From Actinomycetes bacterium (lineage in GTDB: Bacteria; Actinomycetota; Coriobacteriia; Coriobacteriales; JAEZXW01), in the NCBI GenBank assembly GCA_023419515.1, contig JAEZXW010000028.1, positions 6,411 to 70,410 on the forward strand: a stretch of DNA of 64,000 nucleotides, in the 5' to 3' direction. The translations under genes and the position numbers were made by a program. This document shows, piece after piece, positions 1 to 64,000 of this stretch; the first letter of the stretch is position 1; each line of letters starts with the position of its first letter. The notes under the pieces were generated by a model, which had not been told where the DNA came from, did not search any database, and saw only the letters and a program-made list of their open reading frames with translations.

Positions 1-407
1 GTGGAGCTTTTACCGACGTAGCCGCCGATAAGGTGCAGGGTGTTGCCGATAAGATCGCCGCTGGTGTTGCTGCTGCCGCAGATAAGGTGACCCAGGCTGC
101 TCAGCAGGTCAAGGAGTTTACGAACGAAAAGGCTGCTCAGGCTGGTGCTACCACGGCTTCAGTAGGTGAGGATGCTGTCCTTAACATCTCGGGTAAGCTT
201 GAAGAAGCAGCCGAGGTTGTTGAGAACAAGGGTGCCGATGTAATTGATGCTGCAGCTGAGAAGGCTCATCAGGCAGTTGATGCTGCGCAAGGTGCTGGCA
301 AGAAGGCCGCTCAGGAGGCTTCAAAGGTTGCCGATAAGAGCGCAGAGGTCGCAGATAAGGCATCAAAAGAGGCTCAGAAAAAGATTGACGAGGTCAAGAA
401 GGCGTAG
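1..407 (+). CDS. Ala/Lys/Gln-rich LEA-/YtxH-like stress protein; 5' end is outside the window
   Basis: Frame 3 is open from the window edge, with stop TAG at 405-407. The product is low-complexity and amphipathic (..DKVTQAAQQVKEF..KKAAQEASKVADKSAEVADKASKEAQKKIDEVKKA). The function is inferred from composition only. Confidence 0.5.
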   Translation, partial: GAFTDVAADKVQGVADKIAAGVAAAADKVTQAAQQVKEFTNEKAAQAGATTASVGEDAVLNISGKLEEAAEVVENKGADVIDAAAEKAHQAVDAAQGAGKKAAQEASKVADKSAEVADKASKEAQKKIDEVKKA

Positions 408-452
408 GGTCTTCTCGGTCACATTCATCGGTTTTATTTACGAGATACATCA

Positions 453-496
453 GATGCCCATGGAGCCTCGGATTTCCGAGCGCCTGCATGGGCATC
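453..496 (+). other. Strong nested hairpin or palindrome between two stress-protein genes
   Basis: GATGCCCATG (453-462) and CATGGGCATC (487-496) form a perfect 10-bp inverted repeat. It encloses a second inverted repeat, CTCGGA (467-472) / TCCGAG (475-480). No U-run follows. It sits just upstream of the SD GAGGTGG of the next CDS. Confidence 0.6.
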
Positions 497-514
497 TTGC
501 TATGAGGTGGGCAC

Positions 515-1324
515 ATGCTCAGTACCCAAGAAATGCACGGCATCAAGGTACGCAAAAAGCCAGGATCGATGTGGTCGTGGGGTAAGGTATGGCGTACAGT
601 TTTCTCACCCGACGGTAAGCGCGTCGTTGGATTTATCATCAAACGCCCCGATTTACTCTGGGCATTTAAGCGCGCCGATAAGTTCTTAGCGCTCGATGCT
701 TTTGAAGAGGATCACGGTGCCATCGTGGCGACTCAAGGGGCGTTGAGCTGGGATCAAAAGGCGATCAGGCGCCTTGACCTTGATTGGGATCAGTGCATCA
801 TTTGGGAGGGTATGGACGTCAAAACCACGAGCGGCAAAGAGCTTGGTCATGTGGGTGCCCTGACCTTTAACACCCAGACGGGTGCGGTCGGCGATATTGT
901 GGTGACCGATGGGGCAGCTTCTCGCGCGCTCATTGGTAATATCACCATTCCAGCCGATCACTATCTTGGGTATCGCGATGGCTTTTTGATCGTCGATGAT
1001 CAGGCGGGCAGTCTTGATCCTGAGGGCGGTCTTGCTGCTCAGGCTGGACGAGCAACTGCAAAAGCAGCAGAAAGTGCGCGCCAGGTTGGCAAAAAATTAC
1101 AGGGTGTTGCCCAGGATGCCGCCCAGGGTGTCGCTAAAAAAGTTCAGCAGAAAGCGGCTGCACAGACCAAGGATGTTTCGCGTACCCAGCAAGCGTTGAC
1201 CAAGCAGGCGACCGAGGCATATGACCAGGGAACTTATGCGCTTGGTAAGCAGCTTGGCAAAACTAAGGGTATGTTTTCTGCTTTTAAAGAGGAATTTAAA
1301 AAGGCACAAAAAGATGAGGATTAA
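515..1324 (+). CDS. PRC-barrel domain protein with an LEA-like A/K/Q-rich C-terminal tail
   Basis: SD GAGGTGG lies 5 nt before ATG 515. The N-terminal half looks like a PRC barrel (..VFSPDGKRVVGFII.., ..GKELGHVGALTFNTQTGAVGDIVV..). The last ~100 aa are low-complexity (AKAAESARQVGKKLQGVAQDAAQGVAKKVQQKAAAQ..), like the upstream gene. Confidence 0.6.
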   Translation: MLSTQEMHGIKVRKKPGSMWSWGKVWRTVFSPDGKRVVGFIIKRPDLLWAFKRADKFLALDAFEEDHGAIVATQGALSWDQKAIRRLDLDWDQCIIWEGMDVKTTSGKELGHVGALTFNTQTGAVGDIVVTDGAASRALIGNITIPADHYLGYRDGFLIVDDQAGSLDPEGGLAAQAGRATAKAAESARQVGKKLQGVAQDAAQGVAKKVQQKAAAQTKDVSRTQQALTKQATEAYDQGTYALGKQLGKTKGMFSAFKEEFKKAQKDED

Positions 1325-1386
1325 AGATGCATACTAGCAGCACTTTAATACTTCAACGTGGTTGATGAAAGAAGGCATGCTTAGCA

Positions 1387-2784
1387 ATGTCAGATAAAAA
1401 CGAAGTTTCAAACGCAGCAGATAATTCAACCAAACACATTGGTCGCAGCCTTAATCACAATAATGCCCGTGCGACGTATAAGCCATTGAAAACTCACCCC
1501 AACAAGAGGCGCAAGGGTGATCTGTTGATGGGCGGTATCTCCTCAGGTGGCTTTCGTCCCACGGGCAGGCCGCACAATCCGCGTTACTTTACTTCGCTCA
1601 CGCAGCGTAGCTTCTTTGGCGCGGTGATCTTTGTGCTCGTCGCCGTTATTCTGGCGATTATTGGCATCGTGCTCTTTTTGCACCGTCCGGTCTCAGTCAC
1701 GATCGATGGTGCCGAGGCAACGGTGTCAAACGGTTCAAGCATTGCTCAGCTCGTTAAAGATAAAAAGACCGAGGCAATTTACGGCAATCTTATTGATGTT
1801 GAGGGCGTGTTGCTTAAAGAGGGTGAGGGCGAGCGTTACACCGTGAGTGTGAATGGCTCAGACCTTGGCGAGGAGATTGATAATTATCGCGTTCATCAGG
1901 GCGATGACATTGAGTTTACGAACGGTGTCGATAAAACCGAGCCCTATGATTCTCAGCAGACTGAGATCCCCTATGAATGGGAGTTTAACAAGGGCGCTGG
2001 TGCGGTGATGTTTGTTAAGCAATGGGGTCATGTGGGTGTGAGCGAGGTGGTGACCGGTAAGCTCTCGGGCAAGACGGTCGATCGTGGCGTGGTCACTGAG
2101 CCTCAAAATACGGTGGTGACCTGGCATAATGTCCATCCTAAGGATGATGAGAAGCTCGTGGCAATCACCTTTGATGACGGTCCTTCCAAGTACACCGAGA
2201 CCTTTCTTGAGATTCTGAAAAAGTATGATGTCAAGGCAACCTTCTTTATGGTGGGTCGAGGAGTTAAGCAATTTCCTGAGTTGGCAAAAAAGGTTGCCGA
2301 GGCAGGCCATCAGGTTGCTGGTCATACCATGAATCACCCTAATTTGACTAAGGTTTCAGTTGAGACGCTCCACAGTGAGCTTGATGACTCGTTTGGCCTT
2401 ATTGAGCAGGCATCAGGCGTGAAGTCAAAGGTGTTGCGTCCGCCATATGGCGCTTTTAATTACGAGGTGTTCAAAGCTGCTGATAGTCGCTTGACGGCAG
2501 TGGTTAATTGGAACGTTGACTCAGTTGACTGGAAGCGCCCCGGTGCTGATGCGATCATGGCGAATGCAACTGGGCACATGAAGCCTGGCTACATCATCCT
2601 CATGCACGATGGCGGCGGTCCTCGCGAGCAAGGCATCGAGGCCTTGCCCAAGATCATTGAGGCATGGAAGGCAGCCGGTTATCGCTTTGTGACGATCAGT
2701 GAGCTTTTGCAGTCTGATCCTGATATACCTGAGGATGTTATCAAGTCGATGGCAGGACCAAACGGTGGTGTTGCGTCGGAGTAA
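1387..2784 (+). CDS. Membrane-anchored polysaccharide/peptidoglycan deacetylase (CE4 NodB domain) with a DUF348/G5-like region
   Basis: NodB motifs are present: VAITFDDGPSKYT, GHQVAGHTMNHPNL, LRPPYGAFN, IILMHDGGG. There is an N-terminal TM helix (FFGAVIFVLVAVILAIIGIVLFL), followed by a YabE/G5-like segment. Confidence 0.85.
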   Translation: MSDKNEVSNAADNSTKHIGRSLNHNNARATYKPLKTHPNKRRKGDLLMGGISSGGFRPTGRPHNPRYFTSLTQRSFFGAVIFVLVAVILAIIGIVLFLHRPVSVTIDGAEATVSNGSSIAQLVKDKKTEAIYGNLIDVEGVLLKEGEGERYTVSVNGSDLGEEIDNYRVHQGDDIEFTNGVDKTEPYDSQQTEIPYEWEFNKGAGAVMFVKQWGHVGVSEVVTGKLSGKTVDRGVVTEPQNTVVTWHNVHPKDDEKLVAITFDDGPSKYTETFLEILKKYDVKATFFMVGRGVKQFPELAKKVAEAGHQVAGHTMNHPNLTKVSVETLHSELDDSFGLIEQASGVKSKVLRPPYGAFNYEVFKAADSRLTAVVNWNVDSVDWKRPGADAIMANATGHMKPGYIILMHDGGGPREQGIEALPKIIEAWKAAGYRFVTISELLQSDPDIPEDVIKSMAGPNGGVASE

Positions 2785-2863
2785 TGCAGCGTTGCGGCGG
2801 AGAGCGTCGGAGCTGGAGACTGCATCAGGAGCACCGAGGATCTATCGTCACGCTGCCCCGCGC

Positions 2864-3541
2864 TCACCTCTCTTCATAATTGATCCCCAGCCTATTGAGT
2901 AAGCTGATGTTATCTTCATCGACGACCCAGCTGACCTGCTGATCAAACTGATTGGGAAAGGCATTCTCAATACGCTGTGTGGCAAAGCAAATGCCTATCG
3001 AATGTGTTGCAGTACCGTTTGCTTCATATCGAGCAAAGTAGCGGTCATAATACCCTGCGCCGTACCCAATACGAAAATGATGCTCGTCGAAGGCAAGTCC
3101 AGGCACGAGCATAATGTCAATTTCCTCAGGCTCATACAAATGACGTCCGTCCAAGAGGTCTTCTGAATAGACCAAAAATGGCTGAGTGAGATAGCGAGGT
3201 TGCTTCTCACGAGGGCTCTGGAGGTCTTCAGTGCCGGTCAAAATGAACTCCATGCGTCCCTCAGGCAGGCAGATTGGCACAACGTACTCGATGTTATAAG
3301 TCGCAAGTAGGGGATGGGTGTAGAGCGCACTCAGGTCAACTTCATCATCAATCGGTGCATAGGTCGCGATGGTGAAGAGTCGATCGGTGCCTGGCTCATC
3401 CTCAAGGTACGAGGTGATTGTCACTTGTATCAACGCCGCCGTACGATCGACAATTTCTTTGGTCGCCTCTGTGCGATATGCCTCATCGAGGGCTGCGCGC
3501 CTTGCCTTGGCCTCTTGGCGAATTATGGATTTAGCTGACAT
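2864..3541 (-). CDS. 5-formyltetrahydrofolate cyclo-ligase family protein
   Basis: I chose the start MSAKSIIRQEAK.. because SD AGGAGGAG lies just upstream; the longer ORF reaching 3610 has no SD. Family motifs: LVPGLAFDEHHFRIGYGAGYYDRYF. Confidence 0.8.
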   Translation of the reverse strand: MSAKSIIRQEAKARRAALDEAYRTEATKEIVDRTAALIQVTITSYLEDEPGTDRLFTIATYAPIDDEVDLSALYTHPLLATYNIEYVVPICLPEGRMEFILTGTEDLQSPREKQPRYLTQPFLVYSEDLLDGRHLYEPEEIDIMLVPGLAFDEHHFRIGYGAGYYDRYFARYEANGTATHSIGICFATQRIENAFPNQFDQQVSWVVDEDNISLLNRLGINYEER

Positions 3542-3620
3542 TGTTCTCCTCCTAAATACACAAAAATGGCGACAAAAGTCTTGCATAATATCAGTAAGCG
3601 CTGATCGCAAGGAGGAAACT

Positions 3621-5051
3621 ATGCAAGTATCATACGGTCGCTCTCAGCAGTATCATGTCCTCGATTATACGCTTACGGTGCCACTCGATCACTTTGCTGG
3701 CGGCGAGTACACCGCCTTTCTTTCTGATAAGACTGCGCAAGAAATTGCTGTTCAATCCCATATGAAGGCTCTTAATATCTTTGCCCGCGAGGTCACGCTT
3801 GCTGATGAGGTTGAGGAGGCCTCTCAAAGCCAGCGCCTTGGCCTTGAGCCTATCTCGACTAAGCCGTGCATTCTCTATCTCCAGGGAGGTCCAGGTTGCG
3901 CGAGCCCGCGTCCTTCTTCTGTGCCGCCCTTTGTTGAGCATCTTGCCAAGCGTTTTCGCGTCATCTTGCTCGATCAGCGAGGCTTAGGAAATTCAACACC
4001 TCAAAATGCCGCAACGCTTGGTAACTTGCCGCTTGAAGAGCAGGTTCAACGCTTAAGCCACTTACGCGCCGATCAGATCGTAGGAGATGCTGAGGCGCTT
4101 CGTCAGGCGTTGTTGGGAGATGAGTCTTGGTATCTTTTGGGTCAGAGCTTTGGCGGCTTTTGTATCCTCAATTACCTTTCAAATCCAAAGTTTTCTCAGT
4201 ATGTTGCTGGTGCACTCGTGACGGGAGGCTTGGCTGCCATCAATCACAGCGCCGATGAGATCTATCGCAAGACCTACGAGCAGACGCGCCAGCGCAACCT
4301 CGATCTGTTTGAGTGTTACCCTGAAGTTGAGCCTATCATCCGTAAGGTTTGTGCCTATCTTGATGAACATGAGGTCTACTTGCCCACGGGTACTCGTTTG
4401 AGCTCTCGGATGCTCCGGACGGTCGGCATTGATCTTGGCCGCAGCACAGGGCTTGAGAGTATCAAGTATCTCTTTGAGGATCCGTTCGATGTGTCGATCG
4501 ATGCTGATGGTAGAGCGCATAACACGCTCAAGCAGCGCTTCTTATGGCAGGTGGCTGAGCGTGTCTCATACCATGAGCATCCGCTCTACGCCGTAATCCA
4601 CGAGGCGATCTATGCAGGTGCCTCATCATGCGTGGCAGGTGAGGCGACTCAGTGGAGTGCCGAGCGTATGCGGGATGCGGTGCCTGGATTTGCTGAAGGT
4701 GCTAATCCGCTCGATGAGACGGTGCCATACTACTTGACGGGTGAGCATATCTATCCGTGGTTCTTTGACGAGATGCCCGAACTTAAGCCCCTCAAAGAGG
4801 CAGCGTTTGTCTTGGCTGAGAAAACAGATTGGCCAGCGCTCTACAATTTTGAGGTGCTTAAAGCAAACCAGGTCCCGGTGGCTGCGGCAGTTTATCCGCA
4901 GGATATGTATGTGCCATACGAGTATTCGCGCGAGGATCTCAATTTGGTTGGCAACCTTAAGATTGTGGAGTTTCCTGAGGATCATCACAATGCGTTGCGT
5001 GCAAAAGGTCCAGAGGTGCTCGACTGCTTGTTGGCAGAGCTCGGCATCTAA
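3621..5051 (+). CDS. Prolyl aminopeptidase-type alpha/beta hydrolase (S33-like)
   Basis: SD GGAGGA at 3611-3616 precedes ATG 3621. The sequence has the oxyanion region LYLQGGPGCASPRP and the nucleophile elbow LLGQSFGG. The ORF-track extension back to 3369 is antisense to the neighbouring gene and was rejected. Confidence 0.75.
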   Translation: MQVSYGRSQQYHVLDYTLTVPLDHFAGGEYTAFLSDKTAQEIAVQSHMKALNIFAREVTLADEVEEASQSQRLGLEPISTKPCILYLQGGPGCASPRPSSVPPFVEHLAKRFRVILLDQRGLGNSTPQNAATLGNLPLEEQVQRLSHLRADQIVGDAEALRQALLGDESWYLLGQSFGGFCILNYLSNPKFSQYVAGALVTGGLAAINHSADEIYRKTYEQTRQRNLDLFECYPEVEPIIRKVCAYLDEHEVYLPTGTRLSSRMLRTVGIDLGRSTGLESIKYLFEDPFDVSIDADGRAHNTLKQRFLWQVAERVSYHEHPLYAVIHEAIYAGASSCVAGEATQWSAERMRDAVPGFAEGANPLDETVPYYLTGEHIYPWFFDEMPELKPLKEAAFVLAEKTDWPALYNFEVLKANQVPVAAAVYPQDMYVPYEYSREDLNLVGNLKIVEFPEDHHNALRAKGPEVLDCLLAELGI

Positions 5052-5124
5052 GGGAGAGCCCGCGTGCATTGAAGGAGATTTGGTGCGCCAAAGAGAGACG
5101 CAGTTTCTTTGACAGCACCGCTCC

Positions 5125-6501
5125 TCACGCGAGCGTTCCCAGCCCGAGCGCCTGAAAGATAAAAAGCGCAATCGTGAGCAGGGCGACCACGATGATGGTT
5201 GCCCAGAGCAAAACATTCCAGAGCAGACCGTTGGCGTAGTTTCCCATGATGTGCTTGTCGTTGATGATAAAGACCATAAACACGAGCAAGATGGGGAGCA
5301 AAACGCCCGAGACCACCTGCGCCATCACCATCACGGCAAAGAGATTGATACCAGGGATTAAAACAATAATGACCGAGATTACAAGGATACTGGTTAAAAT
5401 ACCCTTGTAAGCAGGGGCTTCGCTCCAGCTTCGGTCGGTTCCACGCTCCCAGCCAAAGGCTTCACAGATGGCAGAGGCAGTTACTCCTGGCAAGACGCAA
5501 GCCGCCAAGAACGAGGCGGCAACCAAGCCTGCTGAAAAGAGCATCTCGGCGTAAGGGCCTGCGATAGGCGCGAGGGCTCGGGCGGCATCCGCCGCCTCTT
5601 CGATCACGATGCCCGCGGGGTGCAAGACCGCTGCGGTCGTCACGATGATGAACCACGAAACCACGCAGGCGATAATTGCACCACTCACCGCATCAACACG
5701 TTGATAGATGAGGTCTTTGATCTCTGCGCCTTTCTCGACCACCGAGCTTTGCGCCAAAAAAATCATCCATGGTGCGATTGTTGCACCAATGGTAGCGATG
5801 AGCAGCGAAAAGAAATTGGAGTCGGGAACAATCTGAGGCACAAAGGTGTCGTGCATGACCTCGCCCCACGAAGGACCAGCCAAAAAGGCCGCAACCACGT
5901 AGGTGATAAAGACGCAGGAGACCGCCAGTAGGATCTTTTCGACGCGTTTGTACGAGCCGCTCATAACGAGCAACCATACTATGATGCCTGCCAGCGGCAC
6001 GCTCACGTATTTGGGGATACCAAAGAGCTCCATGCCCGAGGCGATACCAGCAAATTCAGAAAACGTGACGGCAATGTTTGACGAGAGCAGCGCGAGCATG
6101 GCGAGTGAGGTGAGTCTGATGCCAAAGCGCTCGCGAATGAGCGACGAGAGCCCTTTGCCGGTGACCGTTCCCATTCGCACTGCTGATTCTTGGACGACGA
6201 CCAGCAAAAAAGTCATGATGAGGATCATCCAGAGGGTCTTGTAACCAAAGAGTGCTCCGGCGTTGGAGTAGGTCGAGATACCACCGGCATCGTTTCCCGC
6301 CATGGCAGCAACAAAGCCTGGACCCATCGCAGCGAGCATGAGAAGCCAGCGAGGACGTTCTTTCTCAGACTTGGCCGGTGCGCCCTGAGTGCCTGGTGTG
6401 CTCTGGATTTGGGTGTTTGGCGTTCCTGTTGCATGGGCACCCTCTGCGTCGTGAACGCCCTGATTGCCCTGCGCTTTTCTTGCCTTAAACAAGAGCGTCA
6501 T
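5125..6501 (-). CDS. SLC11/NRAMP-family transporter with an NRMT-type (Mg2+-type) altered metal site
   Basis: About 11 TM helices. TM1 reads GPGFVAAMAGNDAGGISTYS (canonical DPGN becomes DAGG). TM6 reads IGATIAPWMIF (canonical ..MPH becomes APW). The ATG is 1 nt downstream of the stop of the preceding CDS. Confidence 0.8.
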   Translation of the reverse strand: MTLLFKARKAQGNQGVHDAEGAHATGTPNTQIQSTPGTQGAPAKSEKERPRWLLMLAAMGPGFVAAMAGNDAGGISTYSNAGALFGYKTLWMILIMTFLLVVVQESAVRMGTVTGKGLSSLIRERFGIRLTSLAMLALLSSNIAVTFSEFAGIASGMELFGIPKYVSVPLAGIIVWLLVMSGSYKRVEKILLAVSCVFITYVVAAFLAGPSWGEVMHDTFVPQIVPDSNFFSLLIATIGATIAPWMIFLAQSSVVEKGAEIKDLIYQRVDAVSGAIIACVVSWFIIVTTAAVLHPAGIVIEEAADAARALAPIAGPYAEMLFSAGLVAASFLAACVLPGVTASAICEAFGWERGTDRSWSEAPAYKGILTSILVISVIIVLIPGINLFAVMVMAQVVSGVLLPILLVFMVFIINDKHIMGNYANGLLWNVLLWATIIVVALLTIALFIFQALGLGTLA

Positions 6502-6502
6502 C

Positions 6503-8329
6503 TTAGATCAGTCCAACCATGCGCAGGCCAGCTAATACACAGCCAATAAAAGCAAGGCTTGAGACGGTCATCACCATCGGCGTGATGATGCTCGATGAGA
6601 GCGGGCGCTCGATTTTATCGGCGTATTCAAACAATGCGATAAGCGGTGTGGTACAAGCAATCACCAGCGCGCTGATGAGCGCCACTGAAATACACAAGAC
6701 AAGTAGCGCCTCTTGTGGCAGGTGAGGAGCGGTAGCGACGGTTCCCGCGCCATAGAGGGTCAGCGCAAAGAGCGCACCCATCAGGATGCCCAGACCGCTG
6801 TGGCGTAAGACCTGTTGGCTGCGCTTAACCCGGGCGTCCTCATCGTCATCATCTGCCTCAATGAGTTGGGCAGTTGCAAAGCTTGTTGTGTCAGCCGCCA
6901 CAAGAATGATGACGGGCAGGAGCAATACAAGCGAGATGCCATAGGGAAGCTGGGTGACAAATACCACGATGGTAAGGACGACCCAGATAAAAAACCACGT
7001 GCTGCGCGTTAAGAACCAGCGCAGGTCATGGCCTGGCTTATCGTCCTCAGCGCTCACACCTCGGCTTGAGCCTGCTAGCTGCAAATCTTCGAGATGCTCT
7101 TCTTGCATGACTTCGAGGGCATCGTCAACCGTGACAATACCGAGGAGCACGTTGTTCTCATCAACAACTGGCATGGCAACCAAATCATACTTTGCAATTT
7201 GCGAGGCGACTTCTTCTTGGTCTTCGTCAGGATCAATGGTAATGAGATCGTTGAATGCCAGCTCGTGCAACTTTTGCTCAGGGGAGGCGCACGCAATGTC
7301 GCGGAGCGAAAGTACGCCTTTCAGCACACCCGTGTCGTCGATCGTATAGATGTTATAGACCGTCTCGTGATCTTCATCGAGGTTGCGCAAGACCTCGATA
7401 GCATCGGCGGCGCTCGCATGCTCATCAAGGGCAACGACCTCGGTCGTCATGATACCGCCAGCAGTCTTGTCGCGATAGCCTAAGAGCTTTCGGATGGCGC
7501 GCTGCTCGTCAATACCCATGAGCTTGAGGAGGCGCTCTGCTTTATCGTACGAAAGCTCGCCGATCAGATCGGCCGCGTCGTCTGGATCCATCGAGGCGAT
7601 CATGTCGGATGCCTTGCGATCAGGCAGGTCATCGATGACGTCTGCTTGGTATTCGCCTTCCATCTCGGCCATGGTGTCTGCCGCCCGCTCGGTATCCAGC
7701 TGAGCAAAGACACGAGCCCTCAAACGAGGATCGAGTTGCTCGATAATATCGGCGACGTCTGCCGGGTGCAGCTCATCCAAGCGCTTATGCGAAACCGAAA
7801 GCTTCACCTGAGACAAATCGCGTTCAAGCAGATCCATGTAGTTCCAAGCGATGAGCTTTTCGGGGATTGGTCGTCCAATGAGCTGGGCAATCTTGGTGGT
7901 GATCTTGTCGAGCTGAGGAGAGAGGGTATGTAACAACCCGCGCAGACCAACCTCAGCGCCGAGTAGTCGGAGCTGATCTTTGCCAGAGAGCGAAAGCTTG
8001 AGATCGTTGACGCGAACGACCTTCATACCTTGAGTGTCGACAATTTGCTTGTCCATGAGATCGCGGTTAAGCAAAAGCTCAGAAGGCTGCAGGTAGCTAA
8101 AGCGAATTTCATGCGCGGGAACGGCAAGACGGATGCCCTCCTCATCGAGGGACTCAACATATTTGCGCCAGCTGATCATGAACGGTGTCTTTGAGGGACC
8201 ACGAAACGCAAGTGAGGTCACCCGAGGAAAGACCTCGCCGGTGGCAATGCCAAGATCATTGACGGTTCCGATTTTTTCGCCCGTGGCATCAAACACGGGC
8301 AGACCAAGAATCTGTGACAAATAATTCAT
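6503..8329 (-). CDS. PRC-barrel + MgtE-N + tandem-CBS protein with a divergent 5-TM MgtE-like membrane domain
   Basis: SD AGGAG lies 5 nt before ATG 8329 (MNYLSQILGLPVFDATGEKIGTV..). An MgtE_N-like region is present (LHPADVADIIEQLDPRLRARVF) along with CBS pairs. The C-terminal 5 TM helices lack the GGNxGxQ and DPA pore motifs (PVIILVAADTTSFATAQ; ERPLSS). Confidence 0.7.
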   Translation of the reverse strand: MNYLSQILGLPVFDATGEKIGTVNDLGIATGEVFPRVTSLAFRGPSKTPFMISWRKYVESLDEEGIRLAVPAHEIRFSYLQPSELLLNRDLMDKQIVDTQGMKVVRVNDLKLSLSGKDQLRLLGAEVGLRGLLHTLSPQLDKITTKIAQLIGRPIPEKLIAWNYMDLLERDLSQVKLSVSHKRLDELHPADVADIIEQLDPRLRARVFAQLDTERAADTMAEMEGEYQADVIDDLPDRKASDMIASMDPDDAADLIGELSYDKAERLLKLMGIDEQRAIRKLLGYRDKTAGGIMTTEVVALDEHASAADAIEVLRNLDEDHETVYNIYTIDDTGVLKGVLSLRDIACASPEQKLHELAFNDLITIDPDEDQEEVASQIAKYDLVAMPVVDENNVLLGIVTVDDALEVMQEEHLEDLQLAGSSRGVSAEDDKPGHDLRWFLTRSTWFFIWVVLTIVVFVTQLPYGISLVLLLPVIILVAADTTSFATAQLIEADDDDEDARVKRSQQVLRHSGLGILMGALFALTLYGAGTVATAPHLPQEALLVLCISVALISALVIACTTPLIALFEYADKIERPLSSSIITPMVMTVSSLAFIGCVLAGLRMVGLI

Positions 8330-8504
8330 AGTGCTCCTGATGCAAGACATAGCAGTGTGATGATGATGTTAGGTACCCTCACACGCCTTACTCAAAAAGC
8401 ACATGAGGGCTATCAACTGAACGGTCGGTCTTTCAAGCGATAGCCTTTCTACAACGATTGTTCAAAACGATTGTAACTGACCCAGCATAACAAATAGCCA
8501 GTCC

Positions 8505-8546
8505 AATAAAAAGAGCAGCTCCTCGCTTGAGTGCGAAGAGCTGCTC
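8505..8546 (-). terminator. Rho-independent terminator downstream of the NhaC-family gene
   Basis: On the minus strand: GAGCAGCTC-(16 nt)-GAGCTGCTC followed by TTTTTAT. The plus-strand arms are at 8513-8521 and 8538-8546. Confidence 0.7.
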
Positions 8547-8632
8547 GGATTCACGTTTGTACGATGGTCTGGCTGTTTGCTCGGTTGAGGTGAGACGCGC
8601 CTTGATGGCAGGAGCGTCGTGGTTGGTGCGGT

Positions 8633-10156
8633 TTAGGCGGCAGCCTCTGAGGCAGCATCTGAGCGCTGCTGCAATACCTTGATGGTAAAGACGCCGATTG
8701 CCACGAGGACAAGAGCAACGCCCAAGCCAATCCAACCGTTTTGCGTAAAGCCTGCCACGAGGTAGGCAATAAACGATGGGATGGCGGCACATAGTGCATA
8801 CGGGATCTGGGTCGTGACGTGCGTGAGGTGTGAAACACCAGCGCTTGCCGAAGACAAGATCGTCGTGTCGCTGATTGGTGAGATGTGGTCACCATTGGCA
8901 GCGCCTGCCAGTACAGCTGCGATCGAAATCACCATGAGGCTTGAGAGGCCATCGTTAAAGACGGTGACGATGATCGGGATCAAGATACCAAAGGTTCCCC
9001 AGCTCGTACCTGTTGCGAACGCGAGTCCCAGTGCAAAGAGGTAGAAGCAGGCAGGTACCAGGGCAAGTGCTACGTTGTGTGACTCGATGAAGCTTGAGAC
9101 AAACGCGCCACACTCGAGGTATCCTTCGCCCGAAACACCCGAGAGTGTCCATGCGAGCGTCAGGATCAAGATAGCTGGCACCATGGCGTTAAAGCCCTCA
9201 GTTAGGCAGGCATTAAACTCCGCAAAGCTCATGAGCCTTTCTGTCAGATACAAAACTGCCGTTACAAAGATGGTAAGCATGCTGCCCAAAACCAGTGAAA
9301 ACGCAGCATCACAGTTGGCAAATGCATCGATGATGTTCTTGCTCTCTAAGATACCGCCGGTCACTAGCATAAAGCAGATACACGAGACGACAAGCACCGC
9401 GATCGGGATGATGAGGTCGTGGATCTTACCCTGGCGAGAGCCGCTCATTGCCTCTTCAGGAAGTTTAGCTTCGATGCTGTCAAAGGTATTTGTGCTCTCA
9501 AGCATCTGCTCATGAGCGCGCATCTTGGAGAAGTTTAATCCCAGTGCGGTGATCACGAAGAGTAAAAAGAGCGAGCTCAATGCATAGAAGTTATAGGGAA
9601 TCGCCTGCAAAAAGAGGTTAAATCCATCGATTGAGCTCGTCTCGGGTAATGAGCTTGAAACAGCAGCTGCCCAGCTTGAGATCGGCATGATGATGCAGAT
9701 CGGCGCTGCGGTTGCGTCGATGATGTACGAGAGCTTTGCGCGGCTGATCTTGAACTTATCGGTGACAGGCTTCATGACCGTACCGACGGTCAGGCAGCTA
9801 AAATAGTCGTCAACAAAGATAAGAGCACCCAGGCCGGCGGTCAGCCCCTCTGCTTGGCGTTTGCTTTTGATCTTGGAAGCAGCCCATTGGCCATAGGCTT
9901 TGGTAGCACCTGACTTCTGGACAAGCGCGACGATCATGCCCAGCAAGACGAGAAATACTACGATGTTAACGTTGTTCGATACCTTTGTTCCCATCACCTC
10001 AAGCGTGGTGCTTGCAGCGGCGATGATGTCAAATTGTGTGTAGAGCATAGCTCCAGTGAGAACGCCCACTAAAAGTGAGACGTAAACCTCTTTGGTTGCA
10101 AGCGCCAAAACAATTGCAATAAGCGCTGGAACCAAAGACCAAAATGTCGCTTCCAT
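8633..10156 (-). CDS. NhaC-family Na+/H+ antiporter-like membrane transporter
   Basis: Polytopic protein. The start MEATFWSLVPALIAIVLALATKEVYVSLLVG.. is the typical N-terminus of this family. The 37-codon upstream extension in the ORF track is not hydrophobic and has no SD. Confidence 0.7.
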   Translation of the reverse strand: MEATFWSLVPALIAIVLALATKEVYVSLLVGVLTGAMLYTQFDIIAAASTTLEVMGTKVSNNVNIVVFLVLLGMIVALVQKSGATKAYGQWAASKIKSKRQAEGLTAGLGALIFVDDYFSCLTVGTVMKPVTDKFKISRAKLSYIIDATAAPICIIMPISSWAAAVSSSLPETSSIDGFNLFLQAIPYNFYALSSLFLLFVITALGLNFSKMRAHEQMLESTNTFDSIEAKLPEEAMSGSRQGKIHDLIIPIAVLVVSCICFMLVTGGILESKNIIDAFANCDAAFSLVLGSMLTIFVTAVLYLTERLMSFAEFNACLTEGFNAMVPAILILTLAWTLSGVSGEGYLECGAFVSSFIESHNVALALVPACFYLFALGLAFATGTSWGTFGILIPIIVTVFNDGLSSLMVISIAAVLAGAANGDHISPISDTTILSSASAGVSHLTHVTTQIPYALCAAIPSFIAYLVAGFTQNGWIGLGVALVLVAIGVFTIKVLQQRSDAASEAAA

Positions 10157-10267
10157 AGTGCTAGCAATCCTTACTACTCTTAAGCTTCCAATACAACAAA
10201 CAGCCAATTGCCTTACCATCCCGCCGTTGCACCTGCTTGATGCACGTGCGTTCGGTAAAGTGTTCAC

Positions 10268-10295
10268 ACTCTAACGCATTACTATATTTTCTCAA
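10268..10295 (-). promoter_or_regulatory. Candidate sigma70-type promoter for the NhaC-family gene
   Basis: On the minus strand: TTGAGA-(16 nt)-TAGAGT, about 110 nt upstream of ATG 10156. Pattern match only. Confidence 0.3.
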
Positions 10296-10352
10296 GCTCC
10301 TCGCCTGTTTGAACTGCTTTTTGGTGCTAATGCGTCTGTGTGTGGTCTCAAC

Positions 10353-10389
10353 AAAAAACCACCCTGCCACAGGTCATGCGACAGGGTGG
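10353..10389 (-). terminator. Rho-independent terminator downstream of the DUF4097-like gene
   Basis: On the minus strand: CCACCCTG-(15 nt)-CAGGGTGG followed by TTTTTTG. Confidence 0.75.
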
Positions 10390-10444
10390 TTGGCGGATTA
10401 TCATCGGCGAGCGAGTGACGTGCTCTCGAAACAAGGCGTGCAGC

Positions 10445-11818
10445 TTACTCCCAAACAGCGCCAGCGTCGGTGTTTTTCTGCCAGAGCGTGATAGCGTCAT
10501 TCGGTAACAGCTGGTTACCCTTAAGGTCACGGATCAGCACGTGACCAGTTGGTGCCTCGACGTTGAGGTTACCCGTGGTGCCATCATCAAAAGTTGCCGT
10601 TGCGTTGCCTTTGATCTGCTGGTAGGCATTTGGCTGCGGCAGGACAAGCTGGTGAAGCGCATCGAGATCATATGAGCTGATATGGTACTTCATCCAATGG
10701 GTGTCATCGGTGTAGGTGATGAGATTGTCGATCTCGGGAGCAGGATCAGAAACCGAGTCACTCTTTGGCAGGCTGTAGCCCTGATTGATGCTAAAGGTTT
10801 GGCCGTCAGCGATTTTGATGTAGTAGTTTGGGTAGATCGCCAGATCGAGGTTATCGGTATCAGCCAGCTGCTTTGCGTTAAAGCGAGCAGATATATCACT
10901 CTCGTATGCATCGAGCGGCTTGATAAAGATACAGTCGATATAACCCTCACGTGAGTTCAGCCATACTTCAGGGCTGTCAATGATGATTCCGGTAATGGGG
11001 CGATTGGTCTTGATGAGGACGTGATCTGCCGTGAGCTTGGGGACATCGGTTTCGGTGAGAACCGGTTTGCCGTTTTCTTGACCATGACGAGACTGATCAA
11101 GCAGGTTATTCAAGTCGCGACCAAGCAAGAAGTACGAATAGTGCAGATTGATGCTCTTGGCCTGGATCTGCGCATTTTCGATCACCGAGCGCTCAAAGAG
11201 GATGCTCTTGGTTGAGGTTACGTTGATCAGCTTGGCATTATTGGCGTGGCCGATCGTAATATCTCCGTCAACCGTCAGGTCATTGATGTTGATATGGTCA
11301 CCAAAAATCGTAAGGCTACCCTGCCAGTTTTGAGGCACCTGCAGTTCAGCTGTGAGTTGCTTGCTTTCGGTTCTGGTCGACATCATAAAAAAGCTAAAAA
11401 AGTCAGAGAGTTGCTTGATGTCAAAAAGCTCAGGATCAAACCCAATGTTTAGGGTATCGCCCTTGACGCTGGCGATGTTGGTGCCAAATTGCTGGTCGTA
11501 GTAGACGAATTTGATCTTATCGTCATCTGATGCCACCACGTTGATATTGAGATCTTTGACCTCGATGGTATTGATGTTTTCGCCAATAAAGACCTGTGTG
11601 CTTTGGATGGGAGATTTGTATCCCGCTTCAACCGCAAGGCCGTATCCGCCACCTTTAATGACGAGCGGAACGATGAGGCACGCCAAACCAAGAACCAGCA
11701 TGATGCAGGCAGAAACTGCCAAGCGCGCTGGCGTTGACATACGCTTTTTAGGCTGCTTGAGTGGGGGAATAGGCATGCTCGGATAGGTTTTTTGCTGATT
11801 GAGATCAGGTGTTGTCAT
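10445..11818 (-). CDS. Membrane-anchored DUF4097-like (beta-helical, putative adhesin fold) protein
   Basis: N-terminal TM helix (LAVSACIMLVLGLACLIVPLVI), then repetitive beta-strand segments (INTIEVKDLNINVVASDDDKIKFVYY; LTIFGDHININDLTVDGDITIG). It is the third gene of the PadR/DUF1700 operon. The family assignment is by eye. Confidence 0.5.
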   Translation of the reverse strand: MTTPDLNQQKTYPSMPIPPLKQPKKRMSTPARLAVSACIMLVLGLACLIVPLVIKGGGYGLAVEAGYKSPIQSTQVFIGENINTIEVKDLNINVVASDDDKIKFVYYDQQFGTNIASVKGDTLNIGFDPELFDIKQLSDFFSFFMMSTRTESKQLTAELQVPQNWQGSLTIFGDHININDLTVDGDITIGHANNAKLINVTSTKSILFERSVIENAQIQAKSINLHYSYFLLGRDLNNLLDQSRHGQENGKPVLTETDVPKLTADHVLIKTNRPITGIIIDSPEVWLNSREGYIDCIFIKPLDAYESDISARFNAKQLADTDNLDLAIYPNYYIKIADGQTFSINQGYSLPKSDSVSDPAPEIDNLITYTDDTHWMKYHISSYDLDALHQLVLPQPNAYQQIKGNATATFDDGTTGNLNVEAPTGHVLIRDLKGNQLLPNDAITLWQKNTDAGAVWE

Positions 11819-11820
11819 GA

Positions 11821-12645
11821 CTACCCCTCCAATCCTGGATGACGTGGCTTGCTTGAATCATCGGCATGATTAGCCCCAATGGGCTTTGAAGCCTCAAGGG
11901 CTTGAGGTGCCACAGGAGCCTGCGCTGTATCAGGCGCCAAGGGTGCCTGAGGTGCGCTGGATGCTTGCACAGGCTGGATTGCTGATGCGCTGGCGGCTGC
12001 TTGAGACTCTTGGCTATCAATCGTCTGCGCGGACTTCTTCTTTTTGCGTGACCACGAGGTGAACAATGCTTTGGTGAGCAGTACGATGCCGTATGAGTAG
12101 TAGTAGGTCGCAAGCCCCATGATGATAGCGGAGCTCATGAAGATGAGCGCGATACCAAGGTGGGCAAGCGCGTTAAACGGAGCGCCGTGGATGACGAGCG
12201 TTACCGAGATGATCACTGAGACGACACCCAAAAGCATCAGCGCTAGGCCGATGATGAATCCTGCTGCAGCGATTGCCCAGAGTAGCAGGTAAATGCTTAG
12301 CAGGGTCACAATGATGGCTGCTAGAACAGGAATCCAAATAATTGAGGTAAGAACCAGCGCGATGATGAGCAGTGCCTTTGCCCATCCGGGAGTCTTGTTG
12401 ACCTTTTGGATGATGGCAGGAGTTGCTTCAGCTTGAGCTGCGAGATGCTCCTCATTGAGCTGGTTGAGGTTTGCGGCGATCTCTTCTGGTGCCTCGAGTG
12501 ATGCTACCGCCTCTTCTTCGGTCATACCGTCATCGATGCGGTCATCGAGTTGTTCGGCATAAAAGCGAACCATTGCCTTACGATCTTGATCGCCCATGCT
12601 TACCAGGCACGCATCAAGTCGCAACAAAAATTCATTGCGCGTCAT
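11821..12645 (-). CDS. DUF1700-family membrane protein (PadR-associated sensor) with a Pro/Ala/Gln-rich tail
   Basis: The N-terminus MTRNEFLLRLDACLVSMGDQDRKAMVRFYAEQLDDRIDDGMTEEEAVASLEAPEEIAANL is typical of DUF1700. It has 4-5 TM helices. The start overlaps the PadR stop (ATGA). Confidence 0.65.
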   Translation of the reverse strand: MTRNEFLLRLDACLVSMGDQDRKAMVRFYAEQLDDRIDDGMTEEEAVASLEAPEEIAANLNQLNEEHLAAQAEATPAIIQKVNKTPGWAKALLIIALVLTSIIWIPVLAAIIVTLLSIYLLLWAIAAAGFIIGLALMLLGVVSVIISVTLVIHGAPFNALAHLGIALIFMSSAIIMGLATYYYSYGIVLLTKALFTSWSRKKKKSAQTIDSQESQAAASASAIQPVQASSAPQAPLAPDTAQAPVAPQALEASKPIGANHADDSSKPRHPGLEG

Positions 12646-12956
12646 GATCGAGATCCCTCCTTGATAAACGCATGAACGAGCTCAATTTCTGGCCAGCTCT
12701 CAAGAAACTCCGAGATCTTAGTCTTGCCTTCATCGGTGATGCGGTAATACTTGCGCAGGCGGCCGTTGTGTTCGATCGAGTACGTCTTGAGCATCCCCGC
12801 TGCTTCGAGTCGCTTGAGGAGCGGGTAGAGCGTTGACTCTGAGATTTCGATCGCATTGCTCACGTCTTTGACGATCTGGTAGCCATACGAGTCGCCTTTG
12901 TTGAGCACCGCGAGTACACAGGTATCGAGAAGACCTTTTTTCATTTGAGCGTCCAT
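12642..12956 (-). CDS. PadR-family transcriptional regulator
   Basis: SD AAGGAGG lies 5 nt before ATG 12956. The winged helix reads LLDTCVLAVLNKGDSYGYQIVKDV..STLYPLLKRLEAAGMLKTY..GRLRKYYRITDEG. Confidence 0.85.
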   Translation of the reverse strand: MDAQMKKGLLDTCVLAVLNKGDSYGYQIVKDVSNAIEISESTLYPLLKRLEAAGMLKTYSIEHNGRLRKYYRITDEGKTKISEFLESWPEIELVHAFIKEGSRS

Positions 12957-13035
12957 GAGCACCTCCTTTCCGGGGGGGGTGATCAAAAGCATGGATGGGA
13001 CTGTGAGAGTTTAGCCAACCTATACTATGTATTAA

Positions 13036-13056
13036 ATACTATACAATGTATAGTAT
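13036..13056. promoter_or_regulatory. Perfect 10-1-10 palindrome, the likely PadR operator
   Basis: ATACTATACA-A-TGTATAGTAT. A related half-site, TATACTATGTAT, lies at 13021-13032. The palindrome overlaps the predicted -10 of the padR operon promoter. Confidence 0.6.
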
Positions 13057-13077
13057 GTCTCTCAGACTGGTTGTCAA
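13050..13077 (-). promoter_or_regulatory. Candidate sigma70-type promoter of the padR-DUF1700-DUF4097 operon
   Basis: On the minus strand: TTGACA-(16 nt)-TACTAT. Confidence 0.5.
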
Positions 13078-13105
13078 GCTACTCGGACAATTTTTTACAG
13101 GCGAT

Positions 13106-14104
13106 TTATTTGAGATTCAAAATGAGATTGGCAAGCTCAACCCAGCCATCAATGCAAGGGCGCGTGGTGGCGAGGATGGCGGGCTTGTTTTGGCGTACGG
13201 AGGATAGTGTTGTGTCGATTGCTGCGTCCGTCGTCGAGCCTGCTAATGCGTCGAGTGCTTGTTCGATGAGTTCCTCAGCTGCGGCTATGACGGCAGGGTT
13301 GCCAAGGGCGTTGTGCATGATGCACGTGAGATCACAGGCGCCTCCCATTGCCACATCGGCTGCCGAATCGCCAACTGCGATGCTCGTGCCTCTCGTTGCG
13401 TGAGCAAGCATTGCTTGATCAAACGTAACTGCTTCAAGCTTGCTGCAACCACGGGGTAGGAGATGGTAGATGTGAATCTCTTTCAAATCGAGGGAGCTAT
13501 CTTTGGCACGGATGATGCCGTTATCGATGAGCGTGAGAGGAAGGGAGCCCTCATCGAGCAGATCTTGTGCCTGAGCAACATTGATGTTGCCGCGCAGTGG
13601 AGTGCTCACGTTAAAATCCATCTGGTTAAACGGTGAGAGCTCGAGTGATCCTGCAAAGCGATCGAGGAGCTCATCGACAGCACTGCTTGCCCAGATGAGC
13701 TCACGAGGTGTTGATCCTGCTTGTGGGTCAAATGGCATTTCGCCCGTGAGATAAGTGATCGTTGCATCAACCCCGTGACCCTGTTGATGCACTGTGCCAA
13801 GCTCGGCAGCAAAGCGCTCAATTCCGAGCACGCGACAGAGCGAGGCGAGATCTTTCCTCGTACGTCCCGTCACGATCACCACGTCGATGTTTGCTGCGCG
13901 CAGGCCAACCAGCGCTTCGGCAAGCTGGGCGGAGGGGCTTCCGTCAGTTGCGCAAAGCACGCGTCCGCCGGGAGCAAGCATCGTGCCATCGAGGTCGGTG
14001 TAGATGGTGGTCACATTGCGCAACAGTTCAATGAGCTGGTGATCGCTATCAGACCCACCGATCTTCTTGGTATGAATTTGATCAATTGGACGCAAGAGAT
14101 TCAC
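13106..14104 (-). CDS. HAD-superfamily hydrolase, subfamily IIB-like sugar-phosphate phosphatase
   Basis: HAD motifs are present: IYTDLDGTML (motif I), VVIVTGRT (II) and AVGDSAADVAMG (IV). There is a large cap insertion between II and IV. Confidence 0.7.
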   Translation of the reverse strand: MNLLRPIDQIHTKKIGGSDSDHQLIELLRNVTTIYTDLDGTMLAPGGRVLCATDGSPSAQLAEALVGLRAANIDVVIVTGRTRKDLASLCRVLGIERFAAELGTVHQQGHGVDATITYLTGEMPFDPQAGSTPRELIWASSAVDELLDRFAGSLELSPFNQMDFNVSTPLRGNINVAQAQDLLDEGSLPLTLIDNGIIRAKDSSLDLKEIHIYHLLPRGCSKLEAVTFDQAMLAHATRGTSIAVGDSAADVAMGGACDLTCIMHNALGNPAVIAAAEELIEQALDALAGSTTDAAIDTTLSSVRQNKPAILATTRPCIDGWVELANLILNLK

Positions 14105-14319
14105 GGTTGCCTCATTTGCTTAACAGGTGGATTATGTTCGGGTGCAGCCATCAAGCCATTGGTTGCGGTTGTTGATGTGCTGGATCAACAGCGCGCTGTG
14201 GTCATCAACGGGCACACAAGTCCATTCAAAAAATTCTTAACGGTAAGTATTCATGAGCCGTGATAGGATTTCACAAGAAAGTTACCTATTACACAGGATT
14301 TTTGGAGAGCACGACCCCT

Positions 14320-15027
14320 ATGACTGCGGTGGATACCCACGCTGCACCAGATACTGATAAACCAGTACAGCTCGCTGCGTTTGACTACGATGGCACAATC
14401 ATCAATGGTCAGTCGGGTGAGCTTTTGGTGCACTATATGATGCGCAGCATGAAGGTACCGGTTAAAACAGTGCTCTCGGTTGGCTGGTGGGCGTTTCGCT
14501 ACAAGCTGAGGTTGCCCATTGAACAGAGCGAGGTTCGTGAGGACATCTTCAACCTGTTTACGGGTGATTCGGTCGAGGACGTGAATACGTTTTTGGGTGA
14601 GTTTCACGATGAGTTCGTCAAGCCGCTCATCAGGCCTGAGGCTTTGCAGGAGCTCAACCGCGCGCGTCAAGACGGCATGCATGTGCTTATCGTTTCGGCA
14701 TCGTTCGATGCGCTTTTGCGTCCCATGATCAGCGAGATCGGTGCCGATGCCCTGCTCGCTACTCAGATGGAGTGTACGCCCGATGGCTCACGCTACACGG
14801 GTAAGGTCAAGGGAAGGCCTGTTGAGGGCGATGAAAAGGTGAGAAGTATCACCGAATATGCAAATGAGCTCTATGGCGAGGGTAAGTGGGAGCTTGCCCG
14901 TGCGTATGGAGATCATCACAGCGATATTCCGCTGCTGGCTTTTGCGCGCGAGTCCTATGCGGTCACCCCTGATTCCAAGATGGAGCGAACGGCTCGTCGC
15001 CGGCAGTGGACAATTTGTCAGTGGTAG
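14320..15027 (+). CDS. HAD-IB (SerB-like) phosphatase
   Basis: AAFDYDGTIINGQSG (motif I), VLIVSASFD (II), GDHHSDIPLL (IV). I preferred the start at ATG 14320 (GGAGAG upstream); the ORF is open from 14260. Confidence 0.75.
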   Translation: MTAVDTHAAPDTDKPVQLAAFDYDGTIINGQSGELLVHYMMRSMKVPVKTVLSVGWWAFRYKLRLPIEQSEVREDIFNLFTGDSVEDVNTFLGEFHDEFVKPLIRPEALQELNRARQDGMHVLIVSASFDALLRPMISEIGADALLATQMECTPDGSRYTGKVKGRPVEGDEKVRSITEYANELYGEGKWELARAYGDHHSDIPLLAFARESYAVTPDSKMERTARRRQWTICQW

Positions 15028-15030
15028 CGC

Positions 15031-15549
15031 ATGAACATTACTCGTCGAACAGATTACGCAATTCGATTGATCACCGCGCTGATCGAGGCTCAAGGCAAGC
15101 CGCTTTCGGTTCGTCTTGTTGCCCAGGACTACCACGTGCCCTATTCGTTTGCCCGTTCTATCCAGCATGATCTGGTCAATGCAGGATTGATCAAATCACT
15201 CCGTGGTGCCCAAGGCGGCATGGTGCTTGCCCAAGATCCCGGTAAGATTTCACTCTTGACGATCATTGAGGCGGTGCAAGGTCCGATCGGTTTGGGCGTG
15301 TGTTCGCGAGAAGAGGGCTGGTGTCCTCGAGAAAAGCGCTGCCAATTTCACCCCGTTTGGCAGGGGCTTGATCAGATGATCCGCGATTATTTGTGCTCCG
15401 TATCTATGAAGGATGTGGTTGAGGGTACGCGTTATCCGAACCTGCCGCAGGAGTATTGGTCGGCCGAGGCGTTTATGCCGCAAAACATTAGGATGCGTCG
15501 GGCGAACAGGTTGCGCAACGATCCGTGTGCGGGCGCTTGTGACTGCTAG
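15031..15549 (+). CDS. Rrf2-family transcriptional regulator with a Cys cluster
   Basis: MNITRRTDYAIRLITAL..GKPLSVRLVAQDYHVPYSFARSIQHDLVNAGLIKSLRGAQGGMVLA. There is a C-x6-C-x5-C motif (CSREEGWCPREKRC) followed by His. The gene starts 3 nt after the HAD-IB stop. Confidence 0.85.
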   Translation: MNITRRTDYAIRLITALIEAQGKPLSVRLVAQDYHVPYSFARSIQHDLVNAGLIKSLRGAQGGMVLAQDPGKISLLTIIEAVQGPIGLGVCSREEGWCPREKRCQFHPVWQGLDQMIRDYLCSVSMKDVVEGTRYPNLPQEYWSAEAFMPQNIRMRRANRLRNDPCAGACDC

Positions 15550-15589
15550 CGTTCGCGGCGCTTGAAGTTGGGTCGATGAGGTAGGTCGC

Positions 15590-16567
15590 GTGTTCATGCC
15601 AGATTCCAAACAACAACAGATCATCGAGCAAGCGGTTTCCGATCTTATCGTAGGTCATACGTCTGAGTTGGCGGCGTTTTGTGATTACGTGCGAGAGCGC
15701 GGTAAAGAGCTCTATCGAGACTTGCCTTGGCGCAATACGCATGACCCATATCATATTTGGCTTTCTGAGGTGATGCTCCAGCAAACCCAGGTCTCACGCG
15801 TACGTGAAAAGTGGCTTGCTTGGATCGAGCAGTTTCCGACCATCGATGCTTTAAGCGCAGCGTCACAGGCCGATGTGTTGCAAGCGTGGCAGGGGCTTGG
15901 CTACAATCGGCGAGCTCTTGCGCTCAAACGTGCAGCAACGACCGTCTCTGTGCGCTACCAGGGTGAGCTTCCCGCCGATTATGAGGTGCTGCTTACCTTG
16001 GATGGGATTGGTCCAGCTACGGCAGCTGGTATTTGCGCTTTTGCCTTTGAGCAACCTTCAATCTATATCGAGACCAATGTTCGCACCGTTTTCATCGGTG
16101 CATTTCGCGACCATTTTGCCGAGGAGCTTGAAGCTAAAGGCAAGATTTCCGATAGGAGCCTCGTACCCTTTGTGCAGGTAACCTGTCCCGGACTTGCGCC
16201 TGATGAGATCAATTCAATCGCAACAATCTCGCCACGAGCTTGGTATTATGCACTTTTGGATTTGGGCGCCGAGATTAAGGCGTCAAGTACGAATGATCCC
16301 GCGCGACTTTCAGCACAATACGCCAAGCAATCAACCTTTGAAGGCTCTCATCGACAAAAGCGGGCGTTCTTGCTGCGCCACGTCCTCGGACTGCAAAGCA
16401 CTACGCTTGAACAGGCATGTGCTGCCCTCAACGAGCATGAAGATAAAGCAGGTCGCGAGCACGTGGATGCGACGTACGTTAAGGCAATTCTTGATCAATT
16501 GGCAGGCGAGGGCTTTTTGGCGACTGATCCACAGGATGTCAATCGCTGGATGTGCCCCTCCACATGA
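15590..16567 (+). CDS. HhH-GPD glycosylase of the MutY/Nth lineage, lacking the Fe-S cluster cysteines
   Basis: PYHIWLSEVMLQQTQVSRV (the MutY Glu motif) and LDGIGPATAAG (HhH-GPD) are present. DGNV is replaced by ETNV. No Cys-x6-Cys-x2-Cys-x5-Cys follows ALLDLGAEI. Confidence 0.7.
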   Translation: MFMPDSKQQQIIEQAVSDLIVGHTSELAAFCDYVRERGKELYRDLPWRNTHDPYHIWLSEVMLQQTQVSRVREKWLAWIEQFPTIDALSAASQADVLQAWQGLGYNRRALALKRAATTVSVRYQGELPADYEVLLTLDGIGPATAAGICAFAFEQPSIYIETNVRTVFIGAFRDHFAEELEAKGKISDRSLVPFVQVTCPGLAPDEINSIATISPRAWYYALLDLGAEIKASSTNDPARLSAQYAKQSTFEGSHRQKRAFLLRHVLGLQSTTLEQACAALNEHEDKAGREHVDATYVKAILDQLAGEGFLATDPQDVNRWMCPST

Positions 16568-16609
16568 GCACAGGATGCGCCTGAGCGAGCCCGAGATCCG
16601 CGTGCGACG

Positions 16610-17596
16610 CTACCCGAGTCGCTCCTGACGAGCCTTGCGATACGCCAAGTCTGAGGTAATCATTTCATCGAGTGTCCTTGTTGCCTTCCAGCCTAATACC
16701 TCATAAGCGCGGCTTGGATCAGCGGTCAGCGCTGCGGGGTCACCGTCGCGGCGCGGTCCTTCAACAAACGGAACATCAATGATCTTTTGCGTAGCCTCAA
16801 CCACCTCACGCACCGAATAGCCGGTGCCTGATCCGAGGTTTATCGTGAATGATTCCTTGCCATCAACCAGGTGTTGAGCACCGAGGATGTGAGCCTGGAC
16901 GAGATCGGTGACGTGGATGTAGTCGCGAATGCAGCTGCCATCGGGGGTGGGGTAATCGGTACCAAAGATCGTCATGCTCTCACGGATACCGAGCGCCGCC
17001 TGCAGCGTCACGGGGATGAGGTGTGTGATCTGGTCTTTGTACAGACCAATCTTGAGTGAATCATCGGCACCAGCAACATTAAAGTACCTAAAGATTCCCC
17101 AGGTCATGTCATGAGCGCGACAAACCCAGCGGATCATGTCTTCAGCGGCAAGCTTCGATGCGCCGTAGGGATTGATCGGCTTGCACTCATCGTCTTCATG
17201 GCACACGCCATCAGCCTCGCCATAGACGGCGGCCGTCGAAGAAAAGATGACATGCTTGACGTTGTGCTTCATCATCGTCTCAAGCATAACGCGCACGCCT
17301 TCAACGTTGTTGTGATAGTAGGTCAAAGGCTGGGTAACGCTTTCGGGAACCACGAGCTTCGCCGCAAAGTGCATAACGGCATCGAAGGGTTTCTCGGCAC
17401 ACTCGACGCGAAACACATCATCAAATTGGGCGGGATTTAAGGTATCACCCAGATAAAAGCGGGCGTCAGGGTGGATCATCTCGCGGTAGCCCGTCGAGAG
17501 GTTGTCGTAGATGACGACCTCATGCCCAGCCCTAATGAGCTCAAAGACAGCATGGCTTCCGATGTATCCTGCGCCACCAACAACAAGAACTTTCAT
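16610..17596 (-). CDS. galE: UDP-glucose (or UDP-GlcNAc) 4-epimerase
   Basis: MKVLVVGGAGYIGSH Rossmann fold, YGASKLAAE (YxxxK), and GalE-like sequence over the full length. Confidence 0.9.
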   Translation of the reverse strand: MKVLVVGGAGYIGSHAVFELIRAGHEVVIYDNLSTGYREMIHPDARFYLGDTLNPAQFDDVFRVECAEKPFDAVMHFAAKLVVPESVTQPLTYYHNNVEGVRVMLETMMKHNVKHVIFSSTAAVYGEADGVCHEDDECKPINPYGASKLAAEDMIRWVCRAHDMTWGIFRYFNVAGADDSLKIGLYKDQITHLIPVTLQAALGIRESMTIFGTDYPTPDGSCIRDYIHVTDLVQAHILGAQHLVDGKESFTINLGSGTGYSVREVVEATQKIIDVPFVEGPRRDGDPAALTADPSRAYEVLGWKATRTLDEMITSDLAYRKARQERLG

Positions 17597-17662
17597 GATT
17601 TCCCCTAACCAATCAGCATATGATCTGATTGAGCGTGTGATGAATCGTTTGTACCGCAGCGT

Positions 17663-18772
17663 TTATGCTGAGCTCGTTTTGTAGTATTCCGTGAGCTTTG
17701 TGGTATCGATTGTACTCCTATATACCTGACGAGTGGGGTGATCTTTCACCTTGGCAAGCCACGGCGGCAAAAGCCCCTTGAGGGTACCCAGACCATAGGC
17801 AGTGTGCAGGGCAAAAAAGACAAAAGGCAACAACAAGAAGGTCGCATAGAGTTTTTTGGCACTGAGGGCTGCCGTGATCGTCATGACGATACAGGCGAGC
17901 GCGTAGAGACCAAGCAGTGTAATGAGCATCCACTTGCACCAGAATATGGCAACGATGATCGAGGCGATGAGCGTTAGGACAAAGGCAAAGGGTACGAGGT
18001 GAAAGGTGCTCACACAGCCAGGTTGTGCAAAGAGTGTCTTGCCCATCCAAAAGCCGTTACTAAACTTTTGCTTGATCATGCGGCTGAGGCTTGACCTGAT
18101 GTGCTGGTGCGAGACGATCGCGGGATCAAACCAGATGGTATAGCCATGCTGTCTGATGCGATAGCTCATGTCGTTGTCTTCCGCGCGATGGAGACGCTCG
18201 TCATAGATGCCGACGGTATCGTAGACACTCATGCGATAGAGCCCGTGAAATACTGAGTCAACTGCGTGTTCCTTGAGGCTATTGCTACTGCGCCGATAGG
18301 CTGCAATTGAGCTGCCAAAGAGGGATTCTTCAGCTGCGTGCAGCATGGCACTAAAGGCGGATTTATCCTTGGTAAAGGTAGGGCGCATGCCGCCGACTGC
18401 ATCGTGGCCGCGCTCTATCGCCGCGACTGATTTCTCAATAAAGTCGGCATCGAGGGTCGCGTGAGCATCGACTCGCACAAAAAGCTCGCCTTCGGCAAGC
18501 GCGAGCGATTTGTTGACACCTTGGGGGACTGGTCGCTCGTTGTTATCGAGAATGGCGATACGATGATATTCGTGCTGATGAGCACGGGCAAACTCATGCA
18601 TGAGCTCGAGGGTGCGGTCGGTCGATGCGTTATCGACCATCACAAGCTCAATGCGTTCCTTTGGGTAGGTTTGTGCGAGGATGGTCGCAAAGCAGTCGTC
18701 GAGGTGGCGCTCCTCGTTGTAGGCGACGAGAGCAAGGGTGATGTATGCCGATTGGCGTGCGGAAGTATTCAT
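17663..18772 (-). CDS. Family 2 glycosyltransferase with C-terminal TM helices
   Basis: ITLALVAYNEERHLDDCFATILAQTYP..VMVDNASTDRT, plus AEDNDMSYRIRQHGY. There are 3-4 C-terminal TM helices. Confidence 0.8.
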   Translation of the reverse strand: MNTSARQSAYITLALVAYNEERHLDDCFATILAQTYPKERIELVMVDNASTDRTLELMHEFARAHQHEYHRIAILDNNERPVPQGVNKSLALAEGELFVRVDAHATLDADFIEKSVAAIERGHDAVGGMRPTFTKDKSAFSAMLHAAEESLFGSSIAAYRRSSNSLKEHAVDSVFHGLYRMSVYDTVGIYDERLHRAEDNDMSYRIRQHGYTIWFDPAIVSHQHIRSSLSRMIKQKFSNGFWMGKTLFAQPGCVSTFHLVPFAFVLTLIASIIVAIFWCKWMLITLLGLYALACIVMTITAALSAKKLYATFLLLPFVFFALHTAYGLGTLKGLLPPWLAKVKDHPTRQVYRSTIDTTKLTEYYKTSSA

Positions 18773-19461
18773 CGGTTGACCTCGGATGATGGGGATTGCG
18801 TCCCGGGGATGGCGGAGCTGACCTCAGAGCCAAGCTCACTTGATGCGGTGTGAGCCACGGTTGGCTCTTCGACCTCGTTGACGTAGATGTCCTTGCGCAG
18901 CAAGACCACTAAAAACGTCCTCAAAAAGACCTTGAGATCCATCAAAAAGCTGAGGTGGTCGACGTAGTAGATATCGAGCTTGAGCCGCTCTTTCCAAGGA
19001 ATCGCGTTACGCCCGTAAACCTGGGCATACCCAGTTATACCTGGCTTGACCTCGAGTTTGCGAGCCTCGTCTCCCTCATACAGCGTTGCCTCGATTAAGT
19101 CGTCGGGGCGTGGGCCGATGATGCTCATCGTGCCGTTGAGGACGTTGATAAGCTGCGGCAGTTCGTCGAGGGAGGTCGCGCGCAGGATCTTGCCCACGCG
19201 AGTTTGGCGTGGATCATCCTTTGAGTTGAAGGTCGATCCGTCACTCGTGCGCAAGTCAGGCGCATTCACCTTCATCGAGCGAAACTTGAACATCTTAAAT
19301 GGCTGGTGATCTTTGCCCATGCGATCAGCGTTGTAAAACACCGGTCCGTGATCATCGAGCTTGATGGCAAGGGCGCAAATCAGCATGACCGGCAGAGTGA
19401 TGGGCAGGCTGATAAGCACAAGCAGGATGTCAAAGATTCGCTTGATGACGTGCTGGTACAT
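18769..19461 (-). CDS. Small monotopic polyprenyl-phosphate sugar-phosphate transferase (PglC/WbaP C-domain type), the initiating enzyme
   Basis: KRIFDILLVLISLPITLPV..LDDHGPVFY..FKMFKFRSM..DELPQLINVLNGTMSIIGPRP. It overlaps the downstream GT2 gene by 4 nt. Confidence 0.85.
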   Translation of the reverse strand: MYQHVIKRIFDILLVLISLPITLPVMLICALAIKLDDHGPVFYNADRMGKDHQPFKMFKFRSMKVNAPDLRTSDGSTFNSKDDPRQTRVGKILRATSLDELPQLINVLNGTMSIIGPRPDDLIEATLYEGDEARKLEVKPGITGYAQVYGRNAIPWKERLKLDIYYVDHLSFLMDLKVFLRTFLVVLLRKDIYVNEVEEPTVAHTASSELGSEVSSAIPGTQSPSSEVNR

Positions 19462-19488
19462 AACCGTCCTTGGTTGCTTGCTTGGATT

Positions 19489-20727
19489 TTATCGAGGTGC
19501 GAGCGCTAAAGTCTGCTCGATGATGTAGTCGATCTGATCATCGGTGAGCAGTGAATAGAGCGGCAGGGTTACTTCGTTTTGATACTGGTTAAACGCATTC
19601 GGGTAGTCCTCGATGCGATAGCCGAGTTTTTTATATGCCGTAAAGCACGGCAGCGGTTTGTAGTGTACATTGGTTGAGATGCCAGCCCCTGCCATCTGCT
19701 CAATGAACTTATTGCGTCCAGCCTCGTCGGTTTTAAGCAGGCGCAGCAGGTAGAGATGACCCGATGAGATGTTGTGCTCATCATAGTGGTTGAGATAAGC
19801 AAAGCGCTCATCATCGGCAAACGCCTCGTTGTAGCGTTCGATGATTGTCCTGCGACGGTCGAGCATCTTGGCATAGCGGGGCATTTGAGCAACGCCAAGA
19901 GCTGCGGCAATGTCGGGCATGTTGCACTTGTAGCCGAGGATTTCGATGTCATATTCCCAGGCACCGGGCTTGGTTTTGGCAAGCGCATCTTTGCTCTGAC
20001 CATGCAGTTGCCAGAGCATGAGCTGGCGATAGATCTCGTCATGCGACATAAGCCCCGACAAAAAGTCATCGCGCCAGGTGATCGCTCCGCCCTCAGCCGT
20101 CGTGAAGTTTTTTACCGCGTGGAATGAGAACGAGGAGATGTCAGCGATATTACCTGCCATCACGCCGTTTTGCGAACCACCAAAGGAGTGAGCAGTGTCT
20201 CCCAAGACAAGCGGTCGACCCAATGCCTCTTGGCGCTCGTTGGCGGGGTTAAAGCCAGCGCGCTCAACACCTGCCTTGATCGCAGCAAAGAGCTTGCTGT
20301 AATCGATGCAACGACCGCCGAGGTCGACTGGGATGATCGCCTTGGTCTGCGGAGTGATCGCACGCTCAAGCGCCTCGTAATCCATTTCAAAGCCACCATC
20401 TTGGGTGTCGATCAACACGGGTCGGGCGCCGACGTGCGCGGCAACCGAAGCTGATGCCGTATAGGTATAAGCACAGGTCAAGACCTCATCTTTATGGCGC
20501 AAGCCCATGAAGCGCAAGACGTTTTCCATACCGGTGGTGTTGGAGGAAAAAGTGACTGCCTGAGGTGTTTGGCAAAGCTCAGCGATGAGGCGCTCAAGCT
20601 CTTTGGTCTTGGGACCTGTGGTGATCCACCCCGACTGTAGCGCCTCGACAACCTGGTCGATTTCTGCCTGCGTGATGTCGGGAGGAGAAAACGGGATGTT
20701 CATTTTTGGCTGAGGTGAGGTGCTCAC
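19489..20727 (-). CDS. DegT/DnrJ/EryC1-family PLP sugar aminotransferase
   Basis: FSPPDITQAEIDQVVEALQSGWITTGPK and SFHAVKNFTTAEGG (PLP Lys). I propose the start at GTG 20727, which has GGAGG 5 nt upstream and overlaps the tarJ stop (GTGA). The ORF is open to 20739. Confidence 0.85.
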   Translation of the reverse strand: MSTSPQPKMNIPFSPPDITQAEIDQVVEALQSGWITTGPKTKELERLIAELCQTPQAVTFSSNTTGMENVLRFMGLRHKDEVLTCAYTYTASASVAAHVGARPVLIDTQDGGFEMDYEALERAITPQTKAIIPVDLGGRCIDYSKLFAAIKAGVERAGFNPANERQEALGRPLVLGDTAHSFGGSQNGVMAGNIADISSFSFHAVKNFTTAEGGAITWRDDFLSGLMSHDEIYRQLMLWQLHGQSKDALAKTKPGAWEYDIEILGYKCNMPDIAAALGVAQMPRYAKMLDRRRTIIERYNEAFADDERFAYLNHYDEHNISSGHLYLLRLLKTDEAGRNKFIEQMAGAGISTNVHYKPLPCFTAYKKLGYRIEDYPNAFNQYQNEVTLPLYSLLTDDQIDYIIEQTLALAPR

Positions 20728-21737
20728 GAAAGCCTCCATTCAAAGACAGTCTTAAACGGTGTTTCGAGGTCTTGTAAAAATGCGCGCGAAATATCGTCGA
20801 TGGCGCGAACAGGCTCAACGAGGTTCACGATCTTGTTGAGTCGCTCAGCGAGATTAGTGGTGCGATAGAGGCGCGCGACCTCTTCAAAGTCGGCACGGCC
20901 ACTCCTCGATGATCCAATGAGCGTCAAGCCCTTCTCGAGTACCATACGGGTGTTGATTGCGACCGGATATTCGGAGACACCCATGAGAACAATGCTTCCC
21001 TGCGGCATGATGGTGTCGATGATCTGGTCAATGGCATAGCGCGAACCCTCGCCGCCCGTGCACTCAAAGCAGTGGTCAAACTGGGGAGTGGCAGTGAGCT
21101 TGTCGGTGAGGCAGGTGTGGTCTGCCATCGTAAAGAAGGCGAGTTTTTCGAGGTGGCGTCCAACAATCGTGATCTCAATATCGCTGATGAGTGCTCGTAG
21201 GGTGCTCGCGAGGATATAGCTCAAATTACCATCACCCCAGATGGCAACGTGACCACGGTGGCGATGCGCCGTATTTTGCCAGCGGGTGATGGCGTGAATG
21301 GCAACCGATGCCATTTCGGTAAAGGCGAGTGCCGGTCCTTGGTCGGGCACGGCGACCACGCGGTCAGGGCTCAAATCAACGAGCTCACGAGTAAAGCCAT
21401 CGAGACCCGAGGATAAAAACCCACTGCCGGTCTGGTAGTTCTCAAAGATGTCTTCCTTGGGCTCACCAGGGCAGTTGGGCACCATAGCAACAAAATCGCC
21501 GGGCTTAAAAGTCTCAGTTGGGTCATGCACCACATAGCCAGCCGCTTCGTGAATGATGCACATGGGGAGTTTCTTCTTGAGCACCGACTCAGGCCTCAAT
21601 CCCCTAAAGTAGCGTTGATCTGCGTGGCAGATTGACATGCGATCAGGGCGGATAATGACCGATGAGCTCATATCGAGCTCCTTAAAGTCAACGCTGATCG
21701 TGCCCGGTGCCTTGAGACGATAGAGGGTGCTGATCAT
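20724..21737 (-). CDS. tarJ: Ribitol-5-phosphate 2-dehydrogenase-like (TarJ-type) Zn alcohol dehydrogenase
   Basis: The N-terminus LYRLKAPGT..VIIRPDRMSICHADQRYFRG..LPMCIIHEAAGYVV matches the TarJ pattern. It overlaps the tarI homolog by 4 nt. Confidence 0.75.
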   Translation of the reverse strand: MISTLYRLKAPGTISVDFKELDMSSSVIIRPDRMSICHADQRYFRGLRPESVLKKKLPMCIIHEAAGYVVHDPTETFKPGDFVAMVPNCPGEPKEDIFENYQTGSGFLSSGLDGFTRELVDLSPDRVVAVPDQGPALAFTEMASVAIHAITRWQNTAHRHRGHVAIWGDGNLSYILASTLRALISDIEITIVGRHLEKLAFFTMADHTCLTDKLTATPQFDHCFECTGGEGSRYAIDQIIDTIMPQGSIVLMGVSEYPVAINTRMVLEKGLTLIGSSRSGRADFEEVARLYRTTNLAERLNKIVNLVEPVRAIDDISRAFLQDLETPFKTVFEWRLS

Positions 21738-22522
21738 AACTGATCCTTTTGGGAGCCTGCGTCGATCTTATCAAGCCTGCCGATTAAGGCCTGGGCGATG
21801 CGATAGTCCATCTCGGTAGTGAGCTTGATGTTGGTGGCATCTCCTTCGACGATCTTGACAGGCATGCCTCTGAGCACGAATGCCTTGCAGGCGTCGGTGA
21901 GTGAGTGAGCTTCCTCTTCGCTCAAGCCTGCATATGCAGCGATCAGCTGCTTGAGCTGAAATGATTGAGGGGTCTGTCCCTGATACATCTCAGTGCGAGG
22001 GGGGATGTCGCTGATGATTTCGCCGTCTTGCGCGGCAACGATGGTGTCAGTCGCAGGGATAACGGTGTCACAGGCGCCAAAGTTGCGCGCAGCCTCGATG
22101 TTGTCCCTGATCACGCGGCTGCTCACGAAGGGGCGCACCGAATCATGCGTGAGGATGATGACGTCATCGCCAATCTTGCCCTCAAGTGCCTCCAGGGTGG
22201 CGCTGTTTTTATCGGCAAGTTCAATATTCTCGAATTTAAGCACAGCGTCGATGATTGCCTTGATGGTATCGGTACGATCCTCGCCACCAGCAACAACATG
22301 AACGCGATCTGCGCAGCGATGCTGAGCCAAGACCTCTTGCGCATGACCGATCCAATTGGGGTGGACACCAAGGATGACTTGATCGATCTCGGGCACCATC
22401 AAAAACTTTTGAACGGTGTGAACAAAAACAGGAGCATCGCCGAGCATTAAAAATTGCTTTGGCAGGTTGCCCACCTTCATGCGAGAACCAACGCCGCCAG
22501 CAAGAATTGCTGCGTAAATCAC
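21734..22522 (-). CDS. tarI: IspD/TarI-family cytidylyltransferase (ribitol-5-phosphate cytidylyltransferase-like)
   Basis: MIYAAILAGGVGSRMKVGNLPKQFL, plus pairing with the TarJ-like dehydrogenase. Confidence 0.8.
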   Translation of the reverse strand: MIYAAILAGGVGSRMKVGNLPKQFLMLGDAPVFVHTVQKFLMVPEIDQVILGVHPNWIGHAQEVLAQHRCADRVHVVAGGEDRTDTIKAIIDAVLKFENIELADKNSATLEALEGKIGDDVIILTHDSVRPFVSSRVIRDNIEAARNFGACDTVIPATDTIVAAQDGEIISDIPPRTEMYQGQTPQSFQLKQLIAAYAGLSEEEAHSLTDACKAFVLRGMPVKIVEGDATNIKLTTEMDYRIAQALIGRLDKIDAGSQKDQL

Positions 22523-22759
22523 TACAACTCCTTATCGCTTGTTAATAGGGTCTTTAAGGATAGCGCGTATTAAATTTTCATGTGGTCAAAGATGATAAAG
22601 TTACATAATCCAAGCAGCCCTTTACGGTATCGCACGTGAGAAACGCGGCAGCTGAATGATGGCATACGTGGTGCAGGGCACTTGTGGACAAGGGGTGTTT
22701 GTGTGCGGAGCCTTTGCGCGGGTATGGTGCGTGGATGTAAGACGAGAAAGACGGATGAC

Positions 22760-23578
22760 ATGGGCAGGGATGGCATGGGTAATCACAAGGGATTTGTTCG
22801 AGAGATCAAAGACGGGCTGCGCTCTTGCCCGGTGACTCGACGTGCCTATGAATGGCTTTATGGAATCAAGCAAGCGCAGCAAGACAAGCGTGATCAAGCA
22901 CATCTGCATGCTCATGGCGAGCAAACCGTGGCTGCCTTTTGCGAGCTCTGTCAAGGGGGCGGTTTTGAGGTCTTTGCGGTCTATGGCACCCTGCTCGGAG
23001 CGGTGCGCGAAGGTGGTATCATCGGCCATGACCTCGACGTTGATCTCGGTATTCGTGAGGATGAGCAGGGTTCTCAGCTCGCAGGTTTGGCGCACTACCT
23101 CGTTGACGAAGCTGGCCTTACGTTTGAGCGTGGGTTTGTCGTAGATGGCGCGCTGCTCGAGGCCCGCTTTTTGTTCGACGACATCGGTATTGATGTCTTT
23201 GCCCTGGTATCGCCCGAGGACTATGAGTTTCCTGCGCCACCGGATCATCTGCCTGATGAGTGTCTCGCAATATGTTGGTTTGAGGTTGATGACGAGCGCT
23301 TCGGTTTTCACTCACCGTGTCGAACGACTTACGTCGATTATTTTGATGCGCAGTGGTTTGCTTCGATGCAGCCAACCGTCTTTGGCGATGGTCATGAGGT
23401 TGTTATTCCAGCAGGCTACCAGGGATTTCTCGAGAGCTTATATGGGTCAAGCTGGAGAGTTCCTGATCCGTGCTGGAATCCACACGAGTCAATGATAACC
23501 CGCAGAAGCGAGCGGTTCTGCCGTGTGATTACGAGCCTTGATGAGCTTGGATCTGCGGGCGCTTGCGATAAATCATAA
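22760..23578 (+). CDS. Divergent LicD/fukutin-family nucleotidyltransferase-fold phosphotransferase
   Basis: FAVYGTLLGAVREGGIIGHDLDVDLGI aligns with the LicD core GxLLGAVRHxGFIPWDDDIDV. The start is uncertain (ATG at 22760 or 22775; ORF open from 22682). The 3' end overlaps the wzx 3' end by 50 nt, in convergent orientation. Confidence 0.55.
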   Translation: MGRDGMGNHKGFVREIKDGLRSCPVTRRAYEWLYGIKQAQQDKRDQAHLHAHGEQTVAAFCELCQGGGFEVFAVYGTLLGAVREGGIIGHDLDVDLGIREDEQGSQLAGLAHYLVDEAGLTFERGFVVDGALLEARFLFDDIGIDVFALVSPEDYEFPAPPDHLPDECLAICWFEVDDERFGFHSPCRTTYVDYFDAQWFASMQPTVFGDGHEVVIPAGYQGFLESLYGSSWRVPDPCWNPHESMITRRSERFCRVITSLDELGSAGACDKS

Positions 23579-24848
23579 ACGCAATGATTCGATAGACAAG
23601 ACAGACATATTCCGAGACAATCGTCGTAATGACCACGGTTGTCACGGTAAAGTTTCCGCTGATAAAAAACGTTGCCAGCAAAATTGCATGCACGGCTGCT
23701 CCCACGAGTACCGAGCGATTGACCGCATTGGAGCCACCGAGCGGAGCAAGCGCCGGATATCCAAAAAGGTAGGTTGGCAGGGTTACCGCCACAATTGGCA
23801 TCATAAGAGCGAGGATAGGGCCTGCCGCCTCAAAACGATCGCCCAAAAACCACGTACAGAGCGGAGTCGCAAAGATCGCTACCACGCTGCATCCCACAAT
23901 GATGATGGGCATGGCGATGATCAGGACTTTCTTCATAAATCGGTAGTCCTTATTCTTGACCATGTAGGGGTAGAGGCTATCGGCAATGGGACTAAACACC
24001 TGGCACATGACTCCCAGGATCTTATCAGCTGAGGTATAGGCGCCAAGAGCAAGTGAGGCGGGTGGATAGATAAAGCCAAGTAAGAAGGTGTTGGTGTTGC
24101 TTGTCACCGTGGTGGCGATGCGCGAGATAAAGAAGAAGGCAGATTCTTTCATGGTTTGAAAGCAGTAGGCAAGACTCGGAAAAACCAGCCGGTAACGCAG
24201 CTTTTTGACCATGTGCCAGTAGACAAAGCCGACCGCACCGAGGCCGCCCACGAGATTCAGCGTCGGGACAACCCAGTAGTCTTGCTCGGTACGTAAAAAG
24301 ATAAAGATGCAGACGGTGAAAAATGCCTTGATGGCGACCGATCGATAGGTGATGACCTGCATTTCTTCGATGCCGCGATAAAAGAAGTCGAGCATAAAGC
24401 TCGGGACGATGGCAGCGGCATAACAGAGCAGGTAAAACCATGGATCAGAGCTCATCTTATCCCAGCCAAAGGCAAGGGCAGCAACAATACCGAGGCCAGC
24501 CAGAGCAAAGATGAGCTTGTTGATGGTGACGGCGCCGACGATTTTTTCAATCTCATGGCGGTCGTCCTGAAGACGCGCGATTTTCTCGGTTGCACTCAAG
24601 AGGTAGCCAAACTCAATGACGAGCGAAAAATACGCCATGGTCGCCATTGCCCAGCCGAGCTTACCGTAGAGCTCTGGCCCTAAGACACGGGTTTGATACG
24701 GCACGGTGATGAGCGCAAAAAAGTAGCCAGAAAACACCAAAAGGTACAGGAAAAAGGTGTTTTTAAGCATGCGTAGTCGCTGGGGGTCAAGCGAGGTTTT
24801 ATCAGCGATTTTATTGATCAGCTGCCTGAATGATCGTGTTATTTTCAA
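23529..24848 (-). CDS. wzx: Wzx-type (MOP superfamily) polysaccharide flippase
   Basis: About 12 TM helices. N-terminus: LKNTFFLYLLVFSGYFFALITVPYQTRVLGPELYGKLGWAMA. Confidence 0.75.
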   Translation of the reverse strand: MKITRSFRQLINKIADKTSLDPQRLRMLKNTFFLYLLVFSGYFFALITVPYQTRVLGPELYGKLGWAMATMAYFSLVIEFGYLLSATEKIARLQDDRHEIEKIVGAVTINKLIFALAGLGIVAALAFGWDKMSSDPWFYLLCYAAAIVPSFMLDFFYRGIEEMQVITYRSVAIKAFFTVCIFIFLRTEQDYWVVPTLNLVGGLGAVGFVYWHMVKKLRYRLVFPSLAYCFQTMKESAFFFISRIATTVTSNTNTFLLGFIYPPASLALGAYTSADKILGVMCQVFSPIADSLYPYMVKNKDYRFMKKVLIIAMPIIIVGCSVVAIFATPLCTWFLGDRFEAAGPILALMMPIVAVTLPTYLFGYPALAPLGGSNAVNRSVLVGAAVHAILLATFFISGNFTVTTVVITTIVSEYVCLVYRIIAFMIYRKRPQIQAHQGS

Positions 24849-24961
24849 AGGAGGCTATCCTGCAATCGTGCGTGCATCAAAACAAGCGCTATCCTATCTG
24901 TTTCAGAGGACGTTGTGTTCTTGCAGCACCATTTTAATAGAAGTTTCTCAAGGGGGACTTT

Positions 24962-26062
24962 GTGCGCATCAGTGTCATCGTGCCATATTTTAATGTTGAG
25001 CGATACGTACGCTGTTGCCTTGAGTCGCTTTGCGCGCAGCAAGGTTTGTCAGGCGTTGAGCTCGAGGTGATCCTCGTCAATGATGGCTCGACCGATGGCT
25101 CTCGCGATATCGTGCATCGGTTTGTTGATGAAGTGAGCGCCGATGAGATGAGCAGGGCGCCTATCTCGGCGTCGTCTGTCTCCACGCCATCTGTTCCAAC
25201 GCTTTCGTTTCTCCATCATGACCAGGCAAATGCAGGGCTTTCGGTCGCCCGCAACAACGGGCTTGCCAGGGCAACGGGCGACTACTTTTTCTTTCTCGAT
25301 AGTGATGATGTCTTGCATCCGCAGTGTTTTGCACGGTTTTTACAGGTCGCAGCCGAGCATCCAGATGCGCTTCTTGTTTGCCAGCTCCAAGACTTTGATG
25401 CCGCTTTTGATCAGCCAACATTTGAGCGTCTTGTCGATAAGGTAAGTTCGATCTATCGTACCCAAGATGAAGCAATTGCCGAGCTCTATGAGCGTGAAAC
25501 CCTCGTGCCGATGACGGTGGCGTGTAGTAAGTTCTATCCCGCGCGTTATCGAGATTGCATTCACTTTGCCCCGGGCAAGCTGCATGAGGATGTTGGTCTT
25601 GCCCTCGATCTGCTGCTTGCCTCACCAGCAGGAATTTATCGCATCGATGAGCCGCTCTACTACTATCGGAGCAATTCTTCATCGATCATGAATACGCCCT
25701 CGGCACGCCATCTCGATGCCGTTGATTTTTATGATCAGCATCTCAAGAGCCTGCTTGCGCATTATGGAGAGAAGGACGAACATCAGGCGAAAGTTCTTGC
25801 GTGTGCCGCGGGGTTTGCAGCGCTCAAGACCTTCATGAACTACGGGGGTCACTTGCTCAAGGTGTATCACGGGCTCGCTCAGCAAGACAAGAATCAGGTT
25901 GATCATGCGCTTGCTGTGACCAAAAACATTGCGGTCTACCTGGATAAAACTCGGCCGGTTGCTTATTCTCGCAAAGATGACCTGTTGCTGACCGCTTTTT
26001 TACGAGCGCCCCAGGTCTCATCGCGGTTGTATGCTGGCCTCCTCGATCTCCTCAAGAAATAG
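24962..26062 (+). CDS. Family 2 glycosyltransferase
   Basis: GTG start with AAGGGGGA upstream. ISVIVPYFNVERYVRCCLESL..VILVNDGSTDGS..FFFLDSDD. Confidence 0.8.
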   Translation: MRISVIVPYFNVERYVRCCLESLCAQQGLSGVELEVILVNDGSTDGSRDIVHRFVDEVSADEMSRAPISASSVSTPSVPTLSFLHHDQANAGLSVARNNGLARATGDYFFFLDSDDVLHPQCFARFLQVAAEHPDALLVCQLQDFDAAFDQPTFERLVDKVSSIYRTQDEAIAELYERETLVPMTVACSKFYPARYRDCIHFAPGKLHEDVGLALDLLLASPAGIYRIDEPLYYYRSNSSSIMNTPSARHLDAVDFYDQHLKSLLAHYGEKDEHQAKVLACAAGFAALKTFMNYGGHLLKVYHGLAQQDKNQVDHALAVTKNIAVYLDKTRPVAYSRKDDLLLTAFLRAPQVSSRLYAGLLDLLKK

Positions 26063-26076
26063 CGTGACGTAGTGGC

Positions 26077-27636
26077 GTGAAAGAAGTGTTGTCTCCCATG
26101 GATCTAGCTCTTAAAAGATTTGCCCGATGCCTTGTTGACCCGCGGGTGTGCATCAGTGCTTATCTGACGTTTTTTATGCTCCACCAGATCCAGGTCGTGA
26201 ACTGGTTTCTCGGTGGGGTGCAGACGGTGTTGGTGGCATGGTCTGCCGTTGTGCTTGTTTTTCTGTTCATCAAGCAGCGCGAGTATTTTTACTGCAAGCC
26301 GCTTTGGTGGTTTGTGCCTGTCATTGGCGCGGCGCTCATCTCGCTCGTTGCCAACTATCAGGTCGAGCTCGTCTCGCAGGTAAAGACCTTCATTCTGCTT
26401 GTTTTGGCAGGGCTGTTGTTTCTGCCGATGGGCAGGCAGATTGCTGAGTCATCCAACCGTATGCGCGATGCCTTTGTCGTGTTTTTTGCGAGCATGTTCA
26501 TCATCTTTGTACAGGGGATTTTGTCGATTGTCATGCTGGTGCTGCGCTTTGCCTTTCGCGCGACGATCGATGGGCGCTTTGTCGAGATCGGCATGCTCGC
26601 TTTCAATTACACGCAAGGGCACGTAAACACTTACATCCTCTTTGGCATGAACGTCAATTCAAACCATGCAGTTGTGTACGGGTTTATTGGCCTCATGCTT
26701 TCGTACTGGTTCTATCGTCACCGCTCGGCGATTTTTGGCAGTGCTCGCGCTTGCAGAGCCTTTGAGCTCTACTTTTGGATTAACCTGGTACTGCAGCTCA
26801 TTTACGTCGTGCTCGCAAATTCGCGAGGCGCTCATTATTCAATCGCGCTGGCGCTCGTCGTGTTCATGCCGCTTGCGACGTTGATGCTGACTCGATCACG
26901 GCGGATCGCTCTGCGCCTTGGGCTTGCGGTGGGGATGACCCTCGTTTCGCTCATGCTCTTTGCGGGACTCGTTGCCTCAGTCGAAAAAGCGACACAGGTC
27001 TACATGGGTATGATGCCTGGTTTGGTCTATGACGAAACGATTCGGCCGAGTGGCAATTTGGGCGAGGATAGTGAGGGTACGCAGGCTGCGCAGGTGGATT
27101 ATACCAAGGGATCGCTTTTGCACACTCAGCGTCTATATTTGTGGAAAGAAGCGATTGAGCTTTGGCAGCACCATCCCATCACCGGTATTGGTGCTTATAC
27201 CTCGGCACATTACGCCAAGACTGACGTTGTTTTTGCCGATACCCACTACCTCGAGAAGGGCAAGGCAATTCACAACGCCTATCTCGACGTGCTGGTTTAC
27301 TACGGAATCATTGGATTTATTGCCTACGTTGGTTACTTTGGCTACTGCTTTACGAGGCTGGTTAAGCGCATTCGCAGGCGTGAGACTGACATTGATGACC
27401 TGTTGCTTGGCTTTATGTTGCTTGTGGTACTGGGTACGCAGTTTTTCTTGACCGATGCTTTTATTGGTTTGGACTACACAGCGGCTATCATCTTCATGGT
27501 GATGACTTACCTTGCTTGCCGCTCGAATGTGAGTCCGCAGCTTGAACCTCGCTTGGTGTGGACGTCCTGCTATGAAGCGGTTGATCGTGAGGATTGCCCA
27601 GCTCGTGAGGATGACCTAGCGCAGGTGAACGCCTGA
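26077..27636 (+). CDS. O-antigen polymerase/ligase-family (Wzy_C-type) membrane protein
   Basis: More than 10 TM helices, plus a periplasmic loop with ..SRGAHYSIALA.. and YLWKEAIELWQHHPITGIG..HNAYLDVLVYYGIIGF. Confidence 0.65.
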   Translation: MKEVLSPMDLALKRFARCLVDPRVCISAYLTFFMLHQIQVVNWFLGGVQTVLVAWSAVVLVFLFIKQREYFYCKPLWWFVPVIGAALISLVANYQVELVSQVKTFILLVLAGLLFLPMGRQIAESSNRMRDAFVVFFASMFIIFVQGILSIVMLVLRFAFRATIDGRFVEIGMLAFNYTQGHVNTYILFGMNVNSNHAVVYGFIGLMLSYWFYRHRSAIFGSARACRAFELYFWINLVLQLIYVVLANSRGAHYSIALALVVFMPLATLMLTRSRRIALRLGLAVGMTLVSLMLFAGLVASVEKATQVYMGMMPGLVYDETIRPSGNLGEDSEGTQAAQVDYTKGSLLHTQRLYLWKEAIELWQHHPITGIGAYTSAHYAKTDVVFADTHYLEKGKAIHNAYLDVLVYYGIIGFIAYVGYFGYCFTRLVKRIRRRETDIDDLLLGFMLLVVLGTQFFLTDAFIGLDYTAAIIFMVMTYLACRSNVSPQLEPRLVWTSCYEAVDREDCPAREDDLAQVNA

Positions 27637-28706
27637 TGAGGTCAATATTGCCGCCGTTTATGACTGTGGTGATTGCGTACTTTAATGCGAGTAAGCACCT
27701 CGATTCGATCGAAGCAGTGCTCACGGCACAGCGCGAGTCATTGTGCAAGGCAGTCGCCCAATGTACTTCTCATTCTGGCGATGCTGAGTTTACCTCCGAT
27801 ATCGAAGTTATCATCGTTGATGACTGTTCGTCTGATGCCGAGAAGGTCGCACTTTTATCGCGCGCTGAGAGCCACGACTGGCAGGTCGTCGAGCTTGCAC
27901 AAAACGGTGGGCCTGGTGTTGCTCGCAATAAAGGTATAAGCAAGGCGACTGGTAAGTACCTGCTTTTTATGGATGCCGATGATGCACTGGCTCCCCATGC
28001 CTGCGGCGCTCTGTATCGTGAGTATCTTCAAGCGCAGGCAGCCTTGGCTGGTGAGCCGGCCGATGTGATCTGCTTTGACTACACCATGATCTCACCCCAT
28101 GTGACCTTGCCATATTCAACTATTCCTCAGGCACAAGCTGGCGTGGTTGATGCTCGCCAGGCGCTGGCGACAGTTCGTGGCTCGACTTTTGGTAAATGCT
28201 ATCTCAGGAGTCTGATCACCAGGCATAACCTGCAGTTTGGCACCTTGCGTCGTCACGAGGATACGGCGTTTACCAAGTCGGCAGTCTGTTGGGCAGAGCG
28301 GATCTGGTACACCAAGGAGTCGCTCTATGAATATCGGATGACGCCTGGATCGCTCACGCATGACACGCAGCTTGAGTCGTTTGAAACCTCATTCGATGCG
28401 CTGAGGATCATCAAGGCGTCGACCCAGGGCAGGCATCAGCTTGAGGTGCAATACGTTTATATCGTTGAGGTCATCATGTCGTGCGCGATGAAGTTTTACC
28501 TGCTCGATATTAGTGCGGATGAGGCTCGTGAGTTTTATGATCGGATTGATCGCGAGGAGCCAGGCTGGTGGTACAACCCTTACTTAGGTCAGGCATCTGC
28601 TCGCTATCGTTTGATCGCATGGCTGGTGCGTAAGCGTCAAACGAGGCTGATTAAGGCGATGATGTGGTGCGATAAACTCGCCCGAGCGGCGCTGCGCATC
28701 ACGTAG
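27636..28706 (+). CDS. Family 2 glycosyltransferase
   Basis: TVVIAYFNASKHL..VIIVDDCSSD..GPGVARNKGISKATGKYLLFMDADD. The ATG overlaps the stop of the preceding gene (TGATG). Confidence 0.75.
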   Translation: MRSILPPFMTVVIAYFNASKHLDSIEAVLTAQRESLCKAVAQCTSHSGDAEFTSDIEVIIVDDCSSDAEKVALLSRAESHDWQVVELAQNGGPGVARNKGISKATGKYLLFMDADDALAPHACGALYREYLQAQAALAGEPADVICFDYTMISPHVTLPYSTIPQAQAGVVDARQALATVRGSTFGKCYLRSLITRHNLQFGTLRRHEDTAFTKSAVCWAERIWYTKESLYEYRMTPGSLTHDTQLESFETSFDALRIIKASTQGRHQLEVQYVYIVEVIMSCAMKFYLLDISADEAREFYDRIDREEPGWWYNPYLGQASARYRLIAWLVRKRQTRLIKAMMWCDKLARAALRIT

Positions 28707-28786
28707 TTGCGACGCATGACCACGCCCATTGGCAGGCATAAGCAGACCAATCAAGTGACAAAGTTCATCAAGGCTATTGGATAACC

Positions 28787-29704
28787 ATGAGAAGACTGAT
28801 TACACAAAACCCTGAGTGTCGCGTTACCGATCGCAAGCTCACCCGCATGCGCGAACTGCAGCTTTTGATCACCGATCACGTTATTGCATTTTGCAAGGCG
28901 CACGATATTGAGGTGGTGCTTGATTGGGGGTCGCTGCTCGGCGCGGTGAGGCATCAGGGCTACATTCCGTGGGATGACGATATCGACCTCAGCATGACGC
29001 GCGAGAATTACAATAAGTTCATCGAGCTTTATTCGCAGGCAGATACCAGTCCTTTTGAGATTCGCTGCCCGGAGGTGTATGCAGGCTGCCCGCAGATTTT
29101 TATCAAGGTGGGGCTTAAAGACACCCTGTTTGTGCTCTTGGATTCAACGTCACCCGAAACATGTGCACAGGTGGCTATCGATATTTTTGTGCTGGATGAG
29201 GCGCCTCGCGATCAAAAGGTTTGCAAGAAAGACCTCGTTAGCATCGCGCTCAATCGTCAGCTATTCATCTCGTCGCAGATGTGGCGAGCAGGCAATTTAC
29301 AGAGTAGAGCCAAGGCGGCGATCTTTACTCTCGTTCGCATCGTGCTGCATATCGGCACAAGCTTTGTTCCGCGCATGAAGTTTTATGAAGCGATACTTAA
29401 GCGAGTCGAGCACCTGCGAGAGCTTGCACAGGAGCGCCCCGTATCTGAACGCACCTTTATTGGGGTGGAAGATCCGATCATCAACTTTAGGCTTGATCCG
29501 GCGTGGCTCGGTGATAGAGAGACATTTTCGACGGTTGAGTTTGAGGGTCGTCAGTATCCCGCCCCACGTGATGTGCATCAGTGGTTGACTGCTCAGTACG
29601 GCGATTACATGACGCCACCTCCACCTGAGAAGCGCTATGGTCACAAGCCCGAGGGCGTGGTGTTGGGCCCGTGGGAAGATGAGGATCCCAAGAGTTGTTG
29701 GTAG
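28787..29704 (+). CDS. licD: LicD-family phosphotransferase
   Basis: LTRMRELQLLITDHVIAFCKAHDIEVVLDWGSLLGAVRHQGYIPWDDDIDLSM is the canonical LicD core. Confidence 0.85.
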   Translation: MRRLITQNPECRVTDRKLTRMRELQLLITDHVIAFCKAHDIEVVLDWGSLLGAVRHQGYIPWDDDIDLSMTRENYNKFIELYSQADTSPFEIRCPEVYAGCPQIFIKVGLKDTLFVLLDSTSPETCAQVAIDIFVLDEAPRDQKVCKKDLVSIALNRQLFISSQMWRAGNLQSRAKAAIFTLVRIVLHIGTSFVPRMKFYEAILKRVEHLRELAQERPVSERTFIGVEDPIINFRLDPAWLGDRETFSTVEFEGRQYPAPRDVHQWLTAQYGDYMTPPPPEKRYGHKPEGVVLGPWEDEDPKSCW

Positions 29705-29857
29705 GGTGGTTTGTAGTTGTGGAGTGGCTGCCGCGAAGCGATCATACGGCGTGACTCACGGTCGCGTGTCAGGATGCGCCGATGTCGTGCTGGCAAACCC
29801 CTAGCTTTGCCGTCGTCAGGTAATTATTCACCGTGCTTCACAGTCACGCGTCCGAAC

Positions 29858-30775
29858 TTATCGCGAGCCGATAGCGTCTTTGCCCGTCTGAGCCTTAGAA
29901 ATGGCTCGCAGATGTGGAAACTCTTGATAGTATGGGACATCTGGATTGAATTTAGTGAGTACGTGATGCGGAACTTGCTGCTCTTGAGGTGGCAGTTTGA
30001 GGTAGTCACCAAACGCCATGGAAAGATAGTGGTGATAGCCTTCCATCACGTCGATTAGCATACCCTCAAACGGCAGTTGAATCGTCCTCTTAAACCACTC
30101 GGCATTAAACTCGTTTTGCATGTAGTGAGGGCCTGAGCAGAGCTCAGTGATGTAGTCACTTTCATCAAACGGATATTGCGTCATTTTACGCTCAAACCAG
30201 CGCGCCAGTTTTAACCGCACTTTGTTTGATGGTACGCAGGCGAGCAGCGCGCGCGAGCCAAATTCTACGACTTTGCCGTGATTCACAGGAATGAGCTGCG
30301 AATAAAAGAGCGAAAAGAGTAAAGCCCAGAGTTTTTGGAGCTTGCGAGCAAACGTCCCTGGTTTCGCTGAGCCATCGAGGGCGAGGATGTCGAGGGTGAT
30401 GCACTGCGGCATAACTCGGTGCTGCTGGTAGGGAAGGACAAGCGTCGTCTCTTCATCTCCGAGCTTGAGCATGAGGTCTCCGGTGAGCATATCGTCGTGG
30501 GTGAGGATGAGATTATAGCGGGGATGGCCGTCCTCTCTCCAGATTTGTTGGAGGCGTTCGTAATCAGGGCGCGGCATAAAAACATCGATATCGTCATCCC
30601 ACGGGATAAAGCCCTGATGACGCACGGCTCCAATGCATGAGCCTCCACACGCCCAAAATCGCAGGTTGTGTTTATGACAGTAGTCAGCAAATACGCGATA
30701 GATCTCGAGTGAACACTGCTGCAGCGCCTTGAGTTCGCGGGGAGAAAGCTGGTGGGTAAGAGCGGATGTATTCAT
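29858..30775 (-). CDS. licD: LicD-family phosphotransferase
   Basis: LSPRELKALQQCSLEIYRVFADYCHKHNLRFWACGGSCIGAVRHQGFIPWDDDIDVFMP. I preferred the start at ATG 30775 (AAGG upstream); the ORF is open to 30814. Confidence 0.85.
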   Translation of the reverse strand: MNTSALTHQLSPRELKALQQCSLEIYRVFADYCHKHNLRFWACGGSCIGAVRHQGFIPWDDDIDVFMPRPDYERLQQIWREDGHPRYNLILTHDDMLTGDLMLKLGDEETTLVLPYQQHRVMPQCITLDILALDGSAKPGTFARKLQKLWALLFSLFYSQLIPVNHGKVVEFGSRALLACVPSNKVRLKLARWFERKMTQYPFDESDYITELCSGPHYMQNEFNAEWFKRTIQLPFEGMLIDVMEGYHHYLSMAFGDYLKLPPQEQQVPHHVLTKFNPDVPYYQEFPHLRAISKAQTGKDAIGSR

Positions 30776-31107
30776 CGGTTGCCTTATCGTGGTCTGAGGC
30801 GCAAAGACGCTCATTGATGTGTTGGTCGTTCATGAAAAATTTCTTCTTATGATAAATCATGTCGAGATTGAGCAGCATGTGTGAGCAGCATACATGCATA
30901 TAAAATGCTTGGTTTTTGAGGTGGTTGCCTGAGAGGTGCGGGGTGGAGTGCTAAGCTTTCGAGAACACAAGGAGTTTGGGTTTGTATGCATTTGAGTTTG
31001 CAGGTGCTTTAGTCCGTTGATGCTTTGTGTGGTGGTGATCGTGTTTTTCGCGCGCCGTATTGATATGGCGTGTTGGAGGTAATGAGGCTGTGGCCAATTG
31101 TTGCGCA

Positions 31108-32778
31108 ATGTCAGAGCGCTTGAATTTCACCCATCGGTTTCTTGCAAAAGTCTTGGCAGTGATGCCCGGGGTGTTTGTCGGTATCCTTGGTGTCTACGAG
31201 GTCATGGTCGTGCGCAGTATAGTGCAGCCCGTGTTGTTTGGCGCGATTGGCTTTGCGGCGGTGTTGACGGTAGTGCTCATCATGTTGAACAAGCGGCGGT
31301 GTGGCGTGTGGCTTTTGGATGAGGGATGTAAGGAGCCAAGCCGGGCTCATAATCATCATGGTGTGCAAGGTGATTCTGGCGCGCTGATCCGCCCTCGGTT
31401 TCAGGATCGCTTTCTCAAGCCAACTGTGCTTGGTTGGATGCTCGTTGCTTTTTGTGCAACGCAGTTTTTGTCGATCTGCATCAACTGGGCATTTGGTTTC
31501 TGGCAAAACACCATCGATATGTTGGCACTTTTTGTTCTCACTGGTGTCGGACTAGTGAGCGCATTTCACAGCGATACCAGGCGACTGATGATCTGGTCGC
31601 TCGTGGTTTTTGTTGAGCTCATTGCGCTTTTTTGGACGCTCGTTTCGGTGTGGTGTCTCGTTACGGGATCATCGGTTTTGGTCTTTGACATAGCGGGCGA
31701 TGTTGGTCTGCGTATGGGATATTTTCAGCACCGATTTTGGGGTGTTGTCAATCCCAATATTCAGGCGGCGGTTGCATTTACTGCGATTGCGTTTTTGCCT
31801 GTGATTGCAAGGCTAGTTCGTGAGAGGCGACCTCAGGCAAATCGAGCGCCGATCGCGGTGCTCTTGGGGTGCTTAGGGTTGTTGCAGCTTGCGACCATTG
31901 TTGTGCTGCAGTCACGAGGGCTTTTGCTTAGTTTGACGGTGACGTTGTTTATTGCCGCCTGGTGTTTGACACCGCGTCATGCGTGGCAGCGAACAGGTAC
32001 GGCAGTTGTTGCGACCGCTCTTGGCGTTGGTTTGATCAGTGCCGGGTCGTGGTGCTTTGCGACGTTTCATCCGCTGACAGATCGCCCGTTTGAGGTGTTT
32101 GTTCAAAAGTCACTCGTGAGTTACGAGCGAATCGTTGCCGAGACAAACGAGGCAAACTGGGCGCTTTCGATTGCAGACATCTCGTCTCAGCAAGAGATAG
32201 CCAGCGAACTAGCAACCGATTCAGCCGCCGAGTCTACAGCCGGCTCAGCCGCCGAATCGCAGCAATCCAAGGCCACCCAAGCGCAGGTAGAAAGTGACGG
32301 CAAGGTTGATGCTCGCCTCTATCATACGACCAGCTCAGGTAGGATTGCGCTCTGGAAAAACGGACTTGCCATGATTGCTAAGCAGCCTTGGTTTGGCTAC
32401 GGCATGCGCGGCGCATTTGACCATTTTGACCAGTTCTTTACGCCATATTGGATCGCCAACTCTGTCATCGGTGGCAACCTGCACAACATGGCGCTGACCG
32501 TTGCGCTTAACTCGGGCGTGGTGGGGCTGATGAGCGCTGTGGTCTTGCTCGTCATGATCTTGGTGTACTGCGGGCGCGGTTTGCGTCTCGTGGCAAAAGA
32601 GGGCGTGGGGAGACATATCATGGTGGCAGTATTTGCCCTTGTGGTGATCGCACTGGTGATGCTTCAGGCGGTTGAGAGCATGATTTTCTATCGCTTTATG
32701 ATTGTGGCGCCAATCTTTTGGACGAGCGTGTTTGCACTGGTAGGATCCTTGGTAGCTCCTCGCAGCGATCAGTCCTAG
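31108..32778 (+). CDS. Second O-antigen polymerase/ligase-family (Wzy_C-type) membrane protein
   Basis: Polytopic. LQSRGLLLSLTVTLFIAAW, GRIALWKNGLAMIAKQPWFGYGMRG..NLHNMALTVALNSGVVGL. The start is uncertain (GTG 31090 or ATG 31108; ORF open from 31060). Confidence 0.65.
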   Translation: MSERLNFTHRFLAKVLAVMPGVFVGILGVYEVMVVRSIVQPVLFGAIGFAAVLTVVLIMLNKRRCGVWLLDEGCKEPSRAHNHHGVQGDSGALIRPRFQDRFLKPTVLGWMLVAFCATQFLSICINWAFGFWQNTIDMLALFVLTGVGLVSAFHSDTRRLMIWSLVVFVELIALFWTLVSVWCLVTGSSVLVFDIAGDVGLRMGYFQHRFWGVVNPNIQAAVAFTAIAFLPVIARLVRERRPQANRAPIAVLLGCLGLLQLATIVVLQSRGLLLSLTVTLFIAAWCLTPRHAWQRTGTAVVATALGVGLISAGSWCFATFHPLTDRPFEVFVQKSLVSYERIVAETNEANWALSIADISSQQEIASELATDSAAESTAGSAAESQQSKATQAQVESDGKVDARLYHTTSSGRIALWKNGLAMIAKQPWFGYGMRGAFDHFDQFFTPYWIANSVIGGNLHNMALTVALNSGVVGLMSAVVLLVMILVYCGRGLRLVAKEGVGRHIMVAVFALVVIALVMLQAVESMIFYRFMIVAPIFWTSVFALVGSLVAPRSDQS

Positions 32779-32855
32779 TGCAAGCTTTCTATCGCGCAAC
32801 AACTCCTGTTAAGCCCTCGAATGCAAAGGCGAGCCAGCTAGCTTATTTCATCGCC

Positions 32856-33989
32856 CTAATCGAGCGTTACTGCAATGCCTTGAGGAACTGCTAACACAAC
32901 CGCATCGCTCATGATCTTGGCGTGCAACTTGCTGATGTTAAGTAGGGTGCCATCACTATTAGCAGGAATTTTTGAGCCACTGCTCGTTTCAATGGAGACT
33001 TCAGTGACCCCTGATGCCGTGCTGACCTTTGGGTCAGCCAGGTGGGTGCCGAGCTTATATTGCTGCGCGAGCTTAATAAATGCGCGACGTGAGAGCGGGG
33101 TGCACCACATAAGATCAAGACCACCATCCGAGATGCTTGCACTCGGGAATGGAGCATATCCGTCACCATAAAAGCCGCTGTTACAAATCGTAAACAAAAG
33201 CATGTTGAGGTCGCGATAGTCAGTTTGCTCACCGGTTTTATCGGTAAAACGTACGTTGATCGTCGTGGGTGCCAGCATCGAAATTCCCCAGAGGGTTGCA
33301 GCGTTATAGCAGGCAGAGACCCCGAGCGGTGTCTTTTGCATGAGGGTGTAGGCGCGTTTTAAGACTTGCGAGTCAAAGCCAAAACCCATGATGTTGAGTG
33401 AGATTGCCTGCGAGAGCTGCTCGTCATCACAGGTGAATTTAATGAGATCAAGCTGATGAAAACGTACATCGAGTGTGCCTTGGATGATGCGTTCGATGAC
33501 GCGAGACTTGAGGACTGCATCAGGTGTGTGTGCTGCTTTTTGGTAGAGCTGACGGGCAAAATCATTGGCAGAACCTACAGGTACAACGCCAAGAGCAGGG
33601 CAGAAATCAGCTGGTCTTTCATCCGCACGATGTAAGGCAAGAGCGGTTGCGACCTCGCCAAGAGTCCCGTCTCCGCCGAGCACCCAGACGATCGGCGTCT
33701 GACCTTTAGCTCTATGGCTGTTCGTGTTTCTGCTATCGGCAAGCTTTGCTGTCGCTCGGCTCTCATCTCCTTTGTGTGCAAGTGCCGCTAAGCTCTCATC
33801 AATAATCGCTGCGGCAAACGCCTTGGCATCCTGAGCATTTTGAGTGAGATGGATTGCGATTTCATCGCTACGTCCTGCGTCGTGCCAAACGCGCTTGATC
33901 GTCTGCACGTAGGCGAGAGGCTGACCGCTGCCAGCTTTTGAACTGACGATAAAGTGAATAGAAGGGCTGGTGAGAGCAGGTTTTTTCAT
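32856..33989 (-). CDS. DAGK_cat-family lipid kinase (YegS/BmrU-like)
   Basis: VWVLGGDGTLGEVATAL (GGDGT motif) and VPVGSANDFAR. Confidence 0.8.
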   Translation of the reverse strand: MKKPALTSPSIHFIVSSKAGSGQPLAYVQTIKRVWHDAGRSDEIAIHLTQNAQDAKAFAAAIIDESLAALAHKGDESRATAKLADSRNTNSHRAKGQTPIVWVLGGDGTLGEVATALALHRADERPADFCPALGVVPVGSANDFARQLYQKAAHTPDAVLKSRVIERIIQGTLDVRFHQLDLIKFTCDDEQLSQAISLNIMGFGFDSQVLKRAYTLMQKTPLGVSACYNAATLWGISMLAPTTINVRFTDKTGEQTDYRDLNMLLFTICNSGFYGDGYAPFPSASISDGGLDLMWCTPLSRRAFIKLAQQYKLGTHLADPKVSTASGVTEVSIETSSGSKIPANSDGTLLNISKLHAKIMSDAVVLAVPQGIAVTLD

Positions 33990-34020
33990 TGGTATTTCTC
34001 ACCTTCAACTCGGCTAAGAA

Positions 34021-34284
34021 TCAATCCTCATCATCGTCGGCATCATCAAAGAGGCCTTGATCGGTGTCCTCATCATCCTCATCGTCGTCATCAAACAGGC
34101 CACCAAAAAGCCCCTCGTCCTCACCTTCGGTGAGCTGGCCATTTTCGTCGAGTGAGTGGTCAACATAGAGGTTGTGTGTTTTGCGCTCAGCAATCAGCGC
34201 GATGATGGCAAAGAGCGCCATGCCACCCAAAACAAGCGTGTACATGCCGTATTGAGTTTCAAATAGCCAAGTATAAATTTGCAT
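34021..34284 (-). CDS. Small single-TM protein with a poly-acidic C-terminal tail
   Basis: TM helix YTLVLGGMALFAIIALIA, then GEDEGLFGGLFDDDDEDDEDTDQGLFDDADDDED. It lies 31 nt upstream of the lipid kinase gene on the same strand. No homology was recognised. Confidence 0.5.
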   Translation of the reverse strand: MQIYTWLFETQYGMYTLVLGGMALFAIIALIAERKTHNLYVDHSLDENGQLTEGEDEGLFGGLFDDDDEDDEDTDQGLFDDADDDED

Positions 34285-34404
34285 CGAGGCTCCTTTTTCC
34301 GTGGCTTGAGTTTAGTGTGCAGGCCTGAGGCTGTCTATACTCGAACTCATGCATAGGATATAATCCCACGTCAACGATGTAATTCTGTTTATTAAGGGGT
34401 AGGT

Positions 34405-35682
34405 ATGCTCGACATCAAGATGGTTCGTGAACATCCCGAGGTACTTGACAAGGCGCAAGCCAATCGTCAGAGCAGTTGGGATAAGGAGCGCTTTCTTTCG
34501 CTTGACGAAAAGCGCCGATCAACCATCGAGCGTCTCGAAAAACTGCAGGCGTTGCGTAACAGTGCATCCAAAGAGATTGGTGCGCTGATGAGCCAGGGCG
34601 AGCATGAAAAAGCCGAGGCAGCCAAGGCAGAAGTGACTCGCAGCAAGCAAGAGATTGAGAAACTTTCTGTGCTTCGTGCCGAGCTTGAAGATGAGCTTGA
34701 GCGCATGATGAGTGAGATCCCCAATATCCCTTCGCCCAATACGCCTGTTGGTGCGAGCGAGGATGAAAACGTCGAGGTATATCGCCACGGTACGCCGCGA
34801 ACCTTTGACTTTGAGCACAAAGCTCACTGGGATCTGGGCGTTGACCTTAACATTATTGACTTTGAGCGAGCAGTCAAGCTAGCGGGTTCTCGATTTGTGC
34901 TGCTCGGAGGCCTTGGTGCCCGTCTTGAGCGCGCACTCATCAACTTTATGATCGACACCCACCTTGAGAATGGTTTCAAGGAGTGGTGGACGCCGGTTAT
35001 TGCCAATGGTCAGACCTTGTACAGCACTGGTCAGCTGCCCAAGTTTGAGGAGGATCTTTTCCACGTTGATCGCGGGCTCTACCTGATCCCGACGGCTGAG
35101 GTGACGCTCACGAATATCCACCGTGATGAGACCCTCGAAGCTGCTGAGCTGCCGCTTCGTTACACCGCATTCACTCCTTGCTTTAGGGAAGAGGCGGGTT
35201 CTGCTGGTCGAGACACCCGTGGCCTTATCCGCTTGCATCAGTTTGATAAGGTTGAGATGGTTAAGTTTGCGACCCCTGAGACCTCGGATGATGAGCTTGA
35301 GAGCATGGTCAAGAGTGCGGGCTCGATCATGGAGAAGCTTGAGTTGCCCTATCGTGTGTTAGCGCTTTGTACGGGTGACCTTGGTTTTTCTGCACGTCAA
35401 ACCTTTGACCTTGAGGTGTGGCTACCGAGCTATAACGCCTACAAGGAGATCTCGTCGTGCTCGAGCTGTGGTGATTTCCAAGCGCGTCGCGCACATATTA
35501 AATACCGCGATCCGGATAACTTCAAGGGTAGCCGCTTTGCTCATACGCTCAATGGTTCTGGCTTGGCGGTTGGTCGTACGATGGCCGCCATCTTGGAAAA
35601 CCACCAGAATGCCGATGGATCGGTTACAATTCCTGAGGCTTTGCGCCCTTATATGGGTGGTATCGATGTCATCAAACCATAA
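34405..35682 (+). CDS. serS: Seryl-tRNA synthetase
   Basis: MLDIKMVREHPE.., class II motifs (..FREEAGSAGRDTRGLIRLHQFDKVE.., ..TLNGSGLAVGRTMAAILEN..). Confidence 0.95.
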   Translation: MLDIKMVREHPEVLDKAQANRQSSWDKERFLSLDEKRRSTIERLEKLQALRNSASKEIGALMSQGEHEKAEAAKAEVTRSKQEIEKLSVLRAELEDELERMMSEIPNIPSPNTPVGASEDENVEVYRHGTPRTFDFEHKAHWDLGVDLNIIDFERAVKLAGSRFVLLGGLGARLERALINFMIDTHLENGFKEWWTPVIANGQTLYSTGQLPKFEEDLFHVDRGLYLIPTAEVTLTNIHRDETLEAAELPLRYTAFTPCFREEAGSAGRDTRGLIRLHQFDKVEMVKFATPETSDDELESMVKSAGSIMEKLELPYRVLALCTGDLGFSARQTFDLEVWLPSYNAYKEISSCSSCGDFQARRAHIKYRDPDNFKGSRFAHTLNGSGLAVGRTMAAILENHQNADGSVTIPEALRPYMGGIDVIKP

Positions 35683-35804
35683 GTATTTGGTTGAGATTGA
35701 AGGTTGTTTGAATCAATAAAATTTCTGGCGAGTATTTGGGTGATTTTGTTCCGCTCAGTTCAATAAAATCGCTGGTATATCATATTGTTTTACCGATAGC
35801 TTGA

Positions 35805-35834
35805 GCGCCGGGAGACCATCTCGGCGCTTTTTAT
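35805..35834 (+). terminator. Rho-independent terminator about 120 nt downstream of serS
   Basis: GCGCCG-(11 nt)-CGGCGC followed by TTTTTAT. Confidence 0.7.
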
Positions 35835-35858
35835 TTACTCAAAAATTCTCTTCAATTA

Positions 35859-35872
35859 CGAACAATTGTTCG
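35859..35872. promoter_or_regulatory. Perfect 14-bp palindrome upstream of an orphan gene
   Basis: CGAACAATTGTTCG, flanked on both sides by TCAATT, about 50 nt upstream of ATG 35922. Confidence 0.4.
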
Positions 35873-35921
35873 CTCAATTTTGATAGGATGAAATCCACAA
35901 TTTTGAGGAGAGGAGAAGATT

Positions 35922-36473
35922 ATGAGCGGGGCAAGTAGCGTAGCAAAAACGGATGATGCCAGGCAGACAACAGCAGATGATGTTCGGCAGGTGAGCGGTG
36001 TGCAGTCGGTACGAAGTGATCGGCAGGTTCGGGGCGTTCAACAGATACGAGGCAATCAGCGGACAAGTGGTAATCAGCGAGTAGGCACTGCTCGGCGCCG
36101 ACTCGATTACCCCAAGGCAAAGCTCGTGCAACAGATGATTTTGGGATGTGAGTCAGATCCCGATTCACACCAGATGAGCTTTGCCTGTGTATTTGCCGAT
36201 CAGTCGCTCTTGGTGTGTCAAGAGCTAGCTGGTGATATGTGTCGTGCTGCGTTTGGAGCGCAAGAGATTTGTCAGGCGCTGGTAGTGTCTCCTGTTGAGG
36301 TACATAAGTTGCGGCAGGCGCTCGGTTGCGACGGCACTCATGATTTGCTTGTCGCTCTGTATGATCGCTGCGCAGGCCCAGAAGCCTTTTTGCTGGCAGA
36401 AGAGATCTTTGATGAGCTGGAAATTGCCTATGCGTGTGATGTCAAGCGTGGCAGGCTTGCTTGGGCGGGCTAG
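35922..36473 (+). CDS. Hypothetical Cys-rich protein with a degenerate N-terminal repeat; possible degenerate LuxR/GerE-like HTH
   Basis: Strong SD GAGGAGAGGAG. The N-terminus has repeats (DDARQ / DDVRQVSGVQ / SDRQVRGVQQ / GNQR x2). The C-terminal part EICQALVVSPVEVHKLRQALG loosely resembles a GerE-type HTH. No confident family was assigned. Confidence 0.5.
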   Translation: MSGASSVAKTDDARQTTADDVRQVSGVQSVRSDRQVRGVQQIRGNQRTSGNQRVGTARRRLDYPKAKLVQQMILGCESDPDSHQMSFACVFADQSLLVCQELAGDMCRAAFGAQEICQALVVSPVEVHKLRQALGCDGTHDLLVALYDRCAGPEAFLLAEEIFDELEIAYACDVKRGRLAWAG

Positions 36474-36476
36474 CGC

Positions 36477-37424
36477 CTAATCATCAATATCGCAGCGCTC
36501 GTCAGCACTGATCTGGCGGCCAGAATAGTTTTTGCCCTTGGTGACCTCGAGCATGTTTTTGCCGCTTACAAAGGCATAAAAAGCTGTGGGATAGCTTGAG
36601 AGCGCGTGATCAAAAAGCTCATAGAACGAGGCAGTGGAGCAAGTCTGCGTAAAGGGGTTGATCCACTCCTTTTGAGTGGCATTCACGCAGCCCGGATGTG
36701 GTTTGACGTGTGGTCGATGCGCAATTGCTTGCATGAGCGAGTGCTTGCGCGTTAGACGCTCAATATTGCCAAAGATTCTCTGACGCTTGCCGTTAGCTGT
36801 GTCAACGAGTCGATAAATGAGTCGCATGCGCTTAAAGGCGACCTCAAAATCGTGCTGATCGAGCTTGATCTCAAAGACGGAGCGAGCAACGAATGCATGC
36901 ATCTTGCCAGCGATAGCAAGGGTACGAGCTGAAGCGTCGAGCAGCCCGTGAGGATATTCTTCGCCGATGCCAGCACCGGGGCGCATGCGCTGCAAGATTG
37001 CCATGTCGATATCACTTTCAAGCACGGCATGTAGGGGGCCTTGAGCATCAGCTAGCTCGTCGTTGGCGCAAGTGAGTGCAAATTGTTGAGCGTAGACAAG
37101 GGGGTGACAGGTTCGATCGAGGATGTAGTGACCAAGCAAGCCAAGGGCATATGCCTGGGCGATCTTTCGCTCGTCGTCGGTAGAAAAGAGGTTGATCGAC
37201 TCACGATAAGCATCAAATGCTTTACCCATGAGTTCACGGTGTAGTGCCTTGCCAAATAAATCGCACGATTGGGCGCGAGCGCCAAAGACACAAAAGAAAA
37301 AGGGATCAGGGCCTTGGTTGCCGATGACAAAAGCAGCCTGCTCTTCTTTGGTTGAAATACGTTTGCGATCAATGGTGACTAACGCTTCGTGGGCAAAGAT
37401 GCCGTGCGTTATAATCGCGGGCAT
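36477..37424 (-). CDS. Zinc-dependent phospholipase C-like family protein
   Basis: MPAIITHGIFAHEAL.., GNQGPDPFFF, LLGHYILDRTCHPLVY. The pattern is typical of the Zn_dep_PLPC-like family. Recognised by eye only. Confidence 0.55.
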   Translation of the reverse strand: MPAIITHGIFAHEALVTIDRKRISTKEEQAAFVIGNQGPDPFFFCVFGARAQSCDLFGKALHRELMGKAFDAYRESINLFSTDDERKIAQAYALGLLGHYILDRTCHPLVYAQQFALTCANDELADAQGPLHAVLESDIDMAILQRMRPGAGIGEEYPHGLLDASARTLAIAGKMHAFVARSVFEIKLDQHDFEVAFKRMRLIYRLVDTANGKRQRIFGNIERLTRKHSLMQAIAHRPHVKPHPGCVNATQKEWINPFTQTCSTASFYELFDHALSSYPTAFYAFVSGKNMLEVTKGKNYSGRQISADERCDIDD

Positions 37425-37598
37425 ACTGTCCTCCTTAGTATGGGTATGTAGTAGGCGTCATGTTACGCGCGCGCCTCATACCACATGGGCATAGTGTAGC
37501 GTGTTTTAGGTAGAAACTAAAAGATCGTACGGATCAGCCGATAAGCGGCTGCTAGACTATGACAGGCATAATTTTTTCAAGGTCAAAGCTGGTGAGCA

Positions 37599-38882
37599 GT
37601 GGAACAAGATAAAAATATGCAGGCAGCAGCCGGCAATAAAAAGCGTCGATACACCAAACTTGAACGTGATTGGGTGTTTTATGACGTTGGTAACTCAGCT
37701 TACGTGCTGCTTGCCGCAAGTGTTATGCCCATCTACTTTGCATCGATCAGTCCAGGTAACAATGTAGTCTATTGGGGCTATACTGAGACCATTGCAAGCC
37801 TCGTTGTTGCGCTCTTGATGCCAGTTCTTGGCTCGCTCGCCGATTTTAAGGGCAACAAGATCAAATTTTTCTGGGGCTTTGCGTTGACGGGTATCGTTGC
37901 GTGTGCGGCACTCTCGATGACGACCTGGTGGCTACTCTTTTTAGCGATCTACATTCTAAGCTCGATTGGCATTAACTCATCCATGGTCTTTTATGACGCC
38001 ATGCTTGTTGACGTCACTGAAGACGATCGCATGGATCAGGTTTCATCCCATGGCTATGCCTGGGGATACATCGGATCGACCATTCCGTTTTTGGTTTGCC
38101 TTGCGCTCATTTTTGGTGGCTCGTATATCGGCGTTTCATCAGAGTGGGCAACAAGGATTTCATTTGTGATCATGGCAGTGTGGTGGCTTGCGTTTACCAT
38201 TCCACTACTTAAGAGCTACGAGCAAATTCACTATAAAGAGCATGTTCCCCATGAGGTCAGTAATGCACTGCACTTGTTTATGGCGACAATCAAAAAGATC
38301 CTCGCGGACAAAAACATCTCGATGTTCATGCTTGCGTACTTCTTCTACATCGATGGCGTGCATACCATTATCAAGATGGCAACCTCATACGGTGCATCGC
38401 TTGGCATTGATTCAGCTCACCTCGTGCTGGCGCTCTTGGTTACCCAGTTCGTTGGTTTTCCTGCAGCGCTTTTGTATGGCCAGTTTGCCAAGCGCTTTGG
38501 CGTTCGCAACATGATTCTCGTGGCGATTGCCGCCTATATGATGATAACGATCTTCGCAGCTTTTGGCCTGCAGTCTGCTCGAGAGTTCTGGGTTCTTGCG
38601 GTTCTTGTCGGTCTTTTCCAGGGCGGTATCCAGGCGCTTTCGCGCAGCTATTTGGGTCGCATCATCCCCAAAAAGAACGCCAATGAGTTCTACGGCTTCT
38701 TTGATATTTTTGGTAAGTATGCAGCGGTACTCGGCACCTTCTTGATGAGTGGCGTAACTCAGTTTACAGGCAATGCCTCTTGGGGCATCCTTTCGGTTGC
38801 AGCGCTCTTTGCGATCGGTCTCGTGATCTTTGTAGTTACGCCTGATCCGCTCAAGAAAAAGCCAGAGGGGCTCAGCGCCTAA
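37599..38882 (+). CDS. MFS transporter (UMF1/Atg22-like)
   Basis: 12 TM helices. LERDWVFYDVGNSAYVLLAASVMPIYF is typical of the family. The start is GTG 37599 or ATG 37617. Confidence 0.7.
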   Translation: MEQDKNMQAAAGNKKRRYTKLERDWVFYDVGNSAYVLLAASVMPIYFASISPGNNVVYWGYTETIASLVVALLMPVLGSLADFKGNKIKFFWGFALTGIVACAALSMTTWWLLFLAIYILSSIGINSSMVFYDAMLVDVTEDDRMDQVSSHGYAWGYIGSTIPFLVCLALIFGGSYIGVSSEWATRISFVIMAVWWLAFTIPLLKSYEQIHYKEHVPHEVSNALHLFMATIKKILADKNISMFMLAYFFYIDGVHTIIKMATSYGASLGIDSAHLVLALLVTQFVGFPAALLYGQFAKRFGVRNMILVAIAAYMMITIFAAFGLQSAREFWVLAVLVGLFQGGIQALSRSYLGRIIPKKNANEFYGFFDIFGKYAAVLGTFLMSGVTQFTGNASWGILSVAALFAIGLVIFVVTPDPLKKKPEGLSA

Positions 38883-38931
38883 GCAATATTGGTTATTTTG
38901 ATCGCCACATGATGTGACGGAGGTTTTGAAC

Positions 38932-39549
38932 ATGAGTCCTGAGATGAACTTAGACAGCGTACGCGGTGCCTACCGCGCAAACCGCTCGCTCTTTATTGCG
39001 CAAACCGGCATAATTGCTGCACTCTATGCCGGCTTTACCCTGATTTGCATGCTCTATCTGGGAAGCCTCGCCTGGGGTCCTGTGCAGTTCCGCTTGAGCG
39101 AGGCGCTCGTGGTGCTTGCATTGCTGACACCCGCTGCGGTTCCGGGGCTTACCCTCGGTTGTGTTCTCGCAAATCTCATTGCCATTCCGCTGATGGGCTC
39201 TGGCATTCTCGGCATGCTCGATGTCGTCTTTGGTTCTACCGCCACCCTTATCGGCGTGCTTGCTATGCGTGCTCTTGCTGATAAAAACGTGCTGCTTGCT
39301 CTCCTTGGTCCGGTGGTCGCAAATGCTCTGATCGTCCCAGCGTATCTTCCAATCATCCTCCAAGGTATCGGTTTTTACACCATTCCATTTACCGATATTG
39401 CGCTCGATGGCGTTTACATCTACATGTACCTCTTTGGTGTAGCCTCGGTTGGTTTGGGTGAGGCGGTCGTCGTCTACCTCCTCGGCCTCGTCTTGTATCG
39501 TGCGCTCGTCAAGAGTAATGTGTTGTCACTCGCTCGTTCTTCGCGCTAA
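38932..39549 (+). CDS. queT: QueT-family (queuosine precursor ECF S-component-like) membrane protein
   Basis: GGAGG lies 8 nt before ATG 38932. SLFIAQTGIIAALYAGFTLI..WGPVQFRLSEALVVLALLTPAAVPGLTLGCVLANL. Confidence 0.7.
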   Translation: MSPEMNLDSVRGAYRANRSLFIAQTGIIAALYAGFTLICMLYLGSLAWGPVQFRLSEALVVLALLTPAAVPGLTLGCVLANLIAIPLMGSGILGMLDVVFGSTATLIGVLAMRALADKNVLLALLGPVVANALIVPAYLPIILQGIGFYTIPFTDIALDGVYIYMYLFGVASVGLGEAVVVYLLGLVLYRALVKSNVLSLARSSR

Positions 39550-39569
39550 CAAAAGGGCGGTGGTGTGAC

Positions 39570-40790
39570 GTGAAACCGCTGGTAATTATCCCAACTTATT
39601 GGTCGAGCAAACCTGATGCTTCGCTTGATGAGGTTTCGGCGCTTGTCCTTGATCAATATGCCTACGATCACACGACCCATCTTGATGATCCACAACCAGC
39701 ACTTGCGCGCTGCCTTGATTCGCTCGGGCAGGTTCATGGCATTGAGCAGATCGCGGTTTTGTTGGTATGCTCGGCAGAGGATGAAGCAAGAGCAACCAGT
39801 ACCGTTCAGCAGATCCTCGATGATCACCCTAGCTTAAAGACGATCTTGATTAGCCCTCAAAAAGCGCATGCAATGAGGCAAGTCTTTGAGCGGGTGACCG
39901 AGGTCAGTGTTGGTGGTGACCCAGTCTCGTTGCGCGGTTATGGCGCCATCCGTAATGTCGGTTTGGCAACGGGTGCTATTCTAGGCTGTGATGTCGTTGT
40001 CTTTTTGGACGATGATGAGGTTGTACTCGATGAGATGTTTCTCATGCAGGCAATCTATGGTCTCGGTCAAAAAACGAGGGCTGGCTTGCCTGTATTGGTT
40101 AAGTCGGGCTACTTTATCACCAAGACCAACGATTCATACGCACCGCGCCGCAACCAAAAGTGGTATAACCGCTACTGGGATAAGCATACGGCGTTTAACC
40201 AGTGGATGAAGCATGCGCTTTCGACCAGTCGTATTTCTCGTTCAAATATTTTGACGGGCGGTTGCTGTGCTATTCATGCTCACGCGTTCATGCAGGTCGC
40301 CTTTGATCCGTGGATTACCCGCGGCGAGGACTTTGATTACCTCCTTAACCTAAGGTTTTATGGGATTGATACCTGGTTTGATAACCAGTGGAAGGTAAAG
40401 CATCTGCCACCTCAAGCCCCGATGAGTGCTCCGCGTTTTTATCACGACATGTTTCGCTGGGGATATGAGGCAAGCAAGATCGAATACATGAACAGTCAGA
40501 TCGACCTCAAGCGAGTGCCGATCGATTCACTTATGCCATATCCTGGCCCTTGGCTGTCTCCGCGCGTTGTCAGCGATGCGAGAAAAACAGCGCTATTGCG
40601 CGCCATTGGCATCCCTCGTGAGCGCTCGCTTTACTTCCAAATCTTTCTGGAAGGGCCTCAGGCTTTGAACTCGTATGTCACGATGAAGTCACATAACTAT
40701 CTTGCGCTGCAGTCTCAGTGGCGCCGATTTATGGAACACATCTGGGAGCACAAGGATTTGGCTCACGTTTTGATTCCTCCTCGTGCGTAG
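39570..40790 (+). CDS. GT-A fold (GT2-like) glycosyltransferase-like protein, orphan
   Basis: LVIIPTYWS, VVVFLDDDEV (DxD), GGCCAIHAHAF, RGEDFDYLLNLRFYG. No TM helices. Confidence 0.55.
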   Translation: MKPLVIIPTYWSSKPDASLDEVSALVLDQYAYDHTTHLDDPQPALARCLDSLGQVHGIEQIAVLLVCSAEDEARATSTVQQILDDHPSLKTILISPQKAHAMRQVFERVTEVSVGGDPVSLRGYGAIRNVGLATGAILGCDVVVFLDDDEVVLDEMFLMQAIYGLGQKTRAGLPVLVKSGYFITKTNDSYAPRRNQKWYNRYWDKHTAFNQWMKHALSTSRISRSNILTGGCCAIHAHAFMQVAFDPWITRGEDFDYLLNLRFYGIDTWFDNQWKVKHLPPQAPMSAPRFYHDMFRWGYEASKIEYMNSQIDLKRVPIDSLMPYPGPWLSPRVVSDARKTALLRAIGIPRERSLYFQIFLEGPQALNSYVTMKSHNYLALQSQWRRFMEHIWEHKDLAHVLIPPRA

Positions 40791-40804
40791 GCTGTTGCAG
40801 GGCA

Positions 40805-40890
40805 TTACACGAAAGAATTTACACGAGAGAGTCTGTACGAGAGTTCACTCGAGAGAGTCAGTAAGAAAGCGTTTGTAAGAGAGTTCGTGG
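40805..40890 (+). repeat. GAGAG-rich degenerate direct-repeat array (~14-nt period, ~6 units) immediately upstream of the TSUP-LytS-LytTR operon
   Basis: TTACACGA occurs at 40805 and 40819. The heptamer A(C/A)GA(G/A)AG occurs at 40809, 40823, 40837, 40863 and 40877. CACGAGAGAGTCTGTA (40822-37) matches CTCGAGAGAGTCAGTA (40848-63) at 14/16. GTACGAGAGTTC (40835-46) matches GTAAGAGAGTTC (40875-86) at 11/12. Confidence 0.6.
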
Positions 40891-40894
40891 TTGC

Positions 40895-41737
40895 ATGCTT
40901 GTCGTCTTAGCACTCTTTGGCTTTGTGGTGGGCGTGCTCTCGGCACTCTTTGGTATTGGCGGCGGCGTTGTGATGGTACCGTTTTTGCGTATGGCGCTTT
41001 CGCTTGCAGCCCCCGTGGCCTCTGCGACCTCACTTGCTGCTATTTTGCCGACCTCCGTGGTTGGTGCGTGGGCTCGCTCAAAGTCGGGTGATATCGACAT
41101 CTTTTTAGGTACTACGATCGGCCTTAGTGGCGTGCTGAGTGCACCGCTCGGAGCTTGGTTGGCTGGTAGCCTCCCTGGCTGGATCGCCATGGCGGCAACG
41201 TCGGTGCTGATGTTGGGAGCCGCCGTGAGCGTATGGCATCGCATGCGGCATCCACACCCACAGGCACATCAGTCGAGCACCTGCACCGATCGAACTGCCG
41301 CTCTGTCTGGTTCCGCTTGGCAGTCACACTCACGCACCGTATCCCATCCACGCTCGCGTACTGTCACTATCGGGCTTTGTCTCGGTGTCATCGCAGGGTT
41401 TCTCTCGGGCTACCTCGGCATCGGCGGTGGCTTTGTGATCGTACCTCTGCTCATCCGCTTTTTTAATCTTTCCATCCAAAAGGCAAGCGCAACATCGCTT
41501 GTTTCGATTGCCATTCTTGGTATTCCCGGTTGCATTGTCCATACTCTTATGGGTCATGTCTTGTGGCTTGAAGCGGGGCTTTTAATTGTTGGTTCGGTGC
41601 TTGGTGCTCAGGTTGGTGCTTGGGTTGCCATCCGGCTCGATACAAGGCGATACACGCAACTTTTTGTTATTGTTTTGATGATATTTGCGGTGTCGTTGGT
41701 GCTCTATGAGCTAAAGGTCGGGGGCTATGAATTCTAA
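40895..41737 (+). CDS. TSUP (TauE/SafE, DUF81) family anion exporter-like membrane protein
   Basis: FGIGGGVVMVPFL and YLGIGGGFVIVPLL are duplicated half-motifs. A His/Ser-rich central loop is present (HRMRHPHPQAHQSS..HSRTVSHPRSR). Confidence 0.8.
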   Translation: MLVVLALFGFVVGVLSALFGIGGGVVMVPFLRMALSLAAPVASATSLAAILPTSVVGAWARSKSGDIDIFLGTTIGLSGVLSAPLGAWLAGSLPGWIAMAATSVLMLGAAVSVWHRMRHPHPQAHQSSTCTDRTAALSGSAWQSHSRTVSHPRSRTVTIGLCLGVIAGFLSGYLGIGGGFVIVPLLIRFFNLSIQKASATSLVSIAILGIPGCIVHTLMGHVLWLEAGLLIVGSVLGAQVGAWVAIRLDTRRYTQLFVIVLMIFAVSLVLYELKVGGYEF

Positions 41738-43061
41738 ACGAAGCGCGATGTTTGAAACAATTCTCATGACCATCGTCGCCCTGTTGGTACTGGTGTTGGT
41801 CTGGGGTTTGTTGAGCGATGACGTGGCGATCATGATCCCGGCAACTGCTGCGGGTGGCTTGGTGGTCATCGGCTTTGCGATGATTCGCTTTACGCTCTCG
41901 CCCGATCGCGTGCGTGCCAACCAAACCAAGCGCACACTTAAGCTCGCGAGTAAAACCCTCGAGTACATGCGCACAGGCTTGTCGCCCAAAAATGCCCAAG
42001 AAGTCTGCAAGCTTTTGCTCCCTGAGACTCAAGGCATCACTGTGGCGATCACCGATCATGAAGAGGTGCTCGGTGTAGCGGGAGAGATACTCGAGCATGT
42101 TTATGTTGGGTCACGGATCAAAACCCGAGCGGCTCAGCAAGTCTTGGCCTCAAAAGAACTGGTGGTTGTTACAAAGCCGCAGGACATTGGTCCCATCGAA
42201 AACACCAAGTCAGATACGATTCCCGGCGCCATCGTCGCAGCACTCGTGGTTCAAGACAGGTGCGTTGGTACTCTCAAGATCTACTATGAGGCTCCGCATT
42301 TGATCGATAAAACCCAGGTCGCCATCGCCCGCGGCTTGGCAAAGCTCCTCTCAACCCAGCTTTCACTTGCAGAGCTCGATCGTCAGTCAGATCTCGCTCG
42401 CGATGCCGAACTTAAAGCGCTCCAATCTCAGATTAACCCGCATTTCTTATTCAATACTCTCAACACGATCGCAGCGCTGATTCGTACCGATCCGCGAAAT
42501 GCCCGCCTACTCGTGCGTGAATTTTCTCGCTTTTATCGACAGACGCTCGAAAACTCGCATGATTTCATCCCGCTTGAGCGTGAAATTGAACAAACCATGC
42601 GCTACATGCGAATCGAGATCGCGCGCTTTGGAGAGGATCGCGTCGCGCTTGAGTCTGATGTTGCGCCCGAGACAGAGGACATCAAGATTCCTGCGTTTAT
42701 CATCCAGCCCATCGTAGAAAACTCAGTGCAACATGCCATGCCGTCTGAGGGCCGCCTTACGATTTCGGTTCAAACATGGAAAGATCACGATGATCTGGTA
42801 ATCTCTGTAGCAGATAACGGTGTTGGTATGGACGAGCAGACGCTCCAGTCGCTCGTGTCGCCAACAGCATCTGAGAAGGGCACAGGCATCGCGCTTATGA
42901 ACGTTAAAGAGCGCCTCAAGGCCTTTTTTGGAACCGATTCTGCGATTACCATCGCCGCAGACGAGGGCTGTGGCACGGTGGTAAATATGCGTCTTTCTCA
43001 GGCGTACAAGCGTAAACAGGACGAAATGGAGACCGACCATGCTGCAGGCACTGATAGTTGA
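41727..43061 (+). CDS. LytS/YehU-type sensor histidine kinase (2 TM + GAF-like + His_kinase + HATPase)
   Basis: LKALQSQINPHFLFNTLNTIAALIR, FIIQPIVENSVQHA, DNGVGMD, GTGIALMNVKERL. It overlaps the TSUP gene by 11 nt. Confidence 0.85.
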   Translation: MNSKRSAMFETILMTIVALLVLVLVWGLLSDDVAIMIPATAAGGLVVIGFAMIRFTLSPDRVRANQTKRTLKLASKTLEYMRTGLSPKNAQEVCKLLLPETQGITVAITDHEEVLGVAGEILEHVYVGSRIKTRAAQQVLASKELVVVTKPQDIGPIENTKSDTIPGAIVAALVVQDRCVGTLKIYYEAPHLIDKTQVAIARGLAKLLSTQLSLAELDRQSDLARDAELKALQSQINPHFLFNTLNTIAALIRTDPRNARLLVREFSRFYRQTLENSHDFIPLEREIEQTMRYMRIEIARFGEDRVALESDVAPETEDIKIPAFIIQPIVENSVQHAMPSEGRLTISVQTWKDHDDLVISVADNGVGMDEQTLQSLVSPTASEKGTGIALMNVKERLKAFFGTDSAITIAADEGCGTVVNMRLSQAYKRKQDEMETDHAAGTDS

Positions 43062-43752
43062 TGATGAAGCCCCCGCGCGCTCTGAGCTGTCATTTTTGCT
43101 TGAGGATGGCAATCTTGCCGAGGTTGCGGGTGAGGCGAGCTCTGTCAAAGAGGCAATTGAGCTTTTGAAGAATAAGCGCTGTGACGTAATCTTTTTGGAT
43201 ATCAACATGCCAGGGGTCACGGGTATGCAGTTTGCTGAAGCAATCGCAAAGCTCAAAAACCCTCCATTCGTTATCTTTGTGACTGCCTACAGCGAATATG
43301 CTGCCGACGCGTTTGGTGTGAATGCTACCGATTATCTGGTCAAGCCAGTTGAGGAGGAGCGCTTGATCCAAGCGATCAACAAGGTGCTCTCCCAGCTTTC
43401 GGTGCAAAGCAAGCGACAGGATCAGGATCGTATTTCGGTCGAGAAAAATGGCAAGAAGATTTTGGTGCCAACCGATCAGATTCATTTCATCATGGCAAAG
43501 GACGATTACTCCTATCTGCATACAGAGTCCGATCGCTATCTTTCGACGATTTCGCTCGCTCAGCTTGAGGAGCGCTTGGCAGAAAGCGGCTTTTATCGTG
43601 TACATCGTCGCTATCTTGTAAATCTCGCATGTGTCGAGGAGGTTGAGTCGGTACCAGGTGGCACGCTGCTCTTGACGCTCAAGGGTGAGCAGGAGCAGAT
43701 TCCGGTATCGCGCCGACGTGTCTCGGCACTCAAGAAAGTTTTGGGGCTGTAG
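43039..43752 (+). CDS. LytTR-family response regulator
   Basis: REC domain (LIVDDE..DVIFLDINMPG..VTAY..A..DYLVKP) plus a LytTR domain (ILVPTDQIHFIMAKDDYSYLHT..FYRVHRRYLVNL). Confidence 0.9.
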   Translation: MLQALIVDDEAPARSELSFLLEDGNLAEVAGEASSVKEAIELLKNKRCDVIFLDINMPGVTGMQFAEAIAKLKNPPFVIFVTAYSEYAADAFGVNATDYLVKPVEEERLIQAINKVLSQLSVQSKRQDQDRISVEKNGKKILVPTDQIHFIMAKDDYSYLHTESDRYLSTISLAQLEERLAESGFYRVHRRYLVNLACVEEVESVPGGTLLLTLKGEQEQIPVSRRRVSALKKVLGL

Positions 43753-43804
43753 GGGTTCTGTTCAGCTAAAACATGTAGTCCAGAGTGAGTGTGGCGCAGT
43801 AGTC

Positions 43805-45547
43805 CTAGAGTGAACGTGATGCCAAAAATTCAATTTGTGGATAGCGGGCGCAGATCTCGGCTGCCTCTTCAATAGCAACAGCTAAGCGCTCGATTGGGTC
43901 ATCATCAGGACTAATAAGATGGATGTGGAGGGCTCGCCTGTCCTTTTGCGTCAAGGTTGCCAAGTCTCCCTTTGCCTGAGCAATCGCAAGTTCTCCCAGT
44001 GTGTAGTCCTCATGCGGTACGGTAATGACATCTTGCTCATTGGCACTGATAATCAAAAAGACGCCGTGATTAGGGCCGCCCTTGTGTAGCTGTCCTGTTG
44101 AGTGGAGGTAGCGCGGACCAATCTCTAAGCAGGTGGGATTACCCAAGCGTGAGGCGACTGCATGGCGAATGCGCTCAATTGCAAAACGACGCTCGCCTGT
44201 AAAGGGTAGAAACGCATTGATGCTCACATAATCTTGCAGCGAGATTTGCTCGAGCCACAGACACAACAATTCATGCAGGTTATTTGGAGCATCCTTGCTC
44301 GTCACAAAACCAGAATGCTCATAGATGAGCCACGGCTCAGCTACGGTTTGGGGATGAGCGGGCAACATGCCGTGCAGTGCACGAGCAGTGTTGACTTTAG
44401 CGAGCTGCACGTCGGGCTGATCAAAGGGGCAGACCTGCATGAGGTAACCAAGCATGCTCGTCGCATATTCCCAGAGCACAAAGTGCACGCCGATATCGAG
44501 GGTGTCGCAGATCGTATATTGGCGCAGCGGAGAGCGCTCGCTCACTTGAGCCAGATCACGCTCAAAAGCAGCGTTTTCATCGAGTGCGGGAATGTTGTAG
44601 GCAACGCAGGGGCGGGCGGAATACGGCGGATTGAGTAAGACCGGATTAATTTCAATCTGCGGCACGATTCCCTTGCCATCTTTGCCGAGCGACTCGGCAA
44701 CCAGCTGTTCAAGCCATAGGCCAAAGACGCGGGCTGCTTGCGGACTCATGTAGCTAAAGGTCAAGCCGCTCTGCGTCGAGAGGTTGTCGTACAAAAACGT
44801 GGCAAGTTCGATGGCGGGGTTTGTCTCAACGTCCTCAGCGCAAGCAAGTTCCATTTCTGCGGCACGGGCGAGGAATTGTTTGAGATCGATGCCCACGAGT
44901 GCCGTTGGCACCAGACCAAAGACCGAAAGCGCGCTAAAGCGGCCACCAACTGAGGTGACACCATAAAACACGCGCCTAAACTGGCATTTTTCTGCAATCT
45001 CAGTAAGTTTGTTGGTACCAGGATCAGTGATAGCGACAAAGCGTGAGCCAGCCTTGGCAACATCGCCATCAAACTGCTCGAGCGCCCAGCGCCATAATAC
45101 CTGAAAGAGCGAGAGTGTCTCGATGGTCGACCCTGATTTGCTCGACACCAAAAAGATAGTAGTTGCAACATCACAGGCATCCATGATCTTTTTGAGGTAG
45201 AGCGGTGAGAGTGAATCGAGGGTTGAAAACCTAATCTTAGGGTGAAGCGCCGCGTTGATCTTAGTGATGGTCATCGGCGCCTGGCTTGAGCCACCTTCGC
45301 CAATCAAGATGACGCGGGTCAACCCCTCATCAATACACGTTTGTGCGAACTGCTGGATATCGTCGATGTCGGCGGAAGGATTGCTTGCAAGTTGAGTCCA
45401 GCCCATAAAGTTCTGGGCGGTTTCGACTGCTTGAGCAGAAAAGTCATAGAGACTCGCATCGCTTGCGTGGATACGAGAAGCCACACGCTTCTCAACGAGG
45501 AGCGCTTGTGTGGGAGAGGTATGTGGCAAAGGCATAAGTGAAGACAC
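43805..45547 (-). CDS. pgi: Glucose-6-phosphate isomerase family (SIS/PGI) protein
   Basis: ILIGEGGSSQAP, IFLVSSKSGSTIETLS, VGGRFSALSVFGLVP. Confidence 0.7.
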   Translation of the reverse strand: MSSLMPLPHTSPTQALLVEKRVASRIHASDASLYDFSAQAVETAQNFMGWTQLASNPSADIDDIQQFAQTCIDEGLTRVILIGEGGSSQAPMTITKINAALHPKIRFSTLDSLSPLYLKKIMDACDVATTIFLVSSKSGSTIETLSLFQVLWRWALEQFDGDVAKAGSRFVAITDPGTNKLTEIAEKCQFRRVFYGVTSVGGRFSALSVFGLVPTALVGIDLKQFLARAAEMELACAEDVETNPAIELATFLYDNLSTQSGLTFSYMSPQAARVFGLWLEQLVAESLGKDGKGIVPQIEINPVLLNPPYSARPCVAYNIPALDENAAFERDLAQVSERSPLRQYTICDTLDIGVHFVLWEYATSMLGYLMQVCPFDQPDVQLAKVNTARALHGMLPAHPQTVAEPWLIYEHSGFVTSKDAPNNLHELLCLWLEQISLQDYVSINAFLPFTGERRFAIERIRHAVASRLGNPTCLEIGPRYLHSTGQLHKGGPNHGVFLIISANEQDVITVPHEDYTLGELAIAQAKGDLATLTQKDRRALHIHLISPDDDPIERLAVAIEEAAEICARYPQIEFLASRSL

Positions 45548-45724
45548 CTTCGCCTCCTTACCAGACTTATCCTGCAGTTAAACAAAGGTATTTTATCAAA
45601 ACTTTTCTATGAGGTCACAGGGTATGAGCTGCGCCATCACTACTGCGCTGCAATGAGCGCGCCACGGTTGGGTGTTGAAGCTCAGTGTTGGGATCGGGCT
45701 GCGGTCATTGTTGTCTGTGATCAA

Positions 45725-46747
45725 CTAGCAAATGCGTGGAAGCTGTTCACCAACTAGCATGTCAAGGACACGCTTCGAGCCGACTGCTGTGGTGATGTAG
45801 ACGCGCGGTGAACTTGGATTGCGTGGTTCACTCACGGTGCCGATGATAGCCGCCTCTGAACCGTAGGGCGAAGCCTGCATCGCAGCTAGGGCCGCCTCAG
45901 CTTCATCCGCTGGAACAACAGCAACGATCTTACCTTCGTTAGCGACCTGAAAAACGTCGTAGCCAAGCATCTCGCAGGCACCGCGCACCTGATCATGCAC
46001 TGGCACGTCGTGCTCCTGAACAGTGATGTCGACCCCGCTCGACTCGGCAAACTCGTTGAGGGTGCTCGCCAAGCCACCGCGGGTTGGATCGCGGAAGCAC
46101 CTCGTGTGTGGTGCTGCTTCAAGCACGCTGGCGATCAGCTTGTTGAGTGGTGCACAATCGCTTTCGATGTCGGAGTAAAAGGCGAGGTCTTCGCGTTGAG
46201 AGATGATGCAGATGCCGTGATCACCGATGCTGCCCGAGATCAAGACCACATCTCCTGGCTGGATATGTGAAGCTGAAAGATCAAGCTCGGGGTTGACCGC
46301 ACCGATACCTGTCGTCGTGATAAAGACGCCGTCACCGTGGCCTTTGTCGACAACCTTGGTGTCGCCCGTGATGATGGCAACGCCTGCCTCATCAGCAGTC
46401 TTTTTCATTGAGTGGACGATTTTTTCGAGCTCTTCAACCGCAAAGCCCTCTTCCAAAATGAATGAAACAGCGAGGTATTGTGGGGTGGCACCTGAGGTGG
46501 CAACGTCGTTGACCGTGCCACAGACAGCGATGCGGCCAATGTCACCACCAGGAAAAATGTGCGGGGTTACCACAAAGCTGTCAGTGCTCATGGCCACTGC
46601 GTTGCTTGGCAGGCTCACCACGCTCGCATCGTTTGCCTGTAAGAGCTCTTCACTTGCATATCCTGCAAAGAAAATCTCATCAATGAGACGCTTCATCATC
46701 GTGCCGCCACTGCCGTGGCCAAGCAAGACTGTTTTATCGGTTGCCAT
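45725..46747 (-). CDS. hypE: Hydrogenase maturation protein HypE
   Basis: LLGHGSGGTMMKRLIDEIF; C-terminal ..GEQLPRIC (the PRIC motif). Confidence 0.9.
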   Translation of the reverse strand: MATDKTVLLGHGSGGTMMKRLIDEIFFAGYASEELLQANDASVVSLPSNAVAMSTDSFVVTPHIFPGGDIGRIAVCGTVNDVATSGATPQYLAVSFILEEGFAVEELEKIVHSMKKTADEAGVAIITGDTKVVDKGHGDGVFITTTGIGAVNPELDLSASHIQPGDVVLISGSIGDHGICIISQREDLAFYSDIESDCAPLNKLIASVLEAAPHTRCFRDPTRGGLASTLNEFAESSGVDITVQEHDVPVHDQVRGACEMLGYDVFQVANEGKIVAVVPADEAEAALAAMQASPYGSEAAIIGTVSEPRNPSSPRVYITTAVGSKRVLDMLVGEQLPRIC

Positions 46748-46850
46748 GCTGTATCCGTCCGTTGGGTTATTTGTTCGTTCAATGGATCATGTTCATTGGT
46801 GAGGATAATTGTTTTGGATTAATCGCTAATAAGAGCGCTGTTTTGCGCGG

Positions 46851-48008
46851 TTAATCCTCTCGGTAGCGGTAGTATGCAGCGCAGCTTCCTTCGCTCGAGA
46901 CCATGCAGGCACCGATTGGATTTTCGGGCGTGCACTTGCGCCCAAAGAGCCCACACTTGTTGGGCATCAACGCGCCGCGCAGTACGTCACCGCAGCGACA
47001 TCCCTTGTGCTCGATGGTGGGCTCAGCCTGTGGAGCAAAGCGTTCACGAGCATCGTAGCGCGCGTATTCGCCCTTGAGCTTGATGCCACTTAAGCCAATA
47101 TCACCAAGGCCTCGCCAGTTGGCGTCGCAGGGTTCAAAGTAGGTGTCGATGAGAGCTTGCGCAGTGATATTGCCCTCGTAGGCAACACCGCGCGGATAGC
47201 CGTTTTCAATCGCGGCGCGCCTGCCGACGACCTGCTCAACCAGCATCAAGATGCCCTGAAGCACATCGATCGGCTCAAAACCAACCACCACACCCGGAAT
47301 CTCATAGTTACGTGCCAAAAACTCGTATGCCTTCAGTCCAATGATCGTCGAGACATGGCCGGGCAAAATCAGGCCATCAACGTGAACTTCAGGGTCGTTG
47401 ACGATCGCCTCAAGCGCATGGGGCATCGTCTTGTGCGCGCAGTAGATTGAGAAGTTGTCGAGCTTGAGCGCCTGGGCTGCCTCAAGCGCCGCCGCGATGA
47501 TAGGAGCGGTCGTTTCAAAGCCAACAGCTGCAAAGATAACCTGCTTGTCAGGGTTCTTTTGAGCGATCGTGAGCGAATCGAGCGGTGAGTAAACCACGCG
47601 AACCTCATGCCCTGCTGCCTTTTCGGCGTTCAAAGATGAGGTTGATCCTGGCACGCGCATCATGTCGCCAAAGCTCGTCATGATGACGTTGTCGAGCCTG
47701 GCAAGTGCAATAATCTCATCAATATCGACGTTTGCTGTCACGCAGACGGGACAGCCTGGGCCAGAGAGAAGCTCAAGACCTTTGGGCATCGCGTTTCTGA
47801 TGCCATAGCGTGCAATCGAGACCGTGTGCGTACCGCAAACCTCCATGAGCCTGATGGTCTTGTCATCTACGAGCTCGTGGATGCGTTCGATGATCTGACT
47901 AGCAAGGTTGGGATTTCTCAGTAAACCGCGATCAAGCCCCAGTGGGTTGTAGAGGCTTGTCTGATTGACTTGCGAGGTTGATTGAGTTGTTGGGATGGGC
48001 GCGCTCAT
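46851..48008 (-). CDS. hypD: Hydrogenase maturation protein HypD
   Basis: MEVCGTHT, GPGCPVCV, and a C-terminal Cys-rich region. Confidence 0.9.
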   Translation of the reverse strand: MSAPIPTTQSTSQVNQTSLYNPLGLDRGLLRNPNLASQIIERIHELVDDKTIRLMEVCGTHTVSIARYGIRNAMPKGLELLSGPGCPVCVTANVDIDEIIALARLDNVIMTSFGDMMRVPGSTSSLNAEKAAGHEVRVVYSPLDSLTIAQKNPDKQVIFAAVGFETTAPIIAAALEAAQALKLDNFSIYCAHKTMPHALEAIVNDPEVHVDGLILPGHVSTIIGLKAYEFLARNYEIPGVVVGFEPIDVLQGILMLVEQVVGRRAAIENGYPRGVAYEGNITAQALIDTYFEPCDANWRGLGDIGLSGIKLKGEYARYDARERFAPQAEPTIEHKGCRCGDVLRGALMPNKCGLFGRKCTPENPIGACMVSSEGSCAAYYRYRED

Positions 48009-48262
48009 TTTTTGAGTACCTGCAAATCTTCAATTTCATCATGAGCAAGCTCAGGAAACTCAGCGAGTAGATCGAGGGTCATCTTGGCACCCTCCTCAGT
48101 CTCTTCTTGGATAGAAAAGCCGGCATGCACCAAAACCCAGTCGCCGACCTGAACGTTTGGCGTTAATCTGATCGAAATATCGCGTTTAACACCCATGAGA
48201 TCAACGGTTGCTTGATACATCTCGCGGACCTCGGTGATTTTGCCTGGAATGGCTAAGCACAT
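48005..48262 (-). CDS. hypC: Hydrogenase maturation chaperone HypC
   Basis: MCLAIPGKI N-terminus. It overlaps hypD by 4 nt. Confidence 0.9.
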   Translation of the reverse strand: MCLAIPGKITEVREMYQATVDLMGVKRDISIRLTPNVQVGDWVLVHAGFSIQEETEEGAKMTLDLLAEFPELAHDEIEDLQVLKK

Positions 48263-48346
48263 TGCCGCATCGCCTCTTTCTTCCTGTCACCCAATTGCAA
48301 AGCTTTCTTGATGGTTGATTATAAAAACACCAGTTCGGTTGATGTG

Positions 48347-51061
48347 TCAGGCAGTTGATGCCTGCGGCTCATCGACAGTTCCCCTCACCTGAAGCGCAAA
48401 TGCTACAGCCGCCTGTCCATAAGCGATACAACCATCGTTTTGAGGAAGCTCGCGTGAAAAATATGTCTTTTGTTCTAACTCTACGCCTTCGGGGTTCAGT
48501 CCAAGCGTTACAAGTTTTATCAGAATACGATTCATGAATGTTCCACCCGAAAAACATGCAGGTAGATCACCGTATTTGATTTGCAGTTGTTGTGTCAATT
48601 TGATGATGAGACCGCCGATCACGAGGTGTACATCAAGGGCGATGGCCTCGTATTTATCGTCCGCGTCCATGCGATCTAAGACCCATGCAATAAGCGCTCT
48701 GGTATCGATGATGCCTGATGAGTTTGGCATGAGGGCATCAACCATGGCGCGGATCTGGTCTTGTGCCATAAGTTCGCTGGCGTATTCGGCAAGGATCGCC
48801 ATGCTTGAGTTCGCTTTGGTTGAGGTGTGATTGTCTTGCCGTGACAGGTGAGATGAGCGCGTGTACTCCCAAGCGAGGAGTCCTCGGTGGGCTGCTGCTT
48901 CGAGCAAGATTGCCGCTTCACCCTCGTAGGTGGGGTTGCGGCAGATCCCAAGGAGGGCTGAGATTGCGTCAAAGAGTCGACCACAGCTGGTCGAGAAGGT
49001 CACGCCAAGACCCGCTCTACCAACGAGCTCGCGTATCATCTGCAGCTCTTTGGGATCGATTGATTGTTGGAGAGACTGTGCTGCTGGATGATCGACCAGT
49101 CCAAAATGAGCGAGCACGCCAATAGCAAGGCGGTCGGTGTGTTTGATGGCTCGTTCGCCGCCGACAAGCGGAATTGCCTTAAAGTGCGCCACGCGCTTGG
49201 CGCTGGCGAGCGTTGCCACAAAGAATTCGCCACCCCACAGATCACCTGAGTGGTCATCGATGGTGAGATCCTCATAATCGGGGATGAGATGATATGACGT
49301 GCTGGTTTGTTCTTGACCGAGGGCGACCCAGGGTGCTCCCGTGCCATCAAAGGCAACACCAATGCAGGCGTTGATGTCGTGCTCAGCCATGACGGCAGCC
49401 ACGTGAGCATGGTGGTGGCAGACGTCGACGCGTGTGCAGTGCTCTTCCTGCTGAGATTCAGCATAACTATTGTTCTGTGCGTTATGGCTGCTTAGTTCGA
49501 GATAATGGTTCCCCCACATTGTCGAGTGATAGGAGGGGTGCATGTCGAGGGCAAGTGTGGTGGGATCAAGTCGTAAAAGCTCACGATAGGTTGCAAGGGT
49601 TGACTCAAACGATTCTAAAATTGCCGCGTTGTGAAGATCGCCGATGTGTTGCGAGACAAAGACTTGTGGGCCTTGGGCAAGAGCAAAGGTATTCTTTTGC
49701 TCAGAGCCCGTTGCGAGGATGACACGGTTCATAACCTCGCATTCCTGTGGAGTTGCAGCTATTGGATCTGCTGGTTGCTCAAAGAGCTGCGTCGCCTTGA
49801 TAGGTACGGGGAATGGTGCATACCCACGAGCTCTACGAATCATATAGAGTTTGTCATCCAAGATGCGAACGACTGAATCATCGAGTCGCTGTACGATTTG
49901 GCGGTCGTGAAGCACAAAGCCGTCGGCGATGGCGTTGAGCGCTGAAAGCGCGTAGTTGTCATCGATACAGATTGGCTCACCAGAAATATTACCGCTCGTC
50001 ATGATGAGCGGACGGCCAACCAGCCTCGTGAGCAGGTGGTGCAGTGGCGTGCTCGGCAGCATGACGCCGACTTCAAGCAGATCGAGGGTCACTGAAGGTG
50101 CAAGTGGTGCATCTTGGCGTTTTTCCAGCAGCACGATAGGTGCAGCGCTTGAGGCGAGGGCAGTTTTTTCTGCTTCAGAGAGATGCCCAAGTTCACTCGC
50201 TGCATCGATGTCAGCCACCATGCATGCGAGCGCTTTGCGGGGGCGATGCTTGCGGTGGCGCAGGGTTGCGACTGCTGCTTCATTGGTGGCATCGCAGGCA
50301 AGGTGAAATCCGCCGAGACCCTTGATAGCGAGAATTTTGCCGTCAAGCAGGGAGTGGGCTGCCGTCTCAAGAATGAGGTCGGAGTTTAGCCGTCGCTCTT
50401 CAACGGTGGTGCCACTGACACTCAAGCGCTCATCGCCAGCCTGCCAGCTTATCTGCGGTCCACAGATAAAGCAGGCGTCGGGCTGGGCATCAAAGCGTCT
50501 ATTCGCTGGATCGTGATACTCCGTACTGCACTCATGGCACATTTGAAACTCATGCATTGACGTGCGGCAACGATCATAGGGAAGTTCTTTAATGACGGTC
50601 GCGCGCGGTCCGCAGTTGGTGCAGTTGATAAAGGGATAGTGATAGCGCCGATTGTCTGGATCTAACAGTTCCGCTAGGCAGTCAGGACAGGTTGCGAGGT
50701 CTGCTGAGACGTGCGTGGTTTGCCGATAAGGGAGGTCATATTCATCATCACGCGATTCGATGATCTCAAAGGGTCGAGGATTGCCTGCTTCATCGATGTC
50801 ATTCTCAGCAAGCTCACTCGGTTTGACCGTAAACTCGGTGACCCGCGCCTGTGGAGGCAGATCGTTTTTAAGCGTGTGAGTAAAGGCTTTAATCGCCTGC
50901 TCGTCTTTGACAATTGCGTGGATGGTAACACCGCGAACGCCGTTTAAGACCCATCCGGCAATTTGGTGCTGAGTAGCAATGCGCCAGATGGTTGGACGCA
51001 TGCCAACTCCCTGGACAACGCCCTTGAGTGACACGTCATATGCTAGCCAGTGTTGCTTCAT
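48347..51061 (-). CDS. hypF: Carbamoyltransferase HypF (904 aa, longer than usual)
   Basis: Acylphosphatase domain (VKGVVQGVGMRP), two Zn fingers (CPDCLAELLDPDNRRYHYPFINCTNCGPR; CHECSTEYHDPANRRFDAQPDACFICGP), and YrdC-like and Kae1-like regions. Confidence 0.9.
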   Translation of the reverse strand: MKQHWLAYDVSLKGVVQGVGMRPTIWRIATQHQIAGWVLNGVRGVTIHAIVKDEQAIKAFTHTLKNDLPPQARVTEFTVKPSELAENDIDEAGNPRPFEIIESRDDEYDLPYRQTTHVSADLATCPDCLAELLDPDNRRYHYPFINCTNCGPRATVIKELPYDRCRTSMHEFQMCHECSTEYHDPANRRFDAQPDACFICGPQISWQAGDERLSVSGTTVEERRLNSDLILETAAHSLLDGKILAIKGLGGFHLACDATNEAAVATLRHRKHRPRKALACMVADIDAASELGHLSEAEKTALASSAAPIVLLEKRQDAPLAPSVTLDLLEVGVMLPSTPLHHLLTRLVGRPLIMTSGNISGEPICIDDNYALSALNAIADGFVLHDRQIVQRLDDSVVRILDDKLYMIRRARGYAPFPVPIKATQLFEQPADPIAATPQECEVMNRVILATGSEQKNTFALAQGPQVFVSQHIGDLHNAAILESFESTLATYRELLRLDPTTLALDMHPSYHSTMWGNHYLELSSHNAQNNSYAESQQEEHCTRVDVCHHHAHVAAVMAEHDINACIGVAFDGTGAPWVALGQEQTSTSYHLIPDYEDLTIDDHSGDLWGGEFFVATLASAKRVAHFKAIPLVGGERAIKHTDRLAIGVLAHFGLVDHPAAQSLQQSIDPKELQMIRELVGRAGLGVTFSTSCGRLFDAISALLGICRNPTYEGEAAILLEAAAHRGLLAWEYTRSSHLSRQDNHTSTKANSSMAILAEYASELMAQDQIRAMVDALMPNSSGIIDTRALIAWVLDRMDADDKYEAIALDVHLVIGGLIIKLTQQLQIKYGDLPACFSGGTFMNRILIKLVTLGLNPEGVELEQKTYFSRELPQNDGCIAYGQAAVAFALQVRGTVDEPQASTA

Positions 51062-51636
51062 TGTAGTGTTGTGTGATCGTGATGGTGCCCATGGTGATCA
51101 CTGTGAGTAGCGTGATTGCCGCCGCAGCCACAGGCGTCGTGATGCTGAGCGTGGTGGTTGCCACGGTCGCGTCTATCCTGATAGTCGTGGTCGCAGCCGT
51201 GCTTACGACTATCAGCTGATTGAATAACCGTAGCGGTCAAGTGACCGGTTTTGACGCCTTTGAGCCCCATGAGCTTGTTGGCAAGCGCGCGTACCTCGGT
51301 CGCCTCACCCTTAAGCGCAATCACCTCAAGGCAATAAGAAAGATCGAGGTGAATATGCATTTTTGAGATCACCATGGAGCCAGCGTGGTGCTCGATCTCG
51401 TCTTTTTCTTGTGAGAGCTTGCTGTGATGATGACCGTAGAGCAAGGTGAGCGTTCCTGCGACAAGTGCTCCTGGTTGAGCCCATGCCTGATCGTTGAGCT
51501 CATCGCGAATCAAGTCGCGGACAGCTTCTGATCGATTGGCGGTTGCTCCGCGCGTGTTGACATACGCATCAAAATCGCGCAGTAAATCCTGGGACAGCGT
51601 CACCGAAAAACGAATGAGTTGATCTCCACTACTCAT
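51058..51636 (-). CDS. nikR: NikR-family nickel-responsive regulator with a C-terminal His/Cys-rich extension
   Basis: RHH domain IRFSVTLSQDLLRDFDAYV..NRSEAVRDLIRDEL. Ni-site pattern EHH..MHIHLDLSYCLEVIALKG (H-x-H-x5-C). The tail ..KHGCDHDYQ..GNHHAQHHDACGCGGNHATHSDHHGHHHDH has 14 His and 3 Cys in the last 54 aa. The stop overlaps the hypF ATG (ATGA). Confidence 0.8.
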   Translation of the reverse strand: MSSGDQLIRFSVTLSQDLLRDFDAYVNTRGATANRSEAVRDLIRDELNDQAWAQPGALVAGTLTLLYGHHHSKLSQEKDEIEHHAGSMVISKMHIHLDLSYCLEVIALKGEATEVRALANKLMGLKGVKTGHLTATVIQSADSRKHGCDHDYQDRRDRGNHHAQHHDACGCGGNHATHSDHHGHHHDHTTLQ

Positions 51637-51667
51637 GGCGGGCGTTTGTGCTAAAAGCGAGTGTGCG

Positions 51668-51922
51668 CTACACGAGAGATACGGTGGTTCCGTCTTGATC
51701 TTGCGTGTCACGCTCGAGGGCATCGGTCATCTCGTCGAGGAGTGAGCGAGCCTCATCAAGCAGGTTTTGTGCTTCCAACAGTTTTTTTGCCGTGCGCTGC
51801 ATCTGTGCATCGTCAGCGAGGTGATAGGTTTTGTGAGTCCAGCGACGCACCAGTGCGACATGATCATTGAGCAGATCGATGTTTCCCTGAAGCTGTGAGG
51901 TATTCACGCCATTGGTGCACAT
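51668..51922 (-). CDS. Small hypothetical helical protein upstream of nikR
   Basis: GGAG lies 8 nt before ATG 51922. The 84-aa product (..AQMQRTAKKLLEAQNLLDEARSLLDEMTDALERD..) matches no recognised family. Confidence 0.4.
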   Translation of the reverse strand: MCTNGVNTSQLQGNIDLLNDHVALVRRWTHKTYHLADDAQMQRTAKKLLEAQNLLDEARSLLDEMTDALERDTQDQDGTTVSLV

Positions 51923-51985
51923 AAGGGTCACTCCAGTTCTCTTAAATCATTGCTCTCATTCGTTACTATCTAGCGGTTTTGAGGC

Positions 51986-52034
51986 AAAATAAACACCCTT
52001 ATCTTTGCGCTAATTACTGCAAAAGATAAGGGTG
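51986..52034 (-). terminator. Rho-independent terminator downstream of trxA
   Basis: A perfect 13-bp stem, CACCCTTATCTTT (51994-52006) / AAAGATAAGGGTG (52022-52034), followed on the minus strand by TTTATTTT. Confidence 0.8.
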
Positions 52035-52103
52035 CTATTTGCAATTTCATACAAATTTAAGATTGCAAGCAGATGCTCGAGCGCGACTTGCCTTAAGCTT
52101 AGT

Positions 52104-52424
52104 TTAGCCGAGGTGCTCCTCAAGCTGGCGCAGGATAGCTGCCTTTGGAGATGCACCAACGAGGGTTGCAACAGGCTGGCCACCCTTGAAGAGAATCATA
52201 GTTGGGATTGACATAACACGATACTGCGCAGCCAGATCCTGGTTCTCATCAACATTGCACTTACCAACGTTCAGGCGATCTGACTCCTCGTTGCCGAGCT
52301 CCTCAATAACTGGACCAAGCTGACGGCAAGGGCCACACCACTCAGCCCAAAAATCAAGCAGGAAAGGCTTGTCAGACTTGAGAACAAGCTCTTCAAAATT
52401 AGCAGCAGTAATTTGCTCAGCCAT
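52104..52424 (-). CDS. trxA: Thioredoxin
   Basis: AAGGAG lies upstream of ATG 52424. The active site reads WAEWCGPCRQL. Confidence 0.9.
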   Translation of the reverse strand: MAEQITAANFEELVLKSDKPFLLDFWAEWCGPCRQLGPVIEELGNEESDRLNVGKCNVDENQDLAAQYRVMSIPTMILFKGGQPVATLVGASPKAAILRQLEEHLG

Positions 52425-52565
52425 CGTAACTCCTTTTGGTAAGTGCGCATCAAGCTTGCGCAAAATGCAAAACTATTAACATGTGCACTCATATATACCC
52501 AGCCGCACTAAAAATATCAGGTTATGCATGGGCAATATTGGCTGCATCGCTAAAGCACAATTTTG

Positions 52566-53798
52566 CTAGAGCACAATTCCGTCGGCGGCTGGATTAGAGA
52601 TTTGATTTCTCTCGTTTTTAATGCGTTCAAGATAGGTTTGGCTTGATTGCTTGATGTGCTGAGCTGATTCATCATCACCCGCAAGGTCAATGGTGCGTTG
52701 AAAAAGCTGTTGCGCCAGATCGGCATCTCCTTGACCCTGCCACGCGACGATGGCTCGATAGTAGTTTGCCTGCAGATCATCAGGAGAGGTGGCAAGGGCG
52801 CTTTCAAGCTGCGTGACCGCCACATCGGTCGTGCCCGAGTAAAAGGAGAGAATACCGTAGTTGATTTTTGTGCGCTGGTTGTCCTCTCCCTGATTTAAGG
52901 AGCGTCGGTAGTAGTCACAGCCTTTTTGCGCAAAGCTCACTGCAAGCGCAGGATCCTTGGTCACGGTTTGCTCATAGAGGTTGAGGTAGCCATCACCCAT
53001 GGTGGCAAGTGCTGCTGCATCGGTGGGATTGGTCTGTAGCTTGACGAGAGCGTCGATGATGGTCGACTGATCCTCGGTCAAAAAGCTGCGATATTCGCTC
53101 GAGATCGTGATGGTGTTGGGCTTGCTCAGGATGCTTAAGTTATATGCGGTCACGACGAGGGTCGCGATAAAAATGGCACTCGCAAAGATCAGGATCATGA
53201 CGGCGGTGCGATGCTTTTGAAACGGTCTGATGATAAAGCGGCGCATAGGCGAGAGGTTGAGCTCATCGTCATGGCGCAGAGTTGCGATGCCAAGGCTTTG
53301 GGCTTTAAGCAGCATGTTGAGGTCATTGGTTACCAGCACAAGGCTTGGTTTTGAGCTAGCTGGCCCTGGCTGCTCGGGATCAAGCTGAGAGGCTTGCCCT
53401 GAGGCATGGACTTGCGTCGAGGCTTGCCCAGAGGTTTGTTCCTGCTTGGCATCGAGCTTTTGCTTGAGGCGTAAGGCAGCAACAAGGATTTTGTCATCAG
53501 GGTTTTTAATCGAGTAACCCTCAGGCATCGGGAGCTTGGTGTCAAAGGGCAAGACCGTGAGGGTGCCGCCTTGAGAAAGTGTTACACCATCGATCAAAGA
53601 TTGGCCATCACATAGGTCAAACAGGTTGCGTGTAAATTCGCGCCCTTTGTAGCGTGTATCAGAATCAGCGCGTCCAATCTTGACTTTATCAACCTCAGCA
53701 AGCACGGTGTCCGGAAGATAAACAGTCTTGTCAGCATAGCTTGCCAAAACGTTTGAATCGGTCAGGATGACGTTGGTGTCGAGTAGATAAACTGTCAC
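52566..53798 (-). CDS. Membrane-tethered PIN-domain protein: N-terminal PIN, one TM helix, C-terminal TPR-like domain
   Basis: PIN acidic residues are in place (VYLLDTNVIL; LAEVDK; LVLVTNDLNMLLKAQSLGI), interrupted by a low-complexity insert. The TM helix AVMILIFASAIFIATLVVTAY is preceded by RRFIIRPFQKHR. The C-terminus has TPR-like repeats (..GDGYLNLYEQ..AQKGCDYYRRSL..QANYYRAIVAWQGQGD..). Confidence 0.65.
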   Translation of the reverse strand: MTVYLLDTNVILTDSNVLASYADKTVYLPDTVLAEVDKVKIGRADSDTRYKGREFTRNLFDLCDGQSLIDGVTLSQGGTLTVLPFDTKLPMPEGYSIKNPDDKILVAALRLKQKLDAKQEQTSGQASTQVHASGQASQLDPEQPGPASSKPSLVLVTNDLNMLLKAQSLGIATLRHDDELNLSPMRRFIIRPFQKHRTAVMILIFASAIFIATLVVTAYNLSILSKPNTITISSEYRSFLTEDQSTIIDALVKLQTNPTDAAALATMGDGYLNLYEQTVTKDPALAVSFAQKGCDYYRRSLNQGEDNQRTKINYGILSFYSGTTDVAVTQLESALATSPDDLQANYYRAIVAWQGQGDADLAQQLFQRTIDLAGDDESAQHIKQSSQTYLERIKNERNQISNPAADGIVL

Positions 53799-53813
53799 GA
53801 GCTCACCGGAGCC

Positions 53814-56567
53814 TTACTTATCGGGAGTATCCGCTGGTGTATTTGCACCCACGCGGCTGGCATCTGGGCTGCCATCGGCTGCAGCGTCGCGGTCGCTGTC
53901 TGCGTTTGCATGCTCTGATGGCATTTCATTAAACGTACCACGCTCTTCAAGCTCACAGAGTTCTTTGTGCAATTTTTCCAGATCAAAATGGTGGTGTTCG
54001 TTGTGTCCTGAGGTTGCCTCGGAGGCATCACTGTGGGTGTGTTCGTTATCGCCGAGGGTCTCGATGATATCTTGAATGACTGGCGTATCTTCGGTCAGCG
54101 CCTCTTGATTGAGCGCTCGTGAAGCGCCTGCTGCCCTGAGTCGGCGACGCATCATGATAATGATGAGCAAAAAGAGGAGGATGCCACCTATAAAGATGAG
54201 CTTGAGGTCAACACGAGAGCTTTCGATAGGGATGACCTGTGTTTTTACGATTTCATTTTTGGCGCGAACCTCGATGGTGAGCGCATTTTTGTCGGGGTTG
54301 CCGCCCGCCGGACCGCTGTCGATCTTGATTGGGATCTGCAGGTAGTTGTCGCCTGCCTTGGTGCTTGCGGTCACACCTTCGATGTACTTTTGGTCGTTAA
54401 CCTTTACCTGCCCGGATCCATGCGCAGTGATGGTGAGGGTGAGCGCAATGTCGTTCACGTTTTTGATGACGGCGGGGATACTTGCTGTGTTGGAGTTGAG
54501 CTTGGAGCCTGGGCTTGTGATGGTGATCGAGTCAAAGATGTTCTGAACGAGATCGGTCACAGCGCGCGCTTGCTCCTCGGCTCCCTGGGGCTCATTAAGC
54601 GCCTGCCATTGAGCCGATGAAGCGCTCACAAAGTACTGCCAGGCAGTTTTGACTTGCGTCGAAAGTGGTGAGCTGGCATCTGCCAAGATAAGGAGCTTTT
54701 TATGAGCTTCTTTGATGGCTTGCGTCTCTGCATTGGATGGCTCATCACTTGAGCTGGTAGCTGCAGTATCTAAGCCATTTGTTGAGGTTGTTTGCGATGG
54801 TTGTTGCTTGGTATTTGATGTTGGGTCGATAAGATCAAGTTGAACCTCGGTTTTTTGATCAGCGATTTTATCGGCAAACTTGAGTTGTACGAGAGAAACT
54901 TTGCTCAAGAATTGGATGTTTTTGCGTAGGTTGCCAAAGGCTTCTTCATCACCCGTGAGCTGGGCGACTAAGACCATGGGGACATCGTGAACGGATTCGG
55001 TGGCTTGGGCGCTGGCGATCAAAAGGCTGTGCTCGGCAGCAAATGCTTCAATAAAGACGTCGTTTGATTGCGAGGTAAGCATTTTGCTGAGTGACTCAGA
55101 ATAAAGCACTGCATTTGTCTTCGCGTTGACCTGCAAGAACTTCTGTGGAGCATCTTGGGTTTGCGGGAGGATGATAAGCGGGACTTCCTTTGCCTCAAGC
55201 TCATAGCTTAGCGGGCGCGAGAGCTGATGAGCAGCAAGCAGTAGTCCCGGTTCAACCGAGAGTTCGGGTAGCGGACGGTCATCAAAGGCAGTTTCCTTAT
55301 CAGGGAGCAACATCGCCTTTGCTTCGTTGATGGCGCCAAGTGATTGCAGAAGATCGAGGTCAGGATAGCTTTCGCCCGAGCTTATCACTTTAAGTTTGCC
55401 GCTTTCGACCTTTTGCTGCATCTTGGCTAAGAGGTTGCGATAGAGTTCATCGGTCTGGCTAAGTGCCTGCCAGTCTCGTAGGGTGACCTGAGAAAACACG
55501 AGAGTAATGGGGTTATGGAGTTCGGGACCGGTTGTCTCGAGTAAGAGATCAAGCTGATGGGCAATGCGATCCGACCGCTTAAGGAGCGCGGACTGATCAT
55601 TGGCAGCAGCTTGGTTTGCGTCGTTGGGGGCGTCGCTGTTGTGCTGATCGTTAGCTGGCGCTTGATCAGTCGCTATCTGATCACTAGTCGCCCCTTGGCT
55701 GCCCGCGGCTGACTCGGCAGAAAGCTGCTTGGTTTGTGCATCTTGAGTTTGAGGGTCACCTTGCATCTGATCTTGCGTTTGACCCTCGTTTTGTCCCGCT
55801 TGAGTGGCGACGTTGTGGGTATCTCCTGCGACTGCCACCTGCTGATCGAGCGGATACATGAGAGGCGGGAGGCTGACGTTGATGAGGATGCCACCATCAA
55901 GCCTGAGCGTCGTGTCGTGCAGATAGGTCTTGTACACCAGGGTTTGCTCACGCTTGCCCTTGAGTGAGTTCAGGGTCACTCGGGTCTCAACGGTGTAAAT
56001 TCCCGGAGAGAGTTCTCGCGGGTTTCTGCTGTTGTACGCCGCATTTTGCGGAGCGAGTGAGGCGCGTATGGCGTGCTCGCCAGCTTCAGGATCATTCCAG
56101 CGATCTTGAGAGCGGGCAATCGTCGTGCCGTCGGTGTCGAGGAGTTTGACTTGCGAGGTGAGCCTCGTGGTATCTTCTGGAACTTCAACATTGATATCAA
56201 CGAGTAACGTATTGTTAATCTGCTGGGTGGCAGCAAGGGTTACCTCTGCCAATGAATCGCCTTCGCTTGAGATTTGAGGAGCAAGGGCGCCCTGGTATGC
56301 CTCGTGATTTGCATTGAGGTGCGACCACGCGATCTTGTATGAGGCGGGGGCTGCCAGACTTGAGTGCGGTGCAAGAGACGCCGCGCCCAGCACGGTCATC
56401 AATGCGAGGCAGATGGCGGTAAACATCAGTATGGCTTGCCGAGATGCCGACAAGAATCGTTGATATGTCTGAGTAATAATAGAGCCAGTCATTACGTGAT
56501 CTAGACGAGTAGCGTATAAATGAGTTGTCCTAGCGTAACAGGAGTGTTCCCGCTGGTGTATGCGCAT
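53814..56567 (-). CDS. Large type-I membrane ectoprotein (signal peptide, ~770-aa ectodomain, C-terminal TM, His/Asp-rich cytoplasmic tail)
   Basis: Signal-like region ILMFTAICLALMTVLGAASLAPHSSLAAPA. A Q/D/N-rich linker is present. The C-terminal TM helix LIFIGGILLFLLIIIMM is followed by RRRLR. The start is ambiguous (56567 or 56492). No family was recognised with confidence. Confidence 0.6.
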   Translation of the reverse strand: MRIHQREHSCYARTTHLYATRLDHVMTGSIITQTYQRFLSASRQAILMFTAICLALMTVLGAASLAPHSSLAAPASYKIAWSHLNANHEAYQGALAPQISSEGDSLAEVTLAATQQINNTLLVDINVEVPEDTTRLTSQVKLLDTDGTTIARSQDRWNDPEAGEHAIRASLAPQNAAYNSRNPRELSPGIYTVETRVTLNSLKGKREQTLVYKTYLHDTTLRLDGGILINVSLPPLMYPLDQQVAVAGDTHNVATQAGQNEGQTQDQMQGDPQTQDAQTKQLSAESAAGSQGATSDQIATDQAPANDQHNSDAPNDANQAAANDQSALLKRSDRIAHQLDLLLETTGPELHNPITLVFSQVTLRDWQALSQTDELYRNLLAKMQQKVESGKLKVISSGESYPDLDLLQSLGAINEAKAMLLPDKETAFDDRPLPELSVEPGLLLAAHQLSRPLSYELEAKEVPLIILPQTQDAPQKFLQVNAKTNAVLYSESLSKMLTSQSNDVFIEAFAAEHSLLIASAQATESVHDVPMVLVAQLTGDEEAFGNLRKNIQFLSKVSLVQLKFADKIADQKTEVQLDLIDPTSNTKQQPSQTTSTNGLDTAATSSSDEPSNAETQAIKEAHKKLLILADASSPLSTQVKTAWQYFVSASSAQWQALNEPQGAEEQARAVTDLVQNIFDSITITSPGSKLNSNTASIPAVIKNVNDIALTLTITAHGSGQVKVNDQKYIEGVTASTKAGDNYLQIPIKIDSGPAGGNPDKNALTIEVRAKNEIVKTQVIPIESSRVDLKLIFIGGILLFLLIIIMMRRRLRAAGASRALNQEALTEDTPVIQDIIETLGDNEHTHSDASEATSGHNEHHHFDLEKLHKELCELEERGTFNEMPSEHANADSDRDAAADGSPDASRVGANTPADTPDK

Positions 56568-56628
56568 TGATATTCTGTTGGTAAGCGGCAGATGATGGTG
56601 GGCGAGCTTAGCAAAAGAGGATGGTGAG

Positions 56629-57153
56629 ATGTTGAACGAGTTTGACGAACAATTTGCTCTCTACGAAAAACTTGCTATTTCTCGAGCTCAGCGCTTGCAT
56701 GAACTCAGCTCTGATCTGCGCGTGACAGGCTCTGCTGTGGGAAAGATTTTAGTGTGTGCATCGCATGAAACTATCCATGATGAGTCAATTGTTTATGCAC
56801 TCGAGCGGGCATTTTCCTCGCTGGGACACGAGTCAGATCAGCTGACCTATCTCTTGTATCAGTCGATCGATGATCCTGTGACGCTTGCTATTGAGTATAT
56901 TGATCCAGCGCTTGTGGTGGTTTTTGATGGCTTGCTGTTTTTTCACCTGACGACTGCCGAATCAGCAAACGAGACGCTCAGTGAGACCTCAAGTAAAGCT
57001 CTAACGAAGGAGCTAGCGATCGGGAGCTGTGGTTGGTTTCGAGCTCGTCGGGTGATCTATGTGGGTGACTTTATCGAAGCGGTCAAAGCTCAAAATGAGG
57101 TGCTCAAACGCGAAATTTGGCAGGCACTCAAGCAACACGCAGCTCATATTTAG
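56629..57153 (+). CDS. Hypothetical protein (174 aa)
   Basis: ORF preceded by AAGAGGATGGTGAG. No motif was recognised with confidence. Confidence 0.45.
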   Translation: MLNEFDEQFALYEKLAISRAQRLHELSSDLRVTGSAVGKILVCASHETIHDESIVYALERAFSSLGHESDQLTYLLYQSIDDPVTLAIEYIDPALVVVFDGLLFFHLTTAESANETLSETSSKALTKELAIGSCGWFRARRVIYVGDFIEAVKAQNEVLKREIWQALKQHAAHI

Positions 57154-57233
57154 TTTTCAAACTGGCTCTCAGAACTCTCTTTACCCATTCTCACCTGCGA
57201 CGTTGGCGGCTTATTCACAGGCTTAAGTAATGT

Positions 57234-57262
57234 TTGTGAAATATCGTAGAAAATCTTATAAA
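57234..57262 (+). promoter_or_regulatory. Candidate sigma70-type promoter of the dnaK operon
   Basis: TTGTGA-(17 nt)-TATAAA in an AT-rich stretch about 150 nt upstream of dnaK. Confidence 0.45.
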
Positions 57263-57294
57263 AAGAGACTTAGATTATGTATAAAATCGAATAC

Positions 57295-57316
57295 ACGTGG
57301 TATATGAATATCACGT
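57295..57316. promoter_or_regulatory. Imperfect inverted repeat downstream of the dnaK promoter (candidate operator)
   Basis: ACGTGGTATA-TG-AATATCACGT, with 8 of 10 arm positions complementary. It is not the canonical HAIR sequence. Confidence 0.3.
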
Positions 57317-57408
57317 TGCAGCGCCTCGCCTTATAAAGGCGGATCGTTGTTTTGAAATGAAACCTAAACCTTGTCTTACCACACAGGTGAATAAGGAGAT
57401 TGATGAAC

Positions 57409-59310
57409 ATGGCAAAAGTACTTGGAATTGACTTGGGCACCACCAACTCAGCAATGGCAGTGCTTGAGGGCGGTAAGCCTGAGATTTTGATCAACACCGA
57501 TGGCGACAGGACTACCCCTTCGGTCATCGGTTTTCGTAAGGATGGCGAGCGTGTTGTCGGCAAGGCTGCCAAAAACCAGGCAGTAACCAATCCGCAGAAC
57601 ACGGTTTACTCCATCAAACGTTTTATTGGACGCAATTTTGAGGAGACTGCAAGCGAGCGTTCGCAGGTTCCTTACGAGGTTGTGAGCGCGACTGGTTCTC
57701 GCTGCGCTGTTAAGGTTGACGACCATGAGTACACCCCAGAGGAGATCAGCGCAATGCTGCTTCAGAAGCTCAAGGCAGATGCTGAAGCACGCTTGGGTGA
57801 GACGATCAACGATGCAGTTATTACCGTGCCTGCTTATTTTAATGACTCACAGCGTCAGGCGACCAAGGACGCCGGCAAGATCGCTGGCCTGAATGTCCTG
57901 CGTATCGTGAACGAGCCGACGGCTGCTGCTTTAGCTTATGGCCTTGATAAGTCGGGCGACACAGGCAACGTGCTCGTCTTTGACCTCGGCGGCGGTACCT
58001 TTGACGTTTCTATCCTCGAGATCAACGATGGCGTATTTGCCGTTATGTCGACCTCGGGTGATAACCACCTTGGTGGTGATGATTGGGATCAGCGCATCAT
58101 CGACTGGCTCGCCGATAAATTCAAGGCTGATAATGGCATCGACCTTCGTCAGGATCCTATGGCGCTTCAGCGTCTTAAGGAAGGTGCCGAGGCTGCCAAG
58201 AAGGCGCTTTCGACCACCAATCAGACGCAGGTGAATCTGCCTTTTATTACCGCTGATGCGACTGGCCCTAAACACCTCGATTACACGCTTTCTCGTGCAG
58301 AGTTTGAAAAGATCACCCGTGATCTGCTCGATCGCTGCAAGACGCCAGTTAACACGGCAATCAAGGACGCTGGTCTTTCGATGAGCGAGATTTCTGACGT
58401 GATTTTGGTCGGTGGCTCAACCCGTATGCCAGCTGTGCAGGAGCTCGTCCGTCAGCTGACGGGCAAGGAACCCAACATGTCAGTGAACCCTGACGAGGTT
58501 GTCGCAATGGGTGCAGCTGTTCAGGGCGGTGTGCTTTCTGGCGATGTTGATGACATCGTTTTGCTTGATGTGACTCCGTTATCACTGGGTGTTGAGACCC
58601 TCGGTGGTGTGACTACCCGCATGATCGAGCGCAACACGACGCTGCCAACGAGTCGCACGCAGGTCTACTCAACGGCCGCTGACAATCAGACGTCTGTTGA
58701 GATCAACGTCCTGCAGGGTGAGCGCGAGATGGCTCGCGATAACAAGAGCCTTGGCCGCTTCCAGCTGACCGGTATCCCTGCAGCTCGTCGAGGTGTTCCT
58801 CAGATCGAAGTGACCTTTGATATCGATGCTAACGGCATCGTGAAAGTTTCAGCTAAGGATCTGGGTACCGGCAAGGAGCAACAGATCACGATTTCTGGCT
58901 CTTCGGCGTTGTCTGATGACGAGATTGATCGCATGGTGAAGGATGCGGAAGCTCACGCAGAGGAAGACAAGGCAAAGAAGGAAGAGATCGAGATCCGCAA
59001 CCAGGCAGATTCACTCGCTTATTCTATCGAGCAGACCCTCGAGGAGCTCGGTGATAAGGTCGAGGCAAGCTTGGCTGATGAGGCAAAGGCGGTTGTCCAA
59101 GAGGCAAAGGATGCGCTTGAGGGCGAGGATGTCGAGGCCATCAAGCAGGCAACCGAGAAGCTCCAGGGTATTGGCTATAAGCTTTCTGAGGTCGTCTACA
59201 GCTCCGCTCAGGCAGAGAGCGAGGCAGCACAAGAGTCTACCAAGGACGATGAACCCATCGAGGTCGATTATGAGGTCGTCGATGAGGAGAAGAAGGACGA
59301 CGAGAAGTAA
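57409..59310 (+). CDS. dnaK: Chaperone DnaK (Hsp70)
   Basis: [14 protein letters not shown].., [10 protein letters not shown], and an acidic C-terminal tail. The ORF is open from 57400. Confidence 0.95.
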
Positions 59311-59385
59311 GGTCTTGACCTTGGATTGAAAGCGCGCGTGGATGAAGTCATTGCGTAGCAAGATGTGAGATAGATACTTGGTTGG

Positions 59386-59431
59386 TGCAAGGCGGCAAAG
59401 CATACGAGACGTGTGTTTTAGTCGCCTTGCA
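59386..59431 (+). other. Stem-loop in the dnaK-grpE intergenic region
   Basis: TGCAAGGCG (59386-94) and CGCCTTGCA (59423-31) form a 9-bp stem with a 28-nt loop. It sits just upstream of the grpE SD AAGGATGGAG. Confidence 0.45.
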
Positions 59432-59451
59432 AACCATATAAGGATGGAGAT

Positions 59452-60222
59452 ATGAAGACGTCGAACCAGACACAGACAGCCGCCGATCAGGAACACGTGC
59501 TTTCTGAAGAGGAGCAAATCAAAGAGGCAATGCGCCGCGGTGAAGAGGCAGCTCAAGCTGCAATCGAGGCAGAAGAAGCCCAGCGTGTTGCTCGTGAGGA
59601 AGAGCTTGCTGTCGAGGCTGAAGCTGTTGCCGAGGGTGGCGATGGCGCTGAGGATACCGATGGAGCTGATGGCACGGGCGACTCCGGTGACGAAGGCAGT
59701 TCAGAGCCTGACGTCGACCAAGCTGAGGTGTTAGCCGCAGAGCTTGCCAAGGCACAAGAGCGCGTCTTGCGTATTCAGGCTGATTGGGAAAACTTCCGTC
59801 GCCGCACTGAGGCTGATCGCGCCCAAGAGCGCGTGCGTGCAACGCAGCGTTTGGTTGAGGAGCTCTTGCCGGTGGTTGACGATATTGAGCGCGCGCTTGA
59901 TCACGCCAAGCAGCAGGATGATCAGGTCAAAGAGAACGAGGTATTCGCTGGGTTTGTGAGTGGTGTTGACGCTATTGCAGCCAAACTCATCCAGGCGCTG
60001 GCAAGCGTGGGTGTTCAGTCCATTGATCCAGCAGGTGAGCCTTTTGATTTGAGCTGCCATCAGGCAGTCGCTCAGATTGAGGATCCATCAGTCTTTGATG
60101 AGACCGTGCGCGACGTTTACCAAAAGGGTTATCGCATGGGTGATTATGTGCTGCGTCCAGCTATGGTGACCGTGACTCAGGGTGGCCCAGCACGCGAAAA
60201 ACCCGCAGGTGATCAGGAGTAA
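59452..60222 (+). CDS. grpE: Nucleotide exchange factor GrpE
   Basis: RIQADWENFRRRTEADR..LLPVVDDIERAL..YQKGYRMGDYVLRPAMV. Confidence 0.9.
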   Translation: MKTSNQTQTAADQEHVLSEEEQIKEAMRRGEEAAQAAIEAEEAQRVAREEELAVEAEAVAEGGDGAEDTDGADGTGDSGDEGSSEPDVDQAEVLAAELAKAQERVLRIQADWENFRRRTEADRAQERVRATQRLVEELLPVVDDIERALDHAKQQDDQVKENEVFAGFVSGVDAIAAKLIQALASVGVQSIDPAGEPFDLSCHQAVAQIEDPSVFDETVRDVYQKGYRMGDYVLRPAMVTVTQGGPAREKPAGDQE

Positions 60223-60266
60223 ATAAAGCGAACGCCGCGCATATCAGAGAGATGAGGCGATGATGC

Positions 60267-61226
60267 ATGGCAGATGCAAAGGGTTATTACCAAGCACTGG
60301 GAGTATCTGAGAGCGCCTCTACTCAAGAGATCAAAAAAGCGTATCGCGAATTAGCAAAGAAGCTTCACCCTGATCGAACAAAGGGAAACAAGCAAGACGA
60401 GGAGCGATTCAAAAAGGTCAATGAGGCCTACGAGGTGCTCTCTGATCCTGATAAACGAAAAGAATACGACGAGCTGTCTCGCTTTGGTGGCTTTTATAAC
60501 CAAGGAGGCGGATCAGGTGGATTCTCTTATCAACATGTTGGAACAGATGGATTTGCCTGGGATATTGGAGATATTTTCTCGAACATTCGACATGGCTACG
60601 GTGTCGCTGGCGACTGGTCTGGCAACTCTTGGAGTGCGGATGCACAGCCGCGCCCAACAAAAGGCCGCGATCTTACGGTTGTGCTGAGCATCACGTTTGA
60701 TGAGGCGTTTCAGGGAGTCAAAAAGACCGTAACGTATCGGATTCCATCAACGCGTGAAAAAAAGACGATGACAGTTGATGTGCCAGCTGGTGCTGTTGAT
60801 GGTGGTCAGTTGCGACTGAAAAAGCTCGGCGAATTTGGCACGCTTGGTGGCTCACGCGGTGATTTGATCGTCGTGACAAAGATCAAGAAGCACAAGCTTT
60901 ACGAGCGCGATGGCGCACACGTCGTGATGAAGCTCCCGCTTTCTCCGGCGGAGGCGGCACTCGGCGGAAGCTTTATGATCCCAGCTCCCTCAGGCAAAAA
61001 TGTTCGAGTAAAGATTGAGCCAGGAACTCAGCATGGAGCACAGCTGAGACTCAAGGGTCTTGGTGCTCCGCGCGTCAAGCGTCCGAGTGCTTCGGGCGAC
61101 TTGCGCGTTGTTGTTGAGATCGTGGTACCAAAAACACTTTCAGACGAAGAAAAATTCCTTTACAAACAGCTTGTTGACTTGCAGTCAATAGATGTAAGGA
61201 GCCGCTATTATGGCACAGCGAGATAA
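60267..61226 (+). CDS. J-domain co-chaperone, class II (CbpA-like; no zinc-finger domain)
   Basis: [31 protein letters not shown] (HPD), a G/F region, and two C-terminal beta domains. There are no CxxCxGxG repeats and no cysteine at all in that region. Confidence 0.8.
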
Positions 61227-61815
61227 GGACAAGCCGCTCTACATGATCAGCGTTGCTGCTGAGCTCACCGGGCTTCATCCGCAGACCCTGCGCATCTATG
61301 AGGCAAAGGGTTTAGTGACTCCGCAACGCTCAAGCGGCAATACACGACTCTATTCGCAAAATGATATCGAGCGACTCGAACTCATCAGTAAGCTGACCGA
61401 TGAAGGGATCAATCTTGCAGGTGTGGTGCGCATCCTCGATATGCGTGAGCGCATGCAGGGGCGCGAAGCAGAGATCGAAGCGCTGCGCGATCGTGTCGCT
61501 GAGCTTGAAGAGCAGATGCATGAGTACAAGGTGCGTGCAACGGTTGCAGCGCTCTTGCCGAGCCAGACAAGCTCCACCCCTCCAGAACATTTGCTCGATG
61601 CCGGGCAGCGCCATGGGAGTCACGCCAGTCTCGCGCTCACCGCATCGCCAACGCTTGAGCCTCAAATTCCGTTGAGCTCGCACAATGCTCTGCATGATGC
61701 TGAACATGAACTAACAACGCAACAAGAAATAGGCGAGGATGCACTGCCTGTCACCCCGAGTGAGCAGGCAGTAGGCACGGTTGATGCCATGCAGGCCTTG
61801 CTCGGAAGGAAATAA
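61210..61815 (+). CDS. hspR: MerR-family heat-shock repressor HspR
   Basis: [51 protein letters not shown]. Its position after dnaJ matches actinobacterial dnaK operons. It overlaps the dnaJ-like gene by 17 nt. Confidence 0.8.
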
Positions 61816-61817
61816 CT

Positions 61818-64000
61818 ATGAGATTTGAACGATTGGCGGTGACCGCGCAGGAGGCTTTGCAGCAGGCAGTTGCCATTGCTGAACAAGCAAAAAGCGCGAC
61901 AGTGCTCCCGCTTCATCTCCTCAAGGCACTGGTCAGTGCCCCAGAGCACAACATTAATGCAATCATCGAGCGCATCGGCACTCATCCTCAAACCCTTCAG
62001 GAGCTCGTTGATGCGCGTTTGGCACAGTTACCTGTTGTCTCGGGTGATCGCGAGCTTCAGGTGGATCGTGCGCTTATTCAGACCATCAAGGATGCTGAGG
62101 AAATTGCCCGCGAAATGGACGACAGCTTTGTCACCTCAGAGCATCTCTTGATGGCGCTTTCTGCCAGCAAGGATGATGCGGGCAGTGCTCTCAATGGCGC
62201 GGGTATCACCCAGGCTCGTGTCAAGCAAGCATACGAGGATCTGCGTGGGAGTTCTCGCGTCACTTCGCCTGACTCCAAACAGCAGTTTGAGGCATTAGCA
62301 ACTTACGGACGTAACCTCACCGATCTTGCTCGCCAAGGCAAGCTTGACCCGGTGATTGGTCGCAGTGATGAAATCCGTCGCACGATGCAGGTCTTGTCTC
62401 GTCGCACCAAAAACAACCCCGTTTTGATCGGCGAGCCTGGTACAGGAAAAACCGCTATCGTTGAAGGCCTTGCCCAGCGTATCGTCGAGGGCGATGCACC
62501 GCAATCGCTGCAAGAGCGTGACCTGATCGAGCTCGATATGTCGGCGCTCGTGGCAGGTGCTAAGTATCGCGGCGAGTTTGAGGATCGCTTAAAGGCGGTA
62601 CTCAAGGAGGTGCAAGAGGCTGAGGGTCGCGTGGTGCTCTTTATCGATGAGCTACACACGATCGTGGGCGCAGGTGCCAGCGAGGGCTCGATGGATGCGA
62701 GTAACATCCTGAAGCCCGCCCTTGCCCGTGGTGAGCTGCACATGATCGGCGCGACAACCCTTGATGAGTATCGTCAGTATGTCGAGAAGGACGCGGCGCT
62801 CGCCCGCCGTTTTCAGCCCGTGTATGTTAGCGAGCCTACGGTGGAAGATACCATCGCTATCCTGCGCGGTTTGAAGGAAAAGTACGAAATTCACCACGGC
62901 GTACGCATTACCGATGGTGCGCTTGTAAGTGCGTCAAACCTCGCTCATCGTTATATTACCGACCGTTTTATGCCTGATAAGGCGATTGACTTGATCGACG
63001 AGGCAGCAAGTCGTCTGCGCATGGAGCTCGACTCGATGCCGGTTGAAATCGATGCGCTGGATCGTCAGCTCATTCAACTTAAGATCGAAGAGCAGGCGCT
63101 CATGAAAGAGACAGATGACGCCTCACAAGAGCGCCTTGAGATCTTGCGTAAAGAGATGGCCGGCGTCCAAGAAAAGCTCGATAGCGTCAAAGCTGCTTGG
63201 CAAAATGAAAAGTCAGCGGTCGAGGAGGTTCAGCGCCTAAAGGCTGAGCTCGATAACGCAAGGACTGAGATGGACAGGTCAACGCGTGAAGGTAATCTCT
63301 CGCGCGCATCTGAGCTTCGTTACGGCACTATCCCCGAGCTGGAGTCACAGTACACGAATGCCGAACAGGCGCTCGCCCAAAAACAGGAGGGCGGCATCCT
63401 CAAGGAGGAGGTAACGAGCGAGGAGATTGCAGCTGTTGTCGCAAGTTGGACGGGTATTCCGGTCAGCAAGATGATGCAGAGTGACCTTGATAAGTTGCGC
63501 CATCTTGAGGATATGCTCCACGAGCGCGTGGTTGGTCAGGATGAGGGAGTTCATGCGGTCGCAAGCGCAATTCGCCGCTCGCGCGCGGGACTTTCGGATG
63601 CGCATCGACCTTTGGGTAGTTTCTTGTTCTTAGGTCCAACTGGTGTCGGTAAGACCGAGCTTGCTAAGACCCTTGCGAGCATCATGTTTGATGACGAGGC
63701 CTCACTCGTTCGCATCGACATGAGTGAGTACATGGAGAAGTTTTCGGTTCAGCGCTTGATCGGTGCCCCTCCAGGCTATGTGGGTTATGAAGAAGGTGGT
63801 CAGCTGACTGAGGCGGTTCGCCGCAGACCATACAGTGTGGTGCTGCTTGACGAGATGGAAAAGGCTCACCCCGATGTCTTTAACATCCTCTTGCAGGTGC
63901 TCGATGACGGCCGTCTCACGGATGGTCAAGGTCGCGTGGTGTCGTTTATGAATACCGTCATTATCATGACGTCAAACGTTGGCGCCCATGCCATCGCTGA
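61818..64000 (+). CDS. clpB: Disaggregase ClpB; 3' end is outside the window
   Basis: I translated this by hand from ATG 61818: [17 protein letters not shown].. The frame is open to the window edge. It contains [47 protein letters not shown] (Walker A, NBD1), a long coiled-coil M-domain and a second Walker [17 protein letters not shown]. It is missing from the supplied ORF track because it has no stop in the window. Confidence 0.9.

Follow-up and report, generated by a model that had tools for sequence, protein, structure and literature searches.

A pore-less MgtE-derived protein encoded directly upstream of an NRMT-clade transporter in Coriobacteriia: a candidate cation sensor acting in trans

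Among bacterial Mg2+ importers, the NRMTs form the fourth class. Their one structurally studied member is an uncoupled carrier for which, to our knowledge, no protection against overload is known. Common among human-associated bacteria are Coriobacteriia such as Eggerthella, Collinsella, Olsenella and Atopobium. The carrier in question, EleNRMT, operates without H+ coupling and without a cytosolic domain (PMC8806188). According to Shin et al. 2014 (PLoS Genet; PMC4072509), most nrmT genes are preceded by a gene resembling the cytosolic domain of MgtE. Feedback regulation was proposed there for the soluble accessory protein, with metal-chaperone activity listed as an alternative role, and one pair was co-expressed: addition of the accessory of Acidobacterium capsulatum to its transporter left the rescue of a Mg2+-transport mutant unchanged. 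In the literature after 2014 contained in the searched library, no biochemical characterization of such an accessory was found.

The window, that is, the whole stretch of 64,000 nucleotides analysed here, carries a related two-gene unit (Table 1). Both minus-strand open reading frames named in a previous, sequence-only reading exist, as does the single nucleotide said to separate them. From its first ATG the accessory frame covers 6503..8350 (615 aa). The start at ATG 8329, as given in that reading, is to be preferred, since it is preceded by the AGGAG and since the resulting 608-aa product is identical (100%) to the database protein P0001 over its full length. Judged from the sequence, the 1-nt spacer implies that the accessory and NRMT genes are co-transcribed, and they are probably translationally coupled as well. 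The terminator-like hairpin closes an NhaC-type gene upstream and forms the 5' boundary of the unit. An Rfam scan of the whole window at gathering score revealed neither an M-box (RF00380) nor another leader RNA upstream of the operon, and at E<=10 the region 8250-8750 yielded sub-threshold noise only, without a match to RF00380; M-box and other Rfam elements are absent between the hairpin and the accessory start codon.

Table 1. Features of the accessory-NRMT unit, in positions of the window
Feature	Position	Strand	Remarks
Accessory CDS (MgtE-derived)	6503..8329	-	608 aa + stop; order PRC, PRC-like segment, MgtE_N, two CBS, plug helix, five TM helices
PRC-barrel domain	8144..8329	-	residues 1-62; PF05239 E 8e-11; pLDDT mostly 74-94
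Second PRC-like segment, including KQIVDTQGMKVVRVNDLKL	7925..8095	-	residues 79-135; long run of invariant columns in family alignment
MgtE_N helical domain	7469..7771	-	residues 187-287; PF03448 E 1e-27
Tandem CBS and start of plug helix	7087..7453	-	residues 293-415; PF00571 in two stretches; aligned to 2yvx
Five-helix membrane domain	6506..7000	-	residues 444-608; MgtE TM domain, strongly diverged, pore determinants lost
Acidic cytosolic TM2-TM3 loop	6836..6859	-	E491-D498, EADDDDED; alignments, loop charge count
NRMT-clade NRAMP CDS	5125..6501	-	458 aa + stop; PF01566 E 2e-87
Alpha-1 metal-site motif	6280..6294	-	N70-D-A-G-G74; DxxG replaces NRAMP DxxN
Alpha-6 metal-site motif	5767..5787	-	G239-A-T-I-A-P-W245; Met to Ala243, His to Trp245; signature Thr is Ala240
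Shine-Dalgarno-like AGGAG	8334..8338	-	5 nt 5' of ATG 8329; seen directly in sequence
Spacer, single nucleotide G	6502	-	between stop TAA 6505-6503 and ATG 6501
Intrinsic-terminator-like hairpin	8513..8546	-	14 bp stem and T run; terminator scan

The pairing is a conserved one. Among 80 related loci, spanning Coriobacteriia, Chloroflexota, Thermodesulfobacteriota, Margulisiibacteriota and Actinomycetota, 71 have an NRAMP homologue directly downstream on the same strand; in seven of the remaining nine the contig breaks off too soon. The same arrangement is found in all four named members with five TM helices (Olsenella, Enorma, Atopobium and Collinsella), and in most relatives from Coriobacteriia and Chloroflexota the two genes are spaced by -4 to +15 nt. 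This adjacency is far beyond chance, and the check across Coriobacteriia that had been proposed for it came out positively, also in other phyla. The pairing had, on the other hand, been reported before, as 'mgtE-nramp operons' are already described by Shin et al. 2014 (PMC4072509). Fusions of the two genes were not seen: very long NRAMP frames in loci L024, L027 and L062, of which the extended part overlaps the accessory gene in another frame, are most likely due to open frame 5' of the true start.

The best PDB match of the transporter is EleNRMT (7qia; E 6e-160, 63% identity over 411 residues), while canonical NRAMP/MntH chains reach E 8e-29 or weaker in the same search. Together with the match to PF01566, this places the downstream gene in the NRMT clade, as had been supposed. 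The motifs NDAGG in TM1 and GATIAPW in TM6 are present as read before, with Gly for the alpha-1 Asn and Ala for the alpha-6 Met; NDAGG is shared by 64 of 70 paired transporters. Further NRMT traits are W245 in place of the first His of the H+ pathway on alpha-6b and the conserved Q395 (alpha-10) and E149 (alpha-3). The signature of the clade is DxxG-TxxA/T (PMC8806188), whereas the window transporter reads DAGG-ATIA. In alpha-6 the Met-to-Ala half of the signature is found but the Thr half is not: the position of ScaDMT Ala223 and EleNRMT Thr224 is occupied by Ala240, a point that was previously missed. In EleNRMT the T224A substitution abolishes detectable Mg2+ transport but not Mn2+ transport (PMC8806188). 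Therefore, Mg2+ activity cannot be assumed for the window NRMT, and the relevant ion may be Mn2+. The step from substitution pattern to Mg2+ transport is thereby weakened, and the Thr-to-Ala variant serves as a warning against deducing Mg2+ selectivity from the clade alone.

It could be envisaged from this residue that the operon serves the uptake of Mn2+ or of divalent cations in general, with a carrier working mainly on Mn2+ and a partner sensing Mn2+ or the total divalent load. The window lacks an M-box, and, in Shin et al. 2014, the accessory-linked transporter of A. capsulatum rescues a Mn2+-transport mutant better than a Mg2+-transport mutant (PMC4072509), both of which would fit. We nevertheless regard such a role as rather unlikely. 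At its three remaining signature positions the transporter is of the NRMT type, and it does not have the soft Met ligand by which transition metals are favoured. GATIAPW is found in only 8 of the 70 paired transporters, split between two flanking-sequence groups. Furthermore, control by an M-box and fusion or linkage to MgtA are seen in relatives, and the sensor retains all eight Mg2+-ligand positions of MgtE, as described below.

For the accessory protein, the proposed architecture of PRC, MgtE_N and tandem CBS is borne out by Pfam, which matches each of these domains and does not match PF01769. Against TIGR00400 the full-length protein scores 232.7 bits, just under the cutoff of 232.75 bits, and it aligns to Thermus MgtE (2yvx) with E 9e-43. 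Conservation across the family is highest in the PRC-like segment, and the equivalent stretch of L025 matches PF05239; in the AF2 monomer model pLDDT falls below 50 in this segment, at the proposed docking residues 79-126. The cytosolic Mg2+ sites Mg2-Mg7 of Thermus MgtE are formed by E59, D91, D95, D226, D247, D250, E258 and D259 (PMC5882242). In the window accessory, the equivalents in MgtE_N are D218, D250 and D254, and those in the CBS domains and plug helix are D382, D403, E406, E414 and D415, in the same order, so that eight of eight positions are Asp or Glu. Across the family with five TM helices the Mg4 pair is Asp without exception (100%), and the plug-helix sites are acidic in 85% and 95%.

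The membrane domain has fared differently. AF2 models of the full-length accessory monomer and of the TM part alone display a plug helix and five TM helices (residues 444-607), in agreement with the five C-terminal helices read from the sequence. At E<=10, PF01769 was not matched in the TM domains of 23 family members, nor did a TM-only profile find a match in the PDB. A direct hhalign comparison with the MgtE TM profile is marginal (E 0.041), and L033, tried as a bridging sequence, gives no link (E 0.67). L001, however, does bridge the domain to the MgtE TM domain, with E 1.7e-12 and 2.7e-13, and the combined profile-profile alignment reaches E 1.6e-5 over 172 columns. With the TM-only model, the top seven Foldseek matches are all MgtE TM domains (E ~0.01, TM-score ~0.5), the next having E>=1. 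Only by way of these intermediate sequences and the predicted fold, then, is the domain recognizable as a genuine but eroded MgtE TM domain.

The strings PVIILVAADTTSFATAQ and ERPLSS, like NDAGG and GATIAPW, are all found in the translated frames, and the loss of the TM2 motif noted earlier is real, but the register assigned to both had to be corrected. In the profile-profile alignment MgtE P321-x3-G325-T-G-G-N329-x3-Q333 faces P472-x3-L476-V-A-A-D480-x3-F484, so that the equivalent of Q333 is F484 and not Q488. P321 (P472) alone is retained, while G, T, G, G, N and Q have become L, V, A, A, D and F. In TM5, the residues facing D418-P-A are I573-E-R, which shifts the earlier assignment (ERP) by one residue. 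The Asp of D-P-A was rejected as the selectivity site: by residue counting it is D418, and D432 lies in LSDVTG. It is this D432, in the middle of TM5, that binds the pore Mg2+ in Thermus MgtE (PMC5882242). Its equivalent is M587; of 56 family members, 40 have Met at this position and none has an acidic residue. D480, at the N329 position, is Asp in 39 of 56, and since it is partly conserved the accessory may retain some residual membrane function. The TM2-TM3 loop has the family consensus EYDxDDEDAPS. Overall, the description of the protein as a MgtE derivative with a degenerate pore and an intact-looking cytosolic sensor is upheld by the alignments, with pore residues lost and the eight acidic sites kept.

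Within the family, pairwise identity amounts to 29% in the TM part against 67% in the cytosolic part. The relatives form a series with five, one or no TM helices, the soluble form without TM helices (about 415-430 aa) being present in other phyla, and an NRMT gene lies downstream in all three forms. On these grounds the TM domain appears to be dispensable. The closest relatives of EleNRMT among the loci (~85% identical) are encoded behind a one-TM accessory and not one with five TM helices. The membrane-anchored form with five helices looks like an undescribed evolutionary intermediate, in a pairing that itself has been known since 2014. An M-box riboswitch is located upstream of the relatives L001, L002, L035, L036, L033 and L085. 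In P0158, the PRC-MgtE_N-CBS module forms a cis fusion with a complete MgtA (P-type Mg2+-ATPase) behind an M-box, and its operon also holds a five-TM accessory gene and an NRMT gene. These M-boxes and the MgtA fusion provide the link to Mg2+ transport.

The sequence-only reading had offered two interpretations, two Mg2+ routes under one control or a regulatory partner, of which the latter fits much better. An arrangement of two independent uptake routes behind one promoter, with the five-TM protein acting as a channel of altered selectivity beside the NRMT, would agree with the retention of the five-helix MgtE fold, the conserved plug-helix Mg2+ sites and the partly conserved TM2 Asp. It is very improbable in view of the replacement of D432 by Met, the loss of the TM2 glycine motif and of the pore determinants as a whole, the failure of PF01769 and the fast evolution of the TM part, and because orthologues with one or zero TM helices keep the same gene partner.

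With a probability of roughly 0.55, we consider that the pore-less accessory is a cytosolic divalent-cation sensor that regulates the NRMT in trans, within a two-gene operon. This reading is based on the domain identities, the loss of pore residues, the retention of sensor residues, the coupling of the genes and the MgtA fusion. The NRMT-clade carrier would import a divalent cation, Mg2+ and/or Mn2+, as its homologue EleNRMT does without H+ coupling, and a former MgtE channel, no longer conducting, would serve it as the sensor. MgtE_N and CBS would bind Mg2+ at the acidic sites that close MgtE, the lineage-specific PRC and PRC-like module would dock onto the transporter, and the vestigial five-helix domain would mainly keep the sensor at the membrane beside the carrier. 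The conformational change may be passed on via the conserved plug-helix sites, so that a high cytosolic cation level would shut down influx. We infer the physical interaction of the two proteins, the direction of the regulation and the ion that is sensed. Weighing against this reading are the absence of an effect of the A. capsulatum accessory on mutant rescue, the ability of C. acetobutylicum NrmT and EleNRMT to transport on their own, Ala240 in the signature, the missing M-box, the low pLDDT of the proposed docking segment and the partly conserved D480.

Alternatively, the accessory could be a factor for assembly, stability or metal delivery, a chaperone or scaffold of the NRMT instead of an allosteric gate. 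EleNRMT expressed alone did not remain stable in detergent until 11 consensus mutations had been introduced (PMC8806188), the tight translational coupling suggests stoichiometric co-production, and a metal chaperone is the very alternative named in Shin et al. 2014. Such a function is unlikely all the same: the gating-site acidic residues, including those of the plug helix, have been kept, which is more specific than a scaffold needs, and both C. acetobutylicum NrmT (PMC4072509) and EleNRMT (PMC8806188) transport without an accessory.

Returning to the sensor acting in trans, we suggest that the structural work on EleNRMT covered one half of a complex. The series of forms with five, one and zero TM helices, the kept gating residues and the MgtA fusion make the role of the MgtE-like partner experimentally tractable. 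It is even conceivable, as a tentative and rather doubtful extension, that PRC-MgtE_N-CBS is a portable Mg2+-sensing gate used on three unrelated transporter folds, in cis on the MgtE pore and the P-type ATPase MgtA and in trans on the LeuT-fold NRMT. The five-TM form would then be a pore-less subunit that contacts the NRMT in the bilayer and relays Mg2+ occupancy via the plug-helix sites; if true, a pseudo-channel would act as the regulatory subunit of a carrier.

Of the known systems, the mgtE-fragment/nrmT operons (Ca_c0685 locus of C. acetobutylicum, Acp2976/Acp2977 of A. capsulatum; PMC4072509) likewise have a homologue of the MgtE cytosolic part directly upstream of, and co-transcribed with, an NRMT gene. 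Their accessory is small, soluble and often under M-box control, in contrast to the 608-aa protein with five TM helices and no M-box in the window, and the PRC module of the latter goes unmentioned in the passages of that paper considered here. EleNRMT (7qia; Ramanadane et al. 2022, PMC8806188) shares with the window transporter DxxG in alpha-1, the alpha-6 replacements of Met by Ala and of His by Trp, and the equivalents of Gln379 and Glu133, but has Thr224 where Ala240 stands here and was studied without a partner. Thermus thermophilus MgtE (2yvx, 2zy9, 4u9l) has the same order of MgtE_N, CBS pair, plug helix and five TM helices, the eight acidic positions and the TM fold; the accessory adds the PRC and PRC-like module, is without TM2 GTGGNxxxQ, D432 and PF01769, and stays just below the TIGR00400 cutoff. 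Finally, the stand-alone PRC-MgtE proteins L033 (Chloroflexota) and P0232 are five-TM proteins of the same PRC-MgtE_N-CBS lineage, but their TM domains, unlike that of the window accessory, pass PF01769 (41 and 37 bits). An M-box is present at L033, and within 6 kb of it no NRMT is encoded; D432 is lost there too, being replaced by Ala, and a rough NJ tree places L033 as sister to the Coriobacteriia group.

The gene of the MgtE-derived protein, here called the accessory, and that of the NRAMP-related transporter (NRMT) are tightly packed: the sequence reads a TAA stop (6505-6503), a single G and then ATG 6501. For the accessory, the CDS 6503-8329 proposed in the sequence-only reading is a better start choice than the longer ORF, because its 608-aa product matches database protein P0001 (100% identity over its length); furthermore, an AGGAG lies directly 5' of its ATG. 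From a strong terminator-like hairpin to this start codon there are ~180 nt, and an Rfam scan of the leader between them yields neither an M-box nor any other element. Therefore, given the 1-nt spacer and the upstream hairpin, the two genes constitute a two-gene operon; they are probably translationally coupled. In a comparative scan with one genome per species, which returned 80 loci, an NRAMP homologue is located immediately 3' of the accessory gene, on the same strand, in 71. The nine others comprise seven contigs that end too early and two real exceptions (L030 and L033). Nramp is also next in 4/4 five-helix (5-TM) members from Olsenella, Enorma, Atopobium and Collinsella, where -1 to +13 nt separate the two genes.

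The window also encodes, a few kb away from the pair, a polysaccharide deacetylase and a 269-aa protein with a PRC domain. Orthologues lie beside the pair in Enorma, Atopobium and Collinsella loci, with 37-42% identity for the PRC protein, which is without similarity to the accessory's own PRC module. The remaining window contains HypF and a cluster for polysaccharide biosynthesis (two Wzy_C, Polysacc_synt, DegT). A 917-aa ORF, flanked by a 410-aa ORF and a DnaK gene, matches no Pfam family at E<=1e-5.

Coordinates of the features discussed (window-relative unless a related locus, L-number, is named)
Feature	Coordinates	Strand	Remarks
Accessory ORF	6503..8350	-	615 aa counted from first ATG
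NRAMP ORF	5125..6501	-	458 aa
AGGAG	8338-8334	-	directly 5' of ATG 8329
Terminator-like hairpin	8546-8513	-	3' end of upstream NhaC-type antiporter gene
Accessory residues 79-126	7952-8095	-	nearly invariant; worked as cross-phylum search pattern
Accessory residues 491-498	6836-6859	-	acidic TM2-TM3 loop
GATIAPW of NRMT	5767-5787		alpha-6
PRC protein and deacetylase	515-2784	+
Orthologues of these two	L082:1389-3617; L083:7244-9833; L084:1-1973
917-aa ORF	53814-56567	-
Stand-alone PRC-MgtE	L033:5313-7794		M-box present; no NRMT within 6 kb
Fusion locus	L085:1423-8382		M-box, 1314-aa fusion, 621-aa 5-TM accessory, NRMT

The cytosolic part of the accessory has kept the equipment of a sensor. Pfam recognizes a PRC, an MgtE_N and two CBS domains, and the TIGR00400 (mgtE) score, 232.7 bits, falls just short of the 232.75 cutoff. 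In Thermus MgtE, the functional cytosolic Mg2+ sites involve E258 (Mg2), D259 (Mg3), D91/D247 (Mg4), D226/D250 (Mg5), D95 (Mg6) and E59 (Mg7) (PMC5882242). All eight mapped ligand positions are acidic in the accessory: D218, D250, D254, D382, D403, E406, E414 and D415. Across the 5-TM family both Mg4 positions are always Asp, and the two plug-helix positions are acidic in 85% and 95% of members. Forms with a single TM helix (1-TM) likewise have Asp/Asp at the Mg4 pair; in accessories without TM helices (0-TM; L024-L078) the D91 and D247 equivalents, counted separately, are mostly Ser (37/54 and 30/54) and less commonly Asp (17/54 and 16/54). The most conserved stretch in the family alignment consists of accessory residues 79-135, KQIVDTQGMKVVRVNDLKL and flanks, to which canonical MgtE has no equivalent. 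This stretch is PRC-like, its counterpart in one relative (L025) matching PF05239. The AF2 monomer places it at pLDDT below 50, as if its folding requires an oligomer or partner.

In AF2 models of the accessory, a plug helix is followed by five TM helices. On its own, the TM domain finds neither PF01769 in Pfam nor a match in the PDB, and direct hhalign to the MgtE TM profile is marginal (E 0.041). When the TM-only model (pLDDT 81, pTM 0.75) is compared with the PDB, TM structures of Thermus MgtE take the first seven places, with E about 0.01, a probability of 1.0 and a TM-score of about 0.5; the matches that follow have E>=1. The TM domain of the related locus L001 aligns both with the canonical MgtE TM profile (E 1.7e-12) and with the Coriobacteriia family profile (E 2.7e-13), and the family profile supplemented with three L001-like intermediates reaches MgtE at E 1.6e-5 over 172 columns. 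Fold match, L001 bridge and combined-profile alignment therefore show that the membrane part is a diverged MgtE TM domain.

The earlier observation of MgtE sensing domains on a degenerate pore stands, with small register corrections to the MgtE alignment. In the profile alignment P321 (window P472) is the only survivor: MgtE G325-T-G-G-N329 aligns to window L476-V-A-A-D480, Q333 to F484 and D418-P-A to I573-E-R. Opposite D432, the ligand of Mg2+ in the pore, stands M587, a position that is Met in 40/56 members and acidic in none. Compared pairwise, family members are 29% identical over the TM region and 67% over the cytosolic part. That the two proteins form parallel routes, one of the interpretations put forward from the sequence, is very unlikely. 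In the cytosolic TM2-TM3 loop, where MgtE has the basic and acidic RALATRDLDLRDW, the accessory has instead a conserved acidic cluster (EADDDDED in the window; family consensus EYDxDDEDAPS), which may be a new cation site or a partner site.

The stand-alone PRC-MgtE proteins L033 and P0232 still pass PF01769. In L033, Ala takes the place of D432, and IVVATVGGQ stands where MgtE has GTGGNTGNQ; an atypical pore may characterize the whole PRC-MgtE lineage. Three proteins of about 750 aa (P0168, P0179, P0185) combine PRC-MgtE_N-CBS with a different hydrophobic region and a C-terminal tail that is very acidic and rich in Trp, Asp and Glu (DWDDWGEGDWDDWGDE is one example).

Accessories occur in three sizes. 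The 5-TM form (about 600-650 aa) is found in the window, in L001 and L002 and in Atopobium, Olsenella, Collinsella and Enorma homologues. The 1-TM form (about 450 aa, C-terminal helix) is found in loci labelled Eggerthellaceae, Eggerthella or Cryptobacterium, among which are the closest relatives (about 85% identity) of the Eggerthella lenta NRMT (EleNRMT). The soluble 0-TM form (about 415-430 aa) is present in Chloroflexota, Thermodesulfobacteriota, Margulisiibacteriota and Actinomycetota. When the cytosolic domains are placed in a rough NJ tree, which carries no support values, the 0-TM forms make up a single clade, L033 is sister to the Coriobacteriia group, and within that group 1-TM forms are nested among 5-TM forms. 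This branching suggests that the membrane domain has been lost stepwise.

The transporter itself matches PF01566 (E 2e-87). Its best solved relative is EleNRMT (PDB 7qia; E 6e-160, 63% identity over 411 residues), with canonical NRAMP/MntH chains at E 8e-29 or weaker. The defining motifs of NRMTs are DxxG in alpha-1 and TxxA/T in alpha-6 (Ramanadane et al. 2022, PMC8806188). The window protein reads D71-A-G-G74 and A240-T-I-A243-P-W245, so the replacements of Asn by Gly, Met by Ala and His by Trp noticed earlier are all present, and it retains the equivalents of EleNRMT Gln379 and Glu133. Judged by its sequence, it clearly belongs to the NRMT clade; Mg2+ selectivity is less certain for this member. 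Ala240 occupies the signature Thr position (EleNRMT T224), and the T224A mutant of EleNRMT retains Mn2+ transport and loses detectable Mg2+ transport (PMC8806188). Ala240 speaks for a Mn2+-oriented version of the sensor-NRMT system, as does the A. capsulatum transporter, which behaves mainly as a Mn2+ carrier according to Shin et al. 2014 (PMC4072509); this remains a tentative alternative. Among 70 accessory-linked transporters, the alpha-6 motif is GTTIAPW in 49 and GATIAPW in eight, and these eight fall into two groups by flanking sequence. GATIAPW occurs in the window and in a group of loci labelled Cryptobacterium or Eggerthella (L012, L016, L017, L019, L020, L022, L023); because the flanks differ, more than one origin of the Thr to Ala change is suggested.

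The interpretation made from the sequence is supported in part, and its other half, the sensor partner, is the best-supported reading. With a probability of roughly 0.55, the accessory senses the cytosolic cation for the NRMT in trans. The NRMT would be a carrier that is otherwise ungated and uncoupled, and the five helices of the accessory would serve as a vestigial anchor or dock. A role as chaperone or stabiliser could be imagined, as EleNRMT alone is reported to be unstable (PMC8806188), and seems rather unlikely. The pairing, which the sequence-only reading did not know to be characterised, had been published before: in Shin et al. 2014 (PMC4072509), a homologue of the MgtE N-terminal cytoplasmic domain precedes most NrmT genes, the name 'mgtE-nramp operons' is used, M-box control is noted, feedback regulation or chaperone activity is speculated upon, and no co-expression effect is seen for the A. 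capsulatum pair. The searchable text of the EleNRMT structural paper mentions no partner (PMC8806188), and no characterisation of the accessory after Shin et al. 2014 was found in the searchable literature. To our knowledge, the pore-less five-helix form and the proof of its MgtE descent, the 5-TM/1-TM/0-TM series, the retention of the gating sites, the fusion to MgtA and the Thr to Ala variant have not been described so far.

Finally, an M-box (RF00380, 114-145 bits) lies 5' of the accessory gene at four loci with an NRMT, L001 and L002 (5 TM) and L035 and L036 (0 TM), as well as 5' of the stand-alone L033. A library-wide search with residues 1-185 retrieves 481 cluster representatives at E<=1e-10. 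In one of these, P0158 (1314 aa), an in-frame fusion joins the PRC-MgtE_N-CBS module to a complete Mg2+-translocating P-type ATPase (MgtA-type; NF011702 1145 bits, cutoff 975). The gene is present on two contigs from two sequencing runs (L085 and L086, 99.94% identical), which represent a single organism sequenced twice, and the NRMT of this locus, cut by the contig end, starts one base after the 621-aa accessory gene. Since P0158 joins this module to an MgtA-type ATPase, one sensor module is joined to three different Mg2+-transporter architectures.

Follow-up and report, generated by a model that had tools for sequence, protein, structure and literature searches.

A 16-kb gene cluster predicted to direct synthesis of a pneumococcus-style, ribitol-phosphate-containing surface glycopolymer

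Gene content of the cluster

In this work we analysed a stretch of 64 kb (the window) out of a 73.6-kb contig, in which a cluster of about 16 kb (14 genes, positions 16610-32778) should, judging from its genes, specify a pneumococcus-style, Wzx/Wzy-built surface glycopolymer that contains ribitol phosphate. Pfam, NCBIfam and PDB matches gave the genes the identities proposed in an earlier note, and profile searches recovered all those it listed (galE, a PglC-type and a DegT gene, tarIJ, three GT2, a MOP flippase, two Wzy_C and three LicD genes) at or near the positions it gave. The features are as follows.

16610-17596, minus strand: galE, UDP-glucose 4-epimerase, last in the tarI operon (TIGR01179 equivalog, 366 bits, cut-off 262; Pfam Epimerase, 1e-50)
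17663-18772, minus strand: GT2a, family-2 glycosyltransferase (Pfam Glycos_transf_2, 3e-21)
18769-19461, minus strand: small initiating PglC-type polyprenyl-phosphate phosphoglycosyltransferase, 230 aa (Bac_transf, 4e-65)
19489-20739, minus strand: DegT, Spr1654-type (AATGal-type) nucleotide-sugar 4-aminotransferase (DegT, 6e-82)
20724-21737, minus strand: tarJ, ribulose-5-phosphate reductase (PDB 6XH9, ribulose-5-P reductase, E 2e-86, residues 1-334)
21734-22522, minus strand: tarI, ribitol-5-phosphate cytidylyltransferase (NF001183, 298 bits, cut-off 166)
22682-23578 (alternative starts 22760, 22775), plus strand: LicDa, divergent LicD/FKRP-fold phosphotransferase (Pfam LicD, 29.7 bits, cut-off 22.6)
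23529-24848, minus strand: Wzx-type (MOP/PST) flippase, 439 aa (Polysacc_synt, PF01943, 1e-37)
24962-26062, plus strand: GT2b, family-2 glycosyltransferase (Glycos_transf_2, 5e-28)
26077-27636, plus strand: WzyA, Wzy_C membrane protein (Wzy_C, 68.6 bits, cut-off 31.7)
27636-28706, plus strand: GT2c, family-2 glycosyltransferase (Glycos_transf_2, 2e-20)
28787-29704, plus strand: LicDb, full-length LicD phosphotransferase (Pfam LicD, 3e-31)
29858-30814, minus strand: LicDc, LicD phosphotransferase (Pfam LicD, 2e-43)
31060-32778, plus strand: WzyB, second Wzy_C/WaaL-fold membrane protein (Wzy_C, 53.1 bits, cut-off 31.7)

The alternating transcription units described earlier are present, but strand changes give six of them rather than five. 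The three LicD genes also stand, with revised limits: the LicDc ORF extends to 30814 (the former start, 30775, is Met14), and for LicDa three starts are possible (22682, 22760 and 22775). The locus does not differ from its flanks in GC or GC3. We consider it probable that the locus is compositionally native and encodes a single Wzx/Wzy-dependent pathway, which would build on undecaprenyl phosphate a polymer whose repeat units contain phosphodiesters, following the logic of pneumococcal (type IV) teichoic acid. An actinobacterial background is plausible, and counted toward it are the dnaK-grpE-dnaJ-MerR/HspR gene order in the window, the best solved DnaK match, which we take to be a mycobacterial protein, and the closest relatives of the locus, which are Actinomycetaceae genome bins.

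CDP-ribitol supply and repeat-unit initiation

The proposal that this Wzx/Wzy-type locus makes CDP-ribitol is borne out by TarI, which passes the NF001183 cut-off and has 2VSH as its best solved structure (236 bits), and by the match of TarJ to 6XH9. CDP-ribitol is the only donor that the locus makes, and TarIJ is the sole donor-making module within the 64-kb window. Two metagenome contigs of 1.5 kb encode an identical TarJ protein, flanked by the same genes as here. Both junctions of tarJ are as previously described: the 4-nt overlap with tarI reads ATGA directly, and the likely start of DegT, the GTG at 20727, overlaps the tarJ TGA stop, with GGAGG, five bases and then GTGA at 20737-20724. 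The initiating transferase and GT2a also overlap by 4 nt, and translational coupling runs through all five genes from tarI to GT2a. GalE may supply UDP-Gal or UDP-GalNAc.

The analogy with the pneumococcus is strengthened by DegT, which matches PDB 6EWJ (Spr1654) with E 6e-128 and 430 bits (201 of 404 residues identical, 50%), the runner-up structure being far lower (187 bits). In pneumococcal teichoic acid synthesis, Spr1654 serves as the AATGal aminotransferase (PMC5936713). DegT adjoins the small initiating transferase here, and in S. pneumoniae Spr1654 adjoins Spr1655 (PMC4649388); the best solved relatives of the initiating transferase are diNAcBac-1-P transferases (PglC, 140 bits). Two partners of the aminotransferase had been reported missing. 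The 4,6-dehydratase (PglF/CapD-type) is indeed absent from the window, both among its non-overlapping ORFs of at least 150 aa and in a PglF-like tblastn search of all 64 kb. The missing N-acetyltransferase, in contrast, is no gap if the sugar is AATGal, because AATGal keeps its 4-amino group free (PMC12017771).

LicDc and the tarIJ cassette

LicDc and FKRP have a nucleotidyltransferase motif in common. Orthologues of LicDc (41–48% identity, 247–288 bits) are found in 39 of 51 tarJ loci of other genomes, at most 480 bp from tarI in 36 of these 39, and the cassette order GT2a-LicDc-tarI-tarJ, with LicDc directly upstream of tarIJ, is likewise seen in 39 of the 51. This tight coupling supports a role in ribitol-phosphate transfer, and LicDc is likely to be a CDP-ribitol:glycan ribitol-phosphate transferase. 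In most other tarJ loci, homologues of GT2a (mostly 37–45% identical, four at 29–31%) lie 5' of the LicDc-type gene and tarIJ. GT2a has two C-terminal hydrophobic helices (hydropathy peaks at residues 259–277 and 308–326) and presumably adds the second sugar, which would be the phosphodiester acceptor.

Related loci, flippase and Wzy proteins

The Actinomycetaceae loci have nine genes in common with the 16-kb locus, in the same order. Their flippase is 60–61% identical to ours, one GT2 matches GT2b (35–38%), another GT2c (42–43%), and a GT2a homologue (43–44%) comes after the initiating transferase. WzyA, in which the hydropathy scan shows numerous hydrophobic stretches besides a large loop, is 32–33% identical to their sole Wzy_C gene and occupies the same position, and is likely the repeat-unit polymerase. 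These loci differ from the 16-kb locus in having one Wzy_C gene instead of two, and in lacking LicDc, WzyB and tarIJ; they carry instead fusion genes of the NTP-transferase (cytidylyltransferase)/choline-kinase-like and cytidylyltransferase/decarboxylase-like (NTP-transferase/CobD-like) types.

The flippase gene overlaps LicDa by 50 bp at their 3' ends. A crude scan of the protein gives 11 hydropathy peaks, several of them overlapping, and sequence searches found no solved relative; it is a 439-aa PF01943 Wzx, whereas the pneumococcal TacF type has 14 helices (PMC13385700). For WzyB, whose protein-collection record begins 10 codons inside the TTG at 31060, word-based searches at E<=1e-5 returned only itself, and distant relatives number 263 among 1.84 billion representatives. 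Its similarity to WzyA is confined to the core motif. The best PDB match of its AlphaFold model (pLDDT 80.2) is the WaaL ligase 7TPG (E 6e-5), and WzyB may be either another polymerase or a ligase.

Possible donors of LicDa and LicDb

LicDa has the weakest Pfam LicD match of the three, covering only 36 residues (90–125), but it keeps the D-x-D-x-D motif, and the top 13 PDB matches of its AlphaFold model (pLDDT 85.7) are all FKRP (E 5e-8). Its homologues are just 17, all weak, among 5.8 billion proteins. It is 28–29% identical to short LicD-like genes that adjoin donor-activation genes in the Actinomycetaceae loci. The nearest homologues of LicDb (39–41%) are Actinomycetaceae proteins encoded directly after DegT, and close relatives of both proteins are found only in these syntenic loci. 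Relatives of LicDb at 31–36% identity adjoin quite different donor genes, so that its donor is not readable from sequence, and the groups attached by LicDa and LicDb cannot be told in this way. The earlier note had argued from the lack of licA/B/C that the LicD paralogs install ribitol phosphate, up to three per repeat. The lack itself is real: there is no licA/B/C among the non-overlapping ORFs of at least 150 aa in the window, and LicC-LicA-like queries gave no tblastn match in all 64 kb. The argument is not secured for LicDa and LicDb, whose relatives lie in tarIJ-free loci with other donor genes, and ribitol phosphate is retained for LicDc.

The pneumococcal repeat unit consists of AATGal, Glc, ribitol-P, two GalNAc and two phosphocholines (PMC12017771, PMC4649388), and the gene counts here fit it: a single initiating transferase, three each of glycosyltransferases and LicDs, and one flippase. 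Tentatively, ribitol phosphate might come from LicDc, with LicDa and LicDb attaching phosphocholine or the phosphate of another amino alcohol by means of donors made by genes outside the window; these genes may lie elsewhere, since the window is only part of its contig. The choline-kinase-like and CobD-like fusions beside LicDa-type genes in the syntenic loci point this way, as do the LicC-like fragment that ends a tarIJ locus in a Slackia genome bin, the spread of the S. pneumoniae pathway genes over several loci (PMC4649388), and the reaction with anti-phosphocholine antibody and the Lic-1 genes reported for Actinomyces species (PMC10434233). However, the 64 kb around the locus hold no choline or amino-alcohol activation gene, every relative examined keeps its donor genes inside the locus, identity to the Actinomycetaceae relatives is only 28–41%, and LicD donors differ already at 31–36% identity.

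It is rather unlikely that the polymer is choline-free, with all three LicDs using CDP-ribitol or another polyol donor and up to three ribitol phosphates per repeat, possibly in tandem as with FKTN and FKRP in mammals, two LicD-family enzymes able to add successive ribitol phosphates (PMC4873967, PMC6965139). This would agree with TarIJ being the only donor-making module in view, and with the position of LicDa, which is transcribed divergently from tarI at 160–238 bp and whose relatives likewise adjoin donor genes. Against it, the close relatives of LicDa and LicDb occur only in tarIJ-free loci with the cytidylyltransferase fusions, most other tarJ loci examined have a single LicDc-type gene beside tarIJ, a Slackia locus with three LicDs has a second donor module too, and our view of the genome is limited to 64 kb.

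We also find it doubtful that the product is an ordinary capsule or exopolysaccharide that contains ribitol phosphate, as do certain polysaccharides of the pneumococcus and S. oralis, and not a teichoic-acid-like polymer of wall or membrane. Streptococcal Wzx/Wzy capsule loci with LicD-family phosphotransferases are known, e.g. wcrO (PMC5111408), and no LCP or TacL-type function is assignable in the locus. Nevertheless, the window lacks CpsB/C/D or Wzz-type regulators, typical of Gram-positive capsule loci (no Wzz or CpsCD-type gene among its non-overlapping ORFs of at least 150 aa), and the aminotransferase best matches a teichoic-acid enzyme. A capsule would overlap with the other readings, its chemistry being equal and its anchoring and role different.

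Finally, two fused or partly decayed loci, with LicDc and WzyB as second-pathway remnants that contribute nothing to the product, are very improbable: the six alternating units, the monocistronic LicDc and WzyB missing from the Actinomycetaceae relatives, and the operon that LicDc normally shares with tarIJ elsewhere would fit, but every ORF is intact, catalytic motifs are retained, composition is uniform, there is just one flippase and one initiating transferase, and without LicDc or another LicD tarIJ would be left without a transferase.

Proposed pathway

In the single Wzx/Wzy-dependent pathway that we favour, TarJ and TarI, identified by homology, would make CDP-ribitol, and the Spr1654-type aminotransferase would yield a UDP-4-amino-4,6-dideoxy-HexNAc (AATGal-like), with a dehydratase required from elsewhere in the genome. 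The small PglC-type transferase would load this sugar onto the lipid carrier, GT2a would add a hexose, and LicDc, as gene coupling in 39 other genomes suggests, would add ribitol-5-phosphate from CDP-ribitol. GT2b and GT2c would extend the unit, with a galacto-sugar from GalE, and LicDa and LicDb may attach one or two more phosphodiester-linked groups. The unit would then be flipped by Wzx and polymerised by WzyA, with WzyB as either a further polymerase or a ligase of the WaaL/TacL kind, and with peptidoglycan or a glycolipid as candidate acceptor. That no TagF, TagGH or CpsCD-type gene turned up among the window's non-overlapping ORFs of at least 150 aa is in line with this pathway; on the other side, these ORFs include no 4,6-dehydratase, LCP ligase or chain-length factor, and the flippase is not of the TacF type. 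Systems of this kind are already known, and the 16-kb cluster would be a further example.

A glycopolymer locus of probable pneumococcus-like design

The surface glycopolymer locus analysed here is closest by design to the pneumococcal type IV teichoic acid pathway. Its 14 genes are closely packed at 16610–32778, with no intergenic space big enough for an extra gene, and the profile searches that we ran as a check bore out every gene assignment of the earlier note.

Genes of the locus (coordinates, strand, product, match)
16610–17596, minus, galE; equivalog model 366 bits against a cut-off of 262
17663–18772, minus, GT2a, family-2 glycosyltransferase; Pfam Glycos_transf_2
18769–19461, minus, initiating transferase, 230 aa; Bac_transf 4e-65, best solved relatives PglC-type
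19489–20739, minus, DegT; DegT-family aminotransferase
20724–21737, minus, tarJ; ribulose-5-P reductase PDB 6XH9, E 2e-86
21734–22522, minus, tarI; NF001183 ribitol-5-P cytidylyltransferase, 298 bits against a cut-off of 166; PDB 2VSH best structure, 236 bits
22682–23578, plus, LicDa, LicD-family phosphotransferase; Pfam LicD
23529–24848, minus, flippase (MOP), 439 aa; PF01943 Polysacc_synt, 130 bits
24962–26062, plus, GT2b, family-2 glycosyltransferase; Pfam Glycos_transf_2
26077–27636, plus, WzyA, membrane protein; Wzy_C, above Pfam cut-off
27636–28706, plus, GT2c, family-2 glycosyltransferase; Pfam Glycos_transf_2
28787–29704, plus, LicDb, LicD-family phosphotransferase; Pfam LicD
29858–30814, minus, LicDc, LicD-family phosphotransferase; Pfam LicD
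31060–32778, plus, WzyB, membrane protein; Wzy_C, above Pfam cut-off

The 4-nt overlap reported for tarI and tarJ is present as ATGA, and so is the GTGA coupling of degT to tarJ, the degT GTG at 20727 being preceded by GGAGG and overlapping the stop codon of tarJ. The genes for the initiating transferase and GT2a likewise overlap by 4 nt, and 27 nt lie between the degT and initiating transferase genes. Alternating transcription units, of which at least five had been claimed, number six by strand changes; the LicDa and flippase genes are convergent and their 3' ends overlap by 50 bp (23529–23578). Promoter-like sites across the scan were fewer than expected by chance, while terminator-like sites (28 versus 17 expected) were mostly intragenic and mark no unit boundaries. 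The flippase is polytopic in a crude hydropathy scan, and sequence searches of solved structures gave nothing useful for the flippase, WzyA or WzyB. In a cluster look-up the window proteins were almost unique among 15 billion sequences; the tarI–tarJ–degT junction was also found on two 1.5-kb metagenome contigs.

The aminotransferase ties the locus to the pneumococcus. The best solved relative of DegT is PDB 6EWJ (E 6e-128, 430 bits, 201 of 404 aligned residues identical, or 50%), and the next-best structure, an ArnB-type enzyme, scores 187 bits. 6EWJ is Spr1654, an essential aminotransferase proposed to make the AATGal of pneumococcal teichoic acid (PMC5936713). Spr1654, Spr1655 and Spr0092 are listed as acting in AATGal precursor synthesis and its transfer to the lipid carrier in S. 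pneumoniae and S. oralis, and Spr0092 is assigned the UDP-GlcNAc 4,6-dehydratase function (PMC4649388). Such a dehydratase (Polysacc_synt_2/PglF-type) was not detected in the 64-kb window by Pfam or tblastn. The earlier note had listed it as missing together with an N-acetyltransferase; the first absence stands, but the second is what one would expect if the sugar is AATGal, which keeps its 4-amino group free. A bacillosamine-type (di-N-acetyl) first sugar is less likely than AATGal, given the absence of an acetyltransferase and the score of 430 bits for Spr1654 versus 111 for PseC-type enzymes (PDB 2FN6/2FNU). GalE could supply a galacto-sugar.

The pneumococcal repeat consists of AATGal, glucose, phosphodiester-linked ribitol, two GalNAc and two phosphocholines (PMC12017771). 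Its assembly takes a single initiating transferase and three glycosyltransferases, with LicD3 adding ribitol phosphate and LicD1 and LicD2 adding phosphocholine (PMC4649388). The counts in the locus are equal to these: one initiating transferase, three GT2 proteins and three LicDs. The pneumococcal and mitis-group set (Spr1654, Spr1655, Spr0091, Spr0092, TarIJ, LicD1-3, TacF, TarP/Q, TacL) matches the locus in its AATGal-type aminotransferase, 50% identical between the two and next to a small initiating transferase in each; in TarI and TarJ; in the pairing of a glycosyltransferase with a ribitol-phosphate-adding LicD (putatively LicDc here); and in a WaaL-like enzyme (TacL there, the fold of WzyB here). 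In the pneumococcus a lipid-linked repeat is flipped and then polymerized, and the genes of the locus predict a like course. There are also clear differences. The pneumococcal genes are spread over several loci whereas here all lie in a single 16-kb locus that has neither licABC nor a dehydratase or LCP gene in its vicinity; the Wzx flippase, of 439 aa, is of the standard kind and has no solved relative, whereas TacF is a 14-helix, MurJ-like protein (PMC13385700); no TarQ-like partner was identified in the locus; and the host is a probable actinobacterium rather than a mitis-group streptococcus.

Other systems resemble the locus in part. The teichoic-acid-like, Wzx/Wzy-dependent EPA decoration locus of E. 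faecalis has a single Wzx and a Wzy_C/WaaL-like polymerase, as here, and for its LicD-family enzymes the proposed donor of ribitol phosphate is CDP-ribitol, the product of a TarI homologue (PMC7188991); a related case is L. lactis type D, whose side-chain polysaccharide (PSP) contains ribitol phosphate (PMC9574508). Both polymers, however, sit as decorations on a rhamnan backbone, begin by another initiation route and involve no AATGal-type aminotransferase, and no rhamnose genes were found at our locus. Streptococcal capsule loci with LicD-family phosphotransferases offer a further parallel (PMC5111408). The ribitol-phosphate wall teichoic acids of S. aureus and B. subtilis W23 share with the locus the TarI/TarJ supply of CDP-ribitol, but a classical TagF-type polymer is rejected: Pfam scans of the window revealed no TagO/A/B, TarK/L (TagF-family) or TagGH, with neither a Glyphos_transf protein nor an ABC exporter fit to act as TagGH among the matches, and, judging from the genes, the repeat unit would be built and exported by Wzx and Wzy instead of the TagGH ABC exporter. 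Mammalian FKTN and FKRP have the LicD nucleotidyltransferase fold and use CDP-ribitol, and FKRP provides the best solved matches of the LicDa model; they are nonetheless eukaryotic Golgi enzymes that act on a protein O-mannosyl glycan, with a sequence identity of only about 20%. We met no account of loci like this one from Actinobacteria in the literature searched, apart from a mention of Lic-1 genes, and of reactivity with anti-phosphocholine antibody, in some Actinomyces (PMC10434233).

LicDc and a putative ribitol phosphate cassette

The three LicD proteins score 149.7, 109.7 and 29.7 bits with the Pfam LicD model (cut-off 22.6), and the D-x-D-x-D motif is invariant in all of them. A TarJ query against 185,579 species genomes yielded 51 tarJ loci (46–53% identical), most of them in gut Clostridia and others in Eggerthellales, Slackia among them. 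A LicDc-type protein is encoded in 39 of the 51; these proteins are 41–48% identical to LicDc (247–288 bits) but score only 48–87 bits against LicDb. In 36 of the 39 loci the LicDc-type gene lies at most 480 bp upstream of tarI, and a GT2a-like gene usually precedes it within about 100 bp. The conservation of this GT2a–LicD–tarI–tarJ cassette gives good, though indirect, grounds for predicting that LicDc attaches ribitol phosphate to the sugar that GT2a adds, a role that parallels those proposed for pneumococcal LicD3 and for EF2168 or EF2175 of the E. faecalis EPA (PMC4649388, PMC7188991). In gut Clostridia (Bittarella, Dorea, Extibacter and Ruminococcus bins) the likeness consists of the four common proteins (40–52% identity), and we infer that the cassette installs one ribitol phosphate on a sugar there. 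Its four genes form one operon in Clostridia, whereas in our locus they are split between two operons 7 kb apart, and the surrounding genes differ. Bittarella massiliensis, Dorea sp. D27 and Extibacter muris DSM 28560 are cultured carriers of tarIJ together with a LicDc-type gene. In Eggerthellales such as Slackia, the LicDs that accompany tarIJ are of other types. A Bacillota genome bin (L017, 1086–8890) has two tarI–tarJ copies within 8 kb, each preceded by a GT2a-like gene, with a LicDc-type gene only at the first copy.

LicDa, LicDb and their donors

LicDa is so divergent that its Pfam LicD match spans just 36 residues and that only 17 weak homologues were found among 5.8 billion proteins. 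Its AlphaFold model (pLDDT 85.7) has FKRP for all of its 13 best solved matches (E 5e-8), and this match, together with the conserved D-x-D-x-D motif, marks it as a real, very divergent member of the LicD family. The only close relatives of LicDb (39–41% identity) come from uncultured Actinomycetaceae. We compared four fetched Actinomycetaceae loci (L054, L055, L057 and L058, all from uncultured genome bins), for which the literature searched gave no description. They have in common with our locus nine homologous genes in a similar order, and a similar GC content (49–51%).

Identity of Actinomycetaceae proteins to those of the window
initiating transferase, 41–43%
GT2a, 43–44%
DegT, 49%
short LicDa-like gene, 28–29%
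flippase, 60–61%
GT2b, 35–38%
WzyA, 32–33%
GT2c, 42–43%
LicDb, 39–41%

The flippase (23529–24848) thus stands out, at 60–61% identity to L054 10951–12219, L055 10425–11693 and L058 10951–12219 compared with 28–49% for the other common proteins; such an identity is unusual for Wzx and may mean that the flipped units have a feature in common or that the gene was transferred on its own.

Unlike our locus, the Actinomycetaceae loci contain a PglF-type dehydratase, and they are without tarIJ, LicDc, galE and the second Wzy_C gene. At 145–1147 bp from the LicDa-like gene they carry one or both of two fusion types, in which an NTP-transferase is joined either to a choline-kinase/APH-like kinase (541 aa) or to a CobD-like, threonine-phosphate-decarboxylase-like domain (about 600 aa) (L054 18767–20392; L058 16723–18528; L057 15030–16871; L055 16820–18631). 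An octopine-dehydrogenase-like or ornithine-cyclodeaminase-like gene lies near the fusion genes. The fusions look as if they produce unusual CDP-amino-alcohols for LicD enzymes to use as donors. Since these loci carry the fusions and no tarIJ, the nearest LicDb- and LicDa-type enzymes travel with amino-alcohol or choline-activation-like genes and not with CDP-ribitol synthesis. By gene content, our locus looks like an Actinomycetaceae-type core minus the amino-alcohol module plus a ribitol module (tarIJ, LicDc).

The donor of a LicD cannot be read from its sequence. The surroundings of LicDb relatives at 31–36% identity contain TagD-like donor genes, LicC-like ones or none: a TagD-like gene is the neighbour in Lonepinella, mixed activation genes adjoin in Phascolarctobacterium and a TacF-like flippase in Gemella. 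Donor choice thus changes within 31–36% identity, and similarity is no guide to it. The locus of Slackia piriformis YIT 12062 (L001) combines tarIJ and three LicDs with a second donor module: at 3887–8131, after two tandem LicDs, come a class V aminotransferase of PhnW/SerC-like type and a fusion of a TagD-like cytidylyltransferase with a GFO/IDH/MocA oxidoreductase, and the aminotransferase and the fusion are predicted to be a second donor pathway beside tarIJ.

Two readings of LicDa and LicDb follow, which we rate about equal. It is a tentative possibility that both use a donor made elsewhere in the genome, of which 64 kb is visible here; the company kept by their Actinomycetaceae relatives is consistent with this. 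That both have been retargeted to CDP-ribitol, in line with the earlier note, is about as tentative: tarIJ is the donor module present and LicDa adjoins donor genes in both our locus and the Actinomycetaceae loci, but the donor genes in the latter look like amino-alcohol activation genes.

Polymerase and ligase candidates

WzyA has positional orthologues in the Actinomycetaceae loci and is the likely polymerase. WzyB had no relative at E ≤ 1e-5 but itself in a word-based search, and only 263 distant Wzy_C relatives among 1.84 billion representatives in a full HMMER search; the two proteins have only a core motif in common (H-N, nine residues, G-x-x-G). The WzyB model (pLDDT 80.2) has the WaaL O-antigen ligase as its best fold match, followed by FtsW, and pneumococcal TacL is O-antigen-ligase-like (PMC6456293), so that a ligase role is possible for WzyB, though its fold does not tell a ligase from a polymerase.

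Taken all together, these elements would make a choline-independent, single-locus type IV teichoic acid in an actinobacterium, in which the three LicDs use CDP-ribitol with an FKTN-then-FKRP-like step placing ribitol phosphate on ribitol phosphate, an AATGal-like amine renders the polymer zwitterionic, and WzyB ligates it to a glycolipid. The full combination is improbable; if true, it would amount to a molecule resembling lipoteichoic acid in a phylum that is not known to have this type.

Surroundings of the locus

The locus is flanked by an HhH-GPD repair gene on one side and by a YegS-type lipid kinase gene and serS on the other. The GC and GC3 of its genes are the same as those of flanking housekeeping genes, and therefore nothing points to a recent import. 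Pfam scans, which covered non-overlapping window ORFs of at least 150 aa, detected no licA/B/C, LCP, TagF-type, ABC-exporter, PglF/CapD-type or chain-length regulator (Wzz or CpsC/D) gene, the last of which may be encoded elsewhere, and LicC–LicA-like and PglF-like tblastn queries had no match in the whole 64-kb window. The lack of licA/B/C in the window, as first read from the sequence, is thereby upheld. The 64 kb, with the 415-nt leader ahead of serS, gave no tRNA gene and no Rfam family at gathering score.

At 57400–61815, dnaK, grpE, dnaJ and a MerR-family (HspR-like) regulator gene stand in one row. A dnaK–grpE–dnaJ–HspR-type gene order is typical of Actinobacteria. The best solved match of DnaK, presumably the mycobacterial protein, scores 746 bits versus about 721 for other DnaK entries; the actinobacterial marker WhiB was not found in the window. 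An actinobacterial host is plausible from the gene order, the DnaK match and the occurrence of the closest locus relatives in Actinomycetaceae bins. A solitary 406-aa GT2 (Glyco_tranf_2_3; 39570–40790), between a QueT transporter and a TauE exporter and 7 kb from the locus, has no NCBIfam match; its product could be a glycolipid or a different polymer. A hydrogenase maturation cluster (hypE-like, hypD, hypF), then a NikR-type regulator, occupies 45725–51723, beside a 580-aa protein (43805–45547) whose phosphoglucose-isomerase match is partial only. At 5125–8350 an Nramp transporter adjoins a 615-aa protein with PRC-barrel, MgtE_N and CBS domains, for which the MgtE membrane domain was not reported and which may be a soluble metal-sensing partner. 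A 917-aa ORF without Pfam family lies upstream of a PIN-domain/TPR protein (52566–56567), and ORFs without any family are found at 10445–11818 (adjoining a HAAS-domain protein), 35922–36473 and 56629–57153.

Implications

What is modestly new about the locus is its host, the gathering of the genes at one site, donor cassettes that appear to have been swapped, and an orphan second WaaL-fold protein. Short of polymer chemistry, it leaves current understanding unchanged. A polymer with a free amine and phosphodiesters would be zwitterionic, and zwitterionic polymers have immune effects in other commensals (B. fragilis PSA, pneumococcal type 1 capsule). The locus also offers three bacterial LicDs for probing donor choice in the FKTN/FKRP family. 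Pneumococcal-type teichoic acids have been described as unique to mitis-group streptococci (PMC4649388). The locus suggests that their design is more widespread and modular, also because the Actinomycetaceae loci and the Clostridia GT2a–LicD–tarIJ cassette exist; across these loci, LicD enzymes and the genes that make their donors appear to be swapped as cassettes.

Follow-up and report, generated by a model that had tools for sequence, protein, structure and literature searches.

Two genes precede trxA in a coriobacterial operon

The window, a 64,000-nt stretch of contig JAEZXW010000028.1 (assembly GCA_023419515.1, Coriobacteriia), carries two adjacent genes on the reverse strand (Table 1). 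Both were found as an earlier sequence-only reading had described them, encoding a 917-aa ectoprotein (gene 1) and a 410-aa protein in which a PIN domain, a transmembrane (TM) helix, and TPR repeats follow one another (gene 2; PIN-TM-TPR). Fifteen nucleotides separate the gene 1 stop codon (TAA, 53814-53816) from the GTG start codon of gene 2 (53798), and a Shine-Dalgarno-like GGTGAG lies within this gap. Neither gene is a chance open reading frame (ORF): the 410-aa protein has 240 homologues, and an exhaustive search returned 25 for the 917-aa protein. The trxA gene, placed downstream on the same strand by the sequence-only reading, indeed encodes a thioredoxin (Pfam Thioredoxin, E = 5e-31); translation probably begins at the ATG at 52424, ~140 nt past the gene 2 stop codon. 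The 87-aa ORF that comes next matched no family in a Pfam search and has homologues in 76 loci, nearly always downstream of trxA.

Table 1. Features of the locus, with residue numbers referring to the encoding gene
Feature	Position	Strand	Basis
Gene 1, 917-aa ectoprotein, assigned as a divergent DUF6049 (Rv3909-family) relative	53814..56567	-	ORF; BLASTP; locus position
Gene 1: signal peptide or N-terminal anchor, residues ~26-72, core 44-66	56352..56492	-	Hydropathy; modeled helix 30-64
Gene 1: N-terminal beta-sandwich, residues 107-231	55875..56249	-	AF2 strands, pLDDT ~86-93
Gene 1: Q/D/N-rich disordered insert, residues 240-314	55626..55850	-	pLDDT <50; alignment A3
Gene 1: GH57-like body (alpha/beta barrel, helical bundle, C-terminal beta-sandwich), residues 316-783	54219..55622	-	Foldseek, profile
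Gene 1: C-terminal TM helix, residues 786-812; invariant Asp787 before, RRRLR after	54132..54212	-	Hydropathy, conservation
Gene 1: acidic, His-rich cytoplasmic tail, 105 aa	53814..54131	-	Composition, alignment A3, low pLDDT
Gene 2, 410-aa PIN-TM-TPR protein	52566..53798	-	ORF, Pfam, homologues, AF2 model
Gene 2: cytoplasmic PIN_4 domain, residues 1-180; acidic D7, E35, D101/D102, D159	53259..53798	-	Pfam, conservation, SMG6 alignment, Foldseek
Gene 2: low-complexity, lineage-specific insert in PIN domain, residues 117-152	53343..53450	-	Alignment, AF2 model
Gene 2: juxtamembrane motif RRFIIRPFQKHR and TM helix, residues 184-224	53127..53249	-	Conservation, charge
Gene 2: extracytoplasmic TPR domain, residues 234-401, eight helices	52596..53099	-	AF2, profile, Foldseek
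trxA (thioredoxin)	52104..52424	-	Pfam and NCBIfam thioredoxin; likely start and ribosome-binding site
Conserved small ORF, 87 aa, after trxA in operon	51668..51931	-	Homologues in 76 loci

Gene 2 joins a PIN domain to an outer TPR domain

The Pfam PIN_4 match covers residues 4-174 of the 410-aa protein (E = 1.2e-17; 64.9 bits versus a cutoff of 21.9). The motifs quoted in the sequence-only reading (LLDTNV, AEVDK, and VTNDLN) are genuine: D7/T8/N9, E35/D37/K38, and T157/D159/N161 are invariant among 120 homologues, and the same holds for D101/D102, the fourth acidic position and one absent from that reading. In an alignment with human SMG6, the acidic residues fall on its ELD, DD, and T-D motifs; the catalytic residues of SMG6 are D1251, E1282, D1353, and D1392 (28575517). 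The AF2 model of the whole protein has a mean pLDDT of 90.6, and Foldseek matches its PIN part to the SMG6/EST1A PIN domain. Mean p-distances of 0.32 for the PIN domain and 0.30 for TrxB put the two at a similar level of conservation. The low-complexity insert is present as claimed (~residues 117-152); it is modeled at a pLDDT of 55-59, occurs only in the window protein and one relative, and occupies a loop in which SMG6 also has an insert. The PIN_4 active site is thus complete in its acidic residues, from which we infer RNase activity.

A single TM helix is present in all 120 homologues, and the charge bias around it places the PIN domain inside and the TPR domain outside in every one (mean K+R, 4.9 before the helix versus 0.96 after; in the window protein, 5 in the 15 residues before versus 1 after). 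Together with Pfam and the AF2 model, this bears out the N-in/C-out topology and the domain layout that had been proposed. In the same 120 sequences, conservation is 90% or higher from R191 to P199 and along the inner half of the TM helix, which speaks for a role of the helix beyond anchoring. Pfam detects weak TPR matches at residues 297-381. The model shows about four repeats at a pLDDT of 95-98, and a family profile of this part retrieves consensus TPR proteins (E = 1e-69); Foldseek returns MamA, CTPR, and SycD, and the part resembles the chaperone-type TPR proteins SycD, PcrH, and Sgt2. Homologues are often labeled CcmH/NrfG-like in the sources. The architecture had not been recognized as characterized, and we likewise found no published description of it in the searchable literature.

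The same PIN subfamily includes PhoH2 (e.g., M. tuberculosis Rv1095), in which PIN_4 is joined to a PhoH RNA helicase/RNase. Residues 2-114 of the NCBIfam PhoH2 model align with residues 2-114 of gene 2 (E = 1.2e-8), but the score of 34 bits falls short of the cutoff of 680, and in place of the PhoH ATPase domain gene 2 has the TM helix and extracytoplasmic TPR domain. SMG6/EST1A (PDB 2hww, 2hwx, and 2dok) provides the closest solved fold for the PIN domain. SMG proteins join a helical-repeat (14-3-3/TPR-like) domain to a PIN domain; SMG6, however, is a soluble eukaryotic nonsense-mediated mRNA decay factor with no membrane span and the reverse domain order, and its sequence similarity to gene 2 is marginal (E = 0.023). 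The YacL-type PIN-TRAM protein (PIN.COG4956), whose function is unknown, is, like gene 2, a membrane-anchored bacterial PIN protein (PMC5499597). It differs in having four N-terminal TM helices, a PF01850-type PIN domain, and a TRAM domain, with no extracytoplasmic domain. In Ire1, a lumenal sensor is linked through a TM segment to a cytosolic kinase/RNase, and the far-side domain controls the RNase. Ire1 and membrane-anchored RNase Y resemble gene 2 in logic only, by placing an RNase at the membrane; the domains are unrelated, and regulation of gene 2 is putative.

Gene 1 encodes a divergent relative of Rv3909

The 917-aa protein has no Pfam match of its own. BLASTP aligns it (E = 4e-33) with the neighbor of the PIN-TM-TPR gene at locus L005, which passes the cutoff for Pfam DUF6049; mycobacterial Rv3909 and MSMEG_6928 belong to this family. 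On this homology we assign gene 1 to the DUF6049/Rv3909 family as a divergent, fast-evolving, membrane-anchored surface protein, which substantiates the earlier comparison with actinobacterial envelope proteins encoded near murJ and trx genes; Rv3909 itself adjoins mviN/murJ in mycobacteria. A signal peptide, a large ectodomain, and a C-terminal TM helix are common to both. Gene 1 is hydrophobic at residues 44-66 and again at 786-808, the latter segment being followed by RRRLR, and its true start may be M26 (56492), matching an 892-aa database entry (P0121).

The body of the ectodomain has a GH57-like fold, which the sequence-only reading overlooked. The best Foldseek match to the model is the S. 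marinus GH57 amylopullulanase (7e1y_A; E = 8.3e-17 over 513 columns); the resemblance to GH57 enzymes, among them the T. thermophilus branching enzyme (3p0b), extends over the barrel, the helical bundle, and the C-terminal beta-sandwich, and the gene 1 family profile matches 7e1y at E = 7.6e-5. Sequence identity to GH57 is 10 to 14%, and gene 1 differs in being extracytoplasmic and membrane anchored. The GH57 catalytic residues are not recognizable in it: no conserved acidic residues were found at the positions expected of the GH57 nucleophile and acid/base. The protein is most likely a glycan-binding or noncanonical wall-associated protein.

Within its family, the window protein is unusual. 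The Q/D/N-rich linker reported earlier is predicted to be disordered, directly follows the first barrel strand, and occurs only in the window genome's copy, being missing from 13 relatives in alignment A3. Several family motifs are disrupted or missing in the window protein: this 75-aa insert splits the GRF..DP loop, and the position of D490 is occupied by Ser. The His/Asp-rich tail behind the C-terminal TM helix, also as reported, holds 8 His, 12 Asp, and 13 Glu in its 105 residues, and in the same alignment only the window's subclade has a long tail. This long tail, like the inserts in the ectodomain (Q/D/N-rich) and in the PIN domain, is peculiar to the lineage and not a family feature, a status that the sequence-only reading did not notice.

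The gene pair is conserved across Coriobacteriia

We surveyed 80 Coriobacteriia loci with a PIN-TM-TPR gene. In 79 of them, the gene immediately upstream is DUF6049-like and runs on the same strand, so the pair is co-conserved; one genome, GCA_015655215.1 (locus L006), retains the PIN-TM-TPR gene intact but lacks a DUF6049 gene beside it. At 44 loci the two genes are separated by no more than 60 nt and at 27 by 301 to 600 nt; about 25 of the latter carry a small ~120-aa gene in the interval. Downstream, trxB follows in 67 of the 74 loci with room for it, and trxA comes next (within 2 kb in 72 of the 74 surveyed loci having a downstream trxA). The trxB start is within 5 nt of the PIN-TM-TPR stop in 67 of 71 loci, usually with overlap of the two codons. 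The gene pair thus starts an operon conserved across the class. Its class-wide extent with trxB escaped the sequence-only reading; in the window's own clade, trxB has been lost from the locus and the pair has been kept.

For a contact between the TPR domain and the ectoprotein, coevolution gave a weak signal: the mirror-tree partial r was 0.56 between the TPR domain and the ectoprotein versus 0.49 between the PIN domain and the ectoprotein, values confounded by the fast evolution common to exposed proteins. The neighborhood logic resembles that of Rv3909, which has envelope genes beside it, trxB/trxA close by, and an operon that includes an RNA-decay enzyme (mycobacterial order Rv3908-Rv3914). 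In mycobacteria, the gene downstream of DUF6049 is murJ/mviN and not PIN-TM-TPR. The equivalent slot in Actinomycetes is presumably occupied by murJ and sigM/anti-sigM, with the RNA-decay enzyme RppH/MutT4 upstream.

A possible link between envelope and RNA decay

The domains, the topology signal, the conserved active site, and the operon with DUF6049, trxB, and trxA are solid, and the reading that we prefer, at a probability of roughly 0.45, is that gene 2 encodes an endoribonuclease tethered to the membrane, with its outer TPR domain, and probably the DUF6049 partner, coupling it to the envelope. The sequence-only reading had proposed a one-component transmembrane device in which the TPR domain, possibly in contact with the ectoprotein or the wall, could control the RNase. 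Its anatomy, topology, and co-conservation stand; RNase activity, a TPR ligand, any regulation or signaling, and a self-contained one-component character are carried here as predictions. Locus L006, the loss of trxB in the window's clade, the weak mirror-tree signal, and the disrupted or missing motifs of the window's ectoprotein count against the preferred reading.

The strongest competitor, which we still consider unlikely, is a constitutive housekeeping RNase with a role like that of RNase Y or membrane RNase E, its TM helix and TPR domain serving as an anchor or scaffold at envelope machinery with no transmembrane signal. PIN conservation matching that of TrxB, a class-wide gene in one fixed housekeeping neighborhood, and the lack of any defense or phage signature fit this reading, but a folded, well-conserved outer domain of ~160 aa would be a costly anchor, and the strong conservation of the juxtamembrane and inner-TM motif points to specific contacts.

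The gene order could instead reflect inherited synteny near a conserved chromosomal region, the PIN-TM-TPR protein being independent of DUF6049 and tied to the thioredoxin genes or to no neighbor. It could, for example, be a posttranscriptional stand-in for the sigM/anti-sigM genes preceding trxB-trxC in Actinomycetes, since it has the N-in/TM/C-out layout and the slot of an anti-sigma factor, given the Actinomycetes order Rv3909-Rv3914. Locus L006 and the overlap with trxB in most loci point this way. We regard it as rather improbable given the nearly constant, often closely spaced upstream DUF6049-like gene and a clade that dropped trxB yet kept the pair.

In another reading, the PIN domain is catalytically dead and used for binding, and the protein works in assembly or as a chaperone, its outer TPR domain receiving exported proteins as those of CcmI or SycD bind unfolded clients. 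The chaperone-type TPR resemblances and the CcmH/NrfG-like labels suit this, and inactive PIN domains such as that of SMG5 exist (PMC5499597), but four acidic positions and adjoining T/N residues invariant in 120 sequences would be unexpected in a degenerate PIN domain and make this very improbable. A VapC-like toxin or antiphage component is scarcely credible, even though bacterial PIN_4.COG1875 members are broadly classed as toxins of toxin-antitoxin systems (PMC5499597): there is no small adjoining antitoxin gene, the proteins, at 370 to 410 aa, include a TM helix and a TPR domain, their place among housekeeping genes is fixed and vertically inherited in 80 loci, and a PADLOC search gave no match.

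If gene 2 is an envelope-coupled endoribonuclease, its TM helix would hold the RNase at the inner face of the membrane, where the PIN domain could cut RNA in the vicinity of envelope synthesis or secretion. On the outer side, the TPR domain would bind a protein ligand, the first candidate being the co-encoded DUF6049 ectodomain, and binding might set the location, oligomeric state, or activity of the RNase, so that envelope or redox state would be passed on to mRNA decay. In mycobacteria, the DUF6049 protein MSMEG_6928 is septal, and silencing of its operon yields short, thick cells (PMC8861988). MutT4, the operon partner of the mycobacterial DUF6049 protein, is the RNA pyrophosphohydrolase RppH, the loss of which changes envelope permeability and oxidative-stress resistance (PMC12988327). 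The gene pair may couple the cell envelope to RNA breakdown in the Coriobacteriia of gut and sediment.

A predicted ribonuclease site on the inner face of the membrane

The 410-aa PIN-TM-TPR protein (gene 2) passes the Pfam PIN_4 profile (PF13638) at 64.9 bits against a cut-off of 21.9 (E=1.2e-17, residues 4-174). The NCBIfam PhoH2 model covers only the N-terminal 114 residues, through its PIN part, at 34 bits (cut-off, 680); PhoH2 proteins join a PIN domain to a PhoH ATPase/helicase, a part that gene 2 lacks. In an alignment of 120 homologues, D7/T8/N9, E35/D37/K38, D101/D102, and T157/D159/N161 are invariant, and the four-acid PIN site (Asp, Glu, Asp, Asp) corresponds to D7, E35, D101/D102, and D159. 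When a PIN-only family profile is used, the acidic motifs line up with the ELD, DD, and T-D motifs of human SMG6, whose catalytic residues are D1251, E1282, D1353, and D1392 (PIN classification, PMC5499597). The claim of a sequence-only reading of this DNA, that the PIN acids occupy catalytic positions, is borne out by both alignments. A phmmer search of PDB sequences with the PIN domain alone gave no match; SMG6 was reached among them by the family profile only, and marginally.

An AlphaFold2 model of gene 2, built with the 120-sequence alignment (mean pLDDT, 90.6), places the domain in the PIN alpha/beta/alpha fold with pLDDT of 94 to 98 across it, and Foldseek matched this part to the SMG6/EST1A PIN domain with TM-scores of 0.59 to 0.64 on target length (E about 2e-4 to 1.4e-3). 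SMG6 also carries an insert in the loop that holds the low-complexity insert of gene 2 (residues 117-152), which is present solely here and in one relative. Mean p-distances were 0.32 for PIN, 0.30 for TrxB, 0.55 for TPR, and 0.67 for the ectoprotein. Read from the alignments, this pattern shows a PIN active site that appears intact and under purifying selection as strong as that on TrxB. A search of 5.8 billion proteins yielded 240 relatives; those among the matches listed were full-length, about 375 aa, and those with names were nearly all from Coriobacteriia metagenome bins and labeled only "PIN domain-containing protein."

Beyond the PIN alpha/beta core, the model contains a juxtamembrane helix (residues 184-195), a long TM helix (197-224), and eight helices (242-401) that form about four TPR repeats, with pLDDT of 95 to 98. 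The family profile matched consensus TPR proteins at E=1e-69 to 1e-16, single-sequence Pfam TPR matches (residues 297-381) fell under their cut-offs, and Foldseek aligned this part with MamA, consensus TPR proteins, and SycD. All 120 homologues have a single hydrophobic segment, with a mean of 4.9 K+R per 15 residues before the TM helix versus 0.96 after it, and the bias runs in the same direction in 120/120. Since the positive-inside rule applied to this bias puts the PIN domain in the cytoplasm and the TPR domain outside, the family shows what is predicted to be an active site tethered to the inner membrane face and a folded TPR domain on the other side. The anatomy that the sequence-only reading had described, a PIN domain, one TM helix, and outward-facing TPR repeats, thus stands on a PIN_4 score above cut-off, a uniform charge bias, and a TPR profile match.

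A DUF6049-like ectoprotein with a GH57-like fold

The database entry for the protein of the ectoprotein gene (gene 1), P0121, is 892 aa long and starts at M26 (ATG at 56492). This start leaves a divergent intergenic region of 136 nt, versus 61 nt with the longer ORF, and no clear ribosome-binding site precedes either. Gene 1 matched nothing in Pfam even at E<=10 and nothing in NCBIfam; word-indexed searches with the single sequence or a 14-sequence alignment returned only gene 1 itself, and no more than 25 relatives turned up when 1.84 billion representative proteins were searched exhaustively with phmmer. The family is evolving fast. BLASTP nevertheless aligned gene 1 with the protein directly upstream of PIN-TM-TPR in the related locus L005 (E=4e-33, 28% identity, 492 aa). 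That neighbor scores 31.4 bits against the DUF6049 profile (PF19516; cut-off, 30.1 bits) and its counterpart in locus L002 scores 44.2 bits, so both pass, while gene 1 itself falls below the cut-off, without any match. Among 69 positional orthologues, DUF6049 was detected at E<=0.01 in 12. An iterated HMM built in this analysis recovered one gene 1-like ORF per related locus, and gene 1 and its relatives (alignments A3 and A5) have in common a signal peptide, a large ectodomain, and a C-terminal TM helix. As judged by homology, gene 1 is a homologue of bona fide DUF6049 members, at the edge of that known family of unknown function. The sequence-only reading had been loosely reminded of envelope proteins encoded near murJ/trx loci; the scores of the two neighbors, which place them in the family of Rv3909, give that resemblance substance.

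The AlphaFold2 model of gene 1, made from an alignment of the relatives found by exhaustive search, has an overall pLDDT of 71, with domain cores mostly above 80. The best Foldseek match was the GH57 amylopullulanase of Staphylothermus marinus (7e1y_A; E=8.3e-17, 513 columns), followed by a GH57 branching enzyme and an Aquifex GH57 amylopullulanase; the top matches, 7e1y, 3p0b, and 9jl* entries, range in E from 8e-17 to 1e-5. A 69-sequence family profile independently found 7e1y at E=7.6e-5, and the predicted model has the (beta/alpha)7 barrel plus helical bundle that characterizes GH57. The Pfam GH57 profile (PF03065) detected 4 of the 69 relatives at E<=0.01 (best E=9.5e-6) and not gene 1. 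Of the five GH57 conserved regions, only a region-2-like motif (GRLEL/GKLKV) aligns between the family and 7e1y. The family has motifs of its own: GRFxxDP after the first strand (split in the window protein by a 75-aa insert), LEEW, YxDPDL, and an invariant Asp at the outer TM edge. Apart from the YxDPDL Asp, the alignment contains no invariant acidic barrel residue; position D490 is Ser in the window protein and acidic, mostly Asp, in 81% of relatives. Because conserved acids were not seen in the sequences at the expected GH57 nucleophile (Glu) and acid/base (Asp) sites, we apply the term GH57-like to the fold of the modeled ectodomain and claim nothing for or against catalysis.

The profile and structure searches that the sequence-only reading had proposed as a check returned PIN_4, TPR, DUF6049 homology, and a GH57-like fold. 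The embellishments it had listed, a low-complexity PIN insert, a Q/D/N linker, and a His/Asp-rich tail, are all present, but they are peculiarities of this lineage and not family features: the insert is all but confined to gene 2, and the Q/D/N insert and long, acidic His-rich tail of gene 1 are not family-wide in A3, which holds 13 relatives.

Features of the window and predicted segments of the gene 1 protein
Feature	Position	Strand	Basis or note
Gene 1, ectoprotein	53814-56567	-	917-aa ORF
Gene 2, PIN-TM-TPR	52566-53798	-	410-aa ORF
N-terminal helix or signal peptide, gene 1	start of protein	-	AlphaFold2 model
Beta-sandwich, gene 1	residues 107-231	-	AlphaFold2 model
Disordered Q/D/N insert, gene 1	residues 240-314	-	AlphaFold2 model
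Alpha/beta barrel, gene 1	residues about 330-570	-	AlphaFold2 model
Helical bundle, gene 1	residues 613-679	-	AlphaFold2 model
Second beta-sandwich, gene 1	residues 681-783	-	AlphaFold2 model
TM helix then disordered tail, gene 1	TM residues 786-812	-	AlphaFold2 model
ORF after trxA	51668-51931	-	87 aa
NikR ORF	51058-51723	-	221 aa
hypF	48347-51061		
ORF divergent from gene 1	56629-57153	+	174 aa
Polysaccharide/envelope gene cluster	about 17000-33000		
Wzy_C (O-antigen ligase-like) proteins, two	26077-27636; 31060-32778		
Polysacc_synt flippase	23529-24848		
Polysaccharide deacetylase	1387-2784		

A conserved operon in Coriobacteriia

The two ORFs lie 15 nt apart, from the TAA stop of gene 1 to the GTG start of gene 2, with a GGTGAG Shine-Dalgarno-like site, and trxA follows on the same strand, probably starting at ATG 52424 behind AAAGGAG, about 140 nt past the gene 2 stop; the arrangement is as the sequence-only reading had given it. 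A scan of the window for promoters and terminators found nothing beyond chance expectation. In a scan of one genome per species (185,579 representatives), PIN-TM-TPR relatives occurred in 185 species. The best 80 of these 185 come from several orders of Coriobacteriia, a cultured Lancefieldella (Lancefieldella sp. OZ221969.1) among them, and the closest among the species representatives, in Lancefieldella sp. and Coriobacteriia metagenome bins, are 47% identical.

Synteny was counted by calling ORFs in the fetched loci and searching them with our own profiles; 80 loci were left after four duplicates had been removed. A DUF6049-like gene lies directly upstream on the same strand in 79/80 loci (68/69 where the contig leaves room), so that the co-occurrence check proposed for the pair came out in its favor. 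Directly downstream is trxB in 67/74 loci with room, its start no more than 5 nt from the PIN-TM-TPR stop in 67/71; trxA lies within 2 kb in 72/74 loci where a downstream trxA was found. The usual order is DUF6049, PIN-TM-TPR, trxB, trxA, and an 83-aa ORF, then often nikR and the hyp genes. In the window's own clade, trxB is absent from the locus. Together, these contexts show gene 2 sharing an operon with a GH57-like protein that faces the wall and, in most species, with the thioredoxin system.

The spacing between the DUF6049 and PIN-TM-TPR genes is 301 to 600 nt in 27 loci. A small gene of about 120 aa with an N-terminal TM helix occupies this gap in about 25 loci, around one-third of the Coriobacteriia loci, and is not in the window (examples, L001:9606-9968, L016:7622-7975, and L038:7581-7958); its product has a conserved V.VWTE..V.GTW motif and no Pfam family, with a weak TadE-like hint (E=0.09). 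The 87-aa ORF right after trxA in the window has no known family; with homologues in 76 related loci, almost always in the same place, it seems to be a regular operon member.

The NikR ORF that follows is 221 aa, versus 139 to 164 aa in relatives. Its N-terminal extension is probably an over-called start; the C-terminal extension, about 45 aa and very His/Cys-rich, contains HHAQHHDACGCGGNHATHSDHHGHHHDH, and its stop overlaps the hypF start. Metal-binding tails may have been added to several proteins in the window lineage, the NikR extension and the His-rich ectoprotein tail among them. On the other side, the 174-aa ORF divergent from gene 1 has no family, and its recognizable homologues are confined to the closest clade (4-5 loci); in other Coriobacteriia its position is taken by an unannotated ORF of about 190 aa. 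A polysaccharide/envelope gene cluster lies elsewhere in the window (see the table). Ten of the window's larger ORFs included no murJ, and the 64-kb window contained no tRNA genes or Rfam families; its GC content is about 52% throughout.

Comparison with known systems

We take the mycobacterial gene order to be Rv3908 (mutT4), Rv3909, Rv3910 (mviN), Rv3911 (sigM), Rv3912 (anti-sigM), Rv3913 (trxB2), and Rv3914 (trxC). If this order is right, PIN-TM-TPR fills the Coriobacteriia slot between DUF6049 and trxB-trxA, where Actinomycetes hold murJ and a sigma/anti-sigma pair, and an RNA-decay enzyme shares an operon with DUF6049 in both classes, that of Coriobacteriia being a predicted RNase. DUF6049 is the family of Mycobacterium tuberculosis Rv3909, which is uncharacterized and predicted to be essential, adjoins mviN/murJ, with which it is probably co-transcribed, and is a two-hybrid partner of MmpL3 (PMC6656915). 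Its Mycobacterium smegmatis homologue, MSMEG_6928, reaches the septum after FtsW, and cells become short and thick when its operon is silenced (PMC8861988). Work from 2026 identified the product of mutT4, the gene upstream in that operon, as the RNA pyrophosphohydrolase RppH, deletion of which increases envelope permeability and oxidative-stress resistance; the authors drew attention to a connection of RNA decay with the envelope that has yet to be explained. Such a connection has come up repeatedly, each time with no mechanism, as for RppH and DapF in E. coli and for RppH, Rv3909, and MurJ in mycobacteria (PMC12988327).

A survey of the PIN superfamily mentions no TPR fusion, and its sole membrane-bound group is PIN-TRAM (YacL) (PMC5499597). 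We found no description of a PIN-TM-TPR protein in the literature searched, in agreement with the sequence-only reading, which had not recognized the architecture as characterized. The locus is made of known domain types; their combination, in which a conserved TM helix links a PIN_4 domain inside to a TPR domain outside and the gene is tied class-wide to DUF6049/trxBA, appears to be undescribed.

A proposed model for envelope-coupled RNA decay

The reading we prefer, to which we assign a probability of roughly 45%, is that gene 2 encodes a membrane-tethered endoribonuclease coupled to the envelope via an outer TPR ligand. The RNase would be held at the membrane, its placement or activity would be set by that ligand, and the DUF6049 ectodomain would be the first candidate. 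It is possible, if doubtful, that the RNase is localized and constitutive and that the TPR domain is a scaffold. Conservation in the 120 homologues reaches at least 90% in the R191-P-F-Q-R-Y-x-x-P199 motif and in the inner half of the TM helix, which by the alignment is more than a plain anchor would seem to need.

Less probable, and in our estimation unlikely, is a sensor-RNase whose TPR domain senses the condition of the wall or of exported proteins via the GH57-like DUF6049 protein and switches a PIN domain that cuts membrane-proximal mRNAs. Its logic would be comparable to that of Ire1/RIDD and would parallel the mycobacterial RppH-DUF6049-MurJ operon. Mirror-tree partial correlations, controlled for TrxB, were 0.56 for TPR-ectoprotein, 0.49 for PIN-ectoprotein, and 0.33 for PIN-TPR; the difference is weak, suggestive at most, and we do not rely on it.

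It is quite unlikely that the pair is joined by synteny alone and that gene 2 has no functional connection to the ectoprotein, with perhaps one to trxBA instead. One lineage (GCA_015655215.1 and a Logan contig; loci L006/L007/L012) is the sole one found with PIN-TM-TPR and trxA but no DUF6049-like gene at the locus; its PIN-TM-TPR is intact, at 381 aa, with about 530 nt of apparently non-coding DNA upstream. That the PIN domain is a non-catalytic part of a TPR chaperone we regard as very improbable beside the invariant acidic site. A toxin or defense role is hardly credible, and a VapBC-type identity was rejected on synteny and the lack of any PADLOC match: there is no adjacent antitoxin, the neighbors being DUF6049, trxB, and trxA, and a 410-aa multidomain protein in a fixed housekeeping position contrasts with the small, stand-alone PIN toxins and patchy, mobile distribution of VapBC.

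The class as a whole encodes a membrane-spanning protein whose predicted RNase lies on the inner side and whose protein-binding domain lies on the outer side. External control of the RNase would represent a new type of bacterial signal transduction, and the sensor-RNase reading, if true, would join envelope biogenesis or redox stress directly and physically to mRNA decay in Actinomycetota. Even without regulation, the locus offers a handle on DUF6049 function through the GH57-like fold and the candidate partner. The locus is also a physical candidate, open to testing, for what connects the envelope with RNA decay, and it bears on the organization of RNA decay in Coriobacteriia, including common human gut and oral bacteria.
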